From: Dimorphilus gyrociliatus
Lineage: Eukaryota; Animalia; Annelida
Length of the DNA: 64,000 nucleotides
NCBI GenBank assembly: GCA_904063045.1
Contig: CAJFCJ010000034.1
Location: 133,649 to 197,648, forward strand
Direction: 5' to 3'
Shown here: positions 1 to 64,000 of the stretch, one piece after another
Numbering within the stretch: the stretch's first letter is position 1
Layout of the letters: every line of letters starts with the position of its first letter
The notes under the pieces: generated by a model
What the model was told of the DNA's origin: nothing
Databases searched by the model: none
What the model saw: the letters and a program-made list of their open reading frames with translations, nothing else
Made by a program: the position numbers and the translations under genes

Positions 1-331
1 CACAAATGGTACTCGCGACTCTGCTATTGAATATAGTAAGAAAATTTGTGGAACAGGTGAATAAACTTTTCGTTTTAAATATTTATTACTTTAACTTTAA
101 AGGTATTATTTTGCAGATTGTAAAAAACAATTAGTAGGTTGTAATGTTAAAATTAAAAATATGGAATCGACAAAAAAATGCTGCGAAATATCGGCCCTTA
201 AACAATGTGGTGCCTTGAATAGCTTTTCAACAACTTACATCTACCCTCAAACATGCGCAGGATCTAAGCCAACATTATATTTGATCACGATCTTATTACT
301 CATGACTCTTATTAAAAAATTAATATTGTAA
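1..331 (+). CDS. 3' part of a small Cys-rich, GPI-anchor-like protein (family member 1; 5' end outside window)
   Basis: Exon 1-56 (...EYSKKICGT), GT-AG intron 57-116, exon 117-331: DCKKQLVGC...KKCCEISALKQC...TCAGSKPTLYLITILLLMTLIKKLIL*. Same C-x6-C start and phase-1 intron after a C-x-x motif as the genes at 8801, 9835 and 27442; hydrophobic C-terminal tail. Confidence 0.6.
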
Positions 332-3300
332 ACAATCACTTTTCCTTTTCAAATATTAATCAATTTATCTATAGTTTTCAATCGTTTTAGTTATCGTTTG
401 TAGACGACGTCTCTCTCTCTCTTTCTCTCTCTGTGACTCATTTTTGCATATTGTATATATTATAGAAATTTTATGTACTTTATTGAAAATTTAATCTCTA
501 TACTTATTAAAAAATAATACATCTTCTCTCCTCTTTACATTAATACTTAATACCTTTTATCTCCGTTATTATTGTTGTTGTTATTATTATTTAGAGAAAT
601 ATTGTAAAAGTTTTATTAATTTATAACATAGGCCTATAATATAGGTCTTTTATTAAATACAAAAAAGAGAAATGAAAATTGTATATAGTAATCAGATCAC
701 TATGAAAATAAATTAAATACAAAAATACTTCAAGATCGTGTTACAAATAGAAATTGTATGAAATTTTAATTTTAGAATATTTAGCTCATTTCTTCTTCTT
801 CTTCTTCTTCTTCTTCTTCTATGTTCTACATGTGAACTATTGTTACTGAAAACAATTATGTAAATCCTAAATACACAGTCACGATAATAAATAATCGTTG
901 TAAAGGATAAAAAGTTTTTAACATATGAATTGTTTTATAACTAAAAATATGTTTATAATGTGGATTATTTCATAAGCTATTAAGTAGTTTTTACACGGTT
1001 GCTATGACACCTAAAATTAAGAGTTGACGTCCGCCAAACTCCATACAATAGCAAAGAAAATTAAATTGTAGATTACAAAAAGAAATGGAGGTTCTTAATC
1101 CAAACTGTACTGCATAAAGAAATTCTATAAAAGTGTTCTCTGTGCCTTTTTATATATCACTGTCTTAGACGTAAAATGGAAAAGGTTTTTTATACAAATA
1201 CAAGTTGAATGGGAAGAATTGGAAAATAGGCCAGCTCTAAATAGGAAACAAATTAACTAAATACAACAGTTTTTGCAAGCAAAACTACAGATAGAGATTT
1301 AGTATAATGATATAGACAAATGAAAAGTATACAACACCAAATGGTCACATGTTTAAAAGTTTTTTCTTTATATTCATGTCATTTGCTTGTGTTTTGCCTT
1401 ATTTAGGATAATTTATACGTACGTCATGCATATACGTCATTTTGCCTATAGGCAGATAATACAGCATTTATATAAATATATACCTTCCTTCCGTGAACAT
1501 CTAGATATATTAGCATTAAGGTAAAAATTTTAATAATAAGTTATGCATTTCTCAATGGATAAAACAGTTAAAGAGTTCTTTTGGAAAATTGCCTTAAACG
1601 GATTTTAACCTATTACGTGTTGTATTTTCAGTTTCTTTTTGTACGATTAATCAATACCTTAAAGTTCAATAATAGGTATATCGAATGAACTGGCGGGAAA
1701 TTTTTTTAGTATAAATATTTCCCCGTTAGCCATTTATTTCTTAATTAGTGAATGTTCACTTTCTCTATTAGTAAGTTCTATTATTTTCGTTTCGTTCAAT
1801 TTTTTCTTTCTTTCCAAACGTTAAGAAAAGATTGACAATTTCTCGTTTTCATTTAAGAGTGAAACTATACTATAATAGTAGTTTATTATTATATACTTAG
1901 TAGTTAAAGGTTAAAAGCGCACTCTGCCGGTAATTAACGAAGTATAAGGAAGGTAATTTTTCGTCCGAGATTGATTTTTACTGCATTTTTCTTATGAACA
2001 ACCGTAAAGAAGGGAAGTAAACTTCAAAGGTTAACACATTCGTTTATAGTCTTGATTATAAATTTTTTATCCGACAACAGGTTTGACAAAGAAAAATGAT
2101 CTTTTGAAAGGATAATTCATTGCCTCAAATATAAAATATCTTGATTCTGTAAAACATAGTGGAATTAAGTCCTCTTCGGTATTTTTTGAAATAAATAAGC
2201 GAATGGGACCTAATTACACAATATTTTATGTTTCAATTGCAACGAATTTGCATCTAATTTCTTTGGAAAAAGAGGTAAATGCAACAAATTCCTTCTACAG
2301 TTTCGTAACCTTCAAAGTTAATGAATATATGAATAACAATATTTATTCTTCCTTTATAAATCTGTTGGAATAAAGTAAATAGAATTAAATTAACTTTAAA
2401 AAGGGCATTTTCCTAATTTATTGTATGATAAATAAATACTAATTGACCGGTCAAATAATCTTAAACAAAAGAAACCTTTCTCCCCTTTTACTTTCTATAT
2501 ATATTCAAGGAATGTTCACAGATACTCTTTAGCGTTTCTCTTTTATATAAAAATAATAAAACGGAACATAAAAATAGACAGGAAAATCTTTGCATTTCTC
2601 GTCATATTTCATACGTTCAATACTTGTATTTACTTAAGTCAACAGTAAAACTATAAAGGCTTGAAGTAATCATTAAAAGCATTTTTTTAATATAACTTTA
2701 AGATATATTCTTTAAGTGAAATTCTTAAATTTTATGTTTAACTAGTAAAAGGGGAACAAGTAGTATTATATCTCTACTGATTGATAGCCTCTTGTTGCGC
2801 GCTGATATCTAAATTTGTATGTCTATTTTAATAGATACAAGCCGTGACTGGCACAACTTGCAGCCATTCTGTTTAAAAATACATTTTTTTTCATATTACA
2901 TTAGCTCATTACCTACAACAAATATCCTTTATTATCGCCTTTAATAGACATTCGCTGGAATTAAAAACAAAGGAATACCAGTACAAATGCGCAAGAATTA
3001 ATTAAAATAATACAAAAACCTCTCTCCCTCTCTCTCTCTCTCTCTGCTATAATAGAATAGAAATAAACAATATAATTACTTATAAATATACATCTATACA
3101 GAGAATTATACTAGATGGGTATTAACAATTTCATTAAGGGTTACTAAGATACTTCTCTTCCTCCTTTGTCTTATAAAATACTTAATTAAATATTTACAAA
3201 ATCGGCATACATTCATCTATTCAAACAAATACAGTTTTATTTGTTTGAATATCAATATCTAGTCTTGATTTTCGTAGATTTTTTGTTTTTGAATATATTA

Positions 3301-4146
3301 TAAAACTGTAGAAAACTTCCTCTTTCCTCTTTTTTCCTTTCCATTAAATATATTTAGTAGATATCGTTTGCTCTTTTAACTTTTTACTTATAATAAAGTT
3401 TGAATAGTCATTATGGCGTTAATACGATTATTCTTTAGTTTAGTTCTTTATTCCTTGACAACTAAAAATAAAACAAATAGAAAATTGTTAAAATAATGTT
3501 TTACTTAACTTTTATTATACAAAAATAATTCAATTCGTATTAATTTATCCTTTTGATGATAGATAGTCAAACAAAATATATTCTATGTGTTATTGTTAGT
3601 CCCGTAACCTTAACAACCAACGCTACTAACAACTACCCATACCCTATTTGTTTTTCACCTGCGTCTAAAATGGAAGACTTTTCGTATAAAATATTAACTA
3701 TTATTTCATTCCTTTTTCCATATTTTAATTATAGGAAATTGTAATATGGCCGTAGTAGTAGTAATAGTAGCAGGAGTAATGGAAGATTATAATTACATTC
3801 AAGAGAGAGAGAGAGAGATTTTGAATATCAGATAGTGAATAATGCCTTAAGTCTTTTTAATTATTTAAATGTAGTTGTTATATGAACATTTTCCTCTCTT
3901 CCTAATCATTTTGCATATATATGCATTAATCTTTTATATTCTTTAATAATTGTATTGTGGACTAGTGTCATCTACTGTATTTAAACTCACACTTATACTT
4001 GATTTAAACACTAAGCTGGAAGAATATCGTGATAATTGGAAGATTTTCACTGAATGTTGTTAATTCATTTGTTTCTAATTAACTATTTATATTAGCAGGT
4101 TGATTTTATGTACTTTCCAATTAAATTAATAACGATTATTATCAGT

Positions 4147-4218
4147 AGCAGAGTGGCGCAGTGGAAGCGTGCTGGGCCCATAACCCAGAGGTCCGTGGAT
4201 CGAAACCACGCTCTGCTA
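4147..4218 (+). tRNA. tRNA-iMet (CAT), initiator
   Basis: AGCAGAGTGGCGCAGTGGAAGCGTGCTGGGCCCATAACCCAGAGGTCCGTGGATCGAAACCACGCTCTGCTA. A1:U72 pair, three G-C pairs in the anticodon stem, ATCGAAA T-loop (A54/A60 initiator signature), downstream T-run terminator. Confidence 0.97.
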
Positions 4219-5012
4219 AGAAAATTTTTTTTTTTATTTTTCTAATTTCTTCTCCTATCTATAGATTTTTCTTTTTAAAATGTTTAAATACACTTTTCAA
4301 GTGAAAATTACAAGAAAATCAATGATGCTTTTGTTGACTATAAGATTATTCAAAATAGTTTAGAATGTATAAATAGATAGAACGTGTAGATCTTGTTTTA
4401 ATCTCTTTGAAAGTGACCTATTTCACTTACGGTACCGTTCAATATTTATCAAGAATAGTATATATCACTTTCTTTCTAGGGTATCTTAAATATCAACAAT
4501 CACGAGATTGAACGATTCAGTTTGTTTTTCTCCGTTCATATTTTTGTGTTTAAAATAGTTGAACATATTGTATAATTGGAATTTAGGTGAAAGATTGAAC
4601 GTTTTCAATCTATAAATCTATATTTTTCAATATAAATCCAAATTTTTCACAAGGAAACTTTTGTCAATAGTTCGCTACAAGGGAAAAATGCCTGAACTAA
4701 GACTTAGATACGTTTCTTTCATTCTTATTTATCCTTTTGTGAAACGTTAACGTATTAATCAGTGATCTAAATGTGAAGATTATTGAACAAATTTTATACA
4801 TAAATCAATGACGAGACGATTTTATTCCCTTAAGCATATTCTCTATTCAAAGATAAACTACGTAGCAGTGAAGACATTGACCTATTTTCTTGAATTATTT
4901 TCTTTACATTTTCCTTAATCACAAAAGTAAATATTCTACAGCTGATGAAAATAGCAACTTACCTGGAGTATTATCCTCAATAGAGGTACTATTTTACATC
5001 ATTCAATCGAAA

Positions 5013-5117
5013 ATGTCCAAAGTGAAAAGACTTTTTCATCAACTTTTTCTCCTTCAACTCTTCTTTTTACACAGTAAGTAATAATTAAGATTAGTAACTA
5101 TTCTCCTATTCATCTCT

Positions 5118-5154
<37 letters not shown>

Positions 5155-5900
5155 ATTAGCGAAATGCAGATCTCCTTGGCTATTGAAAGACTCAAATACA
5201 GTTTTACTATTCGATTGGTATCAAAATGTTCAAAATTCTCAAATTGCATCTGGAAGTACAATTCAAGATCAAAGTGGACATAATAAATTCGGAACAATTG
5301 AAGGAAACGGAGCGAGTTTTATGTCCGATGGTTCAATATATTTTGGAAAAGGCGATAAATTAACAGTTTGTCTTATAAATATACTTTTATTTTGATTGAA
5401 CAATAAAAATACTTAAAAAAATTCTACAATCTTAAAAAATATAGGTCATATCCGATAGTGATTTAGAGACAAGTGGCGATTATACTATTGAGATAATTGC
5501 CGAATATAATTTTCCATCAAATATTGGAACTCAAGGTTTATACTGTTTCGTTAAGCATAAACATAATGGATATAAAATTAATACAAGTGGAAAAGGTCTT
5601 ATTCTTATGGCCTATGGATTATCAAACTATTTTAATATTCAAGCTACACAACCAAATTCACCATTTAGTTATCTATCTATAAATTATCATTCTCAGACTA
5701 AAACAGTATTTTATTACAAAGATGGAGAATTAACTGGTTCTAAGCAAGTTGTAGGAAGAGTTTCAAATACTTCATTATATATAGGTTCTTGTTCATCTTT
5801 ATGTAATTCTTTCGATTTTGAAGGAAAGATATTTGCTTTTAAATGGTCTAATCAATATAAGAATAGTGATGATGTTGAAAGCGTATGGAATACAAGTTAG
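5013..5900 (+). CDS. Secreted single-domain LamG-like / concanavalin-A-like jelly-roll protein, about 240 aa
   Basis: Exons 5013-5073, 5160-5365 and 5445-5900 splice in phase. Signal-like MSKVKRLFHQLFLLQLFFLHTKC; motifs IQDQSGHNKFGTI, YTIEII, YYKDGELTGS, LYIGS, FEGKIFAFKWSN fit a LamG-like fold. Confidence 0.65.
5121..5152. repeat. (CT)n microsatellite in the first intron of the LamG-like gene
   Basis: Pure CT dinucleotide run directly upstream of the acceptor AG at 5158-5159. Confidence 0.9.
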
Positions 5901-6169
5901 TAGTTCACATTCTCTTTTATATATTACAACATTTTTGTATAATCATTAAGATTTCATCATCCAGCAAAACGATTAATCAGTATTAATAGACTATATGTAT
6001 TTAAGACATTTTACTTGCATATATTCAAATATAGGTATGATGTTAATCTACATTAATCTGTGTGTTATATACATATTCTCACTCCGAAAATTCAATACTC
6101 GACGATATGTAGATATCTTTTTTAAATTGCAGGTTAGACCTCGTCCTAATGAACATTTTTATGTCAATT

Positions 6170-6241
6170 AGCAGAGTGGCGCAGTGGAAGCGTGCTGGGC
6201 CCATAACCCAGAGGTCCGTGGATCGAAACCACGCTCTGCTA
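6170..6241 (+). tRNA. tRNA-iMet (CAT), identical second copy
   Basis: Same 72-nt sequence as 4147-4218, with different flanks and a T-run terminator. Confidence 0.97.
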
Positions 6242-6303
6242 AACATTTTTTTTCCTTTTTTTTTTCTTTGAAAACAGAAAGAGAAAAAGTTAAAAATTAT
6301 TAC

Positions 6304-6377
6304 TGGCCCGCATGGGGGTCGAACCCACGACCTCCGCGTTATCAGCACGGCGCTCTAACCAACTGAGCTAACGGGCC
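6304..6377 (-). tRNA. tRNA-Ile with GAT anticodon
   Basis: Reverse complement GGCCCGTTAGCTCAGTTGGTTAGAGCGCCGTGCTGATAACGCGGAGGTCGTGGGTTCGACCCCCATGCGGGCCA. Cloverleaf closes; anticodon arm CCGTG-CT GAT AA-CGCGG; A and B boxes intact. Convergent with the iMet gene at 6170. Confidence 0.92.
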
Positions 6378-8036
6378 TCTTCGAACACCGTTCGAAATAT
6401 TTTCAAATTTAAATTGAAATAGTACAGTAACGCCATTTTCTTAACAATTTCTAGACGCCCAGGTTAAATATATAGCACGTATAAATACAAAGATAATACA
6501 TAAATAAATAGTTTGATCTATTTATAAATACAATTTATACATGATATTTTTTAAGGAAGAGACAAAAAGTTATCAATACTCTATTTAAGCTTGAACATAT
6601 ATACATATGTACTGTATTATGCATACACAACGGGGAGGGGGCGAGGACGAGGACGTGGGTAAATGTTCTATAGCCAAATTACAGTGTTGGATACAATTTG
6701 TTGCTGACAATTTAAGTGAAAATACAATACAAACTAAACTATTAACTAAATCTACTTTTGTGGAAGGAGACATTCTGTAATGTTCATACTCTCGTCCAAA
6801 ATCTAGCTCAATACGATAAATATTCTTATTTATTGAAAATTCAACAATTGGTTATTGGATAAATTGGATAAATTGAACAAATATCATATCTCAAAATAAG
6901 GATAAACCTAATAAAACTTTTCATGAATAATTCCATAAGACGTCTCTCTCTCTAAAGTGTCTTTTATAGTTTTTACTAAACCAGGTAAAAAGTAACGGCC
7001 ATTTTCTGTTTTTTAAAAATTCATCAATGAAGAATGTATACTATTAAAAAATAACTAATTGATCATTCTATATTCTCTATGATAGTAAAGAGAATTTTTT
7101 TCTTCTTGAATTGTTAATGATGTTTTTCTCCTTTTATAGAGAAATGAATACCGTTCAAAGATGTTTTCAATGAAAGAATAGACTCTATGTTAATTAAATA
7201 TTGTTCAATGTGTTTCTTTTTCCAGAGAAGTAAATCAACAAAATCTTGGAGATAATTTCATATATTATGTAATATATTCATCTATGGAAATATTTATAAA
7301 AGTTCATTTTTGACCTCATCACTATCTTTCTTTTGAATTTTCATCTCTATATTACTAAAATAAACTGGAAAGTAATATACTTGAATGAATGAATGAATGA
7401 ATTATCGATAAACTAAAGAGTTTTTACGAAGAAGAAAATTCTATTGAATACTAGACGCCAATTGGTATTCTTAGAATAAGATCATAATTAGGCCGAAGTA
7501 AATTTGTTCAATTCTTCTATCAATACTGTAATACATAGAAATTTTACACAAATGTCTTATTGTCTGCCCTATCCTTTGCACTATCTAGCTGTGTTTTTTA
7601 ATAATGATTATAACTCCTGATAAGGATATGGCGACTTGTCGACAATTCCTTTTGAATGCTGCTCAAAACGACTTAGAGTAAAAGAAATTAAAGTAGTTTG
7701 TAATATATTCATATAACTTGAAATACGTTTATACAATGTTTTCAGCCTATATATTCGTGATGTAAACGATATTCTTTAACGCGCACCTTTTCCACTAGAA
7801 TCTCGTGTCTAATTACCCATTCGAGCTTTATGGCTCCATCTATCGGTTTTATTTGGATTTATTCAAGTGAATTGAACAGTTTTTTTGTGATTTTTTCAAT
7901 TTTATAGTTTATTCGAATTAATTGTTAAAAATAAAACAAGGAAAATTAATTATTAGATAATCAATAATCATTTAAACAAAAGAAATAAACAAACAAATCA
8001 CTTAAAAGAGTATTTATTCGAGATTATTCGCTCATT

Positions 8037-8420
8037 TTAAATTGACTTCCAGTATAGAATTGTGAGCAAAACGAAGAGAATCCATTGAACGAAAACGGAA
8101 TATTTTCCCTTCACATCAATATAAAATAAGTTTGATAACCAAAATATGGTCCATAACAGATATTGAAAGCTTATGAAAAATAGACATCCCGGTACGTATA
8201 AACTTGGAATAATACCAAAGATTATTGCAAATGACACTAGAGATACGGCAAGAATATCAGCAGTTGCCAAATGCCAACAAAATAACGCCAGATTCCATTC
8301 TTTGTAAACTTTACTTTTCGGAGTTGGATTACTCTTATAAACCTTTCTTGTTCCAACGAATGTATGAACAAGAAATCCGGAAGTTGAGAAGAACGTTGCT
8401 GCAATCAGGTAGAGATTCAT
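8037..8420 (-). CDS. Intronless 127-aa protein with about four transmembrane helices, function unknown
   Basis: ATG-to-stop ORF with four hydrophobic segments and polar in-membrane motifs (LVHTFVG, FCWHLAT, VQWILF). Confidence 0.7.
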   Translation of the reverse strand: MNLYLIAATFFSTSGFLVHTFVGTRKVYKSNPTPKSKVYKEWNLALFCWHLATADILAVSLVSFAIIFGIIPSLYVPGCLFFISFQYLLWTIFWLSNLFYIDVKGKYSVFVQWILFVLLTILYWKSI

Positions 8421-8800
8421 TTTTTTAATAAATAAAGTACTTATGCCCCCTTTGCTTTTAAATAGTATTTTTGACCTTCAAATTTCATCACAATTTAAAG
8501 GACTTATTATGTAATATAAATTCTTATTTCCTTTTCCTGTTTTAAAGGGGTGAAAATAAACTGGTATACAATATTGATATTTATAACGTTGATACTTTGG
8601 TACAAATAGAGATGAAATGAGCACTAAAAACAAACCTAGGTTTATCTTTGTTAAGATTCTTATTTAAATTCAAATAATAATAGAGTAATAGCATTAAAAT
8701 TTACATAGAGAATAAACGTCTACACAGTTGAACATATCGATTTTATTCAATTGATATTCTTTTCAAGTCAGTTTATTGACAAGGGAGAGAGAGAGCGCGT

Positions 8801-9515
8801 ATGACTATAATGATAATCTCAAATTCTATAATAATACGTAAGTATTTCAAGTTAATTCAAGTGTTTAATTGGCTAATTTAATTAGATTAACTGCTTTTAG
8901 TTCTATTTCAAATATCTCTTTGTTTTACAAATGAGGATGTTTTTGAAGAAATTAATCTAAGATCTAGAAATAAAAGATCTCTATCTTGTGAAAATAGCAT
9001 CTCCAACTGTAACAAGCAATATATGTCTGAACAAAATCATTTGTATTTAACTGGTTTTAAGGCGGAAGATGATTGTAAAATTAATAGAGATCAATTAAAA
9101 TGTGTGGGAAAAATAAAAGGTTCTTGCGCAATTACGAATGAGAAAGATATTAATGGTTACGTCGATTCCGTTTGTAATCAAGGTAAGACTTAATATATTC
9201 TATATTTATTATAATATCTCTTTTTTATTAGATTGTTTAAGAGAATTGAATAAATGTAATAATTTTACAACAAAGAACTGTTCATTAATGATCTGCAAAG
9301 TACAAGCTCACAAAGACTGCAATACTTTTACAGAACATTTTCAACGTCAATTTAAATCTGTTATGATTAAATGTAAGTACATTTTTGATAGTTTCTTTGT
9401 AATAATTTGGATGTTTTTAGGTAAAATATCATACGATTCTTCAACAATTAAACGGCCTTCAATTGCAATCTTATTCTTCTCTCTCTTTATAATAAAGACA
9501 CTAATTCCATACTAA
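8801..9515 (+). CDS. Small two-domain Cys-rich secreted/GPI-anchor-like protein (family member 2)
   Basis: Exons 8801-8837, 8901-9182, 9232-9372, 9421-9515, all phase-1 junctions. Signal peptide, basic site RSRNKR, two 6-Cys modules each starting C-x6-C, tail DSS...SIAILFFSLFIIKTLIPY*. Confidence 0.75.
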
Positions 9516-9834
9516 TTGATTATGTAATATACAATAACATTATGTAATTTTTGTATTTTATCGTATTCTTATTAAAATGATCAATATAATACGAAATCAA
9601 TATCTATAACTAATTCTGAATAGCTCCACTTTTTTTTTTATTTTCTCTTTAAACTAGTAGTTACCATATTTTTTATGAAAACGAGGTAAATAAAAATGGC
9701 GGATTCTAGGGATGAGAAATTCTAGGCAGACTTATTTCTAATCACGAAATTTACTGTTAATACTGGATGAGTATCGACGAATTATTTATTTATTAAATTC
9801 TGAATAAAGGTAGAAGGATAACTAACAACGAGAA

Positions 9835-10549
9835 ATGAATTTAGATATTCAAATCATAGGTATATTTGCTATATATTAATTCAATAACGAAAATTACAAT
9901 AATAATAATAATTCAAAGCTAATAAATTGCGTTACCATGACAAACTTTGAACAATTTTGTATTCGTTTAGTAACACTATGGTTTACTTGGTTTTTCACCG
10001 AAACGCATGGCAGAAACAATAGAGATAGATGTAAAGAGGAGATACAAAAGTGTAATAATAAATACCGGCTAATACAAAACAATTTATGGGAAAATGGATT
10101 TAATTCATTAAAAGATTGCGAAAATAACAAAAATCAAATGAAATGTATTCAAAAACTTAATCCTCCTTGTTTTATTACTAATTATAACGATATTAAAGGT
10201 TACGCTGATTCGGTTTGTATTAAAGGTTTGTATTAATACTATATTTATAAATATATACTATATATATATATTTGTTTTTTGAACAGAATGCTTGAACGAA
10301 TTAGCTAATTGCAATGGTCTAAATTCAAAAACGTGTTCATTTTTCAAGTGTAAAGTCAAGTCTCATAAGAATTGTAATACTTATAATAAACATTTTCGTA
10401 ATATTTATATGAAAGTTGAAAAAGAATGCGGAATTTATGAGAGTAACTTTAAATATCCAACGATTTCTAGTAGATCGTCGAATTGTATTTTATCAAAATT
10501 ATTAAATATTACTTGTATAATGGTTGTAATAATTATACTGTCAAGTTAA
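9835..10549 (+). CDS. Small two-domain Cys-rich secreted/GPI-anchor-like protein (family member 3)
   Basis: Exons 9835-9859, 9971-10225, 10287-10549. Signal IIVTLWFTWFFTETHG; clear similarity to the 8801 gene (NDIKGYADSVCIK vs KDINGYVDSVCNQ; CKVKSHKNCNTY vs CKVQAHKDCNTF); hydrophobic C-terminus. Confidence 0.75.
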
Positions 10550-11064
10550 ATATCTATATTTTAACGTTCTTGTCTTGTTGTTGTTCTATTTTTACTTGAA
10601 GATAACAACTTAAATCCGAAGATTTTCACTTGTATTCTTATCATCACTAAAGATTTCGTAATTCTTTCATTTAAAGAAATCTATTCAAGTTACAATTTTT
10701 TTTTTAATTTTAATACAGTTATATACAGCGTCTTCGTGTGTTGATGATTTTTAAAGAGGCCATACTATGCCTATTAGACGATTTATTATCATTATCTCCT
10801 GTATACCTCTTTAAAACAATAGATAGATGAATGACTCTAATACAGTATACTTTTTATATTCTGTATTAATTCATTGGCAATTCTAATTCTATTATGAATT
10901 CTTCGAATATATCATATATTCAATCTTTCTCTTATTATAATAAATCTAATTGAATTAAAGTGTTAAATATTCAAAATTAATACCATTTTTAAAGAAATAT
11001 GAACGACAAACAATTTGAATATTATACTTGTTCAAAATTCACGTAATTTCTTCATCAAATAGAA

Positions 11065-13284
11065 ATGATTCATGTCGAAACAATTCTTTATATCTTTATA
11101 AATCTTTTTATAACTGAAATTTTCAACTGAAATCTACAGCATGAATTTGTTTGTTGTTGAAGAAGATTCAAATTCAATTCTAGCTAATTATAAACTAACA
11201 AAGAAAATGGAAATTCATCATTATTTAGTTGAATGTAATATAATTGAACCTTTAAAGTTTTGTTCAATAAGTGGTTTTGATGACTTTTTTTATCATAAGG
11301 CAAACTGCAATACTCAAAGTCGTAAGCTATATTATTAATATATTGTTTCTATGATATTATTTATAATAATACCATTGTCTTTTTTATTTAGGAAAAGGAT
11401 TTATAAGGCAAATTACAACAAATTTTACATTGAAAGTTAACTATTGCCCAGTGTAATATAAAATAGATTGTATCTATTCAATAACCTACTTTATACATTC
11501 TTTTAATAGGGAAATAAATACTCCTTGGTGTTATAAATGCTTTAAAAAACAAGCATCGTGTAAGAGATTTATTTGAACTATAAGATTATTTAATTATTCA
11601 TATTTTTCCAGATCTTTTTGCTTATAAACGTGCAGAAAATGAATATTTATTAGTTTTAAGACTTAGATTAAGCATTTACAAATTATTTAATAATTCCAAT
11701 CTATCAACTGACTTATGTAATAAAGCTGAATTTATCTACGAAAAGACAATTAATTTTAAGCCAACATCAAAATATTTTTTTCAACTGCAAAATGGAAATT
11801 TCAATTATTCAACAACAAGGAATAACCTATCTCTAGCAACATGTTCATATAAAGAACTTGAAGGTTCTATTCTAATCGTTATTCATTGATTATCATTACT
11901 AATACAAACATGTCTTTATAGATTTTTCATTCATTGAATCGAGTGACTTTCATTGGTTAGCTACTAATTCTAAGAGACATTTCACAAATTTACTAATTCA
12001 TTCAAAGACTTTTGGAACTGTTTGGCCATTCTTTACAAATGGACCAAATGAAAATTGGTCAAATCTTGCTGCTACAGAGATTTGTAGGTCAATTTCAAAA
12101 GTACTCGGAATTTATGAAGTTGAAGTATCTTCTCTACTACAAAACATAGATACTGAGGTTTTTTACCTATTGGAATTAGTTTTATAAATATCTCACTATG
12201 AAATATAGATTAATTTATCTTTTCGTTTGCAATGGGATGAAAACGTCGATTTCTTCCATTTTACATCACTTGAAGGCGAGCACACAACAATCACAGTGCT
12301 TCCACCATACATTCTTAATAGTAAACATCATAATTATAAAGAATTTATTGGAATATTTGTACATCTTTAAATGAATGTAAACTTACAAGGGTATCTGAAA
12401 GAAGGTAAAATTCTATTGAATAAATAATTAATGATATCTATGTATTCATTTTACTTGAATAGTTTAAAATATAAGACAATTAAAAAGTTTGCTAATCCTC
12501 ATATATCCATTAATACTTTATATATTAAATGTTCAAAAGACTTTAAAGAAAGTGAATAATTCGTTTAGAAATTATTAATTATAAAATACTGACTAAGATA
12601 AATCAGTTCATTTATATAGACTGTCACGGTGTAAATACTCTAAGTCTCTATGACACTTGCTATTTTTTCCTTGAAACAAAAAAGAAACTGTCAGCACTTG
12701 AACACGATTTTTTTTTCTTCTACAATCAATAATTAACTTGAAAGTCAATTTGGCAACGATTATGAAGACTACGTTCAATTTAATATACCTGAAGATTGCA
12801 ACTTAAGAACTCTAACGTATATTGTTTGCCAAAAATTTATAAGTATTATGAAATTAACAGAAATATACTGAAATAAAATTATGACGTCTCTAACTAGAAA
12901 AATCAAATCCAGCTTCTGTCAGTAGCTTAATATTTCAAGGTCACCTCAATTGTTCCTTATACTCATTTTATTGTTCTTTTGACAAGTACTGTATTAATAA
13001 TATCTATGTTTGCGATGGTGAAAAAGATTGTATTTCCGGAGAAGATGAGATTGATTGTAGTTATATAACGCATTTCACTTGTATCAAATCATTAAAGAAA
13101 ATACCATATCACTTCGTTTGCGATTGTAATAAAGACTGTTCAGATGGATCGGACGAACATCTCTGCGGTAGATAACATCAATTCTTATTAATAGCCTCTT
13201 TCTTTATCTTGACACTTTGTTTTATTAAATATTCTTAGAGAGAAAGCCATGCGGATTCGATAAGCGAAAGTTGGTCATTCACCT

Positions 13285-13325
<41 letters not shown>

Positions 13326-15174
13326 TTATAGTATCTTGAATAGCAAAATAACCATTACCTAATTTATTAAGATGCAAAAATGGTCAATGTATTGGATTTG
13401 AAGATGTCTGCAATAATGAATACAATTGTCTAGACTATAGCGACGAAGACTGCATTACATATGCTGCATCAGATGGAAAAATATTGGGTTTATACATAGA
13501 ATAAATTCAAATATTCTCTATTGATATGTAACATTGCAGAATGTCATCCGGAGAATCAATTCTTTTGTGATAACAAATGTATCAGTAAAAATCAAACATG
13601 CGATTCTATAATAGATTGTGAAAGTATTACAGATGAAGTCACAGATCAGTGCAAGTAGGTCAGTTTCAGTGTATTGCATAAATTTATGATATATCAAGTT
13701 CATAGGAGCAAAAATTTCGGCCCGACTACAAATAACTGTCGCGTTAAGTATAATTCCATGGGACTTATAAGAACAAAAGTGAATTTTCCCTTTCTACATT
13801 TAGAGAAATGTAGCCTAAGTCGTTGCCGTTCTGGTGAATTTTTGTGTAAAGAACATAAATTCTGTATATCAATCGAACAAGTTTGCGATGGTGTAAATCA
13901 TTGCTGGAACAATGAAGATGAAATTGAATGTGGTAAACGTTCATTTCAATTCACACTTCATTTCTCTTCATTCAATCTCTTCTCCTTTTTCTTATTAGAT
14001 CATTTTGCTCCCATGGGTTTTTTCAAGTGTAAAGGACACCGTCTCTTTATTCAGTCTCATAAAAGATGCGACGGAATAGTTAATTGTCCGACAAGAAGTG
14101 ACGAACTATTCTGCCTTTCCAACTATACTAATTGTCCACAATATTGCGATTATTGGCCTCTTTATCAGATCAGATGTGTAAGAAATGATGGCGTTGGATT
14201 TGTCAATTTCTCCCTCGATTCAATAGATGGTCGCCATACGCTATCAAAACAAGTTCATGCAATTAATTTCGACAATTTAATTGGTACGATAAGATCGGAC
14301 GAAATGACTAGTTTACGCGTAGAAAATGTCACAAACCGACTGGATAATATAAAAATACTATGTCGAAATCTCGCTATTATAACATTGATAAAGATAAAAA
14401 TGGCGAACATCGACCATCTTTTCGGAAATGAATCGATGAATGTTTTACAAAGTTTACATCTATCAAACTCATTGTAAAACTTTTTCTACAATATCAAACT
14501 TTAAATTGAATAACGATGCATACGTTTGGTTTATAACTGTTTTTATTCCAATTAATTCTATATTAAATCCTTTAATCTATTCGTTCGATGAATATAGAAA
14601 CTCGAAAGCTAAGAAAAAGGTTGGGAAACAGTTGAAAGGTAATTGAAACAACTATATACATGTATATAACTTTAACATATATTATAATTAATATATCTAC
14701 AATCTTATAGGAAAGCTGTACTTGATAACGCAATCTCAAAAAGTTTGAATTATATTACATAACATAATACTATTAACTAATTCATTCATTCATAATTTTT
14801 TACTTGAATTCATAGTTTTTGAATTTTTGAAGAATCAACATCAATTTAATATATGCAATCGTAATTTTCCAAATTCCTTAGTATGCTTTAAACTGGATAA
14901 AGTATTTTATACTCGTTCATATTTTATTATATGCGCAAAAGATATTTGCACTGCTATTGCATACTTTCACCAATGTCAATTTAGTATTAATGAAACTTTA
15001 ACAATTGAAGAGATATTCGTTTCTAAATGTGATAGTAGAAATCTTCCGGAATATTTTCTTAAACCAACTAAATTAATTAAATTGGATGAAAATTACGAGA
15101 AGAAAGATATTTTATCATTTGGTTTACTTATAAGATTTTCGCTTCAGAAGAAAAGCGCATTTCTTAAAGGATAA
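11065..15174 (+). pseudogene. Receptor A: GRL101-like SRCR/CTL/LDLa-LRR-7TM paralog, frameshifted and internally deleted, with kinase-like tail
   Basis: Signal exon disrupted near 11112-11137. SRCR-like FCSISGFD, CTL CHGVNTLSLYDTCYFF, several LDLa exons (13.0-14.1 kb), LRR N-cap CPQYC. A short LRR is joined out of frame to TM7 (VFIPINSILNPLIY) at about 14475; tail ORF 14827-15174. Confidence 0.65.
12948..13581 (+). repeat. 634-bp near-identical tract shared with 18357-18978 (LDLa exons plus introns)
   Basis: Direct comparison from aattgttccttat to ...gataacaaatgta. Differences are a (TA)n length change, a 2-bp indel and a few substitutions. Confidence 0.9.
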
Positions 15175-15342
15175 ATAACAATTTTATGTATTTTTCAGTT
15201 GATTAAATACAAGTATCTCTTCTATTTCTCTTTATCTTTCAATTGATTAAAAACATTATATAATTGATATTTAATACAATTACATTAAATTAGAATAAAC
15301 TAATATCTTTTCAATTGTCTATTGTCTATATGAAGAGAAGGA

Positions 15343-18300
15343 ATGACAAGTTTAATGCTCTTCCCTTTCTTCTCTTTTCTTCTTTTTCACAATTACCTTT
15401 TAGGCGAGCAAGTTAAAGAATTTACAATTAATACAACTTATACATTTAAGTATGTAATTGTTGAAGAGACTTTAGCAAGGGTGAAAGGAAAATATCAAAT
15501 ATTCGATAAACGTCTTAATAAATCTTATCCTGCTTCGTTTCCGTCTTGTTCAAGTATCGCGTATGATCGAATATGCCAGAAACTTGGATACGATAATTTA
15601 CACACAGTACCAGATATATGCAGTTTTAAGAAAAGTAGATATACTCTTCTCTTACATTATGTACACTTATCATCTTTCTTATTTAAGGTACCGATCCTCA
15701 TGCTCTAATATTCAAAAAGAAAGATTTAACTTGCTGCGATTTGTAAGTTGTAATAATTTCTGTTTAAGAATGATGAAAATGGGCATTTTCTTATCATTCA
15801 TTATATCCATAGTACAATTTCTAATAACGAAGAAAGAAAAGAATATTACGAACTTTGCTTAACTTGTTTTAGAACAGATGTTTTATGTAAAAGGACTATT
15901 GAATAATATAAAAAGAGAGTTTTTATAAAGATTTACCTTCAATTTTGATAAATATAGATCTATTTGGTTTTATATTTAAACATACTATTCTACTTTCAAT
16001 TCGTTTGCAAAAAAAAGTCTTTTAAAGGCTATATAACAAATAAAGATTTAAAGAGTGCAGTATGCTCTCAGATTCAATTCAATATTGACTTTAGAGATTA
16101 TAATGAAACGGAACTAGTTTTAAAAAATGTCTCTAACATTAAACCTCCAACTGCTAAAATTCTTATAAAGCCTCATAATTTAAAACAATTGTCTTGTTTA
16201 ATGAGCGAAATTCAAGGTAAAGAATCTTATGTTTTTTATTCTCTTTAATTTATATTTTAAATATATTGCGTAATATTTCTATTTTAGATATATTACCAAT
16301 CTTACTTAATAAATCGCAGGCTATATCATTCGTCATGGATAATACCAAAGTAAATATACCTGGAGTAATATATTCCAAAACATATGGAATTAGACCAATA
16401 CTGTATATTCAATTAACAGTCAATCTTATTGAATTGAATAGCATAAGTGAATTGTATTGTAAACATTTTCAATTGATAAGAAGCCCACTGTTGTCTTTTC
16501 GTTTTGGTTTTGAACAGGTTATCTTATATATTAATATAGATATATAGTATTTAGTATAATGTATAAGTTACGAACGATAGGCGAGCGTCGGCAGTAAAAT
16601 ATAATCGCAAAGTTAATTAACAATACAATCTTTTTAACTAATCAAAAAATGACATCTGACAAAAAGAGTTATCTTCCTCTATATGATATAGTTTTCAAGT
16701 TTATTCCCTTCTAGTTTAAACTAAAATTAGATAGAATTTAATGAGATTCTAATTCTTCAATCTCAAGTTTCACTAAAAACTACAATATAAACCCAAAGGG
16801 CAACGAACGATTCATTGATTTCACTCTGATATCTCATACCTGTATTTAATGTCTTGTACAACGAGCGATATTCTTATATACTTATATTTATAATATTTTA
16901 AAATTAGACTCCCATTTGTATTCAGTCAACAAATTATCATCATAAAGAAGTTTGAATTACATTATTGACAACTTGAATAATTTTATTCAATTCTTCATTT
17001 TCTATTCTCTAAAGAGAACCATACATAATTTTCAAAACTGCAATTCAACACTTTCATCTTGTAATATCATTGAATATCGTTATATAGAGTATTTTTACAT
17101 ATATAATATAACTTGTGAAAAAAACAATGGATTTAAAGTTTGTATAACACGTTATTTGTTTGTTAAACTATAAAGTTTTTTCATTATATATTTCTTTCTT
17201 CTACTAAAAGACTACCAATTAAGATTTTATGATATAATAACTGGAAAATACTACATAAATCAATCGGATAGTGCATTTTTAACATCTATAATAGGATACT
17301 TACAAATATTTTATATTAATAAATGGTACTCTTTTGAAAGATACATCTTCAAACAGCGACTTATGTTGCTAGTGTGTAAACATTTTGGTTTTCAATCCGG
17401 TTCATACAGAATACAGAAAACTGATATTATAATAGATTTTGTCAATGCGTTTACGATAATATGCCCGAAAAGTGCTAAATCCTTAATAGATTGTTCTTTT
17501 AAAAGAGTTAATAGGTTTGTTATTTTATAGGTAAAAAGATCATCTCTTTCATTTCATTCTGCAGAAAACTTTTTTTAAGGAATCTTGGGATGAAGAAATG
17601 CTCCAATATCCAATAAATTGTTATAAAAACCTACAAAAAGGCAGAGTTAAACTACTTTCCTCTTAACAAAACAGTTAACAATTCTATTTTTAGATTGTCA
17701 ATATCCAAATTCATTCAAAATACAAAACATATGTTATTATATGATCACTGAGGAAAAAACTTTATCAATCTTAGAACAGTACAACAACTGCCAAAAGAGG
17801 AACCTAACTCTATTTGACGATTCATTTAATCTTAATAGTTATATTCTTTATTTTTTCAAAGAGACATTAGACTTTCAAAACAAGTTTCATTCCGTTCATT
17901 CAAGTAACCAGTTTTCTTATTCGAATATTTTACCAATTATTAATATTAAACTTACTTTAAGCTATATTCAAAAGAAAGATTGGAGAAAGGGATATATTAT
18001 TATCACCATCAAACTTACCTTATGAATATCTATCTCAAATTGAAATCTTTCAGATGTCTAATCCTGAAAAAATTGCATATTATGAAAATAAATATCAGCC
18101 ATTTATCACATACAAAGAAGTCTGTTTTGTATTCACTGTTGAACGATTTAATAAATTCATAGTCACAAAACTTCCTCTGCCATGTGCATATAAGAACTCA
18201 AAAACCTTTATTTGCCAAAACCGTCCAAGTATTTACAAACAAACATTAGCTAATAGCTAAAATCTGAAAAACAGGAAAATCATTTACATCTTTCCTACTT

Positions 18301-20732
18301 TAGAAAATATCTATACATTAAATTACTATCATCATATATACTTTGACGACAATAAGAATTGTTCCTTATACTCATTTTATTGTTCTTTTGACAAGTACTG
18401 TATTAATAATATCTATGTTTGCGATGGTGAAAAAGATTGTATTTCCGGAGAAGATGAGATTGATTGTAGTTATATAACGCATTTCACTTGTATCAAATCA
18501 TTAAAGAAAATACCATATCACTTCGTTTGCGATTGTAATAAAGACTGTTCAGATGGATCGGACGAACATCTCTGCGGTAGATAACATCAATTCTTATTAA
18601 TAGCCTCTTTCTTTATCTTGACACTTTGTTTTATTAAATATTCTCTTAGAGAGAAAGCCATGCGGATTCGATAAGCGAAAGTTGGTCATTCACCTTACAT
18701 ACATATATATATATATATATCATTATAGTATCTTGAATAGCAAAATAACCGTTACCTAATTTATTAAGATGTAAAAATGGTCAACGTATTGGATTTGAAG
18801 ACGTCTGCAATAATGAATACAATTGTCTAGACTATAGCGACGAAGACTGAATTACATATGTTGCATCAGATGGAAAAATATTGGGTTTATACATAGAATA
18901 AATTCAAATATTCTCTATTGATATGTAACATTGCAGAATGTCATCCGGAGAATCAATTCTTTTGTGATAACAAATGTAATACCATAAACACACTCTGCAA
19001 CTTTCAAGCTAACTGTAAAGATAAGACTGATGAGGATCAAACTACTTGTCAAAAGAAGTATTTTACATTAGATATTTATTTTCTAGGCTAACCATTTTGA
19101 TAGCTCACAAAGTTCAGAGTTAAAATATAGTAATAATATACAGAAAAATTCAAAAGAGAGAAATTGAAAATTGTCGAGTTTCGTATAATACTAAGAACGA
19201 AATAAAAATTAACGTTCATCAACCTTACGATAACCTCAAAAACTGTAATTTACAATCTTGTCTGTATGGTGAATTTTTGTGTAAAGAACATAAATTCTGT
19301 ATATCAATCGAACAAGTTTGCGATGGTGTAAATCATTGCTAGATTGAATGAAGATGAAATTGAATGTGGTAAACGTATTGTGATTTGTATTATGGTTTCA
19401 ATTTTTCTGAAAACAGCCGTTCTTGGTTATACAGTAATAGCTGCCGAGCAATTGGAACTGTTTTGAATGTATCTTTAATTGTTTCAATAACTGTTGTGTT
19501 TTTTATTTCTTTGAAAGTATTTCTAATAGTTAGAGGGTTCAGTTCAAAGATATATTTAAGGAAAATTATCTTCGTTCTCTTCGGAATAATCTTGATTTTC
19601 ATAGTTATTTTTACCATTTTTGCATCCTTTCATTATAATGTTAGAGTTTTGTTTCTATTTTAACAATAACTAATGTTTTATAAATTTATCACTGAAGGAT
19701 AAATTTTCGCAAGACGTTCTCTGTCTGAACCTAATACTTTCTTATAAAAAGTATGAATCATGAACTATTTGATTTGCTAGTTATGCTTTTGGAATTTCAG
19801 CAATATCATTTTTTTTAAATTTATCATATGTATATCTCATTCTAAGAGGTTTTATTAGGAAAAGCAAAGACTCTATAGCTATATTCCTTAGCGATTTAAT
19901 AGAAAGATTAATTTTCCTTTTACGTTCTTCTCTATTTATAATTGTAACACTCTTTGGTAAGGATTGTTATATATGTATATACAGTATATATAGTATAGAT
20001 GATTACTGCTTTTCCAGGAAGTTTTATGACTAATTATTCACTTATTAAAATGATAATTATATCAATAAGCTCATTATATCAACCTTGGTATTTTATAGTA
20101 AATTTCTTTCAAGAATATTTAAAGAGAAGAAAAGAACTAAAAAAAATGAATAGGTAGGTTAGATATTAAATTATAATCTTTATAAAAGAAGTAAGTTTTA
20201 TATAATATAGGCTGAATTACTTGAAAAATATTGAAAAAAAACAACAAATGGGAGGTTTTTTTTTTTCTATGTTAACAAATAGTTATTGTAGTCATTTATT
20301 ATTTATTTAAACAATTCAACTATGGAAATATCAAAAATTAAAGAGATTTTTCTTTCAACATATAAATGCCAAGTTTAACAAGCTTCAATTTAATGATATA
20401 TTCTATAATAATTGCAATTATCTAAAATGTATTAAAGACTTAACGGAAGTGTTATGCGTTTGTCAAAAGATTAATTTATGTATTAATAATGACATAGGAA
20501 AAGAAACAATATTTATCAAGGTAAGAACAGCCTTCTTCTTCTTCTTCTTCTTCTTACAAGTGTTTCTCTTCTAAATATGATATTTTAATAGAAAAATCAT
20601 TGTAATAAGTATAATTACATGATTAATGTTGAAGAGTTTACTATTATAGATGAAAAGAATGAATATAGAAATATGAACGATGTAGTTAATTTTATTCAAT
20701 TGATAATAGATAATCGAAATGAAAACTGGTAA
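15343..20732 (+). pseudogene. Receptor B: GRL101-like paralog lacking LRRs and TM1-2, with kinase-like tail
   Basis: Signal MTSLMLFPFFSFLLFHNYLLG; SRCR-like ICQKLGYDNL and VCKTFGFQSG; CTL CQYPNSFKIQNICYY; LDLa exons 18.4-19.4 kb (last has frameshift/stop). Then directly ECL1/TM3 (SRSWLYSNSCRAIG), degenerate later TMs, and tail exons at about 20420-20520 and 20591-20732. Confidence 0.6.
18357..18978 (+). repeat. Second copy of the 634/622-bp LDLa tract
   Basis: Matches 12948-13581 as described there. Confidence 0.9.
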
Positions 20733-22159
20733 AACTATTTTGAATTATGTTGTAATGCTTTTATCTTATCAATTTTTTGTACTTTTATAAAGAAATAAAT
20801 ATGACTTTTAATAAGATTTTAGCTATTCTATTTGAACCTAGTTCAATCTCTAAAGTATATATTGTATAAACGAAAGTTACCAAGAGCTTGATCAGTATGC
20901 TTTCAATTTCTTGTTTCTGATAAAACAGTCGGAAATTTAAACTTTCTATCTAAATTTAGAAATATTTCTGCTATATTCAAGAATTATAATGCGTTTTTAT
21001 ATATAAACTAAAGAATATATTATGAATAGACTAAAACGTTTGATATAGATAACATTTATAACATAATAAGTATGTGACATTATGAACTTGACGCTAAGAC
21101 TTTTTGTCTTTTCAATATTCAATACAAATTGTTCGTTGTTCAAAGATTTTATAGATTAACCTGACAAAAAAAATAGTCTATTCAAGTTATAGAATATATA
21201 GCATATGTCGAAATTTGTTATAACGCTTCCTAGATGAATTGAAACGATATCTCAAGAGACTATAATTAAAAAAAAAGAGAGTTTACTTGTTGTTTTTACT
21301 TACGTTCAAGATATAATTTGTTCTATTAATAAAGTTTAGAGATTGTTATCTATGGGTTAGAATTCATTATTGGATTATAAGGAATTTAAATTTTGGCCTA
21401 GAGAGATGTATAGTTTAAATAGAAAAACTATATAAGTTATTTCTTCTAAATTGATATATCTCTCTTTCTATGATAAGATAAAGGAGACATATTCTGTTTA
21501 CACCATGAATTATGAGCAAAACACGTCATTTTTAGTTGTCTCTGTAGCTTTATTTTTCCATTTTCCCAGTCTTTTTCTCTTTGTCTGTCGGTCTGTCTTC
21601 CACTTTTTCCTTATTCTCTTATACACAGTATATATATATATATTTCTCCCCCGTGTCCTAACTGAATGACCTAGTTAAAATTGGAATGTAGAATTATGTC
21701 ACTTAAGACTAAAAAATAACATTAATAATTCCTCAGCAATAGAACTTGTTTAAATAGTGTAGTAAACATAGGCTTATCAAGCGGAAATTTCCCTGACCAA
21801 ATATAACACTAAAACCATAGAGAGCATGAAAGTCTCATATAGGCCAATCTTGTTAAAGCGCAAGATAGAGGTTTTCATTTATCGCCCAGCAGTCATACTA
21901 ATTAAATGAACATTCGATATATGATAATGTTACTTGAAATTAAATATTAAATTTACTATAAATCAATAGATTTATAGATTTCATTATTATTTGAAATGCT
22001 AAAGAAATGCATTAAATAATGAATTTATAAGAAAAATAAATCTGCTATTTTCAAGGCTACAGACGACAAATAAGCTAAAAAGGAAAGTAGGATTATAACC
22101 GTCGTATATTTGGAAGAAGGATATATTAACTTAACATATGCTTCTCTTATAAATACAAT

Positions 22160-24453
22160 TATGTTGAAACTGAGCAACTTGTGCATAAAGGTAAGGAAAT
22201 TTTAACAGTAAACAATCATAAAAATGTTCATATTTCGAAACGAATTGTTTAAATCGTTTAGAGGATATTATAATAAAATGCTTAAGCTCTTCTATCAAAC
22301 GGATATCTTACTATATATAGGCCTTTTCAAGAAAATATAAATCTTTAAAAATCTCGTAAATGACTTTAAGGCCTTATTATTAACCATACAAACAGGTTAT
22401 CTATGTTAAATGGAGGAGAATATTATCCAATTCAACTGTAGAAATTCCATGTCTTGTTGGTGAAACGCTTTTAAATTATTTCGATAAAGAAGATTGCGGA
22501 ATAAGTGAAGAGATTTTCATCTCTATTCTAAATATGGTAAAGACTTTAAAGACAATTGAAATCCATGGAAATAGACTATCGAAGAAAATTGTTGAACTTT
22601 TACATAAACATTCGATCACTACTTTAAAATTACATAATTTTAAATTTGATGTAAAAGAAGAGTATTTTCCATCCAATTGGTCGAAAAATTTAACTGAAAT
22701 CTCTCTAAACAACTGCAAATTTTCCAGTCGTTCATTTATTTTACCAAAACGAAAATCATTGAAGAGAAAAAACGATCAAATGACATCTAATGATCATTTC
22801 TATATTCTAAGGAATTGTATTAAACTTACAAGTTTAGATGTTAGCTATACAGATTTTAATGATATTCATTTGAACGATATAACATCCCAATTGCCATTAA
22901 TTCAAGTATTGAATTTACAAAGTACTCAAGTAACAAATATTCTACCTTTATTACGACTTAAGAAGTTAAAGGTTTTAAATTTTTCGGATTGTTTCCCAAT
23001 GTCTCATACTGTAGATATTCTACGTTGCCTCACCAAATTAGAATGGTTAAGATTATCCGAACCGCCAATCGACCAAGAAGGAAAAATGCTTATAAATATA
23101 TTAAGTAGTTGCTATTGGAAACATCTAGAATACTTTGATTTTTTATATTCAACATCTCTTGGAAGAAGTTCTATTGCAATCATAAAGTAAATACTTTTAT
23201 TTTGTATACTAAAATATTGAATTTATTCATAGTTTTCGCTCTCTATAGAAACTTTATAAAGGTTCATACTAAATTAAAATTTCTGGGACTTTTGGGTTTT
23301 CCACTACCAAATTCACTTCCTGAAGATTTGGGCCTGCTTGAATACATATCAGACAGATCAAAGGATATAATACCTTTTATTGTGATTGTTCAATTGATCG
23401 ATTTTGTTTTTATTTAATCTATAAGAGTATCATTGATTTTTTTATAGTTTACTGATGAGACGGCCTTTCAAGAAACCTTACCAATTTTTTTATCGGACCA
23501 TTATCCAGAGAGTTCAATTCTACTCTACGCAAGAAATTATCTAATGAAAAATGCCGCCCTAAGTCGTTCACGTTTTTCGTCATTCTTTAACACGCTAAGT
23601 CAATTAAGTAAAGAAAAATACATAGATGTAAGCCTATTAATTGTATATTATACATATTTATTTGTTAAATATTAAACATATTGCAGATTCTCCTTCAATA
23701 CTTTGAATTTATCGTTTATAGAAGATTAAATTTATCACCAAAGATTGCTTTTCCAGAAGATCAGATATTACATTTATGCTTTATAGAAATTAATAAAATA
23801 TTCAAATTAAATCTCAAACATCAATCAACTAAGGCAAAAGTTAAATTTTTCAAGTTATTCTTGGCGGTAAGAAAGCATTTATTGATAGAAAGTTATGAAA
23901 AAACACCTTTCTTTACAATACCATTCTCAAAATATCTGCTGGATTTATATGTGACATTTAAGGAAGAAATATCAGAAAAATGTGTTATTGTTTACTGTTT
24001 AATATCTGAAATGATATCAAAAAATGTTCAAGAAATATCTGAGTTATTAATTCCATTTATTTTGGACTTGAACGTTAAAACGGTAAGAAGGGAAAATACC
24101 ACATTTTTATAAATTTTGTTTTTCATGACGGCATTGTTCATACATAGTTGACTAACTTGGAAAAGTCCCGTTTAAAATTTTGGCTATCCAAATATTTTCA
24201 ATGTATTACAACTGTTAAGAATATTGAACAAGTTCAACAGATTCGAACTGTTAAAGAGATTGTTAAAGATCGTTTGGAAAATCATTTAAAAACTACTCTA
24301 GAAATTAATAAATTACGCTTAAAAAGAAAATGGTACGAATAACAATTACGTAATTAATTAACATTTTTATTATTTTTTATCATTTTTAGGCCTTTTAGCT
24401 GTCCAATTAAGAGATTAGGACCGAGCCCACCGAAAATATTAAAGCTAGTATGA
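22160..24453 (+). CDS. ZYG11/ZER1-like LRR plus helical-repeat protein (multi-exon; ends approximate)
   Basis: N-terminal MLKLSNLCIK and EIPCLVGETLL segments, LRRs (LTSLDVSYTDF, IQVLNLQSTQV, LKVLNFSDC, LEWLRLS), helical exons to about 24.3 kb. Family assignment is from recall. Confidence 0.5.
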
Positions 24454-24939
24454 TATTGATTATGATGATGATGATAAGGATGTTGTTGGGGGAATTAGTG
24501 ACAAGTTTAGTGATAATACATTGTGGAATTCAGCATCTAAGTGAAATTAATTTCGTACTAAATCTAGTATGGAATAATTATCTATAAAAAAGATTTTTTC
24601 TTTGTATAGGGCTATATTTTAATGGCAGATGTCTTATCCAATAACCATATCATATATAATGTTATATTATTTAAATGAATCAGGGAGAAATCTTTGTTTA
24701 ATGCAGACCGCCGTGTACGGTTTAATTTGCAGTTGAATATTGAATCTTTCTATTGTATATACATTTTTCGATTTAATATATATTTGTATTTGATTTGTTA
24801 AATATTCAATAAACTTTAACTTGAACACTTTTTGAATACTTTTGAATATTTTCAATTAAATGCGTAGTTTACTATGACGAATTGTACAATACTTGAAATT
24901 CGAGTTGATGATGCAATAAATGTTATTAAAAACTAACTT

Positions 24940-25013
24940 GGCTTTGTGGCTTAGTTGGTTAAAGCGCCTGTCTAGTAAACAGGAGATCGAGGGTTCGAAT
25001 CCCTCCAAAGCCT
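24940..25013 (+). tRNA. tRNA-Thr (AGT)
   Basis: GGCTTTGTGGCTTAGTTGGTTAAAGCGCCTGTCTAGTAAACAGGAGATCGAGGGTTCGAATCCCTCCAAAGCCT; arm CCTGT-CT AGT AA-ACAGG; T-run terminator. Confidence 0.96.
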
Positions 25014-25506
25014 TTTTGTTTAAATATAATAGAAATCTTTTTTTTTTTTAATTATTAAAATTTAATAGAGCATAAATGAGATACGAACCAACTAAACTAA
25101 CAGATTAAAATATTTACTGTGTATTGAATAATCGAACTCTTGAACAAGTAAACTCTTTTCTGTTACAAATATTTTATGCTTATTGCGTAATAATTCTTTT
25201 TTTATCAATATTTAAATTTATTTTACAGTTGTTAATTCCTATGTAATCATTTCGATTTAAATATCGATATAAAAGTAAATAGTAAATACAGCTATTTGAC
25301 AATATTTCTACTATGAAACAATATATATAGGTACAGTATTCCCATTAATTCGTTTGTATTTTTTCGCGTGAAACCATGCTAATGTTTAAATTCCGTTTCC
25401 TGTTTCGTCTGCTACTGTTTTGATTATGGCCGTCTGCTCTAATAGTCCCACTTTCCATAGTCTAAATAGTTAGTTTGCTATTGGGTGTCACGTAAAAGAG
25501 ATTAAA

Positions 25507-26661
25507 ATGGAATTTCCTGAGACCGAGAAGCAAAGATCTATATTTGAGAATGGACGCTTTCATAATCCATGGCCAACTTGGAAAAATATTTCGTTTCTTA
25601 AGGGAGTCAGTGTTGCTCCAAAATTTGTCTGGAATCAACTCACATCGGCTCCAATGGTTTCTAAAACAGAATTGGAAAATGAACATCCTGTTCTAAAGCC
25701 AGACGTGAAAATTTTGGAAAACCCTCCAACAGATAAAATACAATTTGTTTGGATTGGACATGCAACTTTTCTTATTCAAATGGAAGGATTGAATATTCTC
25801 ACCGATCCAGTATTTAGTCATCGAATTGGACCTGTTTCGTTCATTGGACAGGCTAGGTACAGAAAACCAGCAATGACAATAAATGAGCTACCAAAAATAG
25901 ATGCTATAGTAATTTCACACGATCATTACGATCATCTTGATTATAACTCAGTGAAAAGTTTAAACGAACGCTACGGTAATAACCTTAGATGGTTCATACC
26001 GTTAGGAAGAGGAAAATGGTTAAAAGATTGCGGTATAGAAAAAGTTACAGAGTTGGATTGGTGGGAAGAAAGCGATACAAGCTTAAAAGGAGTAAAATTT
26101 GTTTGTACTCCATGTCAACACTGGTGTAAAAGAAATTTAACAGATACCTATAAGGTAAAATACAAACCTAAAGTCTTTTACCTATTATTTCTAGTGTAAC
26201 AATTAATATACATAATTAATTTCAGGCGTTAGCGGGATCTTGGTGCATTATAGGCCAACAACAAAAGTTCTTTTTCGCTGGAGATACAGGCTATTGCGCC
26301 AGTTTTAAGCAGATAGGTTATCATTACGGTCCGTTTACACTTGCAGCTATTCCGATTGGAGCATATGAGCCTAGGTTAAATATCCATCAATTTTAAATGA
26401 AGTTTATTATATTAATTTTAATTAATTGTTCAAAATAGGCACTTTTTACAACCCCAACACGTTAATCCTGAAGAAGCCATCTCGATTTATGAAGATATCA
26501 AAGCGAAGCATTTTGTACCAATGCATTGGGGAACATTTCTCCTCTCATTCGAACCTATACTAGAACCACCTAAGAGAATTTTAGAAGAAGTTAAAAGACG
26601 AAATTTAACTGCTGACTATTTTCATTTACCAAAACTTGGTCAAGTTACCAACGTTTCATAA
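25507..26661 (+). CDS. NAPEPLD: N-acyl-phosphatidylethanolamine-hydrolysing phospholipase D (metallo-beta-lactamase fold)
   Basis: Exons 25507-26154, 26226-26374, 26439-26661. Motifs [61 protein letters not shown]. Confidence 0.93.
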
Positions 26662-26863
26662 CTTCATCTGCAATATGGTTTTTCAAATTATTAGTGTGAA
26701 ATTTTTGTTTCATTCTCAAAAGAGTTTAATTTTGAAAATGAAATCTATAATTATTGTTTTGAAAATTAATGTGGCTTATAATTACGATCTACGCTCTTAC
26801 CATCTGGCCCATTCGTATACTTAATACGTATTAAGCAGTGTAGATAAACAATACAAAATGTTC

Positions 26864-27324
26864 AAAAATTTAACTGAAATCTCTCTAAACAACTGCAAAA
26901 TTTTCCAGTCGTTCATTTATTTTACCGAAACGAAAATCATGGAAGAGAAAAAACGATCGAATGATATCAAAGGATCATTTCTATATTCTAAGGAATTGTA
27001 TTAAACTTACAAGTTTAGATGTTAGCTCTACAGATTTTAATGATATTCATTTGAACGATATAACATCCCAATTGCCATTAATTCAAGTATTGAATTTACA
27101 AAGTACTCAAGTAACAAATATTCTACCTTTATTACGACTTAAGAAGTTAAAGGTTTTAAATTTTTCGGATTGTTTCCCGATATCTCATACTGTAGATATT
27201 CTACGTTGCCTCACCAAATTAGAATGGTTAAGATTATAAAATGCTGGCTTAAGTCGTTTACGTTTTTCGTCATTCTTTAACTCGCTAAGTCGATTAACAA
27301 GTAAGATTTATAGATGTAAGCCTA
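26864..27324 (+). pseudogene. Partial, internally deleted duplicate of the ZYG11/ZER1-like gene
   Basis: 26864-27237 matches about 22684-23056, then joins sequence matching about 23547-23636. No start or flanking exons. Confidence 0.85.
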
Positions 27325-27441
27325 AAATGTGCATTGATTTTTTTCTTTCAACTTGTACAGTATATATGCTATCGCTCGTTATATAATCAATCATTTACTT
27401 TTCTACATTTGTTAAAGAACTATCATAAACCCTCTAAGAGA

Positions 27442-28160
27442 ATGAAATCACTTGCAGTAGTAATGATATTTATAATTCAAGTTATATTTGGACAATTGCC
27501 ATCTCTGTCAAGTAACAAAAGTTCTAAGAGATAGCATGCGAACAAAGGCTTTCGAACTGTGATAAAGAGAGAGGAATAGAAATGAACTTTATGAATTATC
27601 AGACTTTTAGCCCTACTACATTTTGTAAGAACTACAGAAGTCATCTGAAATGCTTACAAGAGTTTGATTCTTCCCAATGTTATCCAAATCGTTACAATAT
27701 GGAAGAGGCCTATTTGATAAAAGTCTGTAGTAAAGGTAACTAATTACATTTTCAAAGTTATGATAAAAAAAGGTAATCGTATTTAGCTTGCCAATGTGAG
27801 CTTGACAGTTGTAGAGGAAAGTCTTATCGTGACGGATGTAAACTTTGGTATTGTTTAAGGAACGCCGTTATTCAATGCAATGCGTATAACGAAGGCGTTA
27901 TACGACTTTATTCGACTGTTATGAACTTTTGTATGTGTTGTCGAATCACTTAATATTTCATTAATAGTTTTATATATACATTTTTTACATTAGGTAATGG
28001 AGACGGTGGATATTGGAAGAAAAATTGTCGTCGTACGTATAGGGGCTCATATAACGTTATAAAAACTATGATTAATTCTGTTGAGACCAAAGTAGCCGAA
28101 TATTTTTATACTTTCGGTTTGCTATTATGTGCGCTATTTTATAGAATATACAGTTGTTAA
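27442..28160 (+). CDS. Small Cys-rich GPI-anchor-like protein (family member 4), 1-bp frameshift after the signal/KR segment
   Basis: Signal MKSLAVVMIFIIQVIFG...SKR then TAG at 27532-27534. The next frame gives ACEQRLSNC...LIKVCSK; introns 27736-27786 and after the last Cys lie at the same positions as in the 8801 gene; hydrophobic tail. Confidence 0.65.
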
Positions 28161-28318
28161 TATGAATATATAATCCACAGGATTACGAATGAATGTTCAA
28201 TTGTAACATTATACTGTATATGTTGAGAATTATATCTGCTCAGAAAAAGCACAGTAAAGAATGAATACTGTTTTAACTAATACGAAAATAGAATAGCAAT
28301 ATATTGATTAATTCTCTA

Positions 28319-29334
28319 TTATACATGAGAAACAATATGAAATATTAGGCCTAGATATAACAAGATATTTAAACTAATTATTGATGATTTGTTATTATTA
28401 GTAGTTTGTTGTGGTTCTTTGTCTCCATTTTCCAGTTTATGAAAACTTAATGGGATATATTCATTAATTTCAGAGTTTTGTCTTGTATTGCATAGATTTG
28501 TTGAACAAAAACACCTGTTTGCCGAATCTAAATCCTCTCTATATAAGCAACCATAATTCTTAACAGAATAATTCTTATGGCAATCTCTTCTTATTTCTTT
28601 TTCACCTAAACAAATGTGAAAATAAGTATATAACAGTATTGTAGCTTTGAATATAACTACCAGTTATCATATTCTTGATTGATTGGAATGCGCATGATTC
28701 GCGAGATGGATTTATATTACAAGTAAACTTTTCCTTTTCTTCTTTAGTTAATTGTGAATCGTCTAAGTTGTGACCACACCAACTTTGGTATTTGGATTCG
28801 CATTTCCAACATTTTACACCTATTGAATAAAAGAAAATTTACCTTTGTAAAAAATGACATATTCAATAGAATAGACTGTTCAAAACAATAATCACTTTTA
28901 GGCTTTCTATTTGAAGTTATTAATGATGCTCTATTACATCTATTTTCTGAGCATAGACACTTAACAATTGGTCCATCATTATCAACTTCATAGGAACAGG
29001 TATCAAGGAGTTTTTGTTTCTTATTTTCACAATTTCGGTAAACTTTATCTTTGTATAACATCGTTGAACATATTCCGTAGTGTTTACAAATTTTTCCAGT
29101 TTTATTTTCAGGTTCTTCAAACTTTTTACCACACCACGGATCCTTATCCGAAGAGCATTTCCAACATTCCGTCACCTCTTCCGTCCTTACTTTTTAAAAA
29201 GAGAGATTTTAGGCTAATCATTCAAGAATTGATAGGCAAACTTTATAACAGAGAAATATAAACAAACCGTTGAGAATTGAGGAGAAAAAGATTAATATTG
29301 AAATAAAAATTAGATATCTTTTTATTTCGATCAT
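28319..29334 (-). CDS. Two-domain Ly6/uPAR (quiver/sleepless-like) GPI-anchored protein
   Basis: Signal exon MIEIKRYLIFISILIFFSSILN; domain 1 CWKC...CLCSENRCN (10 Cys); domain 2 CWKC...CFCSTNLCN (10 Cys); tail NKSSIISLNILLYLGLIFHIVSHV*. The splice joining the two domains is inferred. Confidence 0.75.
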
Positions 29335-30092
29335 CGCACATGAACAAAGTTTGAAAAGATACTAAAGTAAAGCATAGAAAAATTAATGGCCAACTATAAT
29401 ATTTTGCTTATAATTAATACTTAACTAATCACAAATAGATGATTATTATCAATTGATAGTAATTAGTTTACTATTTTGAATATAAAGTGTAAATGCAGTG
29501 TGTTATTTGTTTCTTTTGTAAATATTGCTAATTGTTTTTGTATGAAACGTCTCATATTTTTTATTGATTAAAGATTCTTGGTATAATAATCATTAAAGTA
29601 AAAGTGTGACCTTTTACTGGGCCGCTCACACTATTCATTTTATCATGGGTTATATGAGGGGAAGTTTCCAGAGGTGTACGTTCCTCATTGATTATTGGTT
29701 GGAATATGGGCGGATCCGCGTTTATGCATTCAAGCAAACAGCATCTTAAATAATTTAACCCATACTTGACGGAACGGTAAATGATGACGTCTGTTCATTC
29801 CTTGCCAGTCATAATACTCCTTTTATTTCCAACTTGAAGTGGTTAACAATATATATCTATATAAGTATAAATAACATTATAATTAAGTAGGGTAGTTAAA
29901 GAAATTCTACTTGAACAGCCTGAATATAATGTCGTTAAACTATCTTGTTAATACAGTGTATATTGCAAATAATTAATTAGTGAATAATATCCTTAAAAAG
30001 GGGAAAATAAGTCTGTTGATGTGAATATTAAGTTTTTTTTGTATTCAAGAGAATTGAACCAAACTAATTAAACGTTAATAATTCATTTGATC

Positions 30093-33000
30093 ATGAAACT
30101 ATTGTGCTTTATACTTTCAATACATTTTGTGTATTTGGAGATTTGCCAAAAAAAAGACTTAAAGTTTGTAAAGATGTTTAATCTTTTTTCTATTTTAATA
30201 TTTCGTGTTATCTATCATCAAAATTCAGCTTGGAATTCTTAAGTAAAAATGTTAGTTTTCATCTATTAAATATATCTAACTACGATAAATTTTCAATTGT
30301 TGGAGAATTAAATATTAAAATAGATGAATTGGACGTTTTATATTCAATACAATACGATTTTAATCATTATTTAAATCAATTTCAAGATGTATCATTAAGC
30401 ATATGTTCAAAACTTGGCTACGATAATTTAAAAGTCAATGTATTTACATGTCGTCAATCTGAAAGTCAGGCTTTTTTATTTATATTTTGAATTTCATTAA
30501 TGATTTATTAATAAGTTTAATCTTTATTATAAAAGATCTAAATCGTATTTTACTTGTTTGCAATAAAGGAAATTGTAATATGTAAGTTTTTACATAAAGT
30601 TAATAATTCTGGTTATATAAATAAGTTACTTTCGTAAACAATTTTTAGAAAAAGTACTTTATCTTGTCGGAAAGATTTTTATAAATCTTCTAAATTCTAT
30701 TGCATAAGATGCTTTTTAAGAGAAAAACCATGTAACAAGAGAATGAATAATAACTATATTCTTAATAATCTATTAGATTTATTCTATACCGGTTTAGATA
30801 TATATTTTACTGAAATTTTCGGAGAGGATACCGAAAAACAATTAGCGTTTGTAAGATACGAGAATAAATCATATAGATTGTGCGCAAACGTTTCACATGA
30901 TTACGAATATTATGGTTGTAGTTCGACTTATTGTGACTATGAATCGGACGTCTCTTATATGGTTGAAAAACAAGCGATACTAGTCACTTCCAATACGAGT
31001 CAAGGAAAAGTTGCTAAAACTTCGTTCATGTTCTCTGCGAATGACGGACTTTCAAATACCCATTTCAATATTATAAACAACTGTATAACAATCAATCTTT
31101 ATTATACTGAGGAAAAAGGTTTCTTTCGTTAACTATCTTTTTCTATATATAGAAAATTCATAATTAATCAGATATGGAAATAACTTATAATTTCTCATCA
31201 AATTCTAATAGAACAAATCTGGAAAATCCCTTAAAAGCTACAATATATAGCAGAAGCTTTGGTCCTATTGATATCATTTTGAAAAAGATATTAAACCAAG
31301 GTAGATAATTAAAATATGAATTTTACTTTTTCAATTGACCTTTGACATTAAAAATGTTCAAAGATGTTAGCGCAGTACACGGATATTCAGTATGTAAATA
31401 TAATCTAACACTCTACGACGTCTACTTTGAGAGATGTTCAGATAATAATGAAATAATTAACTTTGGCGGATCCTTTTATGTAGAATTTAAAGCACATGGT
31501 ATTAGTTTGCTAAAGAGACGTTTATCTATGCTACCTAAAGAAGATACAACATGTCTAAAATTCTATTGTATAGTTAAACAACAAAAAACTAAATCAACGT
31601 TTCGATTATCAAAATATAATTCAATATTCTATAAGGATAATCTATTTAAGCCGAGATTATTTATTGGTACTTTGGAAGCTTATTATCAAAATGGTTGGAA
31701 GAAAATTCTGGCATTTCATCTACAATATAACGATATTCAAGTTATTATACATATACAGTATAGAGTATTTCATTTCTATTGTATATTTTTAAGGTTGCTT
31801 GTAAATATTTCGGATATAAATATGGAACTATAGATACTATTGATCAAAAATTTGATTTTTATATAAATAAAAGATACGCCATTATGAATTGTACTGATAA
31901 GAAACTTTTAGATAATTGTAAATTATCATCAGATTCAAATTTAATTGCCAAATTTTTACCATCTATTGCAAGATACGCTAATCTTCCAACTGTTGTTATT
32001 ACATGTACAAATGCCATTAAATTTGGTTTATATACTATTTTTCTCTGTTATACTATAGTTTCTTTTAATTAATAATTCTTTTCAGAATGTCTTATGAAGA
32101 ATTCAATGATTTACAAGAAGAAATGCTATTATTTTTTCCCATCAGAATTACGTTTAAATCATACTGAATCGAATAGTCTATGTTCAAAACATAACTTATC
32201 TACTATATCTATATCTGCATTTGATGAAATTCAATTTTTAAGAATTTTTCTACTTTATATGTCTAGTCAGTTCAATTCGAAAGTTGAATTTGAAAGTATT
32301 CCTTTAAGTTGGATTAAAGCTATTCTTTATTTATACTTTCTATTCAAGTGTTCCATCTTTTATAGATATTTCATGGGAAAGAGATATAAGTCAGAAACCT
32401 ATTCTTACTTCTGGTAACGTTCCAGTTTCTCTTACGTCACCTTGGCACTTTCCTTCAATTAAGTCCAGGTTTTGCAAATATAAAAACACATGTAAAATAG
32501 CGTTACCAACGGTTTCTTCATTATCTAGGTTAAGCTGTTTGAAATATCTTGTTAAAAAGGAAAAAATGATTAATAAACTTGTAAATTGTGCAAAGTATAA
32601 TCCTGATAAAGGATTAATAAGTGAATCTTGTTCAAAGAAGCATTTTAATACAGTTATTTGTCAAAACTTTTTAAGTAATATCATTGTTCAAAACTGTAGA
32701 AAACGATTGTGATAATTAAAAAAACATACAGCTCTATCTAGCCAATCAAATTCGAAAGAAACTCTTTCATTAACGCCTTTAAAAGAAATGGAAATAACTT
32801 TAAAGAACAATATGTTTCTTTGCAAATCGGATGACATATACATCAATTCGATTTATCAATGCGATAATCAAATTGATTGTCTTAGCGGCGAAGATGAAAT
32901 AAATTGTACAGAAACAAAGACATTCTTTTGTTCAACTAACGAGACAATATCTGTAAAATATATCTGCGATTATGTAGTTAATTGTAAAAACGGTATTGAC

Positions 33001-36000
33001 GAACTAGATTGCGGTAGATAATTTTTCAACTATTATTCAAAAGTTTTGTCTTTTTTACATATTCTTTCTATTTTTAGAATTTGAAGAATGTTACGAAAAG
33101 TTGTTATAAAATTATTAAAAACATCTAATTTCTAACAATTTCTAATATTTAAATTAAATAGAAAAAGATGCAAAAATCATCAATGTACTAAACTTGAAAA
33201 TTTCTGTAATGGTGAATATAATTGCTTAGATAAAAGTGATGAACAATGCTCTTATTGTAATTTCTATTCAATTCTTTTTGTATTGTTTATATAAAAGGAA
33301 TAATTACTTAATTAAATATCATTAGCTTCTTGTAGTATTGATACTTTGTTTTGCGATAACGAATGTATCCCAAGATCATCTAGTTGTGACTTGTACGAAC
33401 ATTGCGACGATCGATCGGACGAGAACGCAGAAAATTGCTTTTTAAGAGGTATACTCTCTATTCAAACTCGTTAATCTACTGTTTTTTTAATATATTTATA
33501 GGCAATGGAACTTATTGCAACTATAACAAATTGTTTAAGAACACATTGATAAGCAAAAACCATTGCCATTTAAGATACAACTCTAAAGGATTTTTATTAA
33601 CTAAGCCATTATTTCCATTATATCAATTATCCAATTGCTATAAAACATTGTGTAATCATGGAGAATTTAAATGCGCTGAAGAAGGATATTGTATATCTAT
33701 TCGGAATGTTTGCGATGGTATCAATCATTGTTCTTTAGGAGAAGACGAACGTCATTGCGGTATTCTCGCAAATCATTATTTTACAGTTATTCTTATTTCT
33801 AAATTGAAACATGATGTTGCATTGCAGAGAGATTTAAACCTAAAGGCTTTTTCTTGTGCAAAATGAATAAGACTTATGTAAATATAAGTAACGTTTGCGA
33901 CGATATAGTTGATTGTTTTGATGGATCGGATGAAATGTACTGCAATGTATTCTTTCAATGTCCTTACAACTGCATTTGTAAGACTAGTTTTCAAGTCGAG
34001 TGCAATTTTCTCGATAAAATTGAAAACAACGTGAACATTTGGACGAAAATTTTCGTAAAGACGCTAACAATCAATGGTGGAAGGCGTCTAAACGAAACGT
34101 TACATTTCTTCAATAATCTCTCTTTAGTTTATCTGAACGTTTCGAACAGTTTGATTGATTTGAACGAATTGAAGGATTTTTATCCAAATCTTGTTATTCT
34201 GGATTTAAGCTATACGAAACAAACATTAATAAATTCCAGTCATTTAAAAACTTATAAGAAACTGCAAAATCTAATTCTGGAAGGAAATTTGTTGAAAGTT
34301 TTAGATTCGACTACGTTTTTTAATGAAAAAATGAAATTTCTCGATTTATCTAAAATGGAAATTGAAAATATCAAAGAAAATTCATTTTCAACATTAAATC
34401 AATTAACTCATTTGAAAATATCGAATTCATTAATTCAGAATATTGATGAAAAAGCATTTATTTCATTAGAAAAATTGATTTATTTAAATTTAAATAGAAC
34501 AGAATTTATTGAATATTCAAAATTTTCTTTTGTAAAATATTTACAAGTTGTAGAAGTGATTGAAACAGATGTTTATCATATTTGTTGTTTGGCAAGAGAA
34601 CATTGTAAATTTTTAAATAGATGTATTTTACCTAAAACATCAAAAGAGAAATTCTTTAGTTGTTCGGATTTGTTTTCATCAGTTTTAAAAAGAGTGTTTC
34701 TATGGATTTTTTTAATTTGTTCATTTATAGGGAATATATTTTGTTATGTATTAAAGTTTCAAACATATTCAAAATCTATACATATTTTCTATTTAAATTT
34801 ATTCTTTTGCGATTGGTTAATGAGCTTTTATCTATTGATTTTGGGTTGTACCGATATCTATTATCGTGGTAAATATATTGAATTTGACGAAATATGGCGT
34901 CAAAGTCCTTTATGTATTTTCTCTGGATTGCTTGCTAGTATATCATCGCTAGGCTCGTCCTTATCAATCTTTGCAATAACGATAGACAGATTTCTCTCAA
35001 TTACATCCCTTGTTCAAAAGAATAAAATTAACTTCAAGCTCATGCTATTACCCGTATACGTAATTTTATTAAGTTTTTCAATTGGTCCATTACTACTGAA
35101 TAAGGTTAATACAAAACATAAAAAATCATAGAGAAAACTATTAACAATAGATATTTTACAAAAGAATTTCTATTCTCGTTCACCGATTTGTTTTTCATTA
35201 CATTTAACTAATGAAGAATACGTTGGATGGCATTTTTCATTCGCTATATATGGAATATTTATTTTGTTAATTAATCTAAGTGTTGTAGTCCTATATATTT
35301 TAATTTTAAGAGATGTTTTGGAAAAGTTGAAATTCTCTTCAAAATACTTTGAGAGAAATCAAACTGGAAGAGTAATATTTAATAGTGCAATTATAGCATT
35401 TACAAATATTATTTGTTGGATTCCAATATCATTTTTAAGTTTATTATCCATATCTGGAAAGGCGTCTATTGGAAGTGATATTTTCCCTTGGATATCAATA
35501 TTTGTATTACCGCTTAATTCGATTTCTAATCCAATTTTATATTCGAATTTTGAGATTCAATTTTTGTTTAAGAAGAGAAAAATTAAGAAAGAAAACATTC
35601 GTCTAGAATTATCAACAACAATAAAACAGGAGACGATAAACACATGTTTAATATCAATTAAACAATTCCTTAATTTCTACTTTGATGAATTATTAAATGA
35701 ATTTTATGTATTGAATGTTAAAATTGAGGATAATTTCAAAAATATATATTATTTATATCAATCATGTAAGAATATTGTTCAAATTATTCATATTTCGCAT
35801 TTATACGATTTATCATTCTGCGGAAAATTTGAAGATAAATCTTCAAAAGTAAAATATCTAATTTGCATAGAATATTCAAATAATTCAACTTGAATTCTTT
35901 CTCTATATAGCTAATGGGCAATGGAATGTGTTTGTTGAATTACAACAGTTTAAAGTTAAAAACCGACGAGAATGTTTATTTAGATATTATTTCATTAGGA

Positions 36001-36066
36001 CTATTTATAAGAAAGAAACTACAGAAACACCATAAGTTTGTTCGTCAAAAGGAAAAGGATACTTAA
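30093..36066 (+). CDS. Receptor C1: GRL101-like SRCR-CTL-LDLa-LRR-7TM receptor with kinase-like tail
   Basis: Signal MKLLCFILSIHFVYLEIC; ICSKLGYDNL and ACKYFGYKYG; CTL CLMKNSMIYKKKCYY; LDLa exons 32.8-33.9 kb; LRR-7TM ORFs 33854-35131 and 35264-35893 (NLFFCDWLM, IDRF, TNIICWIP, NPILY); last exon 35911-36066. Confidence 0.85.
33660..34449 (+). repeat. 790-bp near-identical tract shared with 43392-44181
   Basis: From ggagaatttaaatgc to cagaatattgatga. I see only a 2-nt difference (gc/at near the start). Spans an LDLa exon, an intron, a further LDLa, the LRR N-cap and several LRRs. Confidence 0.93.
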
Positions 36067-36227
36067 AAGTAGACTCTATTTCTTTTAATATTTAAATGAA
36101 TTAAGTTATTTAATACTTGAAAAAAAATTACGAATAAATTAATTAAAACGATATTAAATAGCTTCACTTTTCGTTCAACACCAATAAAACTATATTATTG
36201 TTGTTTTTTGACATTTTATGATCAACT

Positions 36228-39200
36228 ATGCTATGTTTTCTTATATTCAATCTCTTTCAATTCTGTCTTCAAATATACTGCAAAAGATGTTCATATCAAA
36301 AGTAAATTGAAGGATATAACATTCTTTAATTATAATTTGATCTATACTTTTTCAATCTTTATACTTTTATTAGAGTCAATTTCTTTAGTACAAAATTTCA
36401 ATATGATATTTTATCTCCATTCGAAAATAATTCAAAATGGATTCTAGGGATATTAATAGCTAAATTTCCAAATAATAATTATACAATTAACTATAAATTA
36501 CCGGATTTTACTTTTACGAGAAAATATCTTAACGAAATTTGTAAAAATATGGGTTACGATCATTTGAAATCTAATCTTTATCCTTGTAAAAATGATAATA
36601 AAACTAAAGAAGTTATTGACTTGAAATGTTATAAATCAAAGAAAAAAATCATCAATTGTCAATTGTATTGAAATTTTTGAATATCATTCTACTAAAATTA
36701 TTATTTTGTATATTGTTAATTTTATAGGAATATCCCTAGAAATTGCTCGGAAAATAGGAGAAATACAGAATCTAGTAATATCTATTGTATTCAATGCTTT
36801 AAGCAAACTTATCCTTGTAAGGGAAGATAAATTCACTATTATATTTAGATAATATTAATAAAATAATCTCTCTCTTCTTCTTCTCGAAAGATATCTTCTT
36901 TAGTTCAAGCGGAGAGTTTAATCATTATCCTTATATTGCTTATTTGAGATATAGTCTTAAAACTTTTATGGTCTGTTATAATTCTACAAGTGAAGAGGAG
37001 TGTTCAATAGGAATTTGTGGAAGAAATTCAAATATAAGTAAACGGTTAAGCTCTGTTGCGTATTCTCTAAATGTAGTAATTGAGGAAAGAATTGAAGAGA
37101 ATATTTTCGCCATTATATCAAGAAATACAAACAAAGCAATATTGAAAAAATTGAATTTTGATGATTGTCAACAAATTCTTTTATCAAATCATTTCAATAA
37201 AAGTATAATTTTAATATGACAATTGAATTAATGATTGTTTTACTCTTCATTTTTTTCTTATTATAAATAAAATATAGATTTTCTATTTTCATCCAAACAA
37301 AACTCTTTAATTGAACAATTAAATGAATTGAATCGAATTAATGATTCAATGATTATTAGAAAATCTAATGAAAAAATTATCTTTACTCCTCATTCGCTAT
37401 GCTATAGTTCTAGTAGAGATGTTTTCTTTGGAGTAATTATGAATGTTTGCGGTACATCGGAAATTCTCTTCGAGTATGGTGTAGATATTTCAGTTGCGAA
37501 GAGAAGAGCTCAAAAAATTTTTGTTTCTTATTTAATCAATTCAACATTCCAATCTGGACAGATTATCTGCTACTACGCCATTTGTAGAGATATTGAAAAT
37601 ATTAGAAAGAGTTTAGTAATAATTAATTAATTAATTAATTAACTAATTACAACAGAAATCTCATTTAGAAAAGAATATTTATTTTTCAACTGAATTGCAA
37701 AACTCTGAACATTTTCCTTTTCAACCTGAAAAGATCTTTTCAAAATCCGGTTCTTTCCAATATAACAATGGAAATAGTAAACCATTCTATATTATGCCGT
37801 CTTTTCTTGAAGGAAATTACATGTTTAAGGTTTATTACGTCATTTTTCTTGTAAAATCATTCATTAAAACTATACATTTACTTTAAAAAGTACACTTGTG
37901 AAAAATTTGGTAGAAAATCGGCTGTAATAAAATCAATAAAATATTCATATCTTTCGAATCATATTATGGAAAACTGCCTAGAAAATGCAACCAGTTCAAA
38001 ATGTCAAAGTCTAGAGGAAATGTTTAGAAAGCACTTTGAAATGACTTTATCCTATCCAATATATTATTTAACGTGTTTAATGAAGAAACCTCAATTTAAT
38101 TCTAATACTTTAAACTGGAGGAATCAATTTATCTACTTTTTCAAAAATAAGAAACCTCTATTACAGAAGGAAATCATAAAAAAGTGTCACGATAAAAAAC
38201 TGGATGTTTTAACGTTCAATTCATGGGAGAAAGTCAATTTTTTACTTCAAAGTTTGAAATATCTTAATGAAACAGCAGTTACTTACGCAGGTTATCTCTT
38301 ATAGAAGTATGTTTTACTCTTAATAAAGAATTATTAATGTAGATGTAGCTTTAATTGAAGATCAGTACAAATATTCCATTTTTGCTCCTGAAAAATCTCA
38401 TTTAGGTTCATTAGCCGTTAAACGTAACAACATTTTTAGATTAAACAGGTAAATTATTATCTATATACTGTATATATACAGTATATAAATTTATATATAA
38501 AGTAAACTTTATAAAAATATGGACACCGTAAATTTTGATAGGCCAACTTTTAATTAACGGTTAAAACTGTTTTTTCGCTGTAAATTATTTATTTTGGTCT
38601 AAATTTCTATAAAAAAAAAGGTTATATTCACGTAATATTGAAAAAAAATTGACGAAATTATAATATTTATGAATATTATAAGCAAAATATTTTTGGTTAT
38701 TTTCATCAATTTTTTCTTTATTTGGCCTCACGTCATAATTATTGGAACAGTCACTTGACATCCGGTTTGGCATTCATCAGGATCTGGGAACGGTCACAAT
38801 ACACCCAGAGTTAATCCCAAATACAAGAAAGTGAGCGGAGTGACTGCAACAAACTCTTCAACCGTCACACTGTTACCCTTAGTGGTTTTTGAGACTAACA
38901 ACAAGAGGGTGTCCGCATTGATGGATGCAGGTTCACAGATCTCGATGGTCATAAGGGAGTGTGCAGCCAGACTCAACCTAAACAAGGTCGGACAGGTACA
39001 CCTACAGTTGTGTACACTCCTAGGAGAGGAAAAGGCTGTAGCAGATGTAGTAATAATTCCTCTACCAAACAAACTAGGTGTCATAGAAGCAGTTGTTAGA
39101 GAAAAAACTCATAGAAGTCCATCAAGAAGAAGAAACGGTAGAGATAAATTGGGAAGAGAAACCTACTTCCGTAAGAATACCAGAAGTAATTGGCCGTCTA

Positions 39201-42200
39201 GATTTGGTAATAGGTATGGATAGGTGGGATCTACACATGCAACAAGGCAACGTGTGTCTTGGCACTAGGGGCATAGTGAAATACCCATTGGGTTGGGCTT
39301 GCAGTGGCAAGAAGACCCAGGATTCTATAAGTCTGTTTACGCAAGCAGAACTGAGAATCATCAGCTGTATCACAATACAATCAGATGAGTCACAGGAAAC
39401 CCTAGTAGATGATGGTGAAATCATAGCTAGGGATGACTATAGCGAGAAAAGGCTTAGCCTAAACGATGTAAAAGCTCTTGAGCAATTCAAGAAGGAATTT
39501 GATGCTCAGGAGTTAAAGGCTGCCATCCCATTCAAAGGGAATGTCAGGGATCTGACACTAAATCGGGCACTGGCTGAGCGTAGAGTGAGGAGTCTCTTAA
39601 TGAGATTCAAAAGAGACCCAGTGTATGAAAGGGATTATGACAGGTCTGTATATGAATATATTGAGCAGGGTTTCGCCACTGAGGCAGGCCCAATCGATGT
39701 GGCCTGGTATATTCCACACCACGGTGTTGCCAACCCTAAGAAGGACACCATAAGAGTGGTGTTCGACTGCAAGGCTCAGTACAAAGGGTTGGGACTAAAT
39801 GATGTGACTGGTCCAAATCATTTGAACGACCTATACGATATTCTGATAAGCTGGAGCAGAGGGCTCTTCTTTATCGTGGCAGACATCAAGAAGATGTTCT
39901 GCCAGGTTAAAATAAGGGAGAAAGATCTGCCCTACTTTGCATTCCTCTACTGGGAGAAATCAGTAAGGAATAAAACAATGAACAATGTCAAGACTTTTGT
40001 CATGACAAGACATGTTTTTGGGGCCACATCGAGCATTCATTGCATGTCGAGCTCTAAGTACATTGCTCCAGGAGAGTGACTGGCTCTCACAGGAAGCAAA
40101 ACAGACAGTGATTAACCATTTCTACGTGGATGATCTATTGTTAATGGCTGCCAGTAATACTAATAATTAATATTACTAATAAGTTGGATGCATTCACAAG
40201 AAACAGAATAAGATACATTACCAGTAACTCAAACCCTTCTTCTTGGAAAAGGATTGAAGGCAAGACAAATCCAGCTGATCTCGGTACCAGAAGGAGGAAG
40301 CATTCAGATGAACAATGGCTGACACCTGTTATATCAGGTATGACTCAGTGCGTATCTCTGGGGAACATCTTTAGACCATTTTCCCATGACTGGGAAAAGA
40401 TGGCACACCGGGATATGCCAGTATACCAACAAAGAAGACTGGCAATAGCCTACCTGTTGAGGGACAAGCAAAGAAGTAATTCGGGCAAGAAGTTCCCGGA
40501 GCTGGAACCATTTAAAGACTCCTACAGAGTTATCCAAATAAACGGAAGATTGAGAAATGCTCACAGGATGCCATATGATGCACGGCACCCCATCCTGATA
40601 ACAAGAACAACAGGCTTGTTTAGAGCCATAGTGTTCACAGCTCACAAAGAAGCAGCACATCAGGGTGTACAAAAGACCAGGGCATGGATCAGAAAGCCAT
40701 TCTGGTTACATAAAGGCACAGCCCAGATAAAGACCATAGTTGAAACATGCCCCTACTGCATATGATATAAGACAAACAGGACTTACAGTATTCGGCAAGC
40801 TCCTCTACCAAATGTGTGCACTGAGAAACCACTACGACCCTTTAGAAATGTAGGAGTAGATCACGCGGGACCATATCACACTGATGAAGGCGAACAAAGG
40901 TTTGTTTTGCTCATAGCATGCTACCAAACTAGGGCAGTGCACCTGGAGAGCTGTACATCAACAACCTTTGCATACATAAAGGAAGCATGGACTAGGTTTA
41001 TGGCAAGATGAGGTCACCCAGAGAATGTACACTCAGATGGAGCTGGAGCATTTAGGAGATTGTCTGACGAAATGGAGAGAGCAGGAATCTGCTGGAAACT
41101 AATACCGGCTAATTCTCCTCAAAGAGGAGGATTATGGGAATCTTTAGTAAAACCAGTCAAGAGTACCTTGCAAGTTCTAAATAAGGAGACACCGACAGAG
41201 GAAAGCCTAAGGACAGCAATCACTGTGACCGAAAGTATTGTCAACCAAAGACCATTGACAACTATCCTGGAGGACCATAAAGAAATTCCCCTCACTCCAG
41301 CATCTTTCCCATGGATTCAATCCAAGGAAAGGAACGAAATGAGAAGCTCCTATGAGCAAATCAAATTGATCAGGTCTATGCTGGAGAGAAGATGGTTCCA
41401 GGAATACACATCCACTTTACAGGCTACCTCGAAATGGCACAAGCAGAGTGGGCGAATCCCAAAGGTCAACGATCTGGTAGTCTTAGTCAGTGACTCCTTA
41501 AGACGCCATGATTGGAAAATAGGGCGCGTATGGAGAATAAAAAAGTTCGCGGATGGGCAACCCAGAAATTTACAGATTCTCACAGAAAGGTCCTTGGTAT
41601 GGCGAGACCCAAGAAGGGTAGTTCCCTTCTAAAGAAACGTAAGGTTCTTTAGGAGGGGGGGAGTGTTAGAGAACTTCCAGATCTCTAGAGTTAAATGTGT
41701 GTAGATACACGTGATTATATCGATACCAATTAGTAGTCAATTAGAATACAGCAACCGTTTGATACGGTTACATACAGTAAATTATATCGTTTTGTAATCG
41801 TAGAAGAACCGATCTTCAACAGGAGAAAAAGTTTCTGTCTTCAGATGATCAGAGATAATCTACACACTGGTCTAAAGTAATTTTCACTGATGAGGCTAGA
41901 TTCTCACTGAGTGGGCCAGATGATTTTCATACATGGACCAAAGATGGCAAAAAGAAATGCAACCAAATAAGAAAAAAAAAATCAATAAAACATTACATAA
42001 TATAAAAAAAAAAAAATGATGTAAAATCTTACCTAAATCATATTTGAAAGATAATTATATATAAATTTAAGTTTCATTTTTAGTATGTTGGCCTATTCAA
42101 AATTCGAGGTGTTCCATTTTTTATGAAGATTACTTTATATACATTATATATTCTCCTATTCTACGTTCAAATAGAGATTGTGTCGAAGACTTTTTAGATT

Positions 42201-45200
42201 TTACAAGATACAGTAAATCAGATTCTGATTGTTCTGCATTTGATTCTAAAAATGGGTTTTCATCAAGATTTTGTAATAAAGATTACACTATAACTGTTTG
42301 CCAAAAGGATTATGGTAATGCTACTTGAAGTGTTTCTATTAAAGAACCAAATATAACGTTCTTATGAATAATCTTTATATTCAATTTCATAGAAAATTTA
42401 ACTATTCCAACGATGGATTTAATAAATTCTCCAGAAATTGGCGTTTGTCCTAAAAACTCTTTCTTCTGTAGAAGGGATAAAATATGCATAAATTCAATAA
42501 ATCAATGTAACGATAAAGTTGATTGTTCAGATGGAGAAGATGAAGAAAACTGTTCAAATCCTAAATATTTTATCTGTGAAAATGGGAATAGAATACTTGT
42601 TCAGTTTGTTTGCGATTATATTGCGGATTGTTCAGAAAAAGAGGACGAAGAAGATTGCGGTTTGTTATGAAAAAAATCATATTTTCACCCATCTATAACA
42701 ACTAAATGTTATTTAAAATCATATTTTCTAGAGTTTCAAACATGTGTAGATTCTTCATTGTAAGAAGTTTTAATACAATAAAGCACTATCCTTCAAAGTC
42801 TATCAACTATTTCAACAATAATAGATTTCAATGTCAAAATTCTCAGTGTATTCCAAAGATACATCGTTGTAATGGTGATAGAAATTGTTTTGATACTTCA
42901 GATGAAATTTGTAATGGTAAGAGGAAAAGAAAAGTCATAATGACAATTAGAATATCAATAATATAATTTACTACATAAATTCAATAGAATGTGATAAAGG
43001 TTTCTTTCATTGCGACGACAAATGTCTTCCTTATTCTTTCGTTTGCGATTTTAAACAAGATTGTAAACTAAACACTGATGAAACTATGGAAATGTGTTTT
43101 ACAAAGTTTGGAAGCCTTATACAATTTCGTAATTTATATTCATTAGCTTTACTTTATAAACGTAATATCTATTCAAGTACAAGCATTTATATTTTAGACT
43201 CAGACTGTTCTCAGTTTGTACGAAAGACAAACGGATTGCCACTATTCGACCCAAGTAAATATTCTTTTGATAAACCTGATTATACAAAAACTGTTTGCAC
43301 TTTGGAATATGATTCGTTATCTCGAATGAAAACAAGACCATACAAACCGTATAACCATTTGAAAAAATGTATAAATCATAAATGCTCATTGGGAGAATTT
43401 AAATGCATTGAAGAAGGATATTGTATATCTATTCGGAATGTTTGCGATGGTATCAATCATTGTTCTTTAGGAGAAGACGAACGTCATTGCGGTATTCTCG
43501 CAAATCATTATTTTACAGTTATTCTTATTTCTAAATTGAAACATGATGTTGCATTGCAGAGAGATTTAAACCTAAAGGCTTTTTCTTGTGCAAAATGAAT
43601 AAGACTTATGTAAATATAAGTAACGTTTGCGACGATATAGTTGATTGTTTTGATGGATCGGATGAAATGTACTGCAATGTATTCTTTCAATGTCCTTACA
43701 ACTGCATTTGTAAGACTAGTTTTCAAGTCGAGTGCAATTTTCTCGATAAAATTGAAAACAACGTGAACATTTGGACGAAAATTTTCGTAAAGACGCTAAC
43801 AATCAATGGTGGAAGGCGTCTAAACGAAACGTTACATTTCTTCAATAATCTCTCTTTAGTTTATCTGAACGTTTCGAACAGTTTGATTGATTTGAACGAA
43901 TTGAAGGATTTTTATCCAAATCTTGTTATTCTGGATTTAAGCTATACGAAACAAACATTAATAAATTCCAGTCATTTAAAAACTTATAAGAAACTGCAAA
44001 ATCTAATTCTGGAAGGAAATTTGTTGAAAGTTTTAGATTCGACTACGTTTTTTAATGAAAAAATGAAATTTCTCGATTTATCTAAAATGGAAATTGAAAA
44101 TATCAAAGAAAATTCATTTTCAACATTAAATCAATTAACTCATTTGAAAATATCGAATTCATTAATTCAGAATATTGATGATAATAGTTTTAAATCGATT
44201 TCTAATCTAAGAGTATTACATTTGAATAATACTATATTATCTAGAAATGAACGACTACTGTTCATAAAACGTTTACAATCTATTAATACTATTTATACGG
44301 AAAATAGTCTGATTTGTTGCATTGCTTGGAAATTTTGTAAACATTTAAGAATTTGTCTATCAAATAATAATAAAATATATAAAATATCTAATTGTCAAAA
44401 TATAATTAAATCAGATTTTTTAAGGATTTTCATAAGATTTTCAATGGTTTTTGTATTTATAGAGAATTTAATCATTCTCTTATTAATAATTTTCTTTAAA
44501 AGGAAATTATTCAATCCAATAAAGATTGGAATTATCTTCTCAGATATGATTTTAAGTTTTCAATTATTAACTTTGTTATTGGTTGATATTCGCTTTACAA
44601 ACACAATATTCAATAGCTATAAACATTTTCATGTTTACGAAAGTGTTTCTTGTTATTTAACAATAATATTTGAATATTACTATTATTTTGGTTCTTGTTT
44701 ATTTATAACATTACTTTTTCGTGTTTATCTACAAAAATCACGTGAAAATATTAGATTAAAGATGATTTTTATCCAATTATTTTTAATGATAGTAATAATA
44801 TTCAAGTGTTTCTTTTCTATTCATAATTTTCAATTCTGTTCATTTTTATGTTATAAATTTAAAGAAAATGATAGAACGTTGTTGTTTAACGTTTTAAATG
44901 GAATTTTAATAGTTTTATTATATTTTCTATGCATTTCGATGAACATTAATTTTTTGATAACAAAAATAAAGGAATTATCGAATTGGAAAAGGATATTCTT
45001 GGAATGTGAAGGATTTTTCTATATTTCTATTGTTATAAGGGAAATATTTACGTATTTATTAATAATTCCAAGTAAACAATATCTTTTATTGATAAATCAA
45101 TGTGTTTTATACATAAATTTCAATTTTCAGCTTTACTTAAACAATTCATTATTGATGATGAAAATATTGAATTATGGTGTCACTATATTCAAATTGTAAT

Positions 45201-45828
45201 AATGCCAATTCTAACAAGTCTAACAGGTTCTACGTTACTTTATAAGGAAATTCGAAATCTTATAGAAATTTCAAAGAGAGAAATAAATTTGAAAAGGTTA
45301 AAAAGTTCTTTTTCTTTCTCTTTATGAAATAATCTTGAAGAATTTCTCTTTAGAATCGAACTAGTAAGGGAAAATAAGGAGAAAAGTAAACAATAATTAA
45401 CATTCTTTTTCTTATATTTTTAATTTATGATAATTTATTCATGAAGTGTTGAAATTTGTCAAATTGTTCACTTGTACATCTATTAAATCATCTTTAAAGC
45501 ATATTCATTTAAAGAAGAAGAATTGTACCATAAATTTAAAAATGATATATTTTCATTACAAAAGGCTCGGTAGTATTCTTTATAGATGTCATTGTTGTCA
45601 ATTTTCAATATCTGGTAAATATTTTGGAGTGTTTACTCAAAGAAAGGTCTTTTTTGTTTTACACCGGCTTAACCTACTTTAATCTTAGTTTTTCTCTATA
45701 TTTAGATGGAATTAATGAATATTCATCAGCTAAATTTCATTAATTTAACCGATGAAAAGAATGATATTAAATGGTTTGGTTTATATTTAAAACAGAGTTT
45801 ACAAGGTTACTTTAGGCATAATGAATAA
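36228..45828 (+). CDS. Receptor C2: GRL101-like receptor with highly divergent 7TM and kinase-like tail; TE nest in one intron
   Basis: Signal-like start (approximate), ICKNMGYDHL, LDLa exons 42.4-43.6 kb, LRR-7TM ORF 43586-45199 spliced to the 45130-45327 region, tail exons about 45446-45645 and 45706-45828. Confidence 0.7.
38494..42141 (+). mobile_element. Decayed Tc1/mariner (Tc3-like) DNA transposon hosting a nested BEL/Pao element
   Basis: Imperfect ~55-bp inverted repeats at 38494-38547 and 42087-42141 (tatataaagtaa-ctt-ataaaa-atgg-acacc-aattttga-taggccaac) in TA context. Transposase fragment WSKVIFTDEARFSLSGPDD at 41868-41924. Confidence 0.75.
38751..41821 (+). mobile_element. 5'-truncated, internally deleted BEL/Pao LTR retrotransposon
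   Basis: Protease LMDAGSQ; RT VVFDC, ADIKKMFCQV, RHVFGATSS, FYVDD; most of the RT-RNaseH region missing; integrase HKEAAH, CPYC, GVDHAGP, GGLWESLVK. PPT aggaggggggag, then a 158-bp 3' LTR TGTT...AACA (41664-41821). Confidence 0.9.
43392..44181 (+). repeat. Second copy of the 790-bp LDLa-LRR tract
   Basis: Matches 33660-34449. Confidence 0.93.
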
Positions 45829-46929
45829 TAAATTCAATATTCAAGTTATCGTTATCATTAAATGATTAAATAATTTAATTTATTTGATATAAGAGTCTTT
45901 TGTAATATCATGGTTCAGCTTCACCTAACCTATACGCCTTATTGGCTATCCATCTTAAATTTATTGAAAGTTTCTAATAACAATGGCTGCCGAAGCCTGT
46001 CTCCGTAGTCCACGGATTGCATTCATACATTCATACAACACACTCTCTTATTCAATTGAAATTATTAAGAAACACTTTATTTTTAACAATGCATTCAAAT
46101 TCTTCTTAGTTAAACCCTGTCTTCGCTAGAAAAGGTTGTAAGTTTTTTCTTTTGGAGTATTATACGAAAGAAACTCCCGAGTACAAAGATATCTTCTTTC
46201 TCATTCATCACATTTAACGGCGCAAAATCAATTCCATGAATGCTAAACGTAAAATCAGACGACCTTGACTTCTAAATGTTATTTATTTAATTGAATAAAG
46301 AAAAAACAGATATAATCTATGTTTATAGAATACAAACCGCTTTATAAATCATATCTTTTGAGAATTTTCCATTCATAGATAATTTATGTTTATGGCAATA
46401 TTTTAGAGCCGTTGTTAATTGTTTAATACAATAGAAATAGGTCAAATTTTCATAAAATTCTAAATTGAATTCCATATAGTTTGATATATTCGTATTTGGT
46501 TTAATTAGAATAAAATTATTATCGTAATTCTTTAGAAATTCTATAACTGTGAGAAAGAAACAAACGATTTCTTTCAAAAGAAAACATTTAATACAATAAT
46601 GGAAATAATTAACAATTTGCCGTTAAAGTTGATTGAAAATCTTCGAAATGCTTTAATCTATTAAAAAAATAAATATAGAATATTGTTAATTTCATATAAA
46701 AGAGGTTATATAATACCTTTGAATTTTTGATTTTTGCTTCCTTTTTCTATATTCTCTTAATACTCCACCAAATGAATATATAAATGGATTAAGGACGCAA
46801 TTTATTGGAACAAGGACAGTAACAAACCAAATGTATACATCATTATTAATTATTAATTTAAATATCACGGAATAGAATCCTTAATGAAATAGAAACCGTA
46901 TATTATATTAACTACGATATATAGACTGT

Positions 46930-47090
46930 ATCATTGAAGTCGACTGGAAAACGTCTATTATATTTTAAGGTTATGGTTAGGGTTAAATACGGACGTTTTC
47001 CGTCGAATCCATTAATCCTTTCTTCTATTTACCAACTAATGTTATAGGAAACCAACAAAGTACATTTGTTAAGATTATTACGTAAATTGT
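46930..47090. mobile_element. ~161-bp insertion with an internal inverted repeat enclosing TTAGGG-like hexamers
   Basis: Arms tcgactggaaaacgtc (46940-46955) and gacgttttccgtcga (46992-47006); spacer contains ttaagg ttatgg ttaggg ttaaat; tgt on both sides. Removal restores RLQFNSLYIVVNII. Confidence 0.6.
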
Positions 47091-50000
47091 TAAATTGTAA
47101 TCGAGTTATTTGTGGTATTTTTGCTATGTTTAACACTGTTAAACTGTTAAACTTTAATCTACTTGCTCGAACTATTCTTAAAATATCCAAATATAGAATA
47201 ATAACCAACAATGATAAAATGAACATAAACATTCCGAATACGACGAATGAATATAACCATCCCTCCGATCTATCGCTTCTTATATGAATTTTAAAACAGA
47301 TAGGATTTTGGGAAAAATAACTCTTTTGGTTGAAACAATTTTAGTAATTAGTTAATTAGTTAATTAATTAATTAATTAGGATATATTTCATTTTACCGAA
47401 TATAAATAATGCGGTAAATTACCAACTATTACTGAAAAGCATACAGAACATAGGCATACTATAATTATCGATTTGATTGACATATGATGTGTTATTGGAT
47501 GTTTTATTGCACGGTGTCTTTCAACACTTAGTAAAAGTAGATTTATTGCAGAAAGTAATAGTGCAGTATTAAAGACACCACCGATAATTTTACATGTTAT
47601 ACCAAATCTCCATTCTTCGTCGTGTATTATAAAATTTCCCCTAAAATAAAAATCCGCAATTCCAATTGCAATAAAATAGCATGACGTCATAAAATCTCCT
47701 ATAGTTAAAAAGATTTCAAAAGAATTCCTTAATTTTGTCATTTTCAATATTCTATAGGATAGGGAAAATATATTTCCAAAAAAGCCTAATATTCCAATTA
47801 TCCATACTGCCGTTTGAATAAGCTTATTACCCAATAAATTTGAACAGGTATTTAACATTGATTTATTTGGAACACAATTTCCAGAATTTCCATAATATTT
47901 CCACATCAAACAACATAATTTATAATAATTTCCAATGATCTTTTCGATTTTATATAGATATTTAATGGCGTATATTCCTCTTTCAGATGGAAAAATTGTA
48001 TTATTCATTAAAAGTTTCCTTAATTTTCCAAATGATTTAAATGCAATTTCATCTAAATATTTTATAAAACAATTGTGAAAAGTTAAACTTTTCAATTTTG
48101 TTAAATTTTTAAAGATATATTTAGAAAATATTGAAATTTTTGTACTTGAAATATCAAGGTATAATAAATTTAAATAAATACTAAAAGTAAAATTTAAAGG
48201 TATATTTAAAGGATTAAATGATAAATCTAAATATTGCAGATTATTCATTTTCCAATTTTCAAGAAAACTAACATTTGTTAGAAAGCTATGTCTTAGATTT
48301 AAAGATATTAAATTAACAAATATTGATGATAGTACAAACTGTTTAAAAAGACAATTTTCAATTGATAAAATAGCAATACTATTGAATTTCACTCCTTGAA
48401 ATGATAATTCGGTATTTTTTATATTCAACTGCTTATATCTTGATGATGAATGTATTGTTAAAATTTCATAATTCATCTTTATTGGGAGGATACAATCAAG
48501 TATATAAAGTATAGAACAACTACAACCAATTGGGCAATTGGCTTCATTCGAACAAAATAATTCATCGCTACCTTCTATACAATTAATGATACTATTACAA
48601 ACTTGAGTGATATTTATGAATTTCTTTTGATTTTTACATTTAAAATATCCGTAAGGTAGAAAATTCTCTTTTATTAAACGATATACAAATATACAGTATT
48701 CACTAATTGTTTTATTAATATCTTTTAATTACCGCAATCACTTTCATCTTCTCCGTGAGAACAATGATTTATACCATCACATACTTGTTCAACGGATATA
48801 CAATATTTAAAGTGTTTACAGAAAAATTCACCAGGTTTACATAAATTTTCCATATTACAATTACTTAAATCGCCAAAAGGAAAGTGTACTTTTGTCTCCA
48901 AGTTACCTTTAGAATTGTACAGAACCCTACATCTAGTCTTTTTCGCTCTGAACAGTTGATTGCGAGTTGGCCTAAATTATGTAGGATAAATATAATAATT
49001 AGCAATACTACTACATTATTATATAGTTAGAACCATTTCTTATTTCTATCGATTAAATAGCTGAAACAGTACTCTAGCGGTTCGTCACTACTATCCCAGC
49101 AATGATTTTGAAAGTCGCATTGAAAAGTTTTACTATGGCATTTATCGTCGCAAATGAATTGATAACTACCGGAACAATCTACATTGGAAATCAACGGAAA
49201 AATCTATTATCAATTAAAAAAAACAAAAGAATTGATAACGTTCTATTATATACTATAGAGATAATTATCAAGAATCTCCAAATTAGTTTCCTCATCTAAT
49301 CGAATTTCACAATTCTCATCAGTTAAATCAATACAATTATATTCATTATCGCAGTATTGTTGGGTATCATTTAAACATTGATGATTTCCGCATCTGTTTA
49401 AAAGTTGATTTCATTTCATATACAGTATAAAGAATATAAACAGAGAGAAAATGATAGAAACTGTAAATTATCTGGGCAAAAATCTCTTTCTGCATATTTG
49501 AAGAAAACAAACAGTATTATTAATTTAATGCAACAACTTTTAGTACTATTATTCATATTTAACCGCAAAGCTCTTCGTCTGATTTATCTAAACAATCGTA
49601 TTTAAAATCGCAAACCAATTGAAATGGTATCTTCCCTGATCCATTATTACAAAAATAGTATTGGATTCTATTACAGTTTTCTTCGTCTTCTCTTGATGGA
49701 CAATCAATCTCTCCATCGCAACGATATACACCTGCTATACATATTCCATCGTTTTGGCAAAAGAAACTTGGCAATGTACATAGAGTAAAATTTTGAACAG
49801 ATAGGAACTTGTTGAATGGCGGATAAATTTCATTTTCTATTAGAGATAATAGAGATAATCATTTAATTATTATATTTATATATACTGTATATCAATTTGA
49901 ATCAATTACTAAGTAATTTTTGACATATGAATAGATAAATATCTTTCTTTTTACAAGATGTTGAAGTTATTAGACGAGCTTTTGTAAATGAATTTGTTAT

Positions 50001-50573
50001 ATCTAAAAATTCGAAATAGAGACAGTCTTGATTCAAATTGTAAAAGTTTTGTCTATGAGAAAGGAGAAGGAAATATGCAGAATCTGCAGGAAAAAGACGT
50101 TTATCTTCGTACTCTGTCTGAATTTTAATAATGAATGTATGAGAGAGAGAGAGAAGTTAAACTTTTGTTATCAACTTACTATATTTGATAAAAGTTGACT
50201 TATAAAATTTAGTGGTCATTTTGATGGCGATAATCTAACAGCATCCTTTCCAGCAATTTTTTCAGTATGAAACACTACGGAAGATTGCGAAATATCAAAA
50301 AAACAAGAATTGTTTTCATTATTAAAATGTAATACAAACTGGTACTTATAAGATTTCTATTAATTAAAGAATATCTATTAATTTCATGAAGTTTAATTTC
50401 TTGAAGCTTAAGCATAATATCCCAAAAAACTGTGTCCAATACGGGAAATTCATCAATTGTTGTATAGTTTCTTTTGTCACATTCATTCTTAACTTGATTA
50501 TGACTGATAGGAAGAGGTGAATGTATAATAAGATAGCAAGTATCCATTATTTTATAACTTTCATTATAAGGAC

Positions 50574-50940
50574 TAAACAGAACGTTATATACTAACGTTC
50601 CGTTCACATTACATGATATGAGTGAATGTGTGTTAGTGTGCGAGTGTCAGTGTCTGAGCGTCACTTAAGAAGGGAGTTTGACTTAGCCCAGAGTCGGGAC
50701 AGTCCAACTTGATGTTATGCCACATCGTTGATAACGACGTGGCATGAACGTGGCATGAATGTGGCAATACAGATGAGCACAGTCAAACACCCAATTAAGT
50801 GACACTAACAAAGTATAAAAGGGAGTGAATGTAATAGAACGGTGTGAGAGACCAAAAGAATATCAAATAAAATTTATACGAAATTCTTAGGAATTTCGTG
50901 CTATAAGCGAAAAACAAAATCTTATAAAGTATAAATTTTA
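50574..50940 (+). repeat. 5' LTR (367 bp, TAAA...TTTA termini), followed by TT and a PBS-like TGG
   Basis: Identity with the 3' LTR starts at taaacag; TATAAAA box inside; tt-tggttctgg follows 50940. The last 10 bp are assigned to the LTR from the terminal inverted repeat and PBS position. Confidence 0.8.
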
Positions 50941-53900
50941 TTTGGTTCTGGAACAACTAGTGATGGCAAGGAACCCACAAAAGATGAATGTGGCACAGAA
51001 GCTGGAAACAGTGAACAGGTGTATGGGACACACCAAGAGAGGTCTGGAAGATGGACGCTACACAAGAGGTCTGATTAAGATGAGATGCTTCACAGCAGAG
51101 AAGTTGCTGGATGAGTGGCAAGAGTCATTCACTGAAGAAATGGAAGACCGAGTAGCAGAAACCAGAAGAAAAATAAAGAAATATCTTAAGACAGTTGAAC
51201 AGGGTTACTCACCCAAAGTCGAATACCCACAAGGAATGAATGTGAGGGATGATATTGAGAAAGAAGATGTCGAAGCTGACATCAAAAATATATATATAGG
51301 AGCAGCTGGAAGCGTGTTTGAAAAGAATAGTTCAAGAAGTAGCAGTTGCTCTAGTGAGAGAAACACTTCCTCAGGAAAGAGAAAGAGAGAGATGCATGGA
51401 AGCATAAATGATGAAGACAGTATAGAAATGGCAGCTGAGCAGGCAAAGGATGGAAAAAAGAAACCCATTAGGCCAGACACACAAAGCCGGGCAGAAAGGC
51501 AAAGCGTAAGCGTTTTTGATAAAATGGTAGAGGACAGTGACAATGACGAAGTTGATACTACCCCGAGAGGGGATGATACTCTCCCATATGACATGAATAG
51601 AGAAGGATGGTGGATGGGAGAAAAGGAGAATGTATTGGCTGAGTTAGGCGAAATGATAGAAATGGAAAGAAGAGTGAGAAAAGATGAGACAGCTCGATTC
51701 GAAGCCAGACAAAATGAGAAAGAGAACAGGCTAAAGGAAGAGCTGGAAGAAAGAGATCATCAGTTGTCTGTGTTGGTGAAAGCTACTATAAGCAGTAGAG
51801 TAGAAAGCATGGAAGCAGAGACAAGAAAGGAAAATAACAAATTACATGAAAAATTGGAGATGGTCCAGGAAAAAATGGAAAGGCTAGAGGCCCAAATGGC
51901 AAAGATGACAAGCGAGCAAAGAATGGGTACGCCAGCAAAAACAGAAAGAAGAGAAAGTATAATCCCGAATACCACAATTCTGTTCGAAGGAGAGCCCAAA
52001 ATGTTTGAAGGTTTTATAGTAAGGCACGAAAGCATTCTGGCTAGGTATGGCGAGGTTGAGGAATGGGAGAAATTTGAACTGCTGTATACTCAACTAAGTA
52101 ACGATGTGAAGAAAGATATTAGAAGATTCAGATACTCACCCAAGGAAGGCTACAAGAGCGTGATGAAATTCCTTAGGCTACGATACGGTGAGGTAAAAAG
52201 CAAGTGTACTGATGCGTTTACAAGATTGGAAAGGTTGGGCAGAATAAAAGATGGCAATATCTATCAGTTAGAGGAACTATCCCAGATCCTGACAGAGGTG
52301 TATGGAGACTACGAGGACCGGAATGACTTAGATAATGGACAATTGGAAGCAATGCTTGTGGTTATCAGTAAATTCAATATGAGTGCTCAGTTGAGAGCTG
52401 AATGGAATAGTGAGCAAACAAGAGCAAAAATGAGCCTATCCATGGCAGATATGATATCATTTATGGAGGCCCAACACCAAGGACTGGCAAGAGCGATAGG
52501 CCAGCAAAAGAGGGTGACTACTGAGAGTAGAAACGAACACGACGATGGAAAGAAAAGGGAGCAAGGGTGCTACTCGTGCGAAAAACGCATCTCTTGAGAA
52601 ATTGCCCACAATTCAAGAGAATGGATATAGAGGGTCGTAACAGGCTTGTGAAAAAATTGGGACTTTGCGATAATTGTATGACGAACAGCCATAACGTAGC
52701 CGAATGCTGGAAATTGAAATGTAGGACATGCAGGGCAGCAAAAAGTTACTTCTTGCATCATTGTCAAAAGAAGGTCGCCCCAAAGGTCATGATGGTAAAG
52801 GCCCCGAGAATCGAGAAAGAGCATGGGATGACTGCATTGGAACTGCCTGCCAAAAAGGGTAACCTAGTAATAATACAGGATACTGGAGCGGACATGTCAA
52901 TCATCACGGAGAAAGCAGCAAAAAGAATAAATGCGAGGCCTATAGAGATAGTGGAAATCGAACTTGCAATGATGGGGAGAGTAGAGAAACACAAGGCTAT
53001 GAGGTATGAGTTTGAAATCAAGGGAAGATGCCTGGAAGCTTTAGAATACCCGGAGATCGCCGTAATAAGCCAAAATGCTATAACGACAGAGGAACGAAAG
53101 AGATGGCCATATTTAAAGGACATCCCCATCCCGCAACTGGAACGCAGACAAGTAGACCTGCTGTTAGGATGCGACTATGCAGACTTGATCGCACCCAGGA
53201 CAATATTGGAAGGAGATGTGAATGAGCCAATTGCCATGCTTTCAAAACTAGGATGGTCAATAACAGGATGGAAATTAGAAAAAGGGAGGCAGGCAAAAGT
53301 ATCTTTGATATTAAAGGGGGATAGCTCAAAGGAACAAAAGCTAACTCTAAGAGATGAAGAATGGGTAGAAAAGTTGGATAAGAACATATCCTTCAAAGAT
53401 GGAAAGGTATACGCCCCCATTCTGTTCAATGGTGATGAGAAGGAGCTGCGGTGTAACAGATATATGGCATACAAAAGGTTGGAGGGCCTACAAAAAAGGT
53501 TCACAAGAGATAAACAGTATGAGGAACAATATGATGAAGGCATCATGGACTATATAAACAAGGGTTACGCAAGAAGAAAGGGAGAAAAGGACATAATAAA
53601 ATGGTTCATACCACATCACGGCGTAGCGAATCCGAATAAGAAAGGATTGCGAATAGTATATGATTGCGCAGCAAAATACTATGGGCTGAGCATTAATGAT
53701 ACAATATCAACAGGCGGGAGGTTAGTGGGAGACATACCTTCTTACATTGACAAATTGGAGGAGTGGGAAGCACTATCTAATAGGAGACATAAAAGCGATG
53801 TTCCACCAAGTAAACCTTAAAGAAGTGGATCAACAGTACTTTGGTCTACTTTACTGGCCCCCTGGAAAGCCAAAGTCAAGAGGCAATATAGTAGAGTATC

Positions 53901-56211
53901 TCATGACAAGACATGTATTTGGGGCAAAAGATAGTCCTTACGTAGTATCAGCAACCCTGAGAAAGGTGTTGAAGGCCTCTCGCTTGTCAAGAGAGGAGAG
54001 GGAAGAGATAACAAGAAGTTTTATGTGGACGACCTTATATTGGCATCCAATGACGAAGATTACCTAAGGGAAGTGTTAGGGAAGGTGTTGAAGGCTCTCG
54101 ATAGCTACTTCACGCTTACAAAGCTGGCGACGAACTCGATAGAAATTAGAAAGACCATCCCACCTGAAAGGAGAATTTATGATTACCCAGAAAAGGTGTT
54201 GGGCATTAAATATGAAGGAAAAGAGGATAAACTGTATTGGATAATACAGAAGAAGACATTAGAGCTCAAGGCTACTTGGAGAGACATGTTAGGGGCAGTG
54301 GCAAGCATTTATGATCCCCTTGGATTAATAAACATTGTGATGAGCAAATTAAGGCTCACATTTTCACAACTCAGCAAAGGCATGAGCCATTGGAAAGAGG
54401 AAATACCGGAAGAGAAGAGAAGAGACTGGAACACAATTGTAGCCAGGTTGCCTAGACAATTAAATATAGCTTGCTACGCCGGGAGCTCCAAAGGGTACCA
54501 CATCTACACGGACGCCTCAGATACAACGTTGGGAGTTGCAATCTACTCATATGCTAATGGAACCGAAATGATAATGAGGTCAAAGGCCTTGATGGTTAGA
54601 CCAGCCATGAAAACAACGCCAAGGCGTGAGCTGGCTGCAGCATTACAAGGGGTGAGATTGGCACTGGAGGTGAGCAAAGGGGTGGCGAGAAGGCCTGCCC
54701 TATTTATGACAGACTCGGAAGTGGTACTGAGGTACATCAAGAATGACAAAATCCCGATGGAAAAGTACGCACGAACAAGGGTGCTGGAGATACGGCAGTA
54801 CACAGACCCAGATCAGTGGCACCATGTGAAGAGCGAAAATAACCCAGCAGATTGGTTAACTAAAATACCAGTAAAATTCAACCAGGAAAGGTATGACAAA
54901 TGGGCAAAGAGAGAAATAACAATGACACAACAAGGACAGCCATGCAAGGTACTGTTGCTGAAAAAACCAGCCAATAATGAGCAGGACTTTGCAAAGTTCC
55001 TATCCCAGAGAGCGGGGAAGGAGCTGACCAATGTAAATGACGTCAACCTGGAAGTAGAGAAAGCCATATGTGAAGCTCAAATGGAGATAGACCCAAAAAG
55101 ACTGGCAAAATATGCGATAACAAGGGGACAGGACAGAATGAGAATCCAACTCAGACGACTGGGGAAGAAGGAGAGCTACCTTGAGAACCCTAGGATCTTG
55201 GATGGAAAGTCGACGATTGGAAAATTGATGGTGAAAAGGATTCATGAGGAAAACTGCCACGCCCCCCTGGCTAGAATGAGAGTAATCTTAAGAGAGACCT
55301 ATTGGGTACTGAACGAGGTAGCTACCATAAGACAAGTCATTGCAGAATGTGATCAGTGCAGGAGGTATAGATCTACAATCCGTTATTACGGCAACAAGCC
55401 GTACTCCTTTCAAATTGAAAATGACCTAGAAATATTTAAATATATTGGCATCGACCATTTTGGCCCCTTTAAGCTCAAACAAGGCGGCAAGCTCTATGTA
55501 TTGCTACTTATATGTCTGCAGAGTAAAACTGTACAGCTGGAGGTAACAGAGGGTCTAGACACAAACTCCACCAAGCTGGCATTGGAAAGAGCATGGGCAA
55601 GGGAGAGGAGACCATCCTTAATAATCTCTGACAATTATAGGACCTTTAAGGCTATGGCTCAGGAAAAAAACCAAATCGATTGGCAATTCACGGCACCAAA
55701 GGCGCCCTACCAAGGAGGCGTGTGGGAGGTAGCAGTTAAGGCAGCTAAATATTTGGCCAAACCATATCTACACAATTGCTGGTCTCACCAGAAATGGCAG
55801 ACACTGTGGTCGCTAGTAGAGAAGGTAATAAACGATAAGCCATTACAGCAGCCGCTAGATGACCCTGACCAGATATTGGTAACACCCAATTTACTAAAGA
55901 AGAGACAACGGGAGCTACGTTGGAATGAAAGCAAATGGAGTCAGAAGCGTTGGAACGAGATACAGCGACAATGGAAAAGGATCTACCTGCAAGAGCTGGT
56001 CAGACAACAGTGGAGAACGAAGGGAGGAAGAAAGCTGCAAGTCGGAGACAAGGTCCTAGTCACTGACAAACAAAAGGCTAGGCATAGATGGGTGACTGGA
56101 GTATTAACAGAAATCATACCTAGTCATGATGGAGCCACGAGAAAGTGCAAGTTGAATACAGCAAGGGGCCCGCTTATCAGGGCTGCGGGAGAACTACTGT
56201 TCATGGGAGAG

Positions 56212-56568
56212 TAAACAGAACGTTATATACTAACGTTCCGTTCACATTACATGATATGAGTGAATGTGTGTTAGTGTGCGAGTGTCAGTGTCTGAGAGTC
56301 ACTTAAGAAGGGAGTTTGACTTAGCCCAGAGTCGGGACAGTCCAACTTGATGTTATGCCACATCGTTGATAATGACGTGGCATGAACGTGGCATGAATGT
56401 GGCAATACAGATGAGCACAGTCAAACACCCAATTAAGTGACACTAACAAAGTATAAAAGGGAGTGAATGTAATAGAACGGTGTGAGAGACCAAAAGAATA
56501 TCAAATAAAATTTATACGAAATTCTTAGGAATTTCGTGCTATGAGCGAAAAACAAAATCTTATAAAGT
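56212..56568 (+). repeat. 3' LTR (357 bp; lacks the last 10 bp of the 5' copy)
   Basis: Follows purine tract gggagag; first three bases TAA are the pol stop codon. Confidence 0.9.
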
Positions 56569-56759
56569 TGTCATAGTAATAATAATCTACTATAGGTTAT
56601 AGTTTAAGGATAATTGTTTTCTTCTATTGCACTTGAACACCTCTCCGGAAACTGTTTCCCAACTAATTATACTATCTGCAATACAGCATCAATAACCTAA
56701 TTAACTGATTTTCAATTAGAATTTTAACACACAAATTAAGCCTATAATCGGAATAATTA

Positions 56760-59700
56760 TTATAGAAATTTATTTCTCTTTTGTAAGATTTTTTTAATTA
56801 AATTTCCAATATTAAATAAATCTTTTTGAAACATTTCTTCATTATTTCCTGCATACAGAATACACTTTGATGTTATTGAATAGATTTTTCCAGTTTTTCC
56901 ACTCTGTTTTGACATGAATATAAAAAAAAAGAAACAAACTTATTCAAAAATATCTATAAATAGATTTATAATTGTTTACAATAAGATACAAATTCGATAC
57001 ATCAATTGATCCATTAAAAGACAAACTAGACTGATGACATTTACAAACAAGTTTTAAAATATCTTTCAACATTTTAAATATATTCATCATTCTATAAAAC
57101 TTTTTCATGTTTTTTAAACTTTCAACACAGATTAATGAATTAATTTTATTTAAAAAGTTTTCATTGTATACCAAATAGGCTAAATCTGAAAAGAAAAAGA
57201 GAGATTTCATTACAGAATGTTGTATTTTTCAATCAAGTTTTTACATCTTGATGCAAAAGATTCTTTAATATCATTAATATGATTTTGTCTGAAAATGTTG
57301 AAATAGATTGTAGAAGATTGTTTAAAGGGGAAGAATAAAAAATAAATGAATTGATACATTTTCTTAGCTTTTTGCTGTTTTAATGAATTATAATAAGATT
57401 TAAGATCTCGAAGCGTATACAATAATGGATTAATAAGTGAATTTAATGGTAAAATAATGATAATTATTGAAACATATAAATCTTTTTTTATAGTTAATTT
57501 AAATATTGAACTATAAATTCCTAAAAAAGAAATTGGAAACCAACAACATAAATTTGTAAAGACTATTAAAAATGCATTGATTTTAAATCTTTTCTGTCGA
57601 GTTTCAAACTGTTGTTGTTGATTATCTCTCAAATCTTTTGAATTTAATATTTCTTTCCATATTCTTATATATAAACCAAAGATTATTAAACATAATATAG
57701 ATATTAATAAGCCAAAGATAATAAATGAAAATAGCCATCCTTCACCTTTCTCACTGGATATTTGTATTGTAAAACAGATTGGACTCTTTGAATAGTATGA
57801 TTTATAGATAAAAAGTGGAACTGTTGACCCAAATCCAGAAATGATTACTACAACTAGAATTAATAAAATTGATTTTAATCTTGTTAATGATTTTTTAAAT
57901 GGGTGAATAATTTTTAAATATCTTTCAAGTGTAATTAACACTAGAGATTGAGATGATAATAGAATTGACCAACTGCAAAACCATCCAAGCGTTATGCAAT
58001 ATTTACTGTATCTCCATTCGTAGTCGTTCTCTATATAATTGCCTCTGTAGAATGAATCGACGCTTCCAACAATTGTTAAATAGACGTTTGTACACAAATC
58101 GGCAAATGACAATGTTAAATGAAAGAAATTTGTCCTTTTATCACAAATTATAACCCTGAAAATAATTGACATAAAATTTTCAATAAAACCAACAATAGAT
58201 AATATCCATAGCGTCCAACGAAGAGACGTCGATGCTAATAGATCGGAACAAGAATTAAATAATGACGTCATTGGATGACATTCTCTAATATTTCTACTAT
58301 ATTGCCAAATAAAACAGCAAAATGAAAAATATTGGCTATATAATATTTTCAATGACTGCAAAGGTTGAATAAGCGAACTTTTATATTTAAATGGAATAAA
58401 AGTTTGCTTTAATGATAAAATTTCAACAAATTTTAAACTATTAAAAACGTTACGATGAAAATCGAATATAAATGAATTTTCAATTTTTAAATTTATTAAT
58501 TTATTCAAATTTTTAAAAAACAACTCATTTAAATAATTTATTTTTAATGAATTAAAAATTATTGTTATTAAATTTTTGGAATTTTTTAAACTTGTTGTTT
58601 TATCCATTTTTAAATATTTTACATTTTTTATCAATAAATATTGTAAAATTTGTAATGAATTTGAAAATATTTTTGATAAATTCAATAATTTACAATCAAT
58701 TATTGATAGATAAAATAGATTTGGTAAGATTTTTGATATTGGAAAATTATTTAAATTTGACCAATTACGTAATGTCAATACGCTTGTTGAATAAATTTTT
58801 AAAGATGATAATGATGATGATGATAGTAATATTTTTTCAAGATTATCATCGTCAATCTCATTGAAAAGTTCAATTCTTTTGAATTTTTTTAATGTTTGAA
58901 TAATTTCAATTAAATTATTATTATTGTTAATTTTAATATTTTGAAGTGAACATTGGATTGAATAGACTTGAAAACAATGACAAGATTTTGGGCAAAATGT
59001 TAAATTTGAATTGCAGTATAATTCATCATTTCCATTTTGACAATCAATGATATTATTACAAATATCTTTTATTGGAATAAATGTATTTTCTTGTCTACAT
59101 TTTAAATATCCTTTTGGTCTAAAATTATCTAAATAATAATTGTTTTATTAATTTTAATTAAATAGGCCTATATTTGACTTTTTACCGCAATCGACTTCGT
59201 CATCTTGATGAGTACAATGAACTATTCCATCGCATACTTGTTTTATTGAAATACAATATCCGCCATATTTGCACAAATATTCACCGGAAGGACAAAATTT
59301 TCTATTACAATTCTTTAATACCAAAAACGGAAAATGGATATTTGTTGTTAGTTTACCCAATGAATTATAAACAATTTTGCATTTCGAATTTCTATTCAAA
59401 ATTGAACAATCTTTTTTAAATATTTCAATATTCGATTGACGACATTGATCTCCTTTTTCGTCTTCTTCATCAATACAATTCATTTGCAGATCGCAAACTT
59501 TACTTTGCGGTATACATTTATTATCGCATTCAAATTTATCATATTTTTCACATTCTGGATGAATGAATTGAATGAATGAATGAATAAATGAGATTTTTTC
59601 TCTTAATTACCTTTTATAGACTTTTTATCTTTTAAATTATCTTCCAACTGACATTTTTCATCGCTACTGTCGAAACAATTCCTTTCATTGTTACAAAAAT

Positions 59701-61434
59701 ATTCATTGTCTATACATTGATTATTGTCACATTTCCTTATGTTTGAAAATTTTTAAAATTTCAAAATATGGTTCAAACAGGCAAAAAAATTAAGTTGAAA
59801 ATTGTTTACTTCATTTTAGATGTACATTTCTCCATTTCTTAAGAAGGAAAAAAAAGTATTTACCAGTTTTTTCTTCAAAGAAATATATAAATAATCATAA
59901 GTTTTCTTACTGCATATCTCTTCGTCAAATCCATTTGGACAATTGTTGACGTAATCGCATACAAATTGACTTTGTATTGTTGTATTAAAATCACAATAGA
60001 ACAGATAATTTAATGTACAATTTATTTCATCCTCTCCAGAGAAACAATCCTCGTATCCATCGCATTTGTTAATTAAATTAATACATAAACTATCTTTAAG
60101 GCAATGAAAGAAATTATGAGGACAAGAAAAATTTTCGTTCTCTAAAGATTGTGTTAATGAAAATTTAAAAATATCTTTTATTTTGTTGTTGTTGTTGTTG
60201 TTATTTTTTTTTTATAAAAACAAGAAAATAAATAATTAAATTTAAAAAGAGGAAAAAAAAGGATTTTTATTTACAAAGAGTTTTACAAAAAGTTTCAGAG
60301 AAGTATTTTCTTTCACAATGAAATGGAACAATTCTATATTCCAATTCTCTAGTATTGGAAATATCTTCTAAAAAATAACATTTCCATTCTGATGTCAAGT
60401 GGAAATATGAATTAAAATTTGCAATTGAATTAATATTAAAACAATTTTTAAGGTAGCTTTTGAATAGACAAAGAACAAGGAAAACTGGAATTATTATGTA
60501 ATAACCGCAAAGGAATTTTTTTTATCAACCTCGATTGGAAGTTAAGTGAAAATCCATGGAAATTATACGGTTTTCCATCGTCGTATACTAGATATTGATG
60601 TCCTTTAACGCTGTTAACAATCCTAAATTCTATTTTAAAAAATATTGCGCAATAGTTTACAGTAGTTTTTATAATATATATATTACTTCCTGGTAAATAT
60701 TTCCTCTTCATTCTATATTTGGGTTGTATACCATTTGTTAAATGTAAACTAAATAGAAAATCTTGGTGTGAAAGATATGATAATGTAGAATTTATTTTAT
60801 GACATTCTTCCAATGCTTTATTAACTGTTATTGTTTTTGTAAATTGAATTTGAGTATAACAGGCATCATTAAATTTAAAACTATTCAAATCACTACATAA
60901 AATATCTATTTAAAAATACTTTAAAAATTATTTAATTGTTGTTTCTTCAAATGTTTTTTACCATCTTTGTTATTGCATTCAACAAAGTAGTTTTGAAATA
61001 AACTTTTTGTTATAGATCTGTATGGGGAAATAAACATAAACAAACATAAACAAACAAACAAACAAAACAAACATACTTTTCGAAATTTGCATAATTTGTA
61101 ATATTACAATATTCTATATTTTTTAATTTATTTGGACAATTCAACCAAAAGTGTAAATTTGTTGTTGTTCTTAAATTTTTTGACAGCTGACCTATTTTTA
61201 ATTGTCCATTTTTATAGCCAAAAAGATTGCATATAATTGAAAGTGAATGACTCTTTAAACTTTTAATCGTTGACTTATACCATTCATTATTATAGAACAT
61301 TAGTAAAACTCCTTGAAAAGTGTTATTTGGTATGAAATTGCTGCGTTTAGTCGTCGTTGATAATATAAAATTTGCCCGATTGTGAACAAGTAAGAAAGTA
61401 TAATCTGTAAAAGTTCTTTAGTATGCTCTTTGCT

Positions 61435-61465
<31 letters not shown>

Positions 61466-62861
61466 TACCTCTTATAATATTCCTTTCTATACAATACGCA
61501 GCCATTGTTGAACCAGTTACGAAATTCTCTCTTTCTCTACATTCACTAAATTTCTCATTACTTTTCAATTTACAATTGTAAAATATAGGAACTATAGCAT
61601 TTTCAATGTAATAACTCAATTCTGGACAACGTCTTTTAGATTGTGAGAATCTTTTAAAAAATGATTTTTGAATTGTAGCTACTGGAATATGTGCCATTTG
61701 ACCAATATTACACATAAGTTTTCCAATTGTACTCTTTCCAATTCCACCTCTAACTATAAATGGAACATAGCCAAAAGTTTTTGATAGGAAAATGTATGAC
61801 GTCATTTTCACTAATTTTTTGTTAAAGATAAATAGTTGATGAAATTCCGACATTGTTTTTATAGTAAAATCTATGAATGTGTTGATTGTAATGGATGAAA
61901 GATTGATGATTGATTGATAGGATAAAATTGTACGGTTAAGAACCTTTAATATCATTTTTAATACAATAAATTCTTTCCAAATGTGTAAAATTGTTACTTT
62001 TAATTAATTTAAATTTTATTGTCTGATTATGAAGATAACTTTGAAAATATTTTCCATTTTCAATACCACTTTTCAAATAACTACTTCTTTTATAAAATTG
62101 AGTTCTATCACAAATATTTATTGTATTATTAATAGATTTTAATAAATCATATGAATTTATCTTATATCTAATGAAAAGTTGATAAAAGTTTGTTTTATAA
62201 ATCTTTACAGCATAGATAACTGGATGGAAAAGAGATAGGTTAAAGGTTAATTTTCTCTTATTAAGTTATACTATTATAATTATTTATTTTACACGGAAAT
62301 TCATATTTAAAGCATTTCAGGCAGAAAGATGCAGTAGATCTTTTATGAATTTCTTGTAATTCTCTTCTAAAAATAAAAAAAAACAAATTTTTAACCTTAA
62401 AAATCAATTTTATTTCTCTTATCTTTTATGTTTGTTTTTTTCTTCTTACAATAAATGTTTGCCATTTTGAAATAAGATAATCAAAGATAATTTGTCTAAA
62501 AATCTTCCATTATTCTCTCTGTTGTTTGTTATAAATTGTTACCATTTTCGGGATCGCACGCTTCGGCAATAAAATGAATTGAATCGTATCCTAAAACTCC
62601 ACACAATTCTCTATGAAATTCTTCCTTTATGCCATGACCAAAAGCTATATTTTGCCTTTGATCCGTTGAATTTATTATAGTAAAAATTTTACCATAAATT
62701 GACACTTCATCTTCAAATTTTGGTTTTAGCCACAGTTTCACATCATTTTTTATATTTGAAGATAGAATTTTCCCATTAAATTGACAACGATTCGTGTTGA
62801 TGATACAATAAGTTAATGTAGTCAATAATTCAAATTGACAAATTATAAAGAATAATGTCAT
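56760..62861 (-). CDS. Receptor E: apparently intact SRCR-CTL-LDLa-LRR-7TM receptor with kinase-like tail
   Basis: Signal MTLFFIICQFELLTTLTYC; LCGVLGYDSI and ICNLFGYKNG; CTL CSDLNSFKFNDACY; LDLa exons 59.0-60.1 kb; LRR-7TM ORF 57210-58778 (LSFADLC, LERY, TNLCCWFP, NPLLY); three short tail exons ending ...KILQKRNKFL* at 56760. Confidence 0.85.
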
Positions 62862-63494
62862 TGTTTTGAATGAAAATAGTCAGAAATTTTTATATATAAT
62901 CATTACAAGTATTGTATGAAGGAACATCATCCTGATTTAGATGGAATTCAAATATAGAAAAATTAATTTGATATATTTAAATACAAAATAAGAATAATAA
63001 TATATCAATATTTTTCTTGAATGACACCAATTTGAAACTAAATTTTGCTTATTATTTCATAATTTTCTCATTTAATTAACTACAAAAAACACAATGTTTG
63101 TTTTTATTTTTAGCAAAAATTTAGCATTCTATGTTAATAAAACAGAGCCAAAGAAGGTCACAATTCACTATTTTCTTATTACCTCCATTTTGTAAAACTC
63201 TCTTTTGTTTTAATAATTTGCCTTCTTATTAAAAACAATAAGAGACTAAAAAGAGGTAAAATCTTTAAATAAATAAAAAAGAATGTGAGAGATTTCTATG
63301 TAGAAAAACACTATAGTTTCAATTTATATATAGACACTATATAAAAAATTAATGAGTTTCTAGTTCCTTAATTGCTTTTTTCCTATTTAAAGTGTCAACA
63401 ATCTATAGAAGAAGATACCTTCTAAGCCATTGTAGATTGTTACCTCTAATCAACAATCAATGGGTAAATTATGCTTTTATTGTAGGCTTAATAA

Positions 63495-63870
63495 TCTTAA
63501 TATCTACTTAAAATGATTTGAATTATCTTGATAAAGTTTAGAATGAATGTTTGCTGAAAAATACAAAAAATTAATTGGAAATTCAAATTAAAATTACTTA
63601 CAGCATTCTTCATTTTGCTCAAAGTAATCATAATCATTTGATGAAACAAGCAAATTTGGATTAATTAACTTTCTTTTCTCATTCAAACCACAATTTCCAT
63701 TTGAACTGTTATACTCAAATGATCTTGTTATAAAAGTGCACAAATTATATTAATTATATCTAATTTGCATATTTGTAAAAAAAAAACCTTACAGACAATT
63801 ATATGTTAAGTAACAGAAATTTTGGCATTTTTCCAAACTGTCAAATGACCTTGAAAGGATGAATGGCCTA
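63495..63870 (-). CDS. PAN/apple-domain exons (gene runs off the window; ends approximate)
   Basis: Spliced reading SFDSLEKCQNFCYLTYNC|LSFEYNSSNGNCGLNEKRKLINPNLLVSSNDYDYFEQNEEC fits the PAN pattern C-x3-C-x5-C-x-SF-x-Y-x6-C...DYFE. Confidence 0.6.
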
Positions 63871-64000
63871 CTTATAACTTTTTCAGGATATATTTAAGTC
63901 CTTTAAATAAATATTTATCAAATGAATAAAAATGTGAATAAGACAAATCTAGATATAAAATAGTATCAAGATTTAGAAAAATATTTGAATGATTTGAATC

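Follow-up and report, generated by a model that had tools for sequence, protein, structure and literature searches.

Kinase-fold modules and receptor-kinase fusions

KIND is a protein-protein interaction module (PMC2064798, PMC5928657) and, as is probably the case for the receptor tails described here, a kinase-fold module derived from the C-lobe with neither an N-lobe nor catalytic residues. Unlike the worm tail, KIND retains the later C-lobe helices, has roughly double the length and belongs to soluble, multidomain proteins rather than to receptor tails. Even at E<=10, no tail member matches the KIND model of Pfam, and KIND structures (e.g., Spire KIND) are absent from the 50 best matches of either structure search.

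Seven-transmembrane (7TM) receptors whose cytoplasmic C-terminus carries a kinase-fold domain, a layout that the worm genes probably share, are known as GPCR-TKL/K and GPCR-TK from choanoflagellates and sponges (PMC12716839), and oomycetes and amoebozoans are among the groups for which GPCR-bigrams are described (PMC6033456). Among animals, such 7TM-kinase receptors had been reported from sponges only and were believed to be lacking elsewhere, and no member has been studied at the level of function (PMC12716839). The published fusions carry full, InterPro-detectable kinase domains on unrelated 7TM families, whereas the worm tail is a truncated, dead C-lobe core and its 7TM part, in an annelid, is of the rhodopsin-class LGR/GRL101 type. 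A complete, profile-detectable kinase domain after the 7TM was not found here, the tail being a fragment below Pfam detection. No report of the same receptor design in Bilateria was found in the literature.

GRL101 and other type-C LGRs (Lymnaea GRL101, arthropod LGR5) share with the annelid genes an ectodomain of LDLa and leucine-rich repeats (LRRs) and, with three of the six copies, a recognisable rhodopsin-type 7TM behind it. The mollusc GRL101-like receptors differ in ending in tails of their own, of about 100 aa, without similarity to the worm tail in profile-profile comparison, and the annelid genes have extra N-terminal exons. The possibility that the first conserved block of the worm tail continues the conserved mollusc GRL101 tail helix ('AEEVVRVCVRSGVVRRE') was rejected, as hhalign detected no similarity. 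Pseudokinases with a degraded catalytic apparatus (RNase L, PEAK3, PAN3 and NFR5) are among the best structural matches of the tail; they differ from it in keeping both lobes and in often binding nucleotide, while the tail has no N-lobe and no alphaG-alphaI.

The window, a 64,000-nucleotide stretch of DNA of the annelid Dimorphilus gyrociliatus, probably contains a GRL101-like cluster with a conserved post-TM7 module that comes from a kinase C-lobe core and would serve in docking or dimerisation. It is possible, if doubtful, that the tails are the remnant of an ancient fusion of an LGR-type rhodopsin-class receptor with a kinase and still act as a built-in signalling scaffold, which would define a bilaterian class of 7TM 'receptor pseudokinases'. 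Other animals may still have fuller 7TM-kinase versions; when 1.84 billion proteins were searched with the tail profile, no intact-kinase relative came up.

A tandem cluster of GRL101-like copies

The locus is a tandem, fast-evolving cluster of six GRL101-like receptor copies, named A, B, C1, C2, D and E. The closest database relatives of E, at 25-30% identity, carry the name GRL101-like, and Pfam finds Ldl_recept_a and LRR_8/LRR_4 modules in the ORFs of A, C1, C2 and D. The sequence-only reading took all six copies for GPCRs, which is too strong, because Pfam 7tm_1 and tblastn recognise a 7TM only in C1 (E=8.5e-8 and 2e-7), D (5.9e-9, with a frame break) and E (2.9e-24). Neither Pfam nor tblastn with E as query found a 7TM in A (TM7 only), B or C2. 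With a recognisable rhodopsin-type 7TM in three of the six copies, one of them frame-broken, 'family of signalling receptors' likewise overstates the cluster. Two BEL/Pao retrotransposons lie inside it. Around the neighbouring annotated gene, no other gene is recorded within 10 kb in a listing that may be incomplete.

The tails were located with a profile (tail HMM) built only from tails of a related species and run over the 1,821 stop-to-stop segments of the window, in which noise starts at E of about 0.08. The four copies on the plus strand are arranged as follows (window positions):

13521..15174, plus strand: gene A, truncated copy (ORFs, Pfam, tblastn, tail HMM)
13521-14477, plus strand: gene A LDLa repeats and start of the LRRs (ORFs; Pfam shows LDLa only)
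14482-14638, plus strand: gene A TM7, the sole TM kept (tblastn with E finds TM7 only; TM1-6 missing)
14639-14815, plus strand: gene A predicted intron, 177 nt, phase 1 (in-frame join)
14816-15171, plus strand: gene A single intron-less tail exon with both blocks, then stop (tail HMM E=8e-17)
15343..20732, plus strand: gene B, very divergent copy (tail HMM; no match in Pfam 7tm_1 or in tblastn with E)
19385-19663, plus strand: gene B TM-like ORF
ends near 20152, plus strand: gene B TM7-like exon
about 20311-20520, plus strand: gene B tail exon 1 with block 1 (tail HMM E=1e-9)
20521-20591, plus strand: gene B tail intron, phase 0, GT..AG
20592-20729, plus strand: gene B tail exon 2 with weak block 2 (tail HMM not significant)
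30093..36066, plus strand: gene C1 (Pfam LRR_8, LDLa, 7tm_1)
33854-35104, plus strand: gene C1 ORF with LDLa, LRR and TM1-4
35105-35165, plus strand: gene C1 predicted intron, 61 nt, removing an in-frame stop
35166-35848, plus strand: gene C1 TM5-7 and tail exon 1 (splice reading; tail HMM E=4e-5)
35849-35910, plus strand: gene C1 tail intron, phase 0, GT..AG
35911-36063, plus strand: gene C1 tail exon 2, then stop (tail HMM E=8e-6)
42413..45828, plus strand: gene C2 (Pfam LRR_8 and LDLa only; tblastn LRR only)
about 45434-45646, plus strand: gene C2 tail exon 1 (tail HMM not significant)
45647-45705, plus strand: gene C2 tail intron, phase 0, GT..AG
45706-45825, plus strand: gene C2 tail exon 2 (tail HMM E=0.04)

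A second mini-exon in gene A was rejected for its wrong frame; direct splicing works. Gene B has no AG acceptor before 'IQLW' at the position used by A and D. Gene C1 is apparently intact from the LRRs onward, and in gene C2, a very divergent copy, the LDLa and LRR modules are followed by a 537-codon open frame with a membrane part not recognisable as 7tm_1. An identical 773-bp patch is common to C1 and C2.

The remaining two copies lie on the minus strand:

46113..49774, minus strand: gene D (RNA contig joints; Pfam 7tm_1, LRR)
about 48725-49774, minus strand: gene D LDLa exons
47388-48476, minus strand: gene D LRR and TM1-4
about 47325-47030, minus strand: gene D TM5 and TM6 exons, with a frame change between ICL3 and TM6
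ends at 46717, minus strand: gene D TM7 exon
46716-46658, minus strand: gene D intron (RNA joint 46657/46717)
46657-46614, minus strand: gene D mini-exon, 44 nt
46613-46547, minus strand: gene D intron (RNA joint 46546/46614)
46546-46338, minus strand: gene D tail exon 1 (tail HMM E=3e-15)
46337-46272, minus strand: gene D intron, the predicted phase-0 one (RNA joint 46271/46338)
46271-46113, minus strand: gene D last exon with stop (tail HMM E=2e-6)
56760..62861, minus strand: gene E, best preserved copy (Pfam 7tm_1 E=2.9e-24)
upstream, to about 62861, minus strand: gene E N-terminal exons (LDLa-like cysteine patterns in upstream ORFs)
58778-57213, minus strand: gene E 522-codon ORF with LRRs, full 7TM (ERY, NPLLY) and start of the tail
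57244-57186, minus strand: gene E predicted intron, 59 nt, phase 1 (in-frame spliced tail)
57185-56980, minus strand: gene E tail exon 1 (tail HMM E=3e-8)
56979-56904, minus strand: gene E predicted intron, 76 nt, phase 0, GT..AG
56903-56763, minus strand: gene E tail exon 2, then stop (tail HMM E=1e-6)

In gene D, RNA contigs (run X1) link the TM7 exon to the tail exons across three short introns, with joints flanked by CT..AC on the plus strand (GT..AG on the minus strand), and the product translates in frame from TM7 to the stop. Coverage by RNA is very low. The frame change of this gene between TM5 and TM6, in the ICL3 region (about 47,100-47,125), is one that no GT-AG intron can bridge.

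A conserved tail behind TM7

The sequence-only reading had every paralog continuing past TM7 into a cytoplasmic domain of 130-190 aa with two shared blocks. The tails measure about 138 to 175 aa after NPxxY. Their in-frame connection with TM7 is shown in D by RNA, and in A, C1 and E it is predicted on the basis of short introns of canonical type. All 12 block peptides occur exactly once each in the six-frame translation, where they had been placed:

14935-15021 and 15094-15153, plus strand: gene A blocks 1 and 2
20431-20517 and 20670-20708, plus strand: gene B blocks 1 and 2
35765-35830 and 35974-36030, plus strand: gene C1 blocks 1 and 2
45560-45625 and 45751-45807, plus strand: gene C2 blocks 1 and 2
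46344-46427 and 46146-46205, minus strand: gene D blocks 1 and 2
56983-57069 and 56775-56831, minus strand: gene E blocks 1 and 2

The phase-0 GT..AG intron described between the blocks is found in the same five genes (B, C1, C2, D and E, that of D confirmed by an RNA joint) and not in A. The tail HMM recovers A, B, C1, D and E strongly and C2 marginally, C2 exon 1 and B exon 2 not being significant, and it detects no seventh copy among the window segments. The tail exon of A consists of 118 open codons, a run with a chance of 3e-5 at the stop probability of 0.083 per codon of this AT-rich DNA. Judged from sequence, the shared blocks exceed chance and the tails are a conserved family. At four loci of a related species, LDLa/LRR/7tm_1 ORFs are followed closely, on the same strand, by a tail ORF, and two of these loci have the same phase-0 intron in the tail. 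The profile search of 1.84 billion proteins retrieved only 9 tail ORFs (E down to 8e-8), and a word-indexed homolog search with the tail profile only 4 members, all known beforehand. Tails with such short exons are easily missed in annotation.

Several copies within the window are in decay. On one reading, most of the cluster would consist of decaying duplicates, with tails alike through kinship only and devoid of present function. Gene A is without TM1-6, B and C2 are without a recognisable 7TM and D has a frame break, and the two retrotransposons and very low RNA depth would also fit. Such a reading is nevertheless unlikely, for the tails are only 10-36% identical in pairwise comparison and still keep the motif positions, with frames open despite 8% stops per codon. 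Moreover, E and C1 look intact, and the module has been retained both by another species and on a different piece of the D. gyrociliatus genome.

Likeness to the kinase C-lobe core

The register proposed from sequence, in which the blocks correspond to alphaE, the catalytic loop and alphaF, was reproduced when the tail profile was compared with the PDB: block 1 aligns to a NEK1 stretch and block 2 to 'KSDIWALG'. Kinases account for 16 of the 18 matches (NEK1 E=0.021, GCN2 0.035), the alignment runs from alphaE to alphaF with its gap at the activation segment, and the tail residues with the strongest conservation correspond to the alphaE His and the alphaF Asp/Gly. Pfam Pkinase matches one of ten family members (E=0.017), but no member reaches the gathering threshold of Pkinase (PF00069) and no Pfam kinase model reaches its own. 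A Pfam scan of every tail piece of the window at E<=10 returned nothing, and phmmer with the A tail against the PDB gave only a chance match to TPRKB (E=1.1). The kinase signal became weaker (Nesprin-1 0.03, kinases 0.5-0.7) once the profile was enlarged by fragment rows; when split exons were entered as separate alignment rows, MAFFT misplaced the fragment ends. The look-alikes returned by a protein language model for three tails, the A tail of the window included, belong almost all to Pkinase clusters. The sequence evidence is thus weak and below conventional significance, yet it points to kinases.

The kinase reading is supported mainly by the predicted fold. The AlphaFold model of tail family member P0012 has a pLDDT of 86.9 and a pTM of 0.77 on a shallow alignment of 19 rows. 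The check proposed with the original reading, a structure search with such a model, came out in its favour, with kinase-like folds in all 50 best matches of two independent searches. Foldseek against the PDB gave kinases as 50 of the 50 best matches (probability up to 0.97, E-values 0.2-0.8). The second, Foldseek-independent search (VIA wide) of 48,161 chains aligned 93-112 of 116 residues. Its Z reached 9.7 with Rad53 and 9.4 with the pseudokinase of RNase L (residues 407-534, 100 residues aligned almost gapless), values of 8-10 being only slightly above those reached by unrelated models in the same search. The structural matches span about the hinge through helix alphaF. Shape search of the ESM Atlas gave TM 0.62-0.76 to kinase clusters, and a poorer model of the window's own A tail led to the same family of matches. 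In the AlphaFold DB, two 'GPCR family 1' proteins and one 158-aa 'protein kinase domain' protein match the model with their own C-terminal parts and are candidates for fuller versions in other animals. The models support the presence in the tail of a C-lobe core made of alphaE, the catalytic-loop hairpin, beta7-beta8 and alphaF.

It could be argued that the tail is a lineage-specific small alpha/beta domain without kinase ancestry, whose likeness is convergent and amplified by the kinase-rich training of AlphaFold and the language model. All sequence E-values are borderline with no Pfam model past threshold, the 1.84 billion proteins contain no fuller-kinase intermediate, and Z under 8-10 is common for unrelated models in the structure search. 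However, four kinds of method (a profile HMM, a protein language model and two structure aligners, these run with two models) converge on the same superfamily and sub-region, all 50 best among the 48,161 representative chains are kinase-like, and the most conserved residues fall on alphaE His and alphaF Asp/Gly, so that independent origin appears distinctly improbable.

A fragment rather than a full pseudokinase

HRD, DFG and APE were correctly reported as absent, and the chain does end after alphaF. Opposite HRD the alignment has N-G-x, of which the third residue varies, and the catalytic-loop asparagine is kept in few members only. The family alignment has no DFG at the end of beta8, and by the same alignment the DFA of gene D, taken as a trace of DFG, is probably not its equivalent. 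Beta8 and alphaF are separated by only about 12-15 residues, where the HMMER alignment needs a gap of 21-34 residues. The N-lobe (glycine-rich loop, beta3 lysine, alphaC glutamate) is absent, as TM7 and alphaE are just 35-90 residues apart, helix 8 included, this stretch has no Pfam match, and in the RNA of gene D the 44-nt mini-exon joins TM7 to the tail with no further exon. Helices alphaG to alphaI are missing as well, the reading frames stopping 10-25 residues past block 2.

The terms 'kinase-like domain' and 'pseudokinase' therefore oversell a C-lobe-core fragment of about 100-120 aa in which the N-lobe and alphaG-alphaI are not encoded. The tail is a C-lobe-core relic and not a full pseudokinase, because the N-lobe, HRD, DFG, the activation segment and alphaG-alphaI are missing. 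That it is half of a split kinase, pairing in trans with an N-lobe-like protein or a second receptor tail into a nucleotide-binding or active unit, is highly improbable, since the HRD Asp, catalytic Asn and DFG Asp vary or are missing among the family members and no partner gene is seen in the window, the sole support being that the fragment has clean ends at the borders of fold elements and that its fold is predicted with confidence.

Possible role and significance

The receptors would be built of a lectin-like N-terminus, LDLa repeats, LRRs and a rhodopsin-type 7TM, followed by a cytoplasmic module of about 100-120 aa. This module most likely descends from a kinase C-lobe core comprising hinge/alphaD, alphaE, the catalytic-loop hairpin, beta7-beta8 and alphaF, and would have lost the N-lobe, the HRD aspartate with the asparagine, DFG, the whole activation segment with APE, and alphaG-alphaI. 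Deprived of the N-lobe and catalytic parts, it is predicted to be unable to bind ATP or to transfer phosphate. The conserved positions are structural ones, namely the histidine of alphaE, an S-L-N-G turn where HRD would stand and the Asp-x-x-x-x-Gly of alphaF, and they point to selection for a fold. By analogy with KIND, the most likely role would be a non-catalytic one, in which the receptor tail offers a surface for docking or dimerisation. Paralogs in a related species and in other parts of the D. gyrociliatus genome share the module; the mollusc GRL101-like receptors do not.

If the tail does function as a module, the C-lobe core of a kinase, some 100 residues long, is able to last as a structural unit of its own, and the tail would be a second case, besides KIND, of a kinase turned docking domain, here on a G-protein-coupled receptor.

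Tail exons and their linkage to TM7

The sequence-only reading had described six tandem GRL101-like receptor genes (A, B, C1 and C2 on the + strand, D and E on the - strand) that continue past TM7 into a cytoplasmic tail of 130-190 aa with two shared motif stretches, block 1 and block 2. The twelve block peptides quoted there were all located, each once and where implied, and the tail extends 138-175 residues beyond NPxxY. A canonical GT..AG phase-0 intron separates the blocks at the same point in the five genes for which it had been proposed (B, 71 nt; C1, 62; C2, 59; D, 66; E, 76), and the gene A tail is a single uninterrupted exon. These 59-76-nt introns are consistent with the median intron of 66 bp in the genome paper on D. 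gyrociliatus, an annelid of miniature size (PMC7854359).

Contigs from a public run (X1), placed on 43500-49400, skip introns and hence derive from RNA. On the - strand of gene D, they contain three joints with GT..AG ends (46717->46657, 46614->46546 and 46338->46271), connecting TM7 ('NPFIYSF') to a 44-nt mini-exon, block 1, block 2 and a stop after 'SSEDRV'; the joint 46338->46271 is exactly the predicted inter-block intron. TM7 and the tail of D thus lie in one transcript, as had been claimed for all six genes, and for the others we infer the same linkage. In A, C1 and E, the frame from TM7 to the tail is open across predicted joins with canonical splice sites; in B, no acceptor was found at the position used in A and D. 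Gene A apparently skips the mini-exon, which is placed as follows:

46614-46657, - strand: 44-nt mini-exon of D between the TM7 and tail exons, present in RNA
about 20211-20254, + strand: candidate 44-nt mini-exon of B, matching that of D in size and phases

A conserved tail family

Among 1.84 billion representative proteins, a profile built from the tail pieces of the window matched only nine, all short ORFs (67-123 aa, E 8e-8 to 7.5e-4). The sequencing-run assemblies holding them carry a NAPE-PLD just 75% identical to that of the window (25507-26196, itself 100% identical to DgyrCDS14382 of Dimorphilus gyrociliatus), and the nine ORFs therefore come from a related species. At every fetched locus of that species, the tail ORF lies directly downstream of LDLa, LRR and 7tm_1 ORFs on the same strand, and two loci have a phase-0 intron of 60 or 69 nt at the same point as the window genes. 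In the reverse test, an HMM built from these foreign tails alone covered every open segment of the window (1,821 in total); it revealed no seventh tail copy.

Matches of the foreign-tail HMM to tail exons of the window (E-values)
A tail: 8e-17
D exon 1: 3e-15
B exon 1: 1e-9
E exon 1: 3e-8
E exon 2: 1e-6
D exon 2: 2e-6
C1 exon 2: 8e-6
C1 exon 1: 4e-5
C2 exon 2: 0.04
C2 exon 1 and B exon 2: not significant

Spliced tails are pairwise 10-36% identical, and motif positions are nonetheless kept. The consensus reads F-F/Y-x-N-x-x-Y and then C-I-K-x-I-x-x-A-I-x-x-x-H-x-x-x-F-S-L-N-G-x-F in the first part, and E-K-x-D-I-x-S-F-G-x-x-x-R-K-x-L-Q-K-K in the later part.

Likeness to the kinase C-lobe

Sequence signals for kinase likeness are weak and consistent. 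Pfam matched no tail piece of the window, and scores elsewhere were borderline: of ten family members, one matched Pfam Pkinase (E=0.017), and a ten-member tail profile run against all PDB sequences gave 18 matches at E<=10, 16 of them kinases (NEK1, 0.021; GCN2, 0.035-0.05; CDK12 and CaMKII, 0.45-0.9). In these alignments, block 1 aligns with alphaE plus catalytic loop, and block 2 with the beginning of alphaF ('D-I-W-S-x-G'), the register first proposed, with a gap of 21-34 residues at the would-be activation segment. A larger profile including exon fragments gave a poorer kinase signal. In a protein-language-model search, three tails, among them that of A, adjoin nearly all-Pkinase clusters with scores of 0.88-0.93, which the tool treats as leads only.

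Structure prediction is more telling than sequence methods on kinase origin. The model of one tail-family member (P0012), built from a 19-row alignment, has a pLDDT of 86.9 and a pTM of 0.77. Kinases make up all 50 top Foldseek matches in the PDB (probability up to 0.97, E just 0.2-0.8), and a Foldseek-independent search of 48,161 representative chains likewise returned kinase-like folds in 50 of 50 top rows, including eukaryotic kinases, pseudokinases, RIO, Bud32, WaaP and lanthipeptide-synthetase kinase domains. In the latter search, Rad53 scored Z 9.7 and RNase L 407-534 Z 9.4, with 93-112 of 116 residues aligned; an ESM Atlas shape search gave kinase clusters at TM 0.62-0.76. On the kinase side, the match starts near beta4/beta5 and the hinge and extends through alphaF to its end. 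The model of the A tail, from a poor alignment, has a pLDDT of 63, and its best matches are still kinases (top, RNase L 450-534, Z 6.5). True kinase ancestry of the tail is highly probable, with some doubt left because its support consists of a predicted model and borderline sequence scores.

Catalytic parts are missing, as had been noted. In the alignments, N-G-x stands in place of HRD, its third residue being variable, the catalytic asparagine is retained sporadically, and no DFG-like motif follows beta8; the DFA of D, noted earlier as at most a trace, lies off the DFG position. About a dozen residues stand in place of the activation segment and APE, and reading frames end 10-25 residues past block 2. 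The N-lobe is also absent: TM7 and alphaE are just 35-90 residues apart, and the RNA of D contains no extra exon. The tail is therefore not a full pseudokinase. Conservation is highest at the histidine of alphaE and at the aspartate and glycine of alphaF; these residues form a hydrogen-bond network linking alphaE and alphaF with the catalytic loop, which would explain why a catalytically dead remnant has retained them.

State of the receptor cluster

The AT-rich window (GC ~27%) does not contain six intact GPCRs bearing the tail. Gene E has a full 7tm_1 (2.9e-24) within a single 522-codon ORF, and C1 is intact provided that an in-frame stop is excised by a 61-nt intron, at a position where D has an intron too. 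The frames of B and C2 are open and hydrophobic, with no detectable 7tm_1. Gene A lacks ~1.3 kb coding for LRR and TM1-6 in its paralogs; the tail exon nevertheless remains open over 118 codons, for which the chance is 3e-5 at a random-codon stop rate of 8.3%. The 7TM of D is recognisable, with TM5/ICL3 and TM6 in different frames that no GT-AG intron can join, and the downstream part is still transcribed. A DNA contig from a second run (X2) agrees with the window over D and may itself be the assembly's source; candidate explanations of the frame change are recent pseudogenisation, a polymorphism and an error in the assembly.

13521-14646, + strand: gene A, LDLa repeats and first LRRs, then directly TM7
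47030-47330, - strand: frame change of D (about 47100-47125)
38800-41650, + strand: BEL/Pao LTR retrotransposon, split over several ORFs
50900-56250, + strand: BEL/Pao LTR retrotransposon, more complete

Both retrotransposons (Peptidase_A17, Integrase_H2C2, DUF5641 and DUF1759 domains) are GC-richer and lie inside the cluster; together with the degraded copies, they mark it as a fast-turnover tandem array, with perhaps two fully functional copies.

Several further features were observed:

33677-34449 and 43409-44181, + strand: 773-bp stretch identical in the otherwise divergent C1 and C2
22534-23190 and 26858-27239, + strand: near-identical LRR-coding segments, one on each side of the NAPE-PLD gene
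28747-29175, - strand: ORF with a Quiver-family Ly6/uPAR-like domain (Pfam QVR, E=1e-7)

The depth of the X2 contig is 640-680 across the 773-bp stretch versus ~142 in the flanks (~4.5x), hence the genome may hold more than two copies. The LRR segments look like a local segmental duplication. NAPE-PLD is the only called gene on record between positions 149155 and 170309 of contig CAJFCJ010000034.1 (window 15507-36661, 21 kb). Genes B and C1, an LRR gene and the Ly6-like ORF also fall in this interval; the deposited assembly may lack annotation of these four, or the gene listing may be incomplete.

A receptor-fused, probable kinase relic

Fused to these GRL101-like receptors is a genuine, conserved relic resembling the kinase C-lobe, transcribed in at least one gene; its position, conservation, predicted fold and lack of catalytic parts are established. 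It would act as a non-catalytic structural module, most likely by offering a docking or dimerisation surface on the cytoplasmic side of the receptor. KIND, the known interaction module made of the kinase C-lobe alone (PMC2064798, PMC5928657), is the parallel. If the domain is real, we give this role roughly even chances.

GPCR-kinase fusions have been reported from oomycetes, amoebozoans and choanoflagellates and, among animals, from sponges only, all of them still uncharacterised (PMC12716839). Among named proteins, mollusc GRL101-like receptors are closest to the 7TM part, and their tails show no detectable similarity to the annelid tail; searches of the literature on GRL101 with a kinase domain and on D. 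gyrociliatus GPCRs yielded no account of the tail. Among AlphaFold DB clusters, the tail model aligns C-terminally with three proteins (E 0.013-0.017), two of them annotated 'GPCR family 1 profile domain' (B3SDW0 and B3S8D3) and one, of 158 aa, annotated 'protein kinase domain' (B3SE90). Judging by their accessions, these three are presumably placozoan, and 7TM receptors that end in a kinase-like tail may occur in an animal phylum other than annelids. If so, the design may predate, and reach beyond, this annelid lineage.
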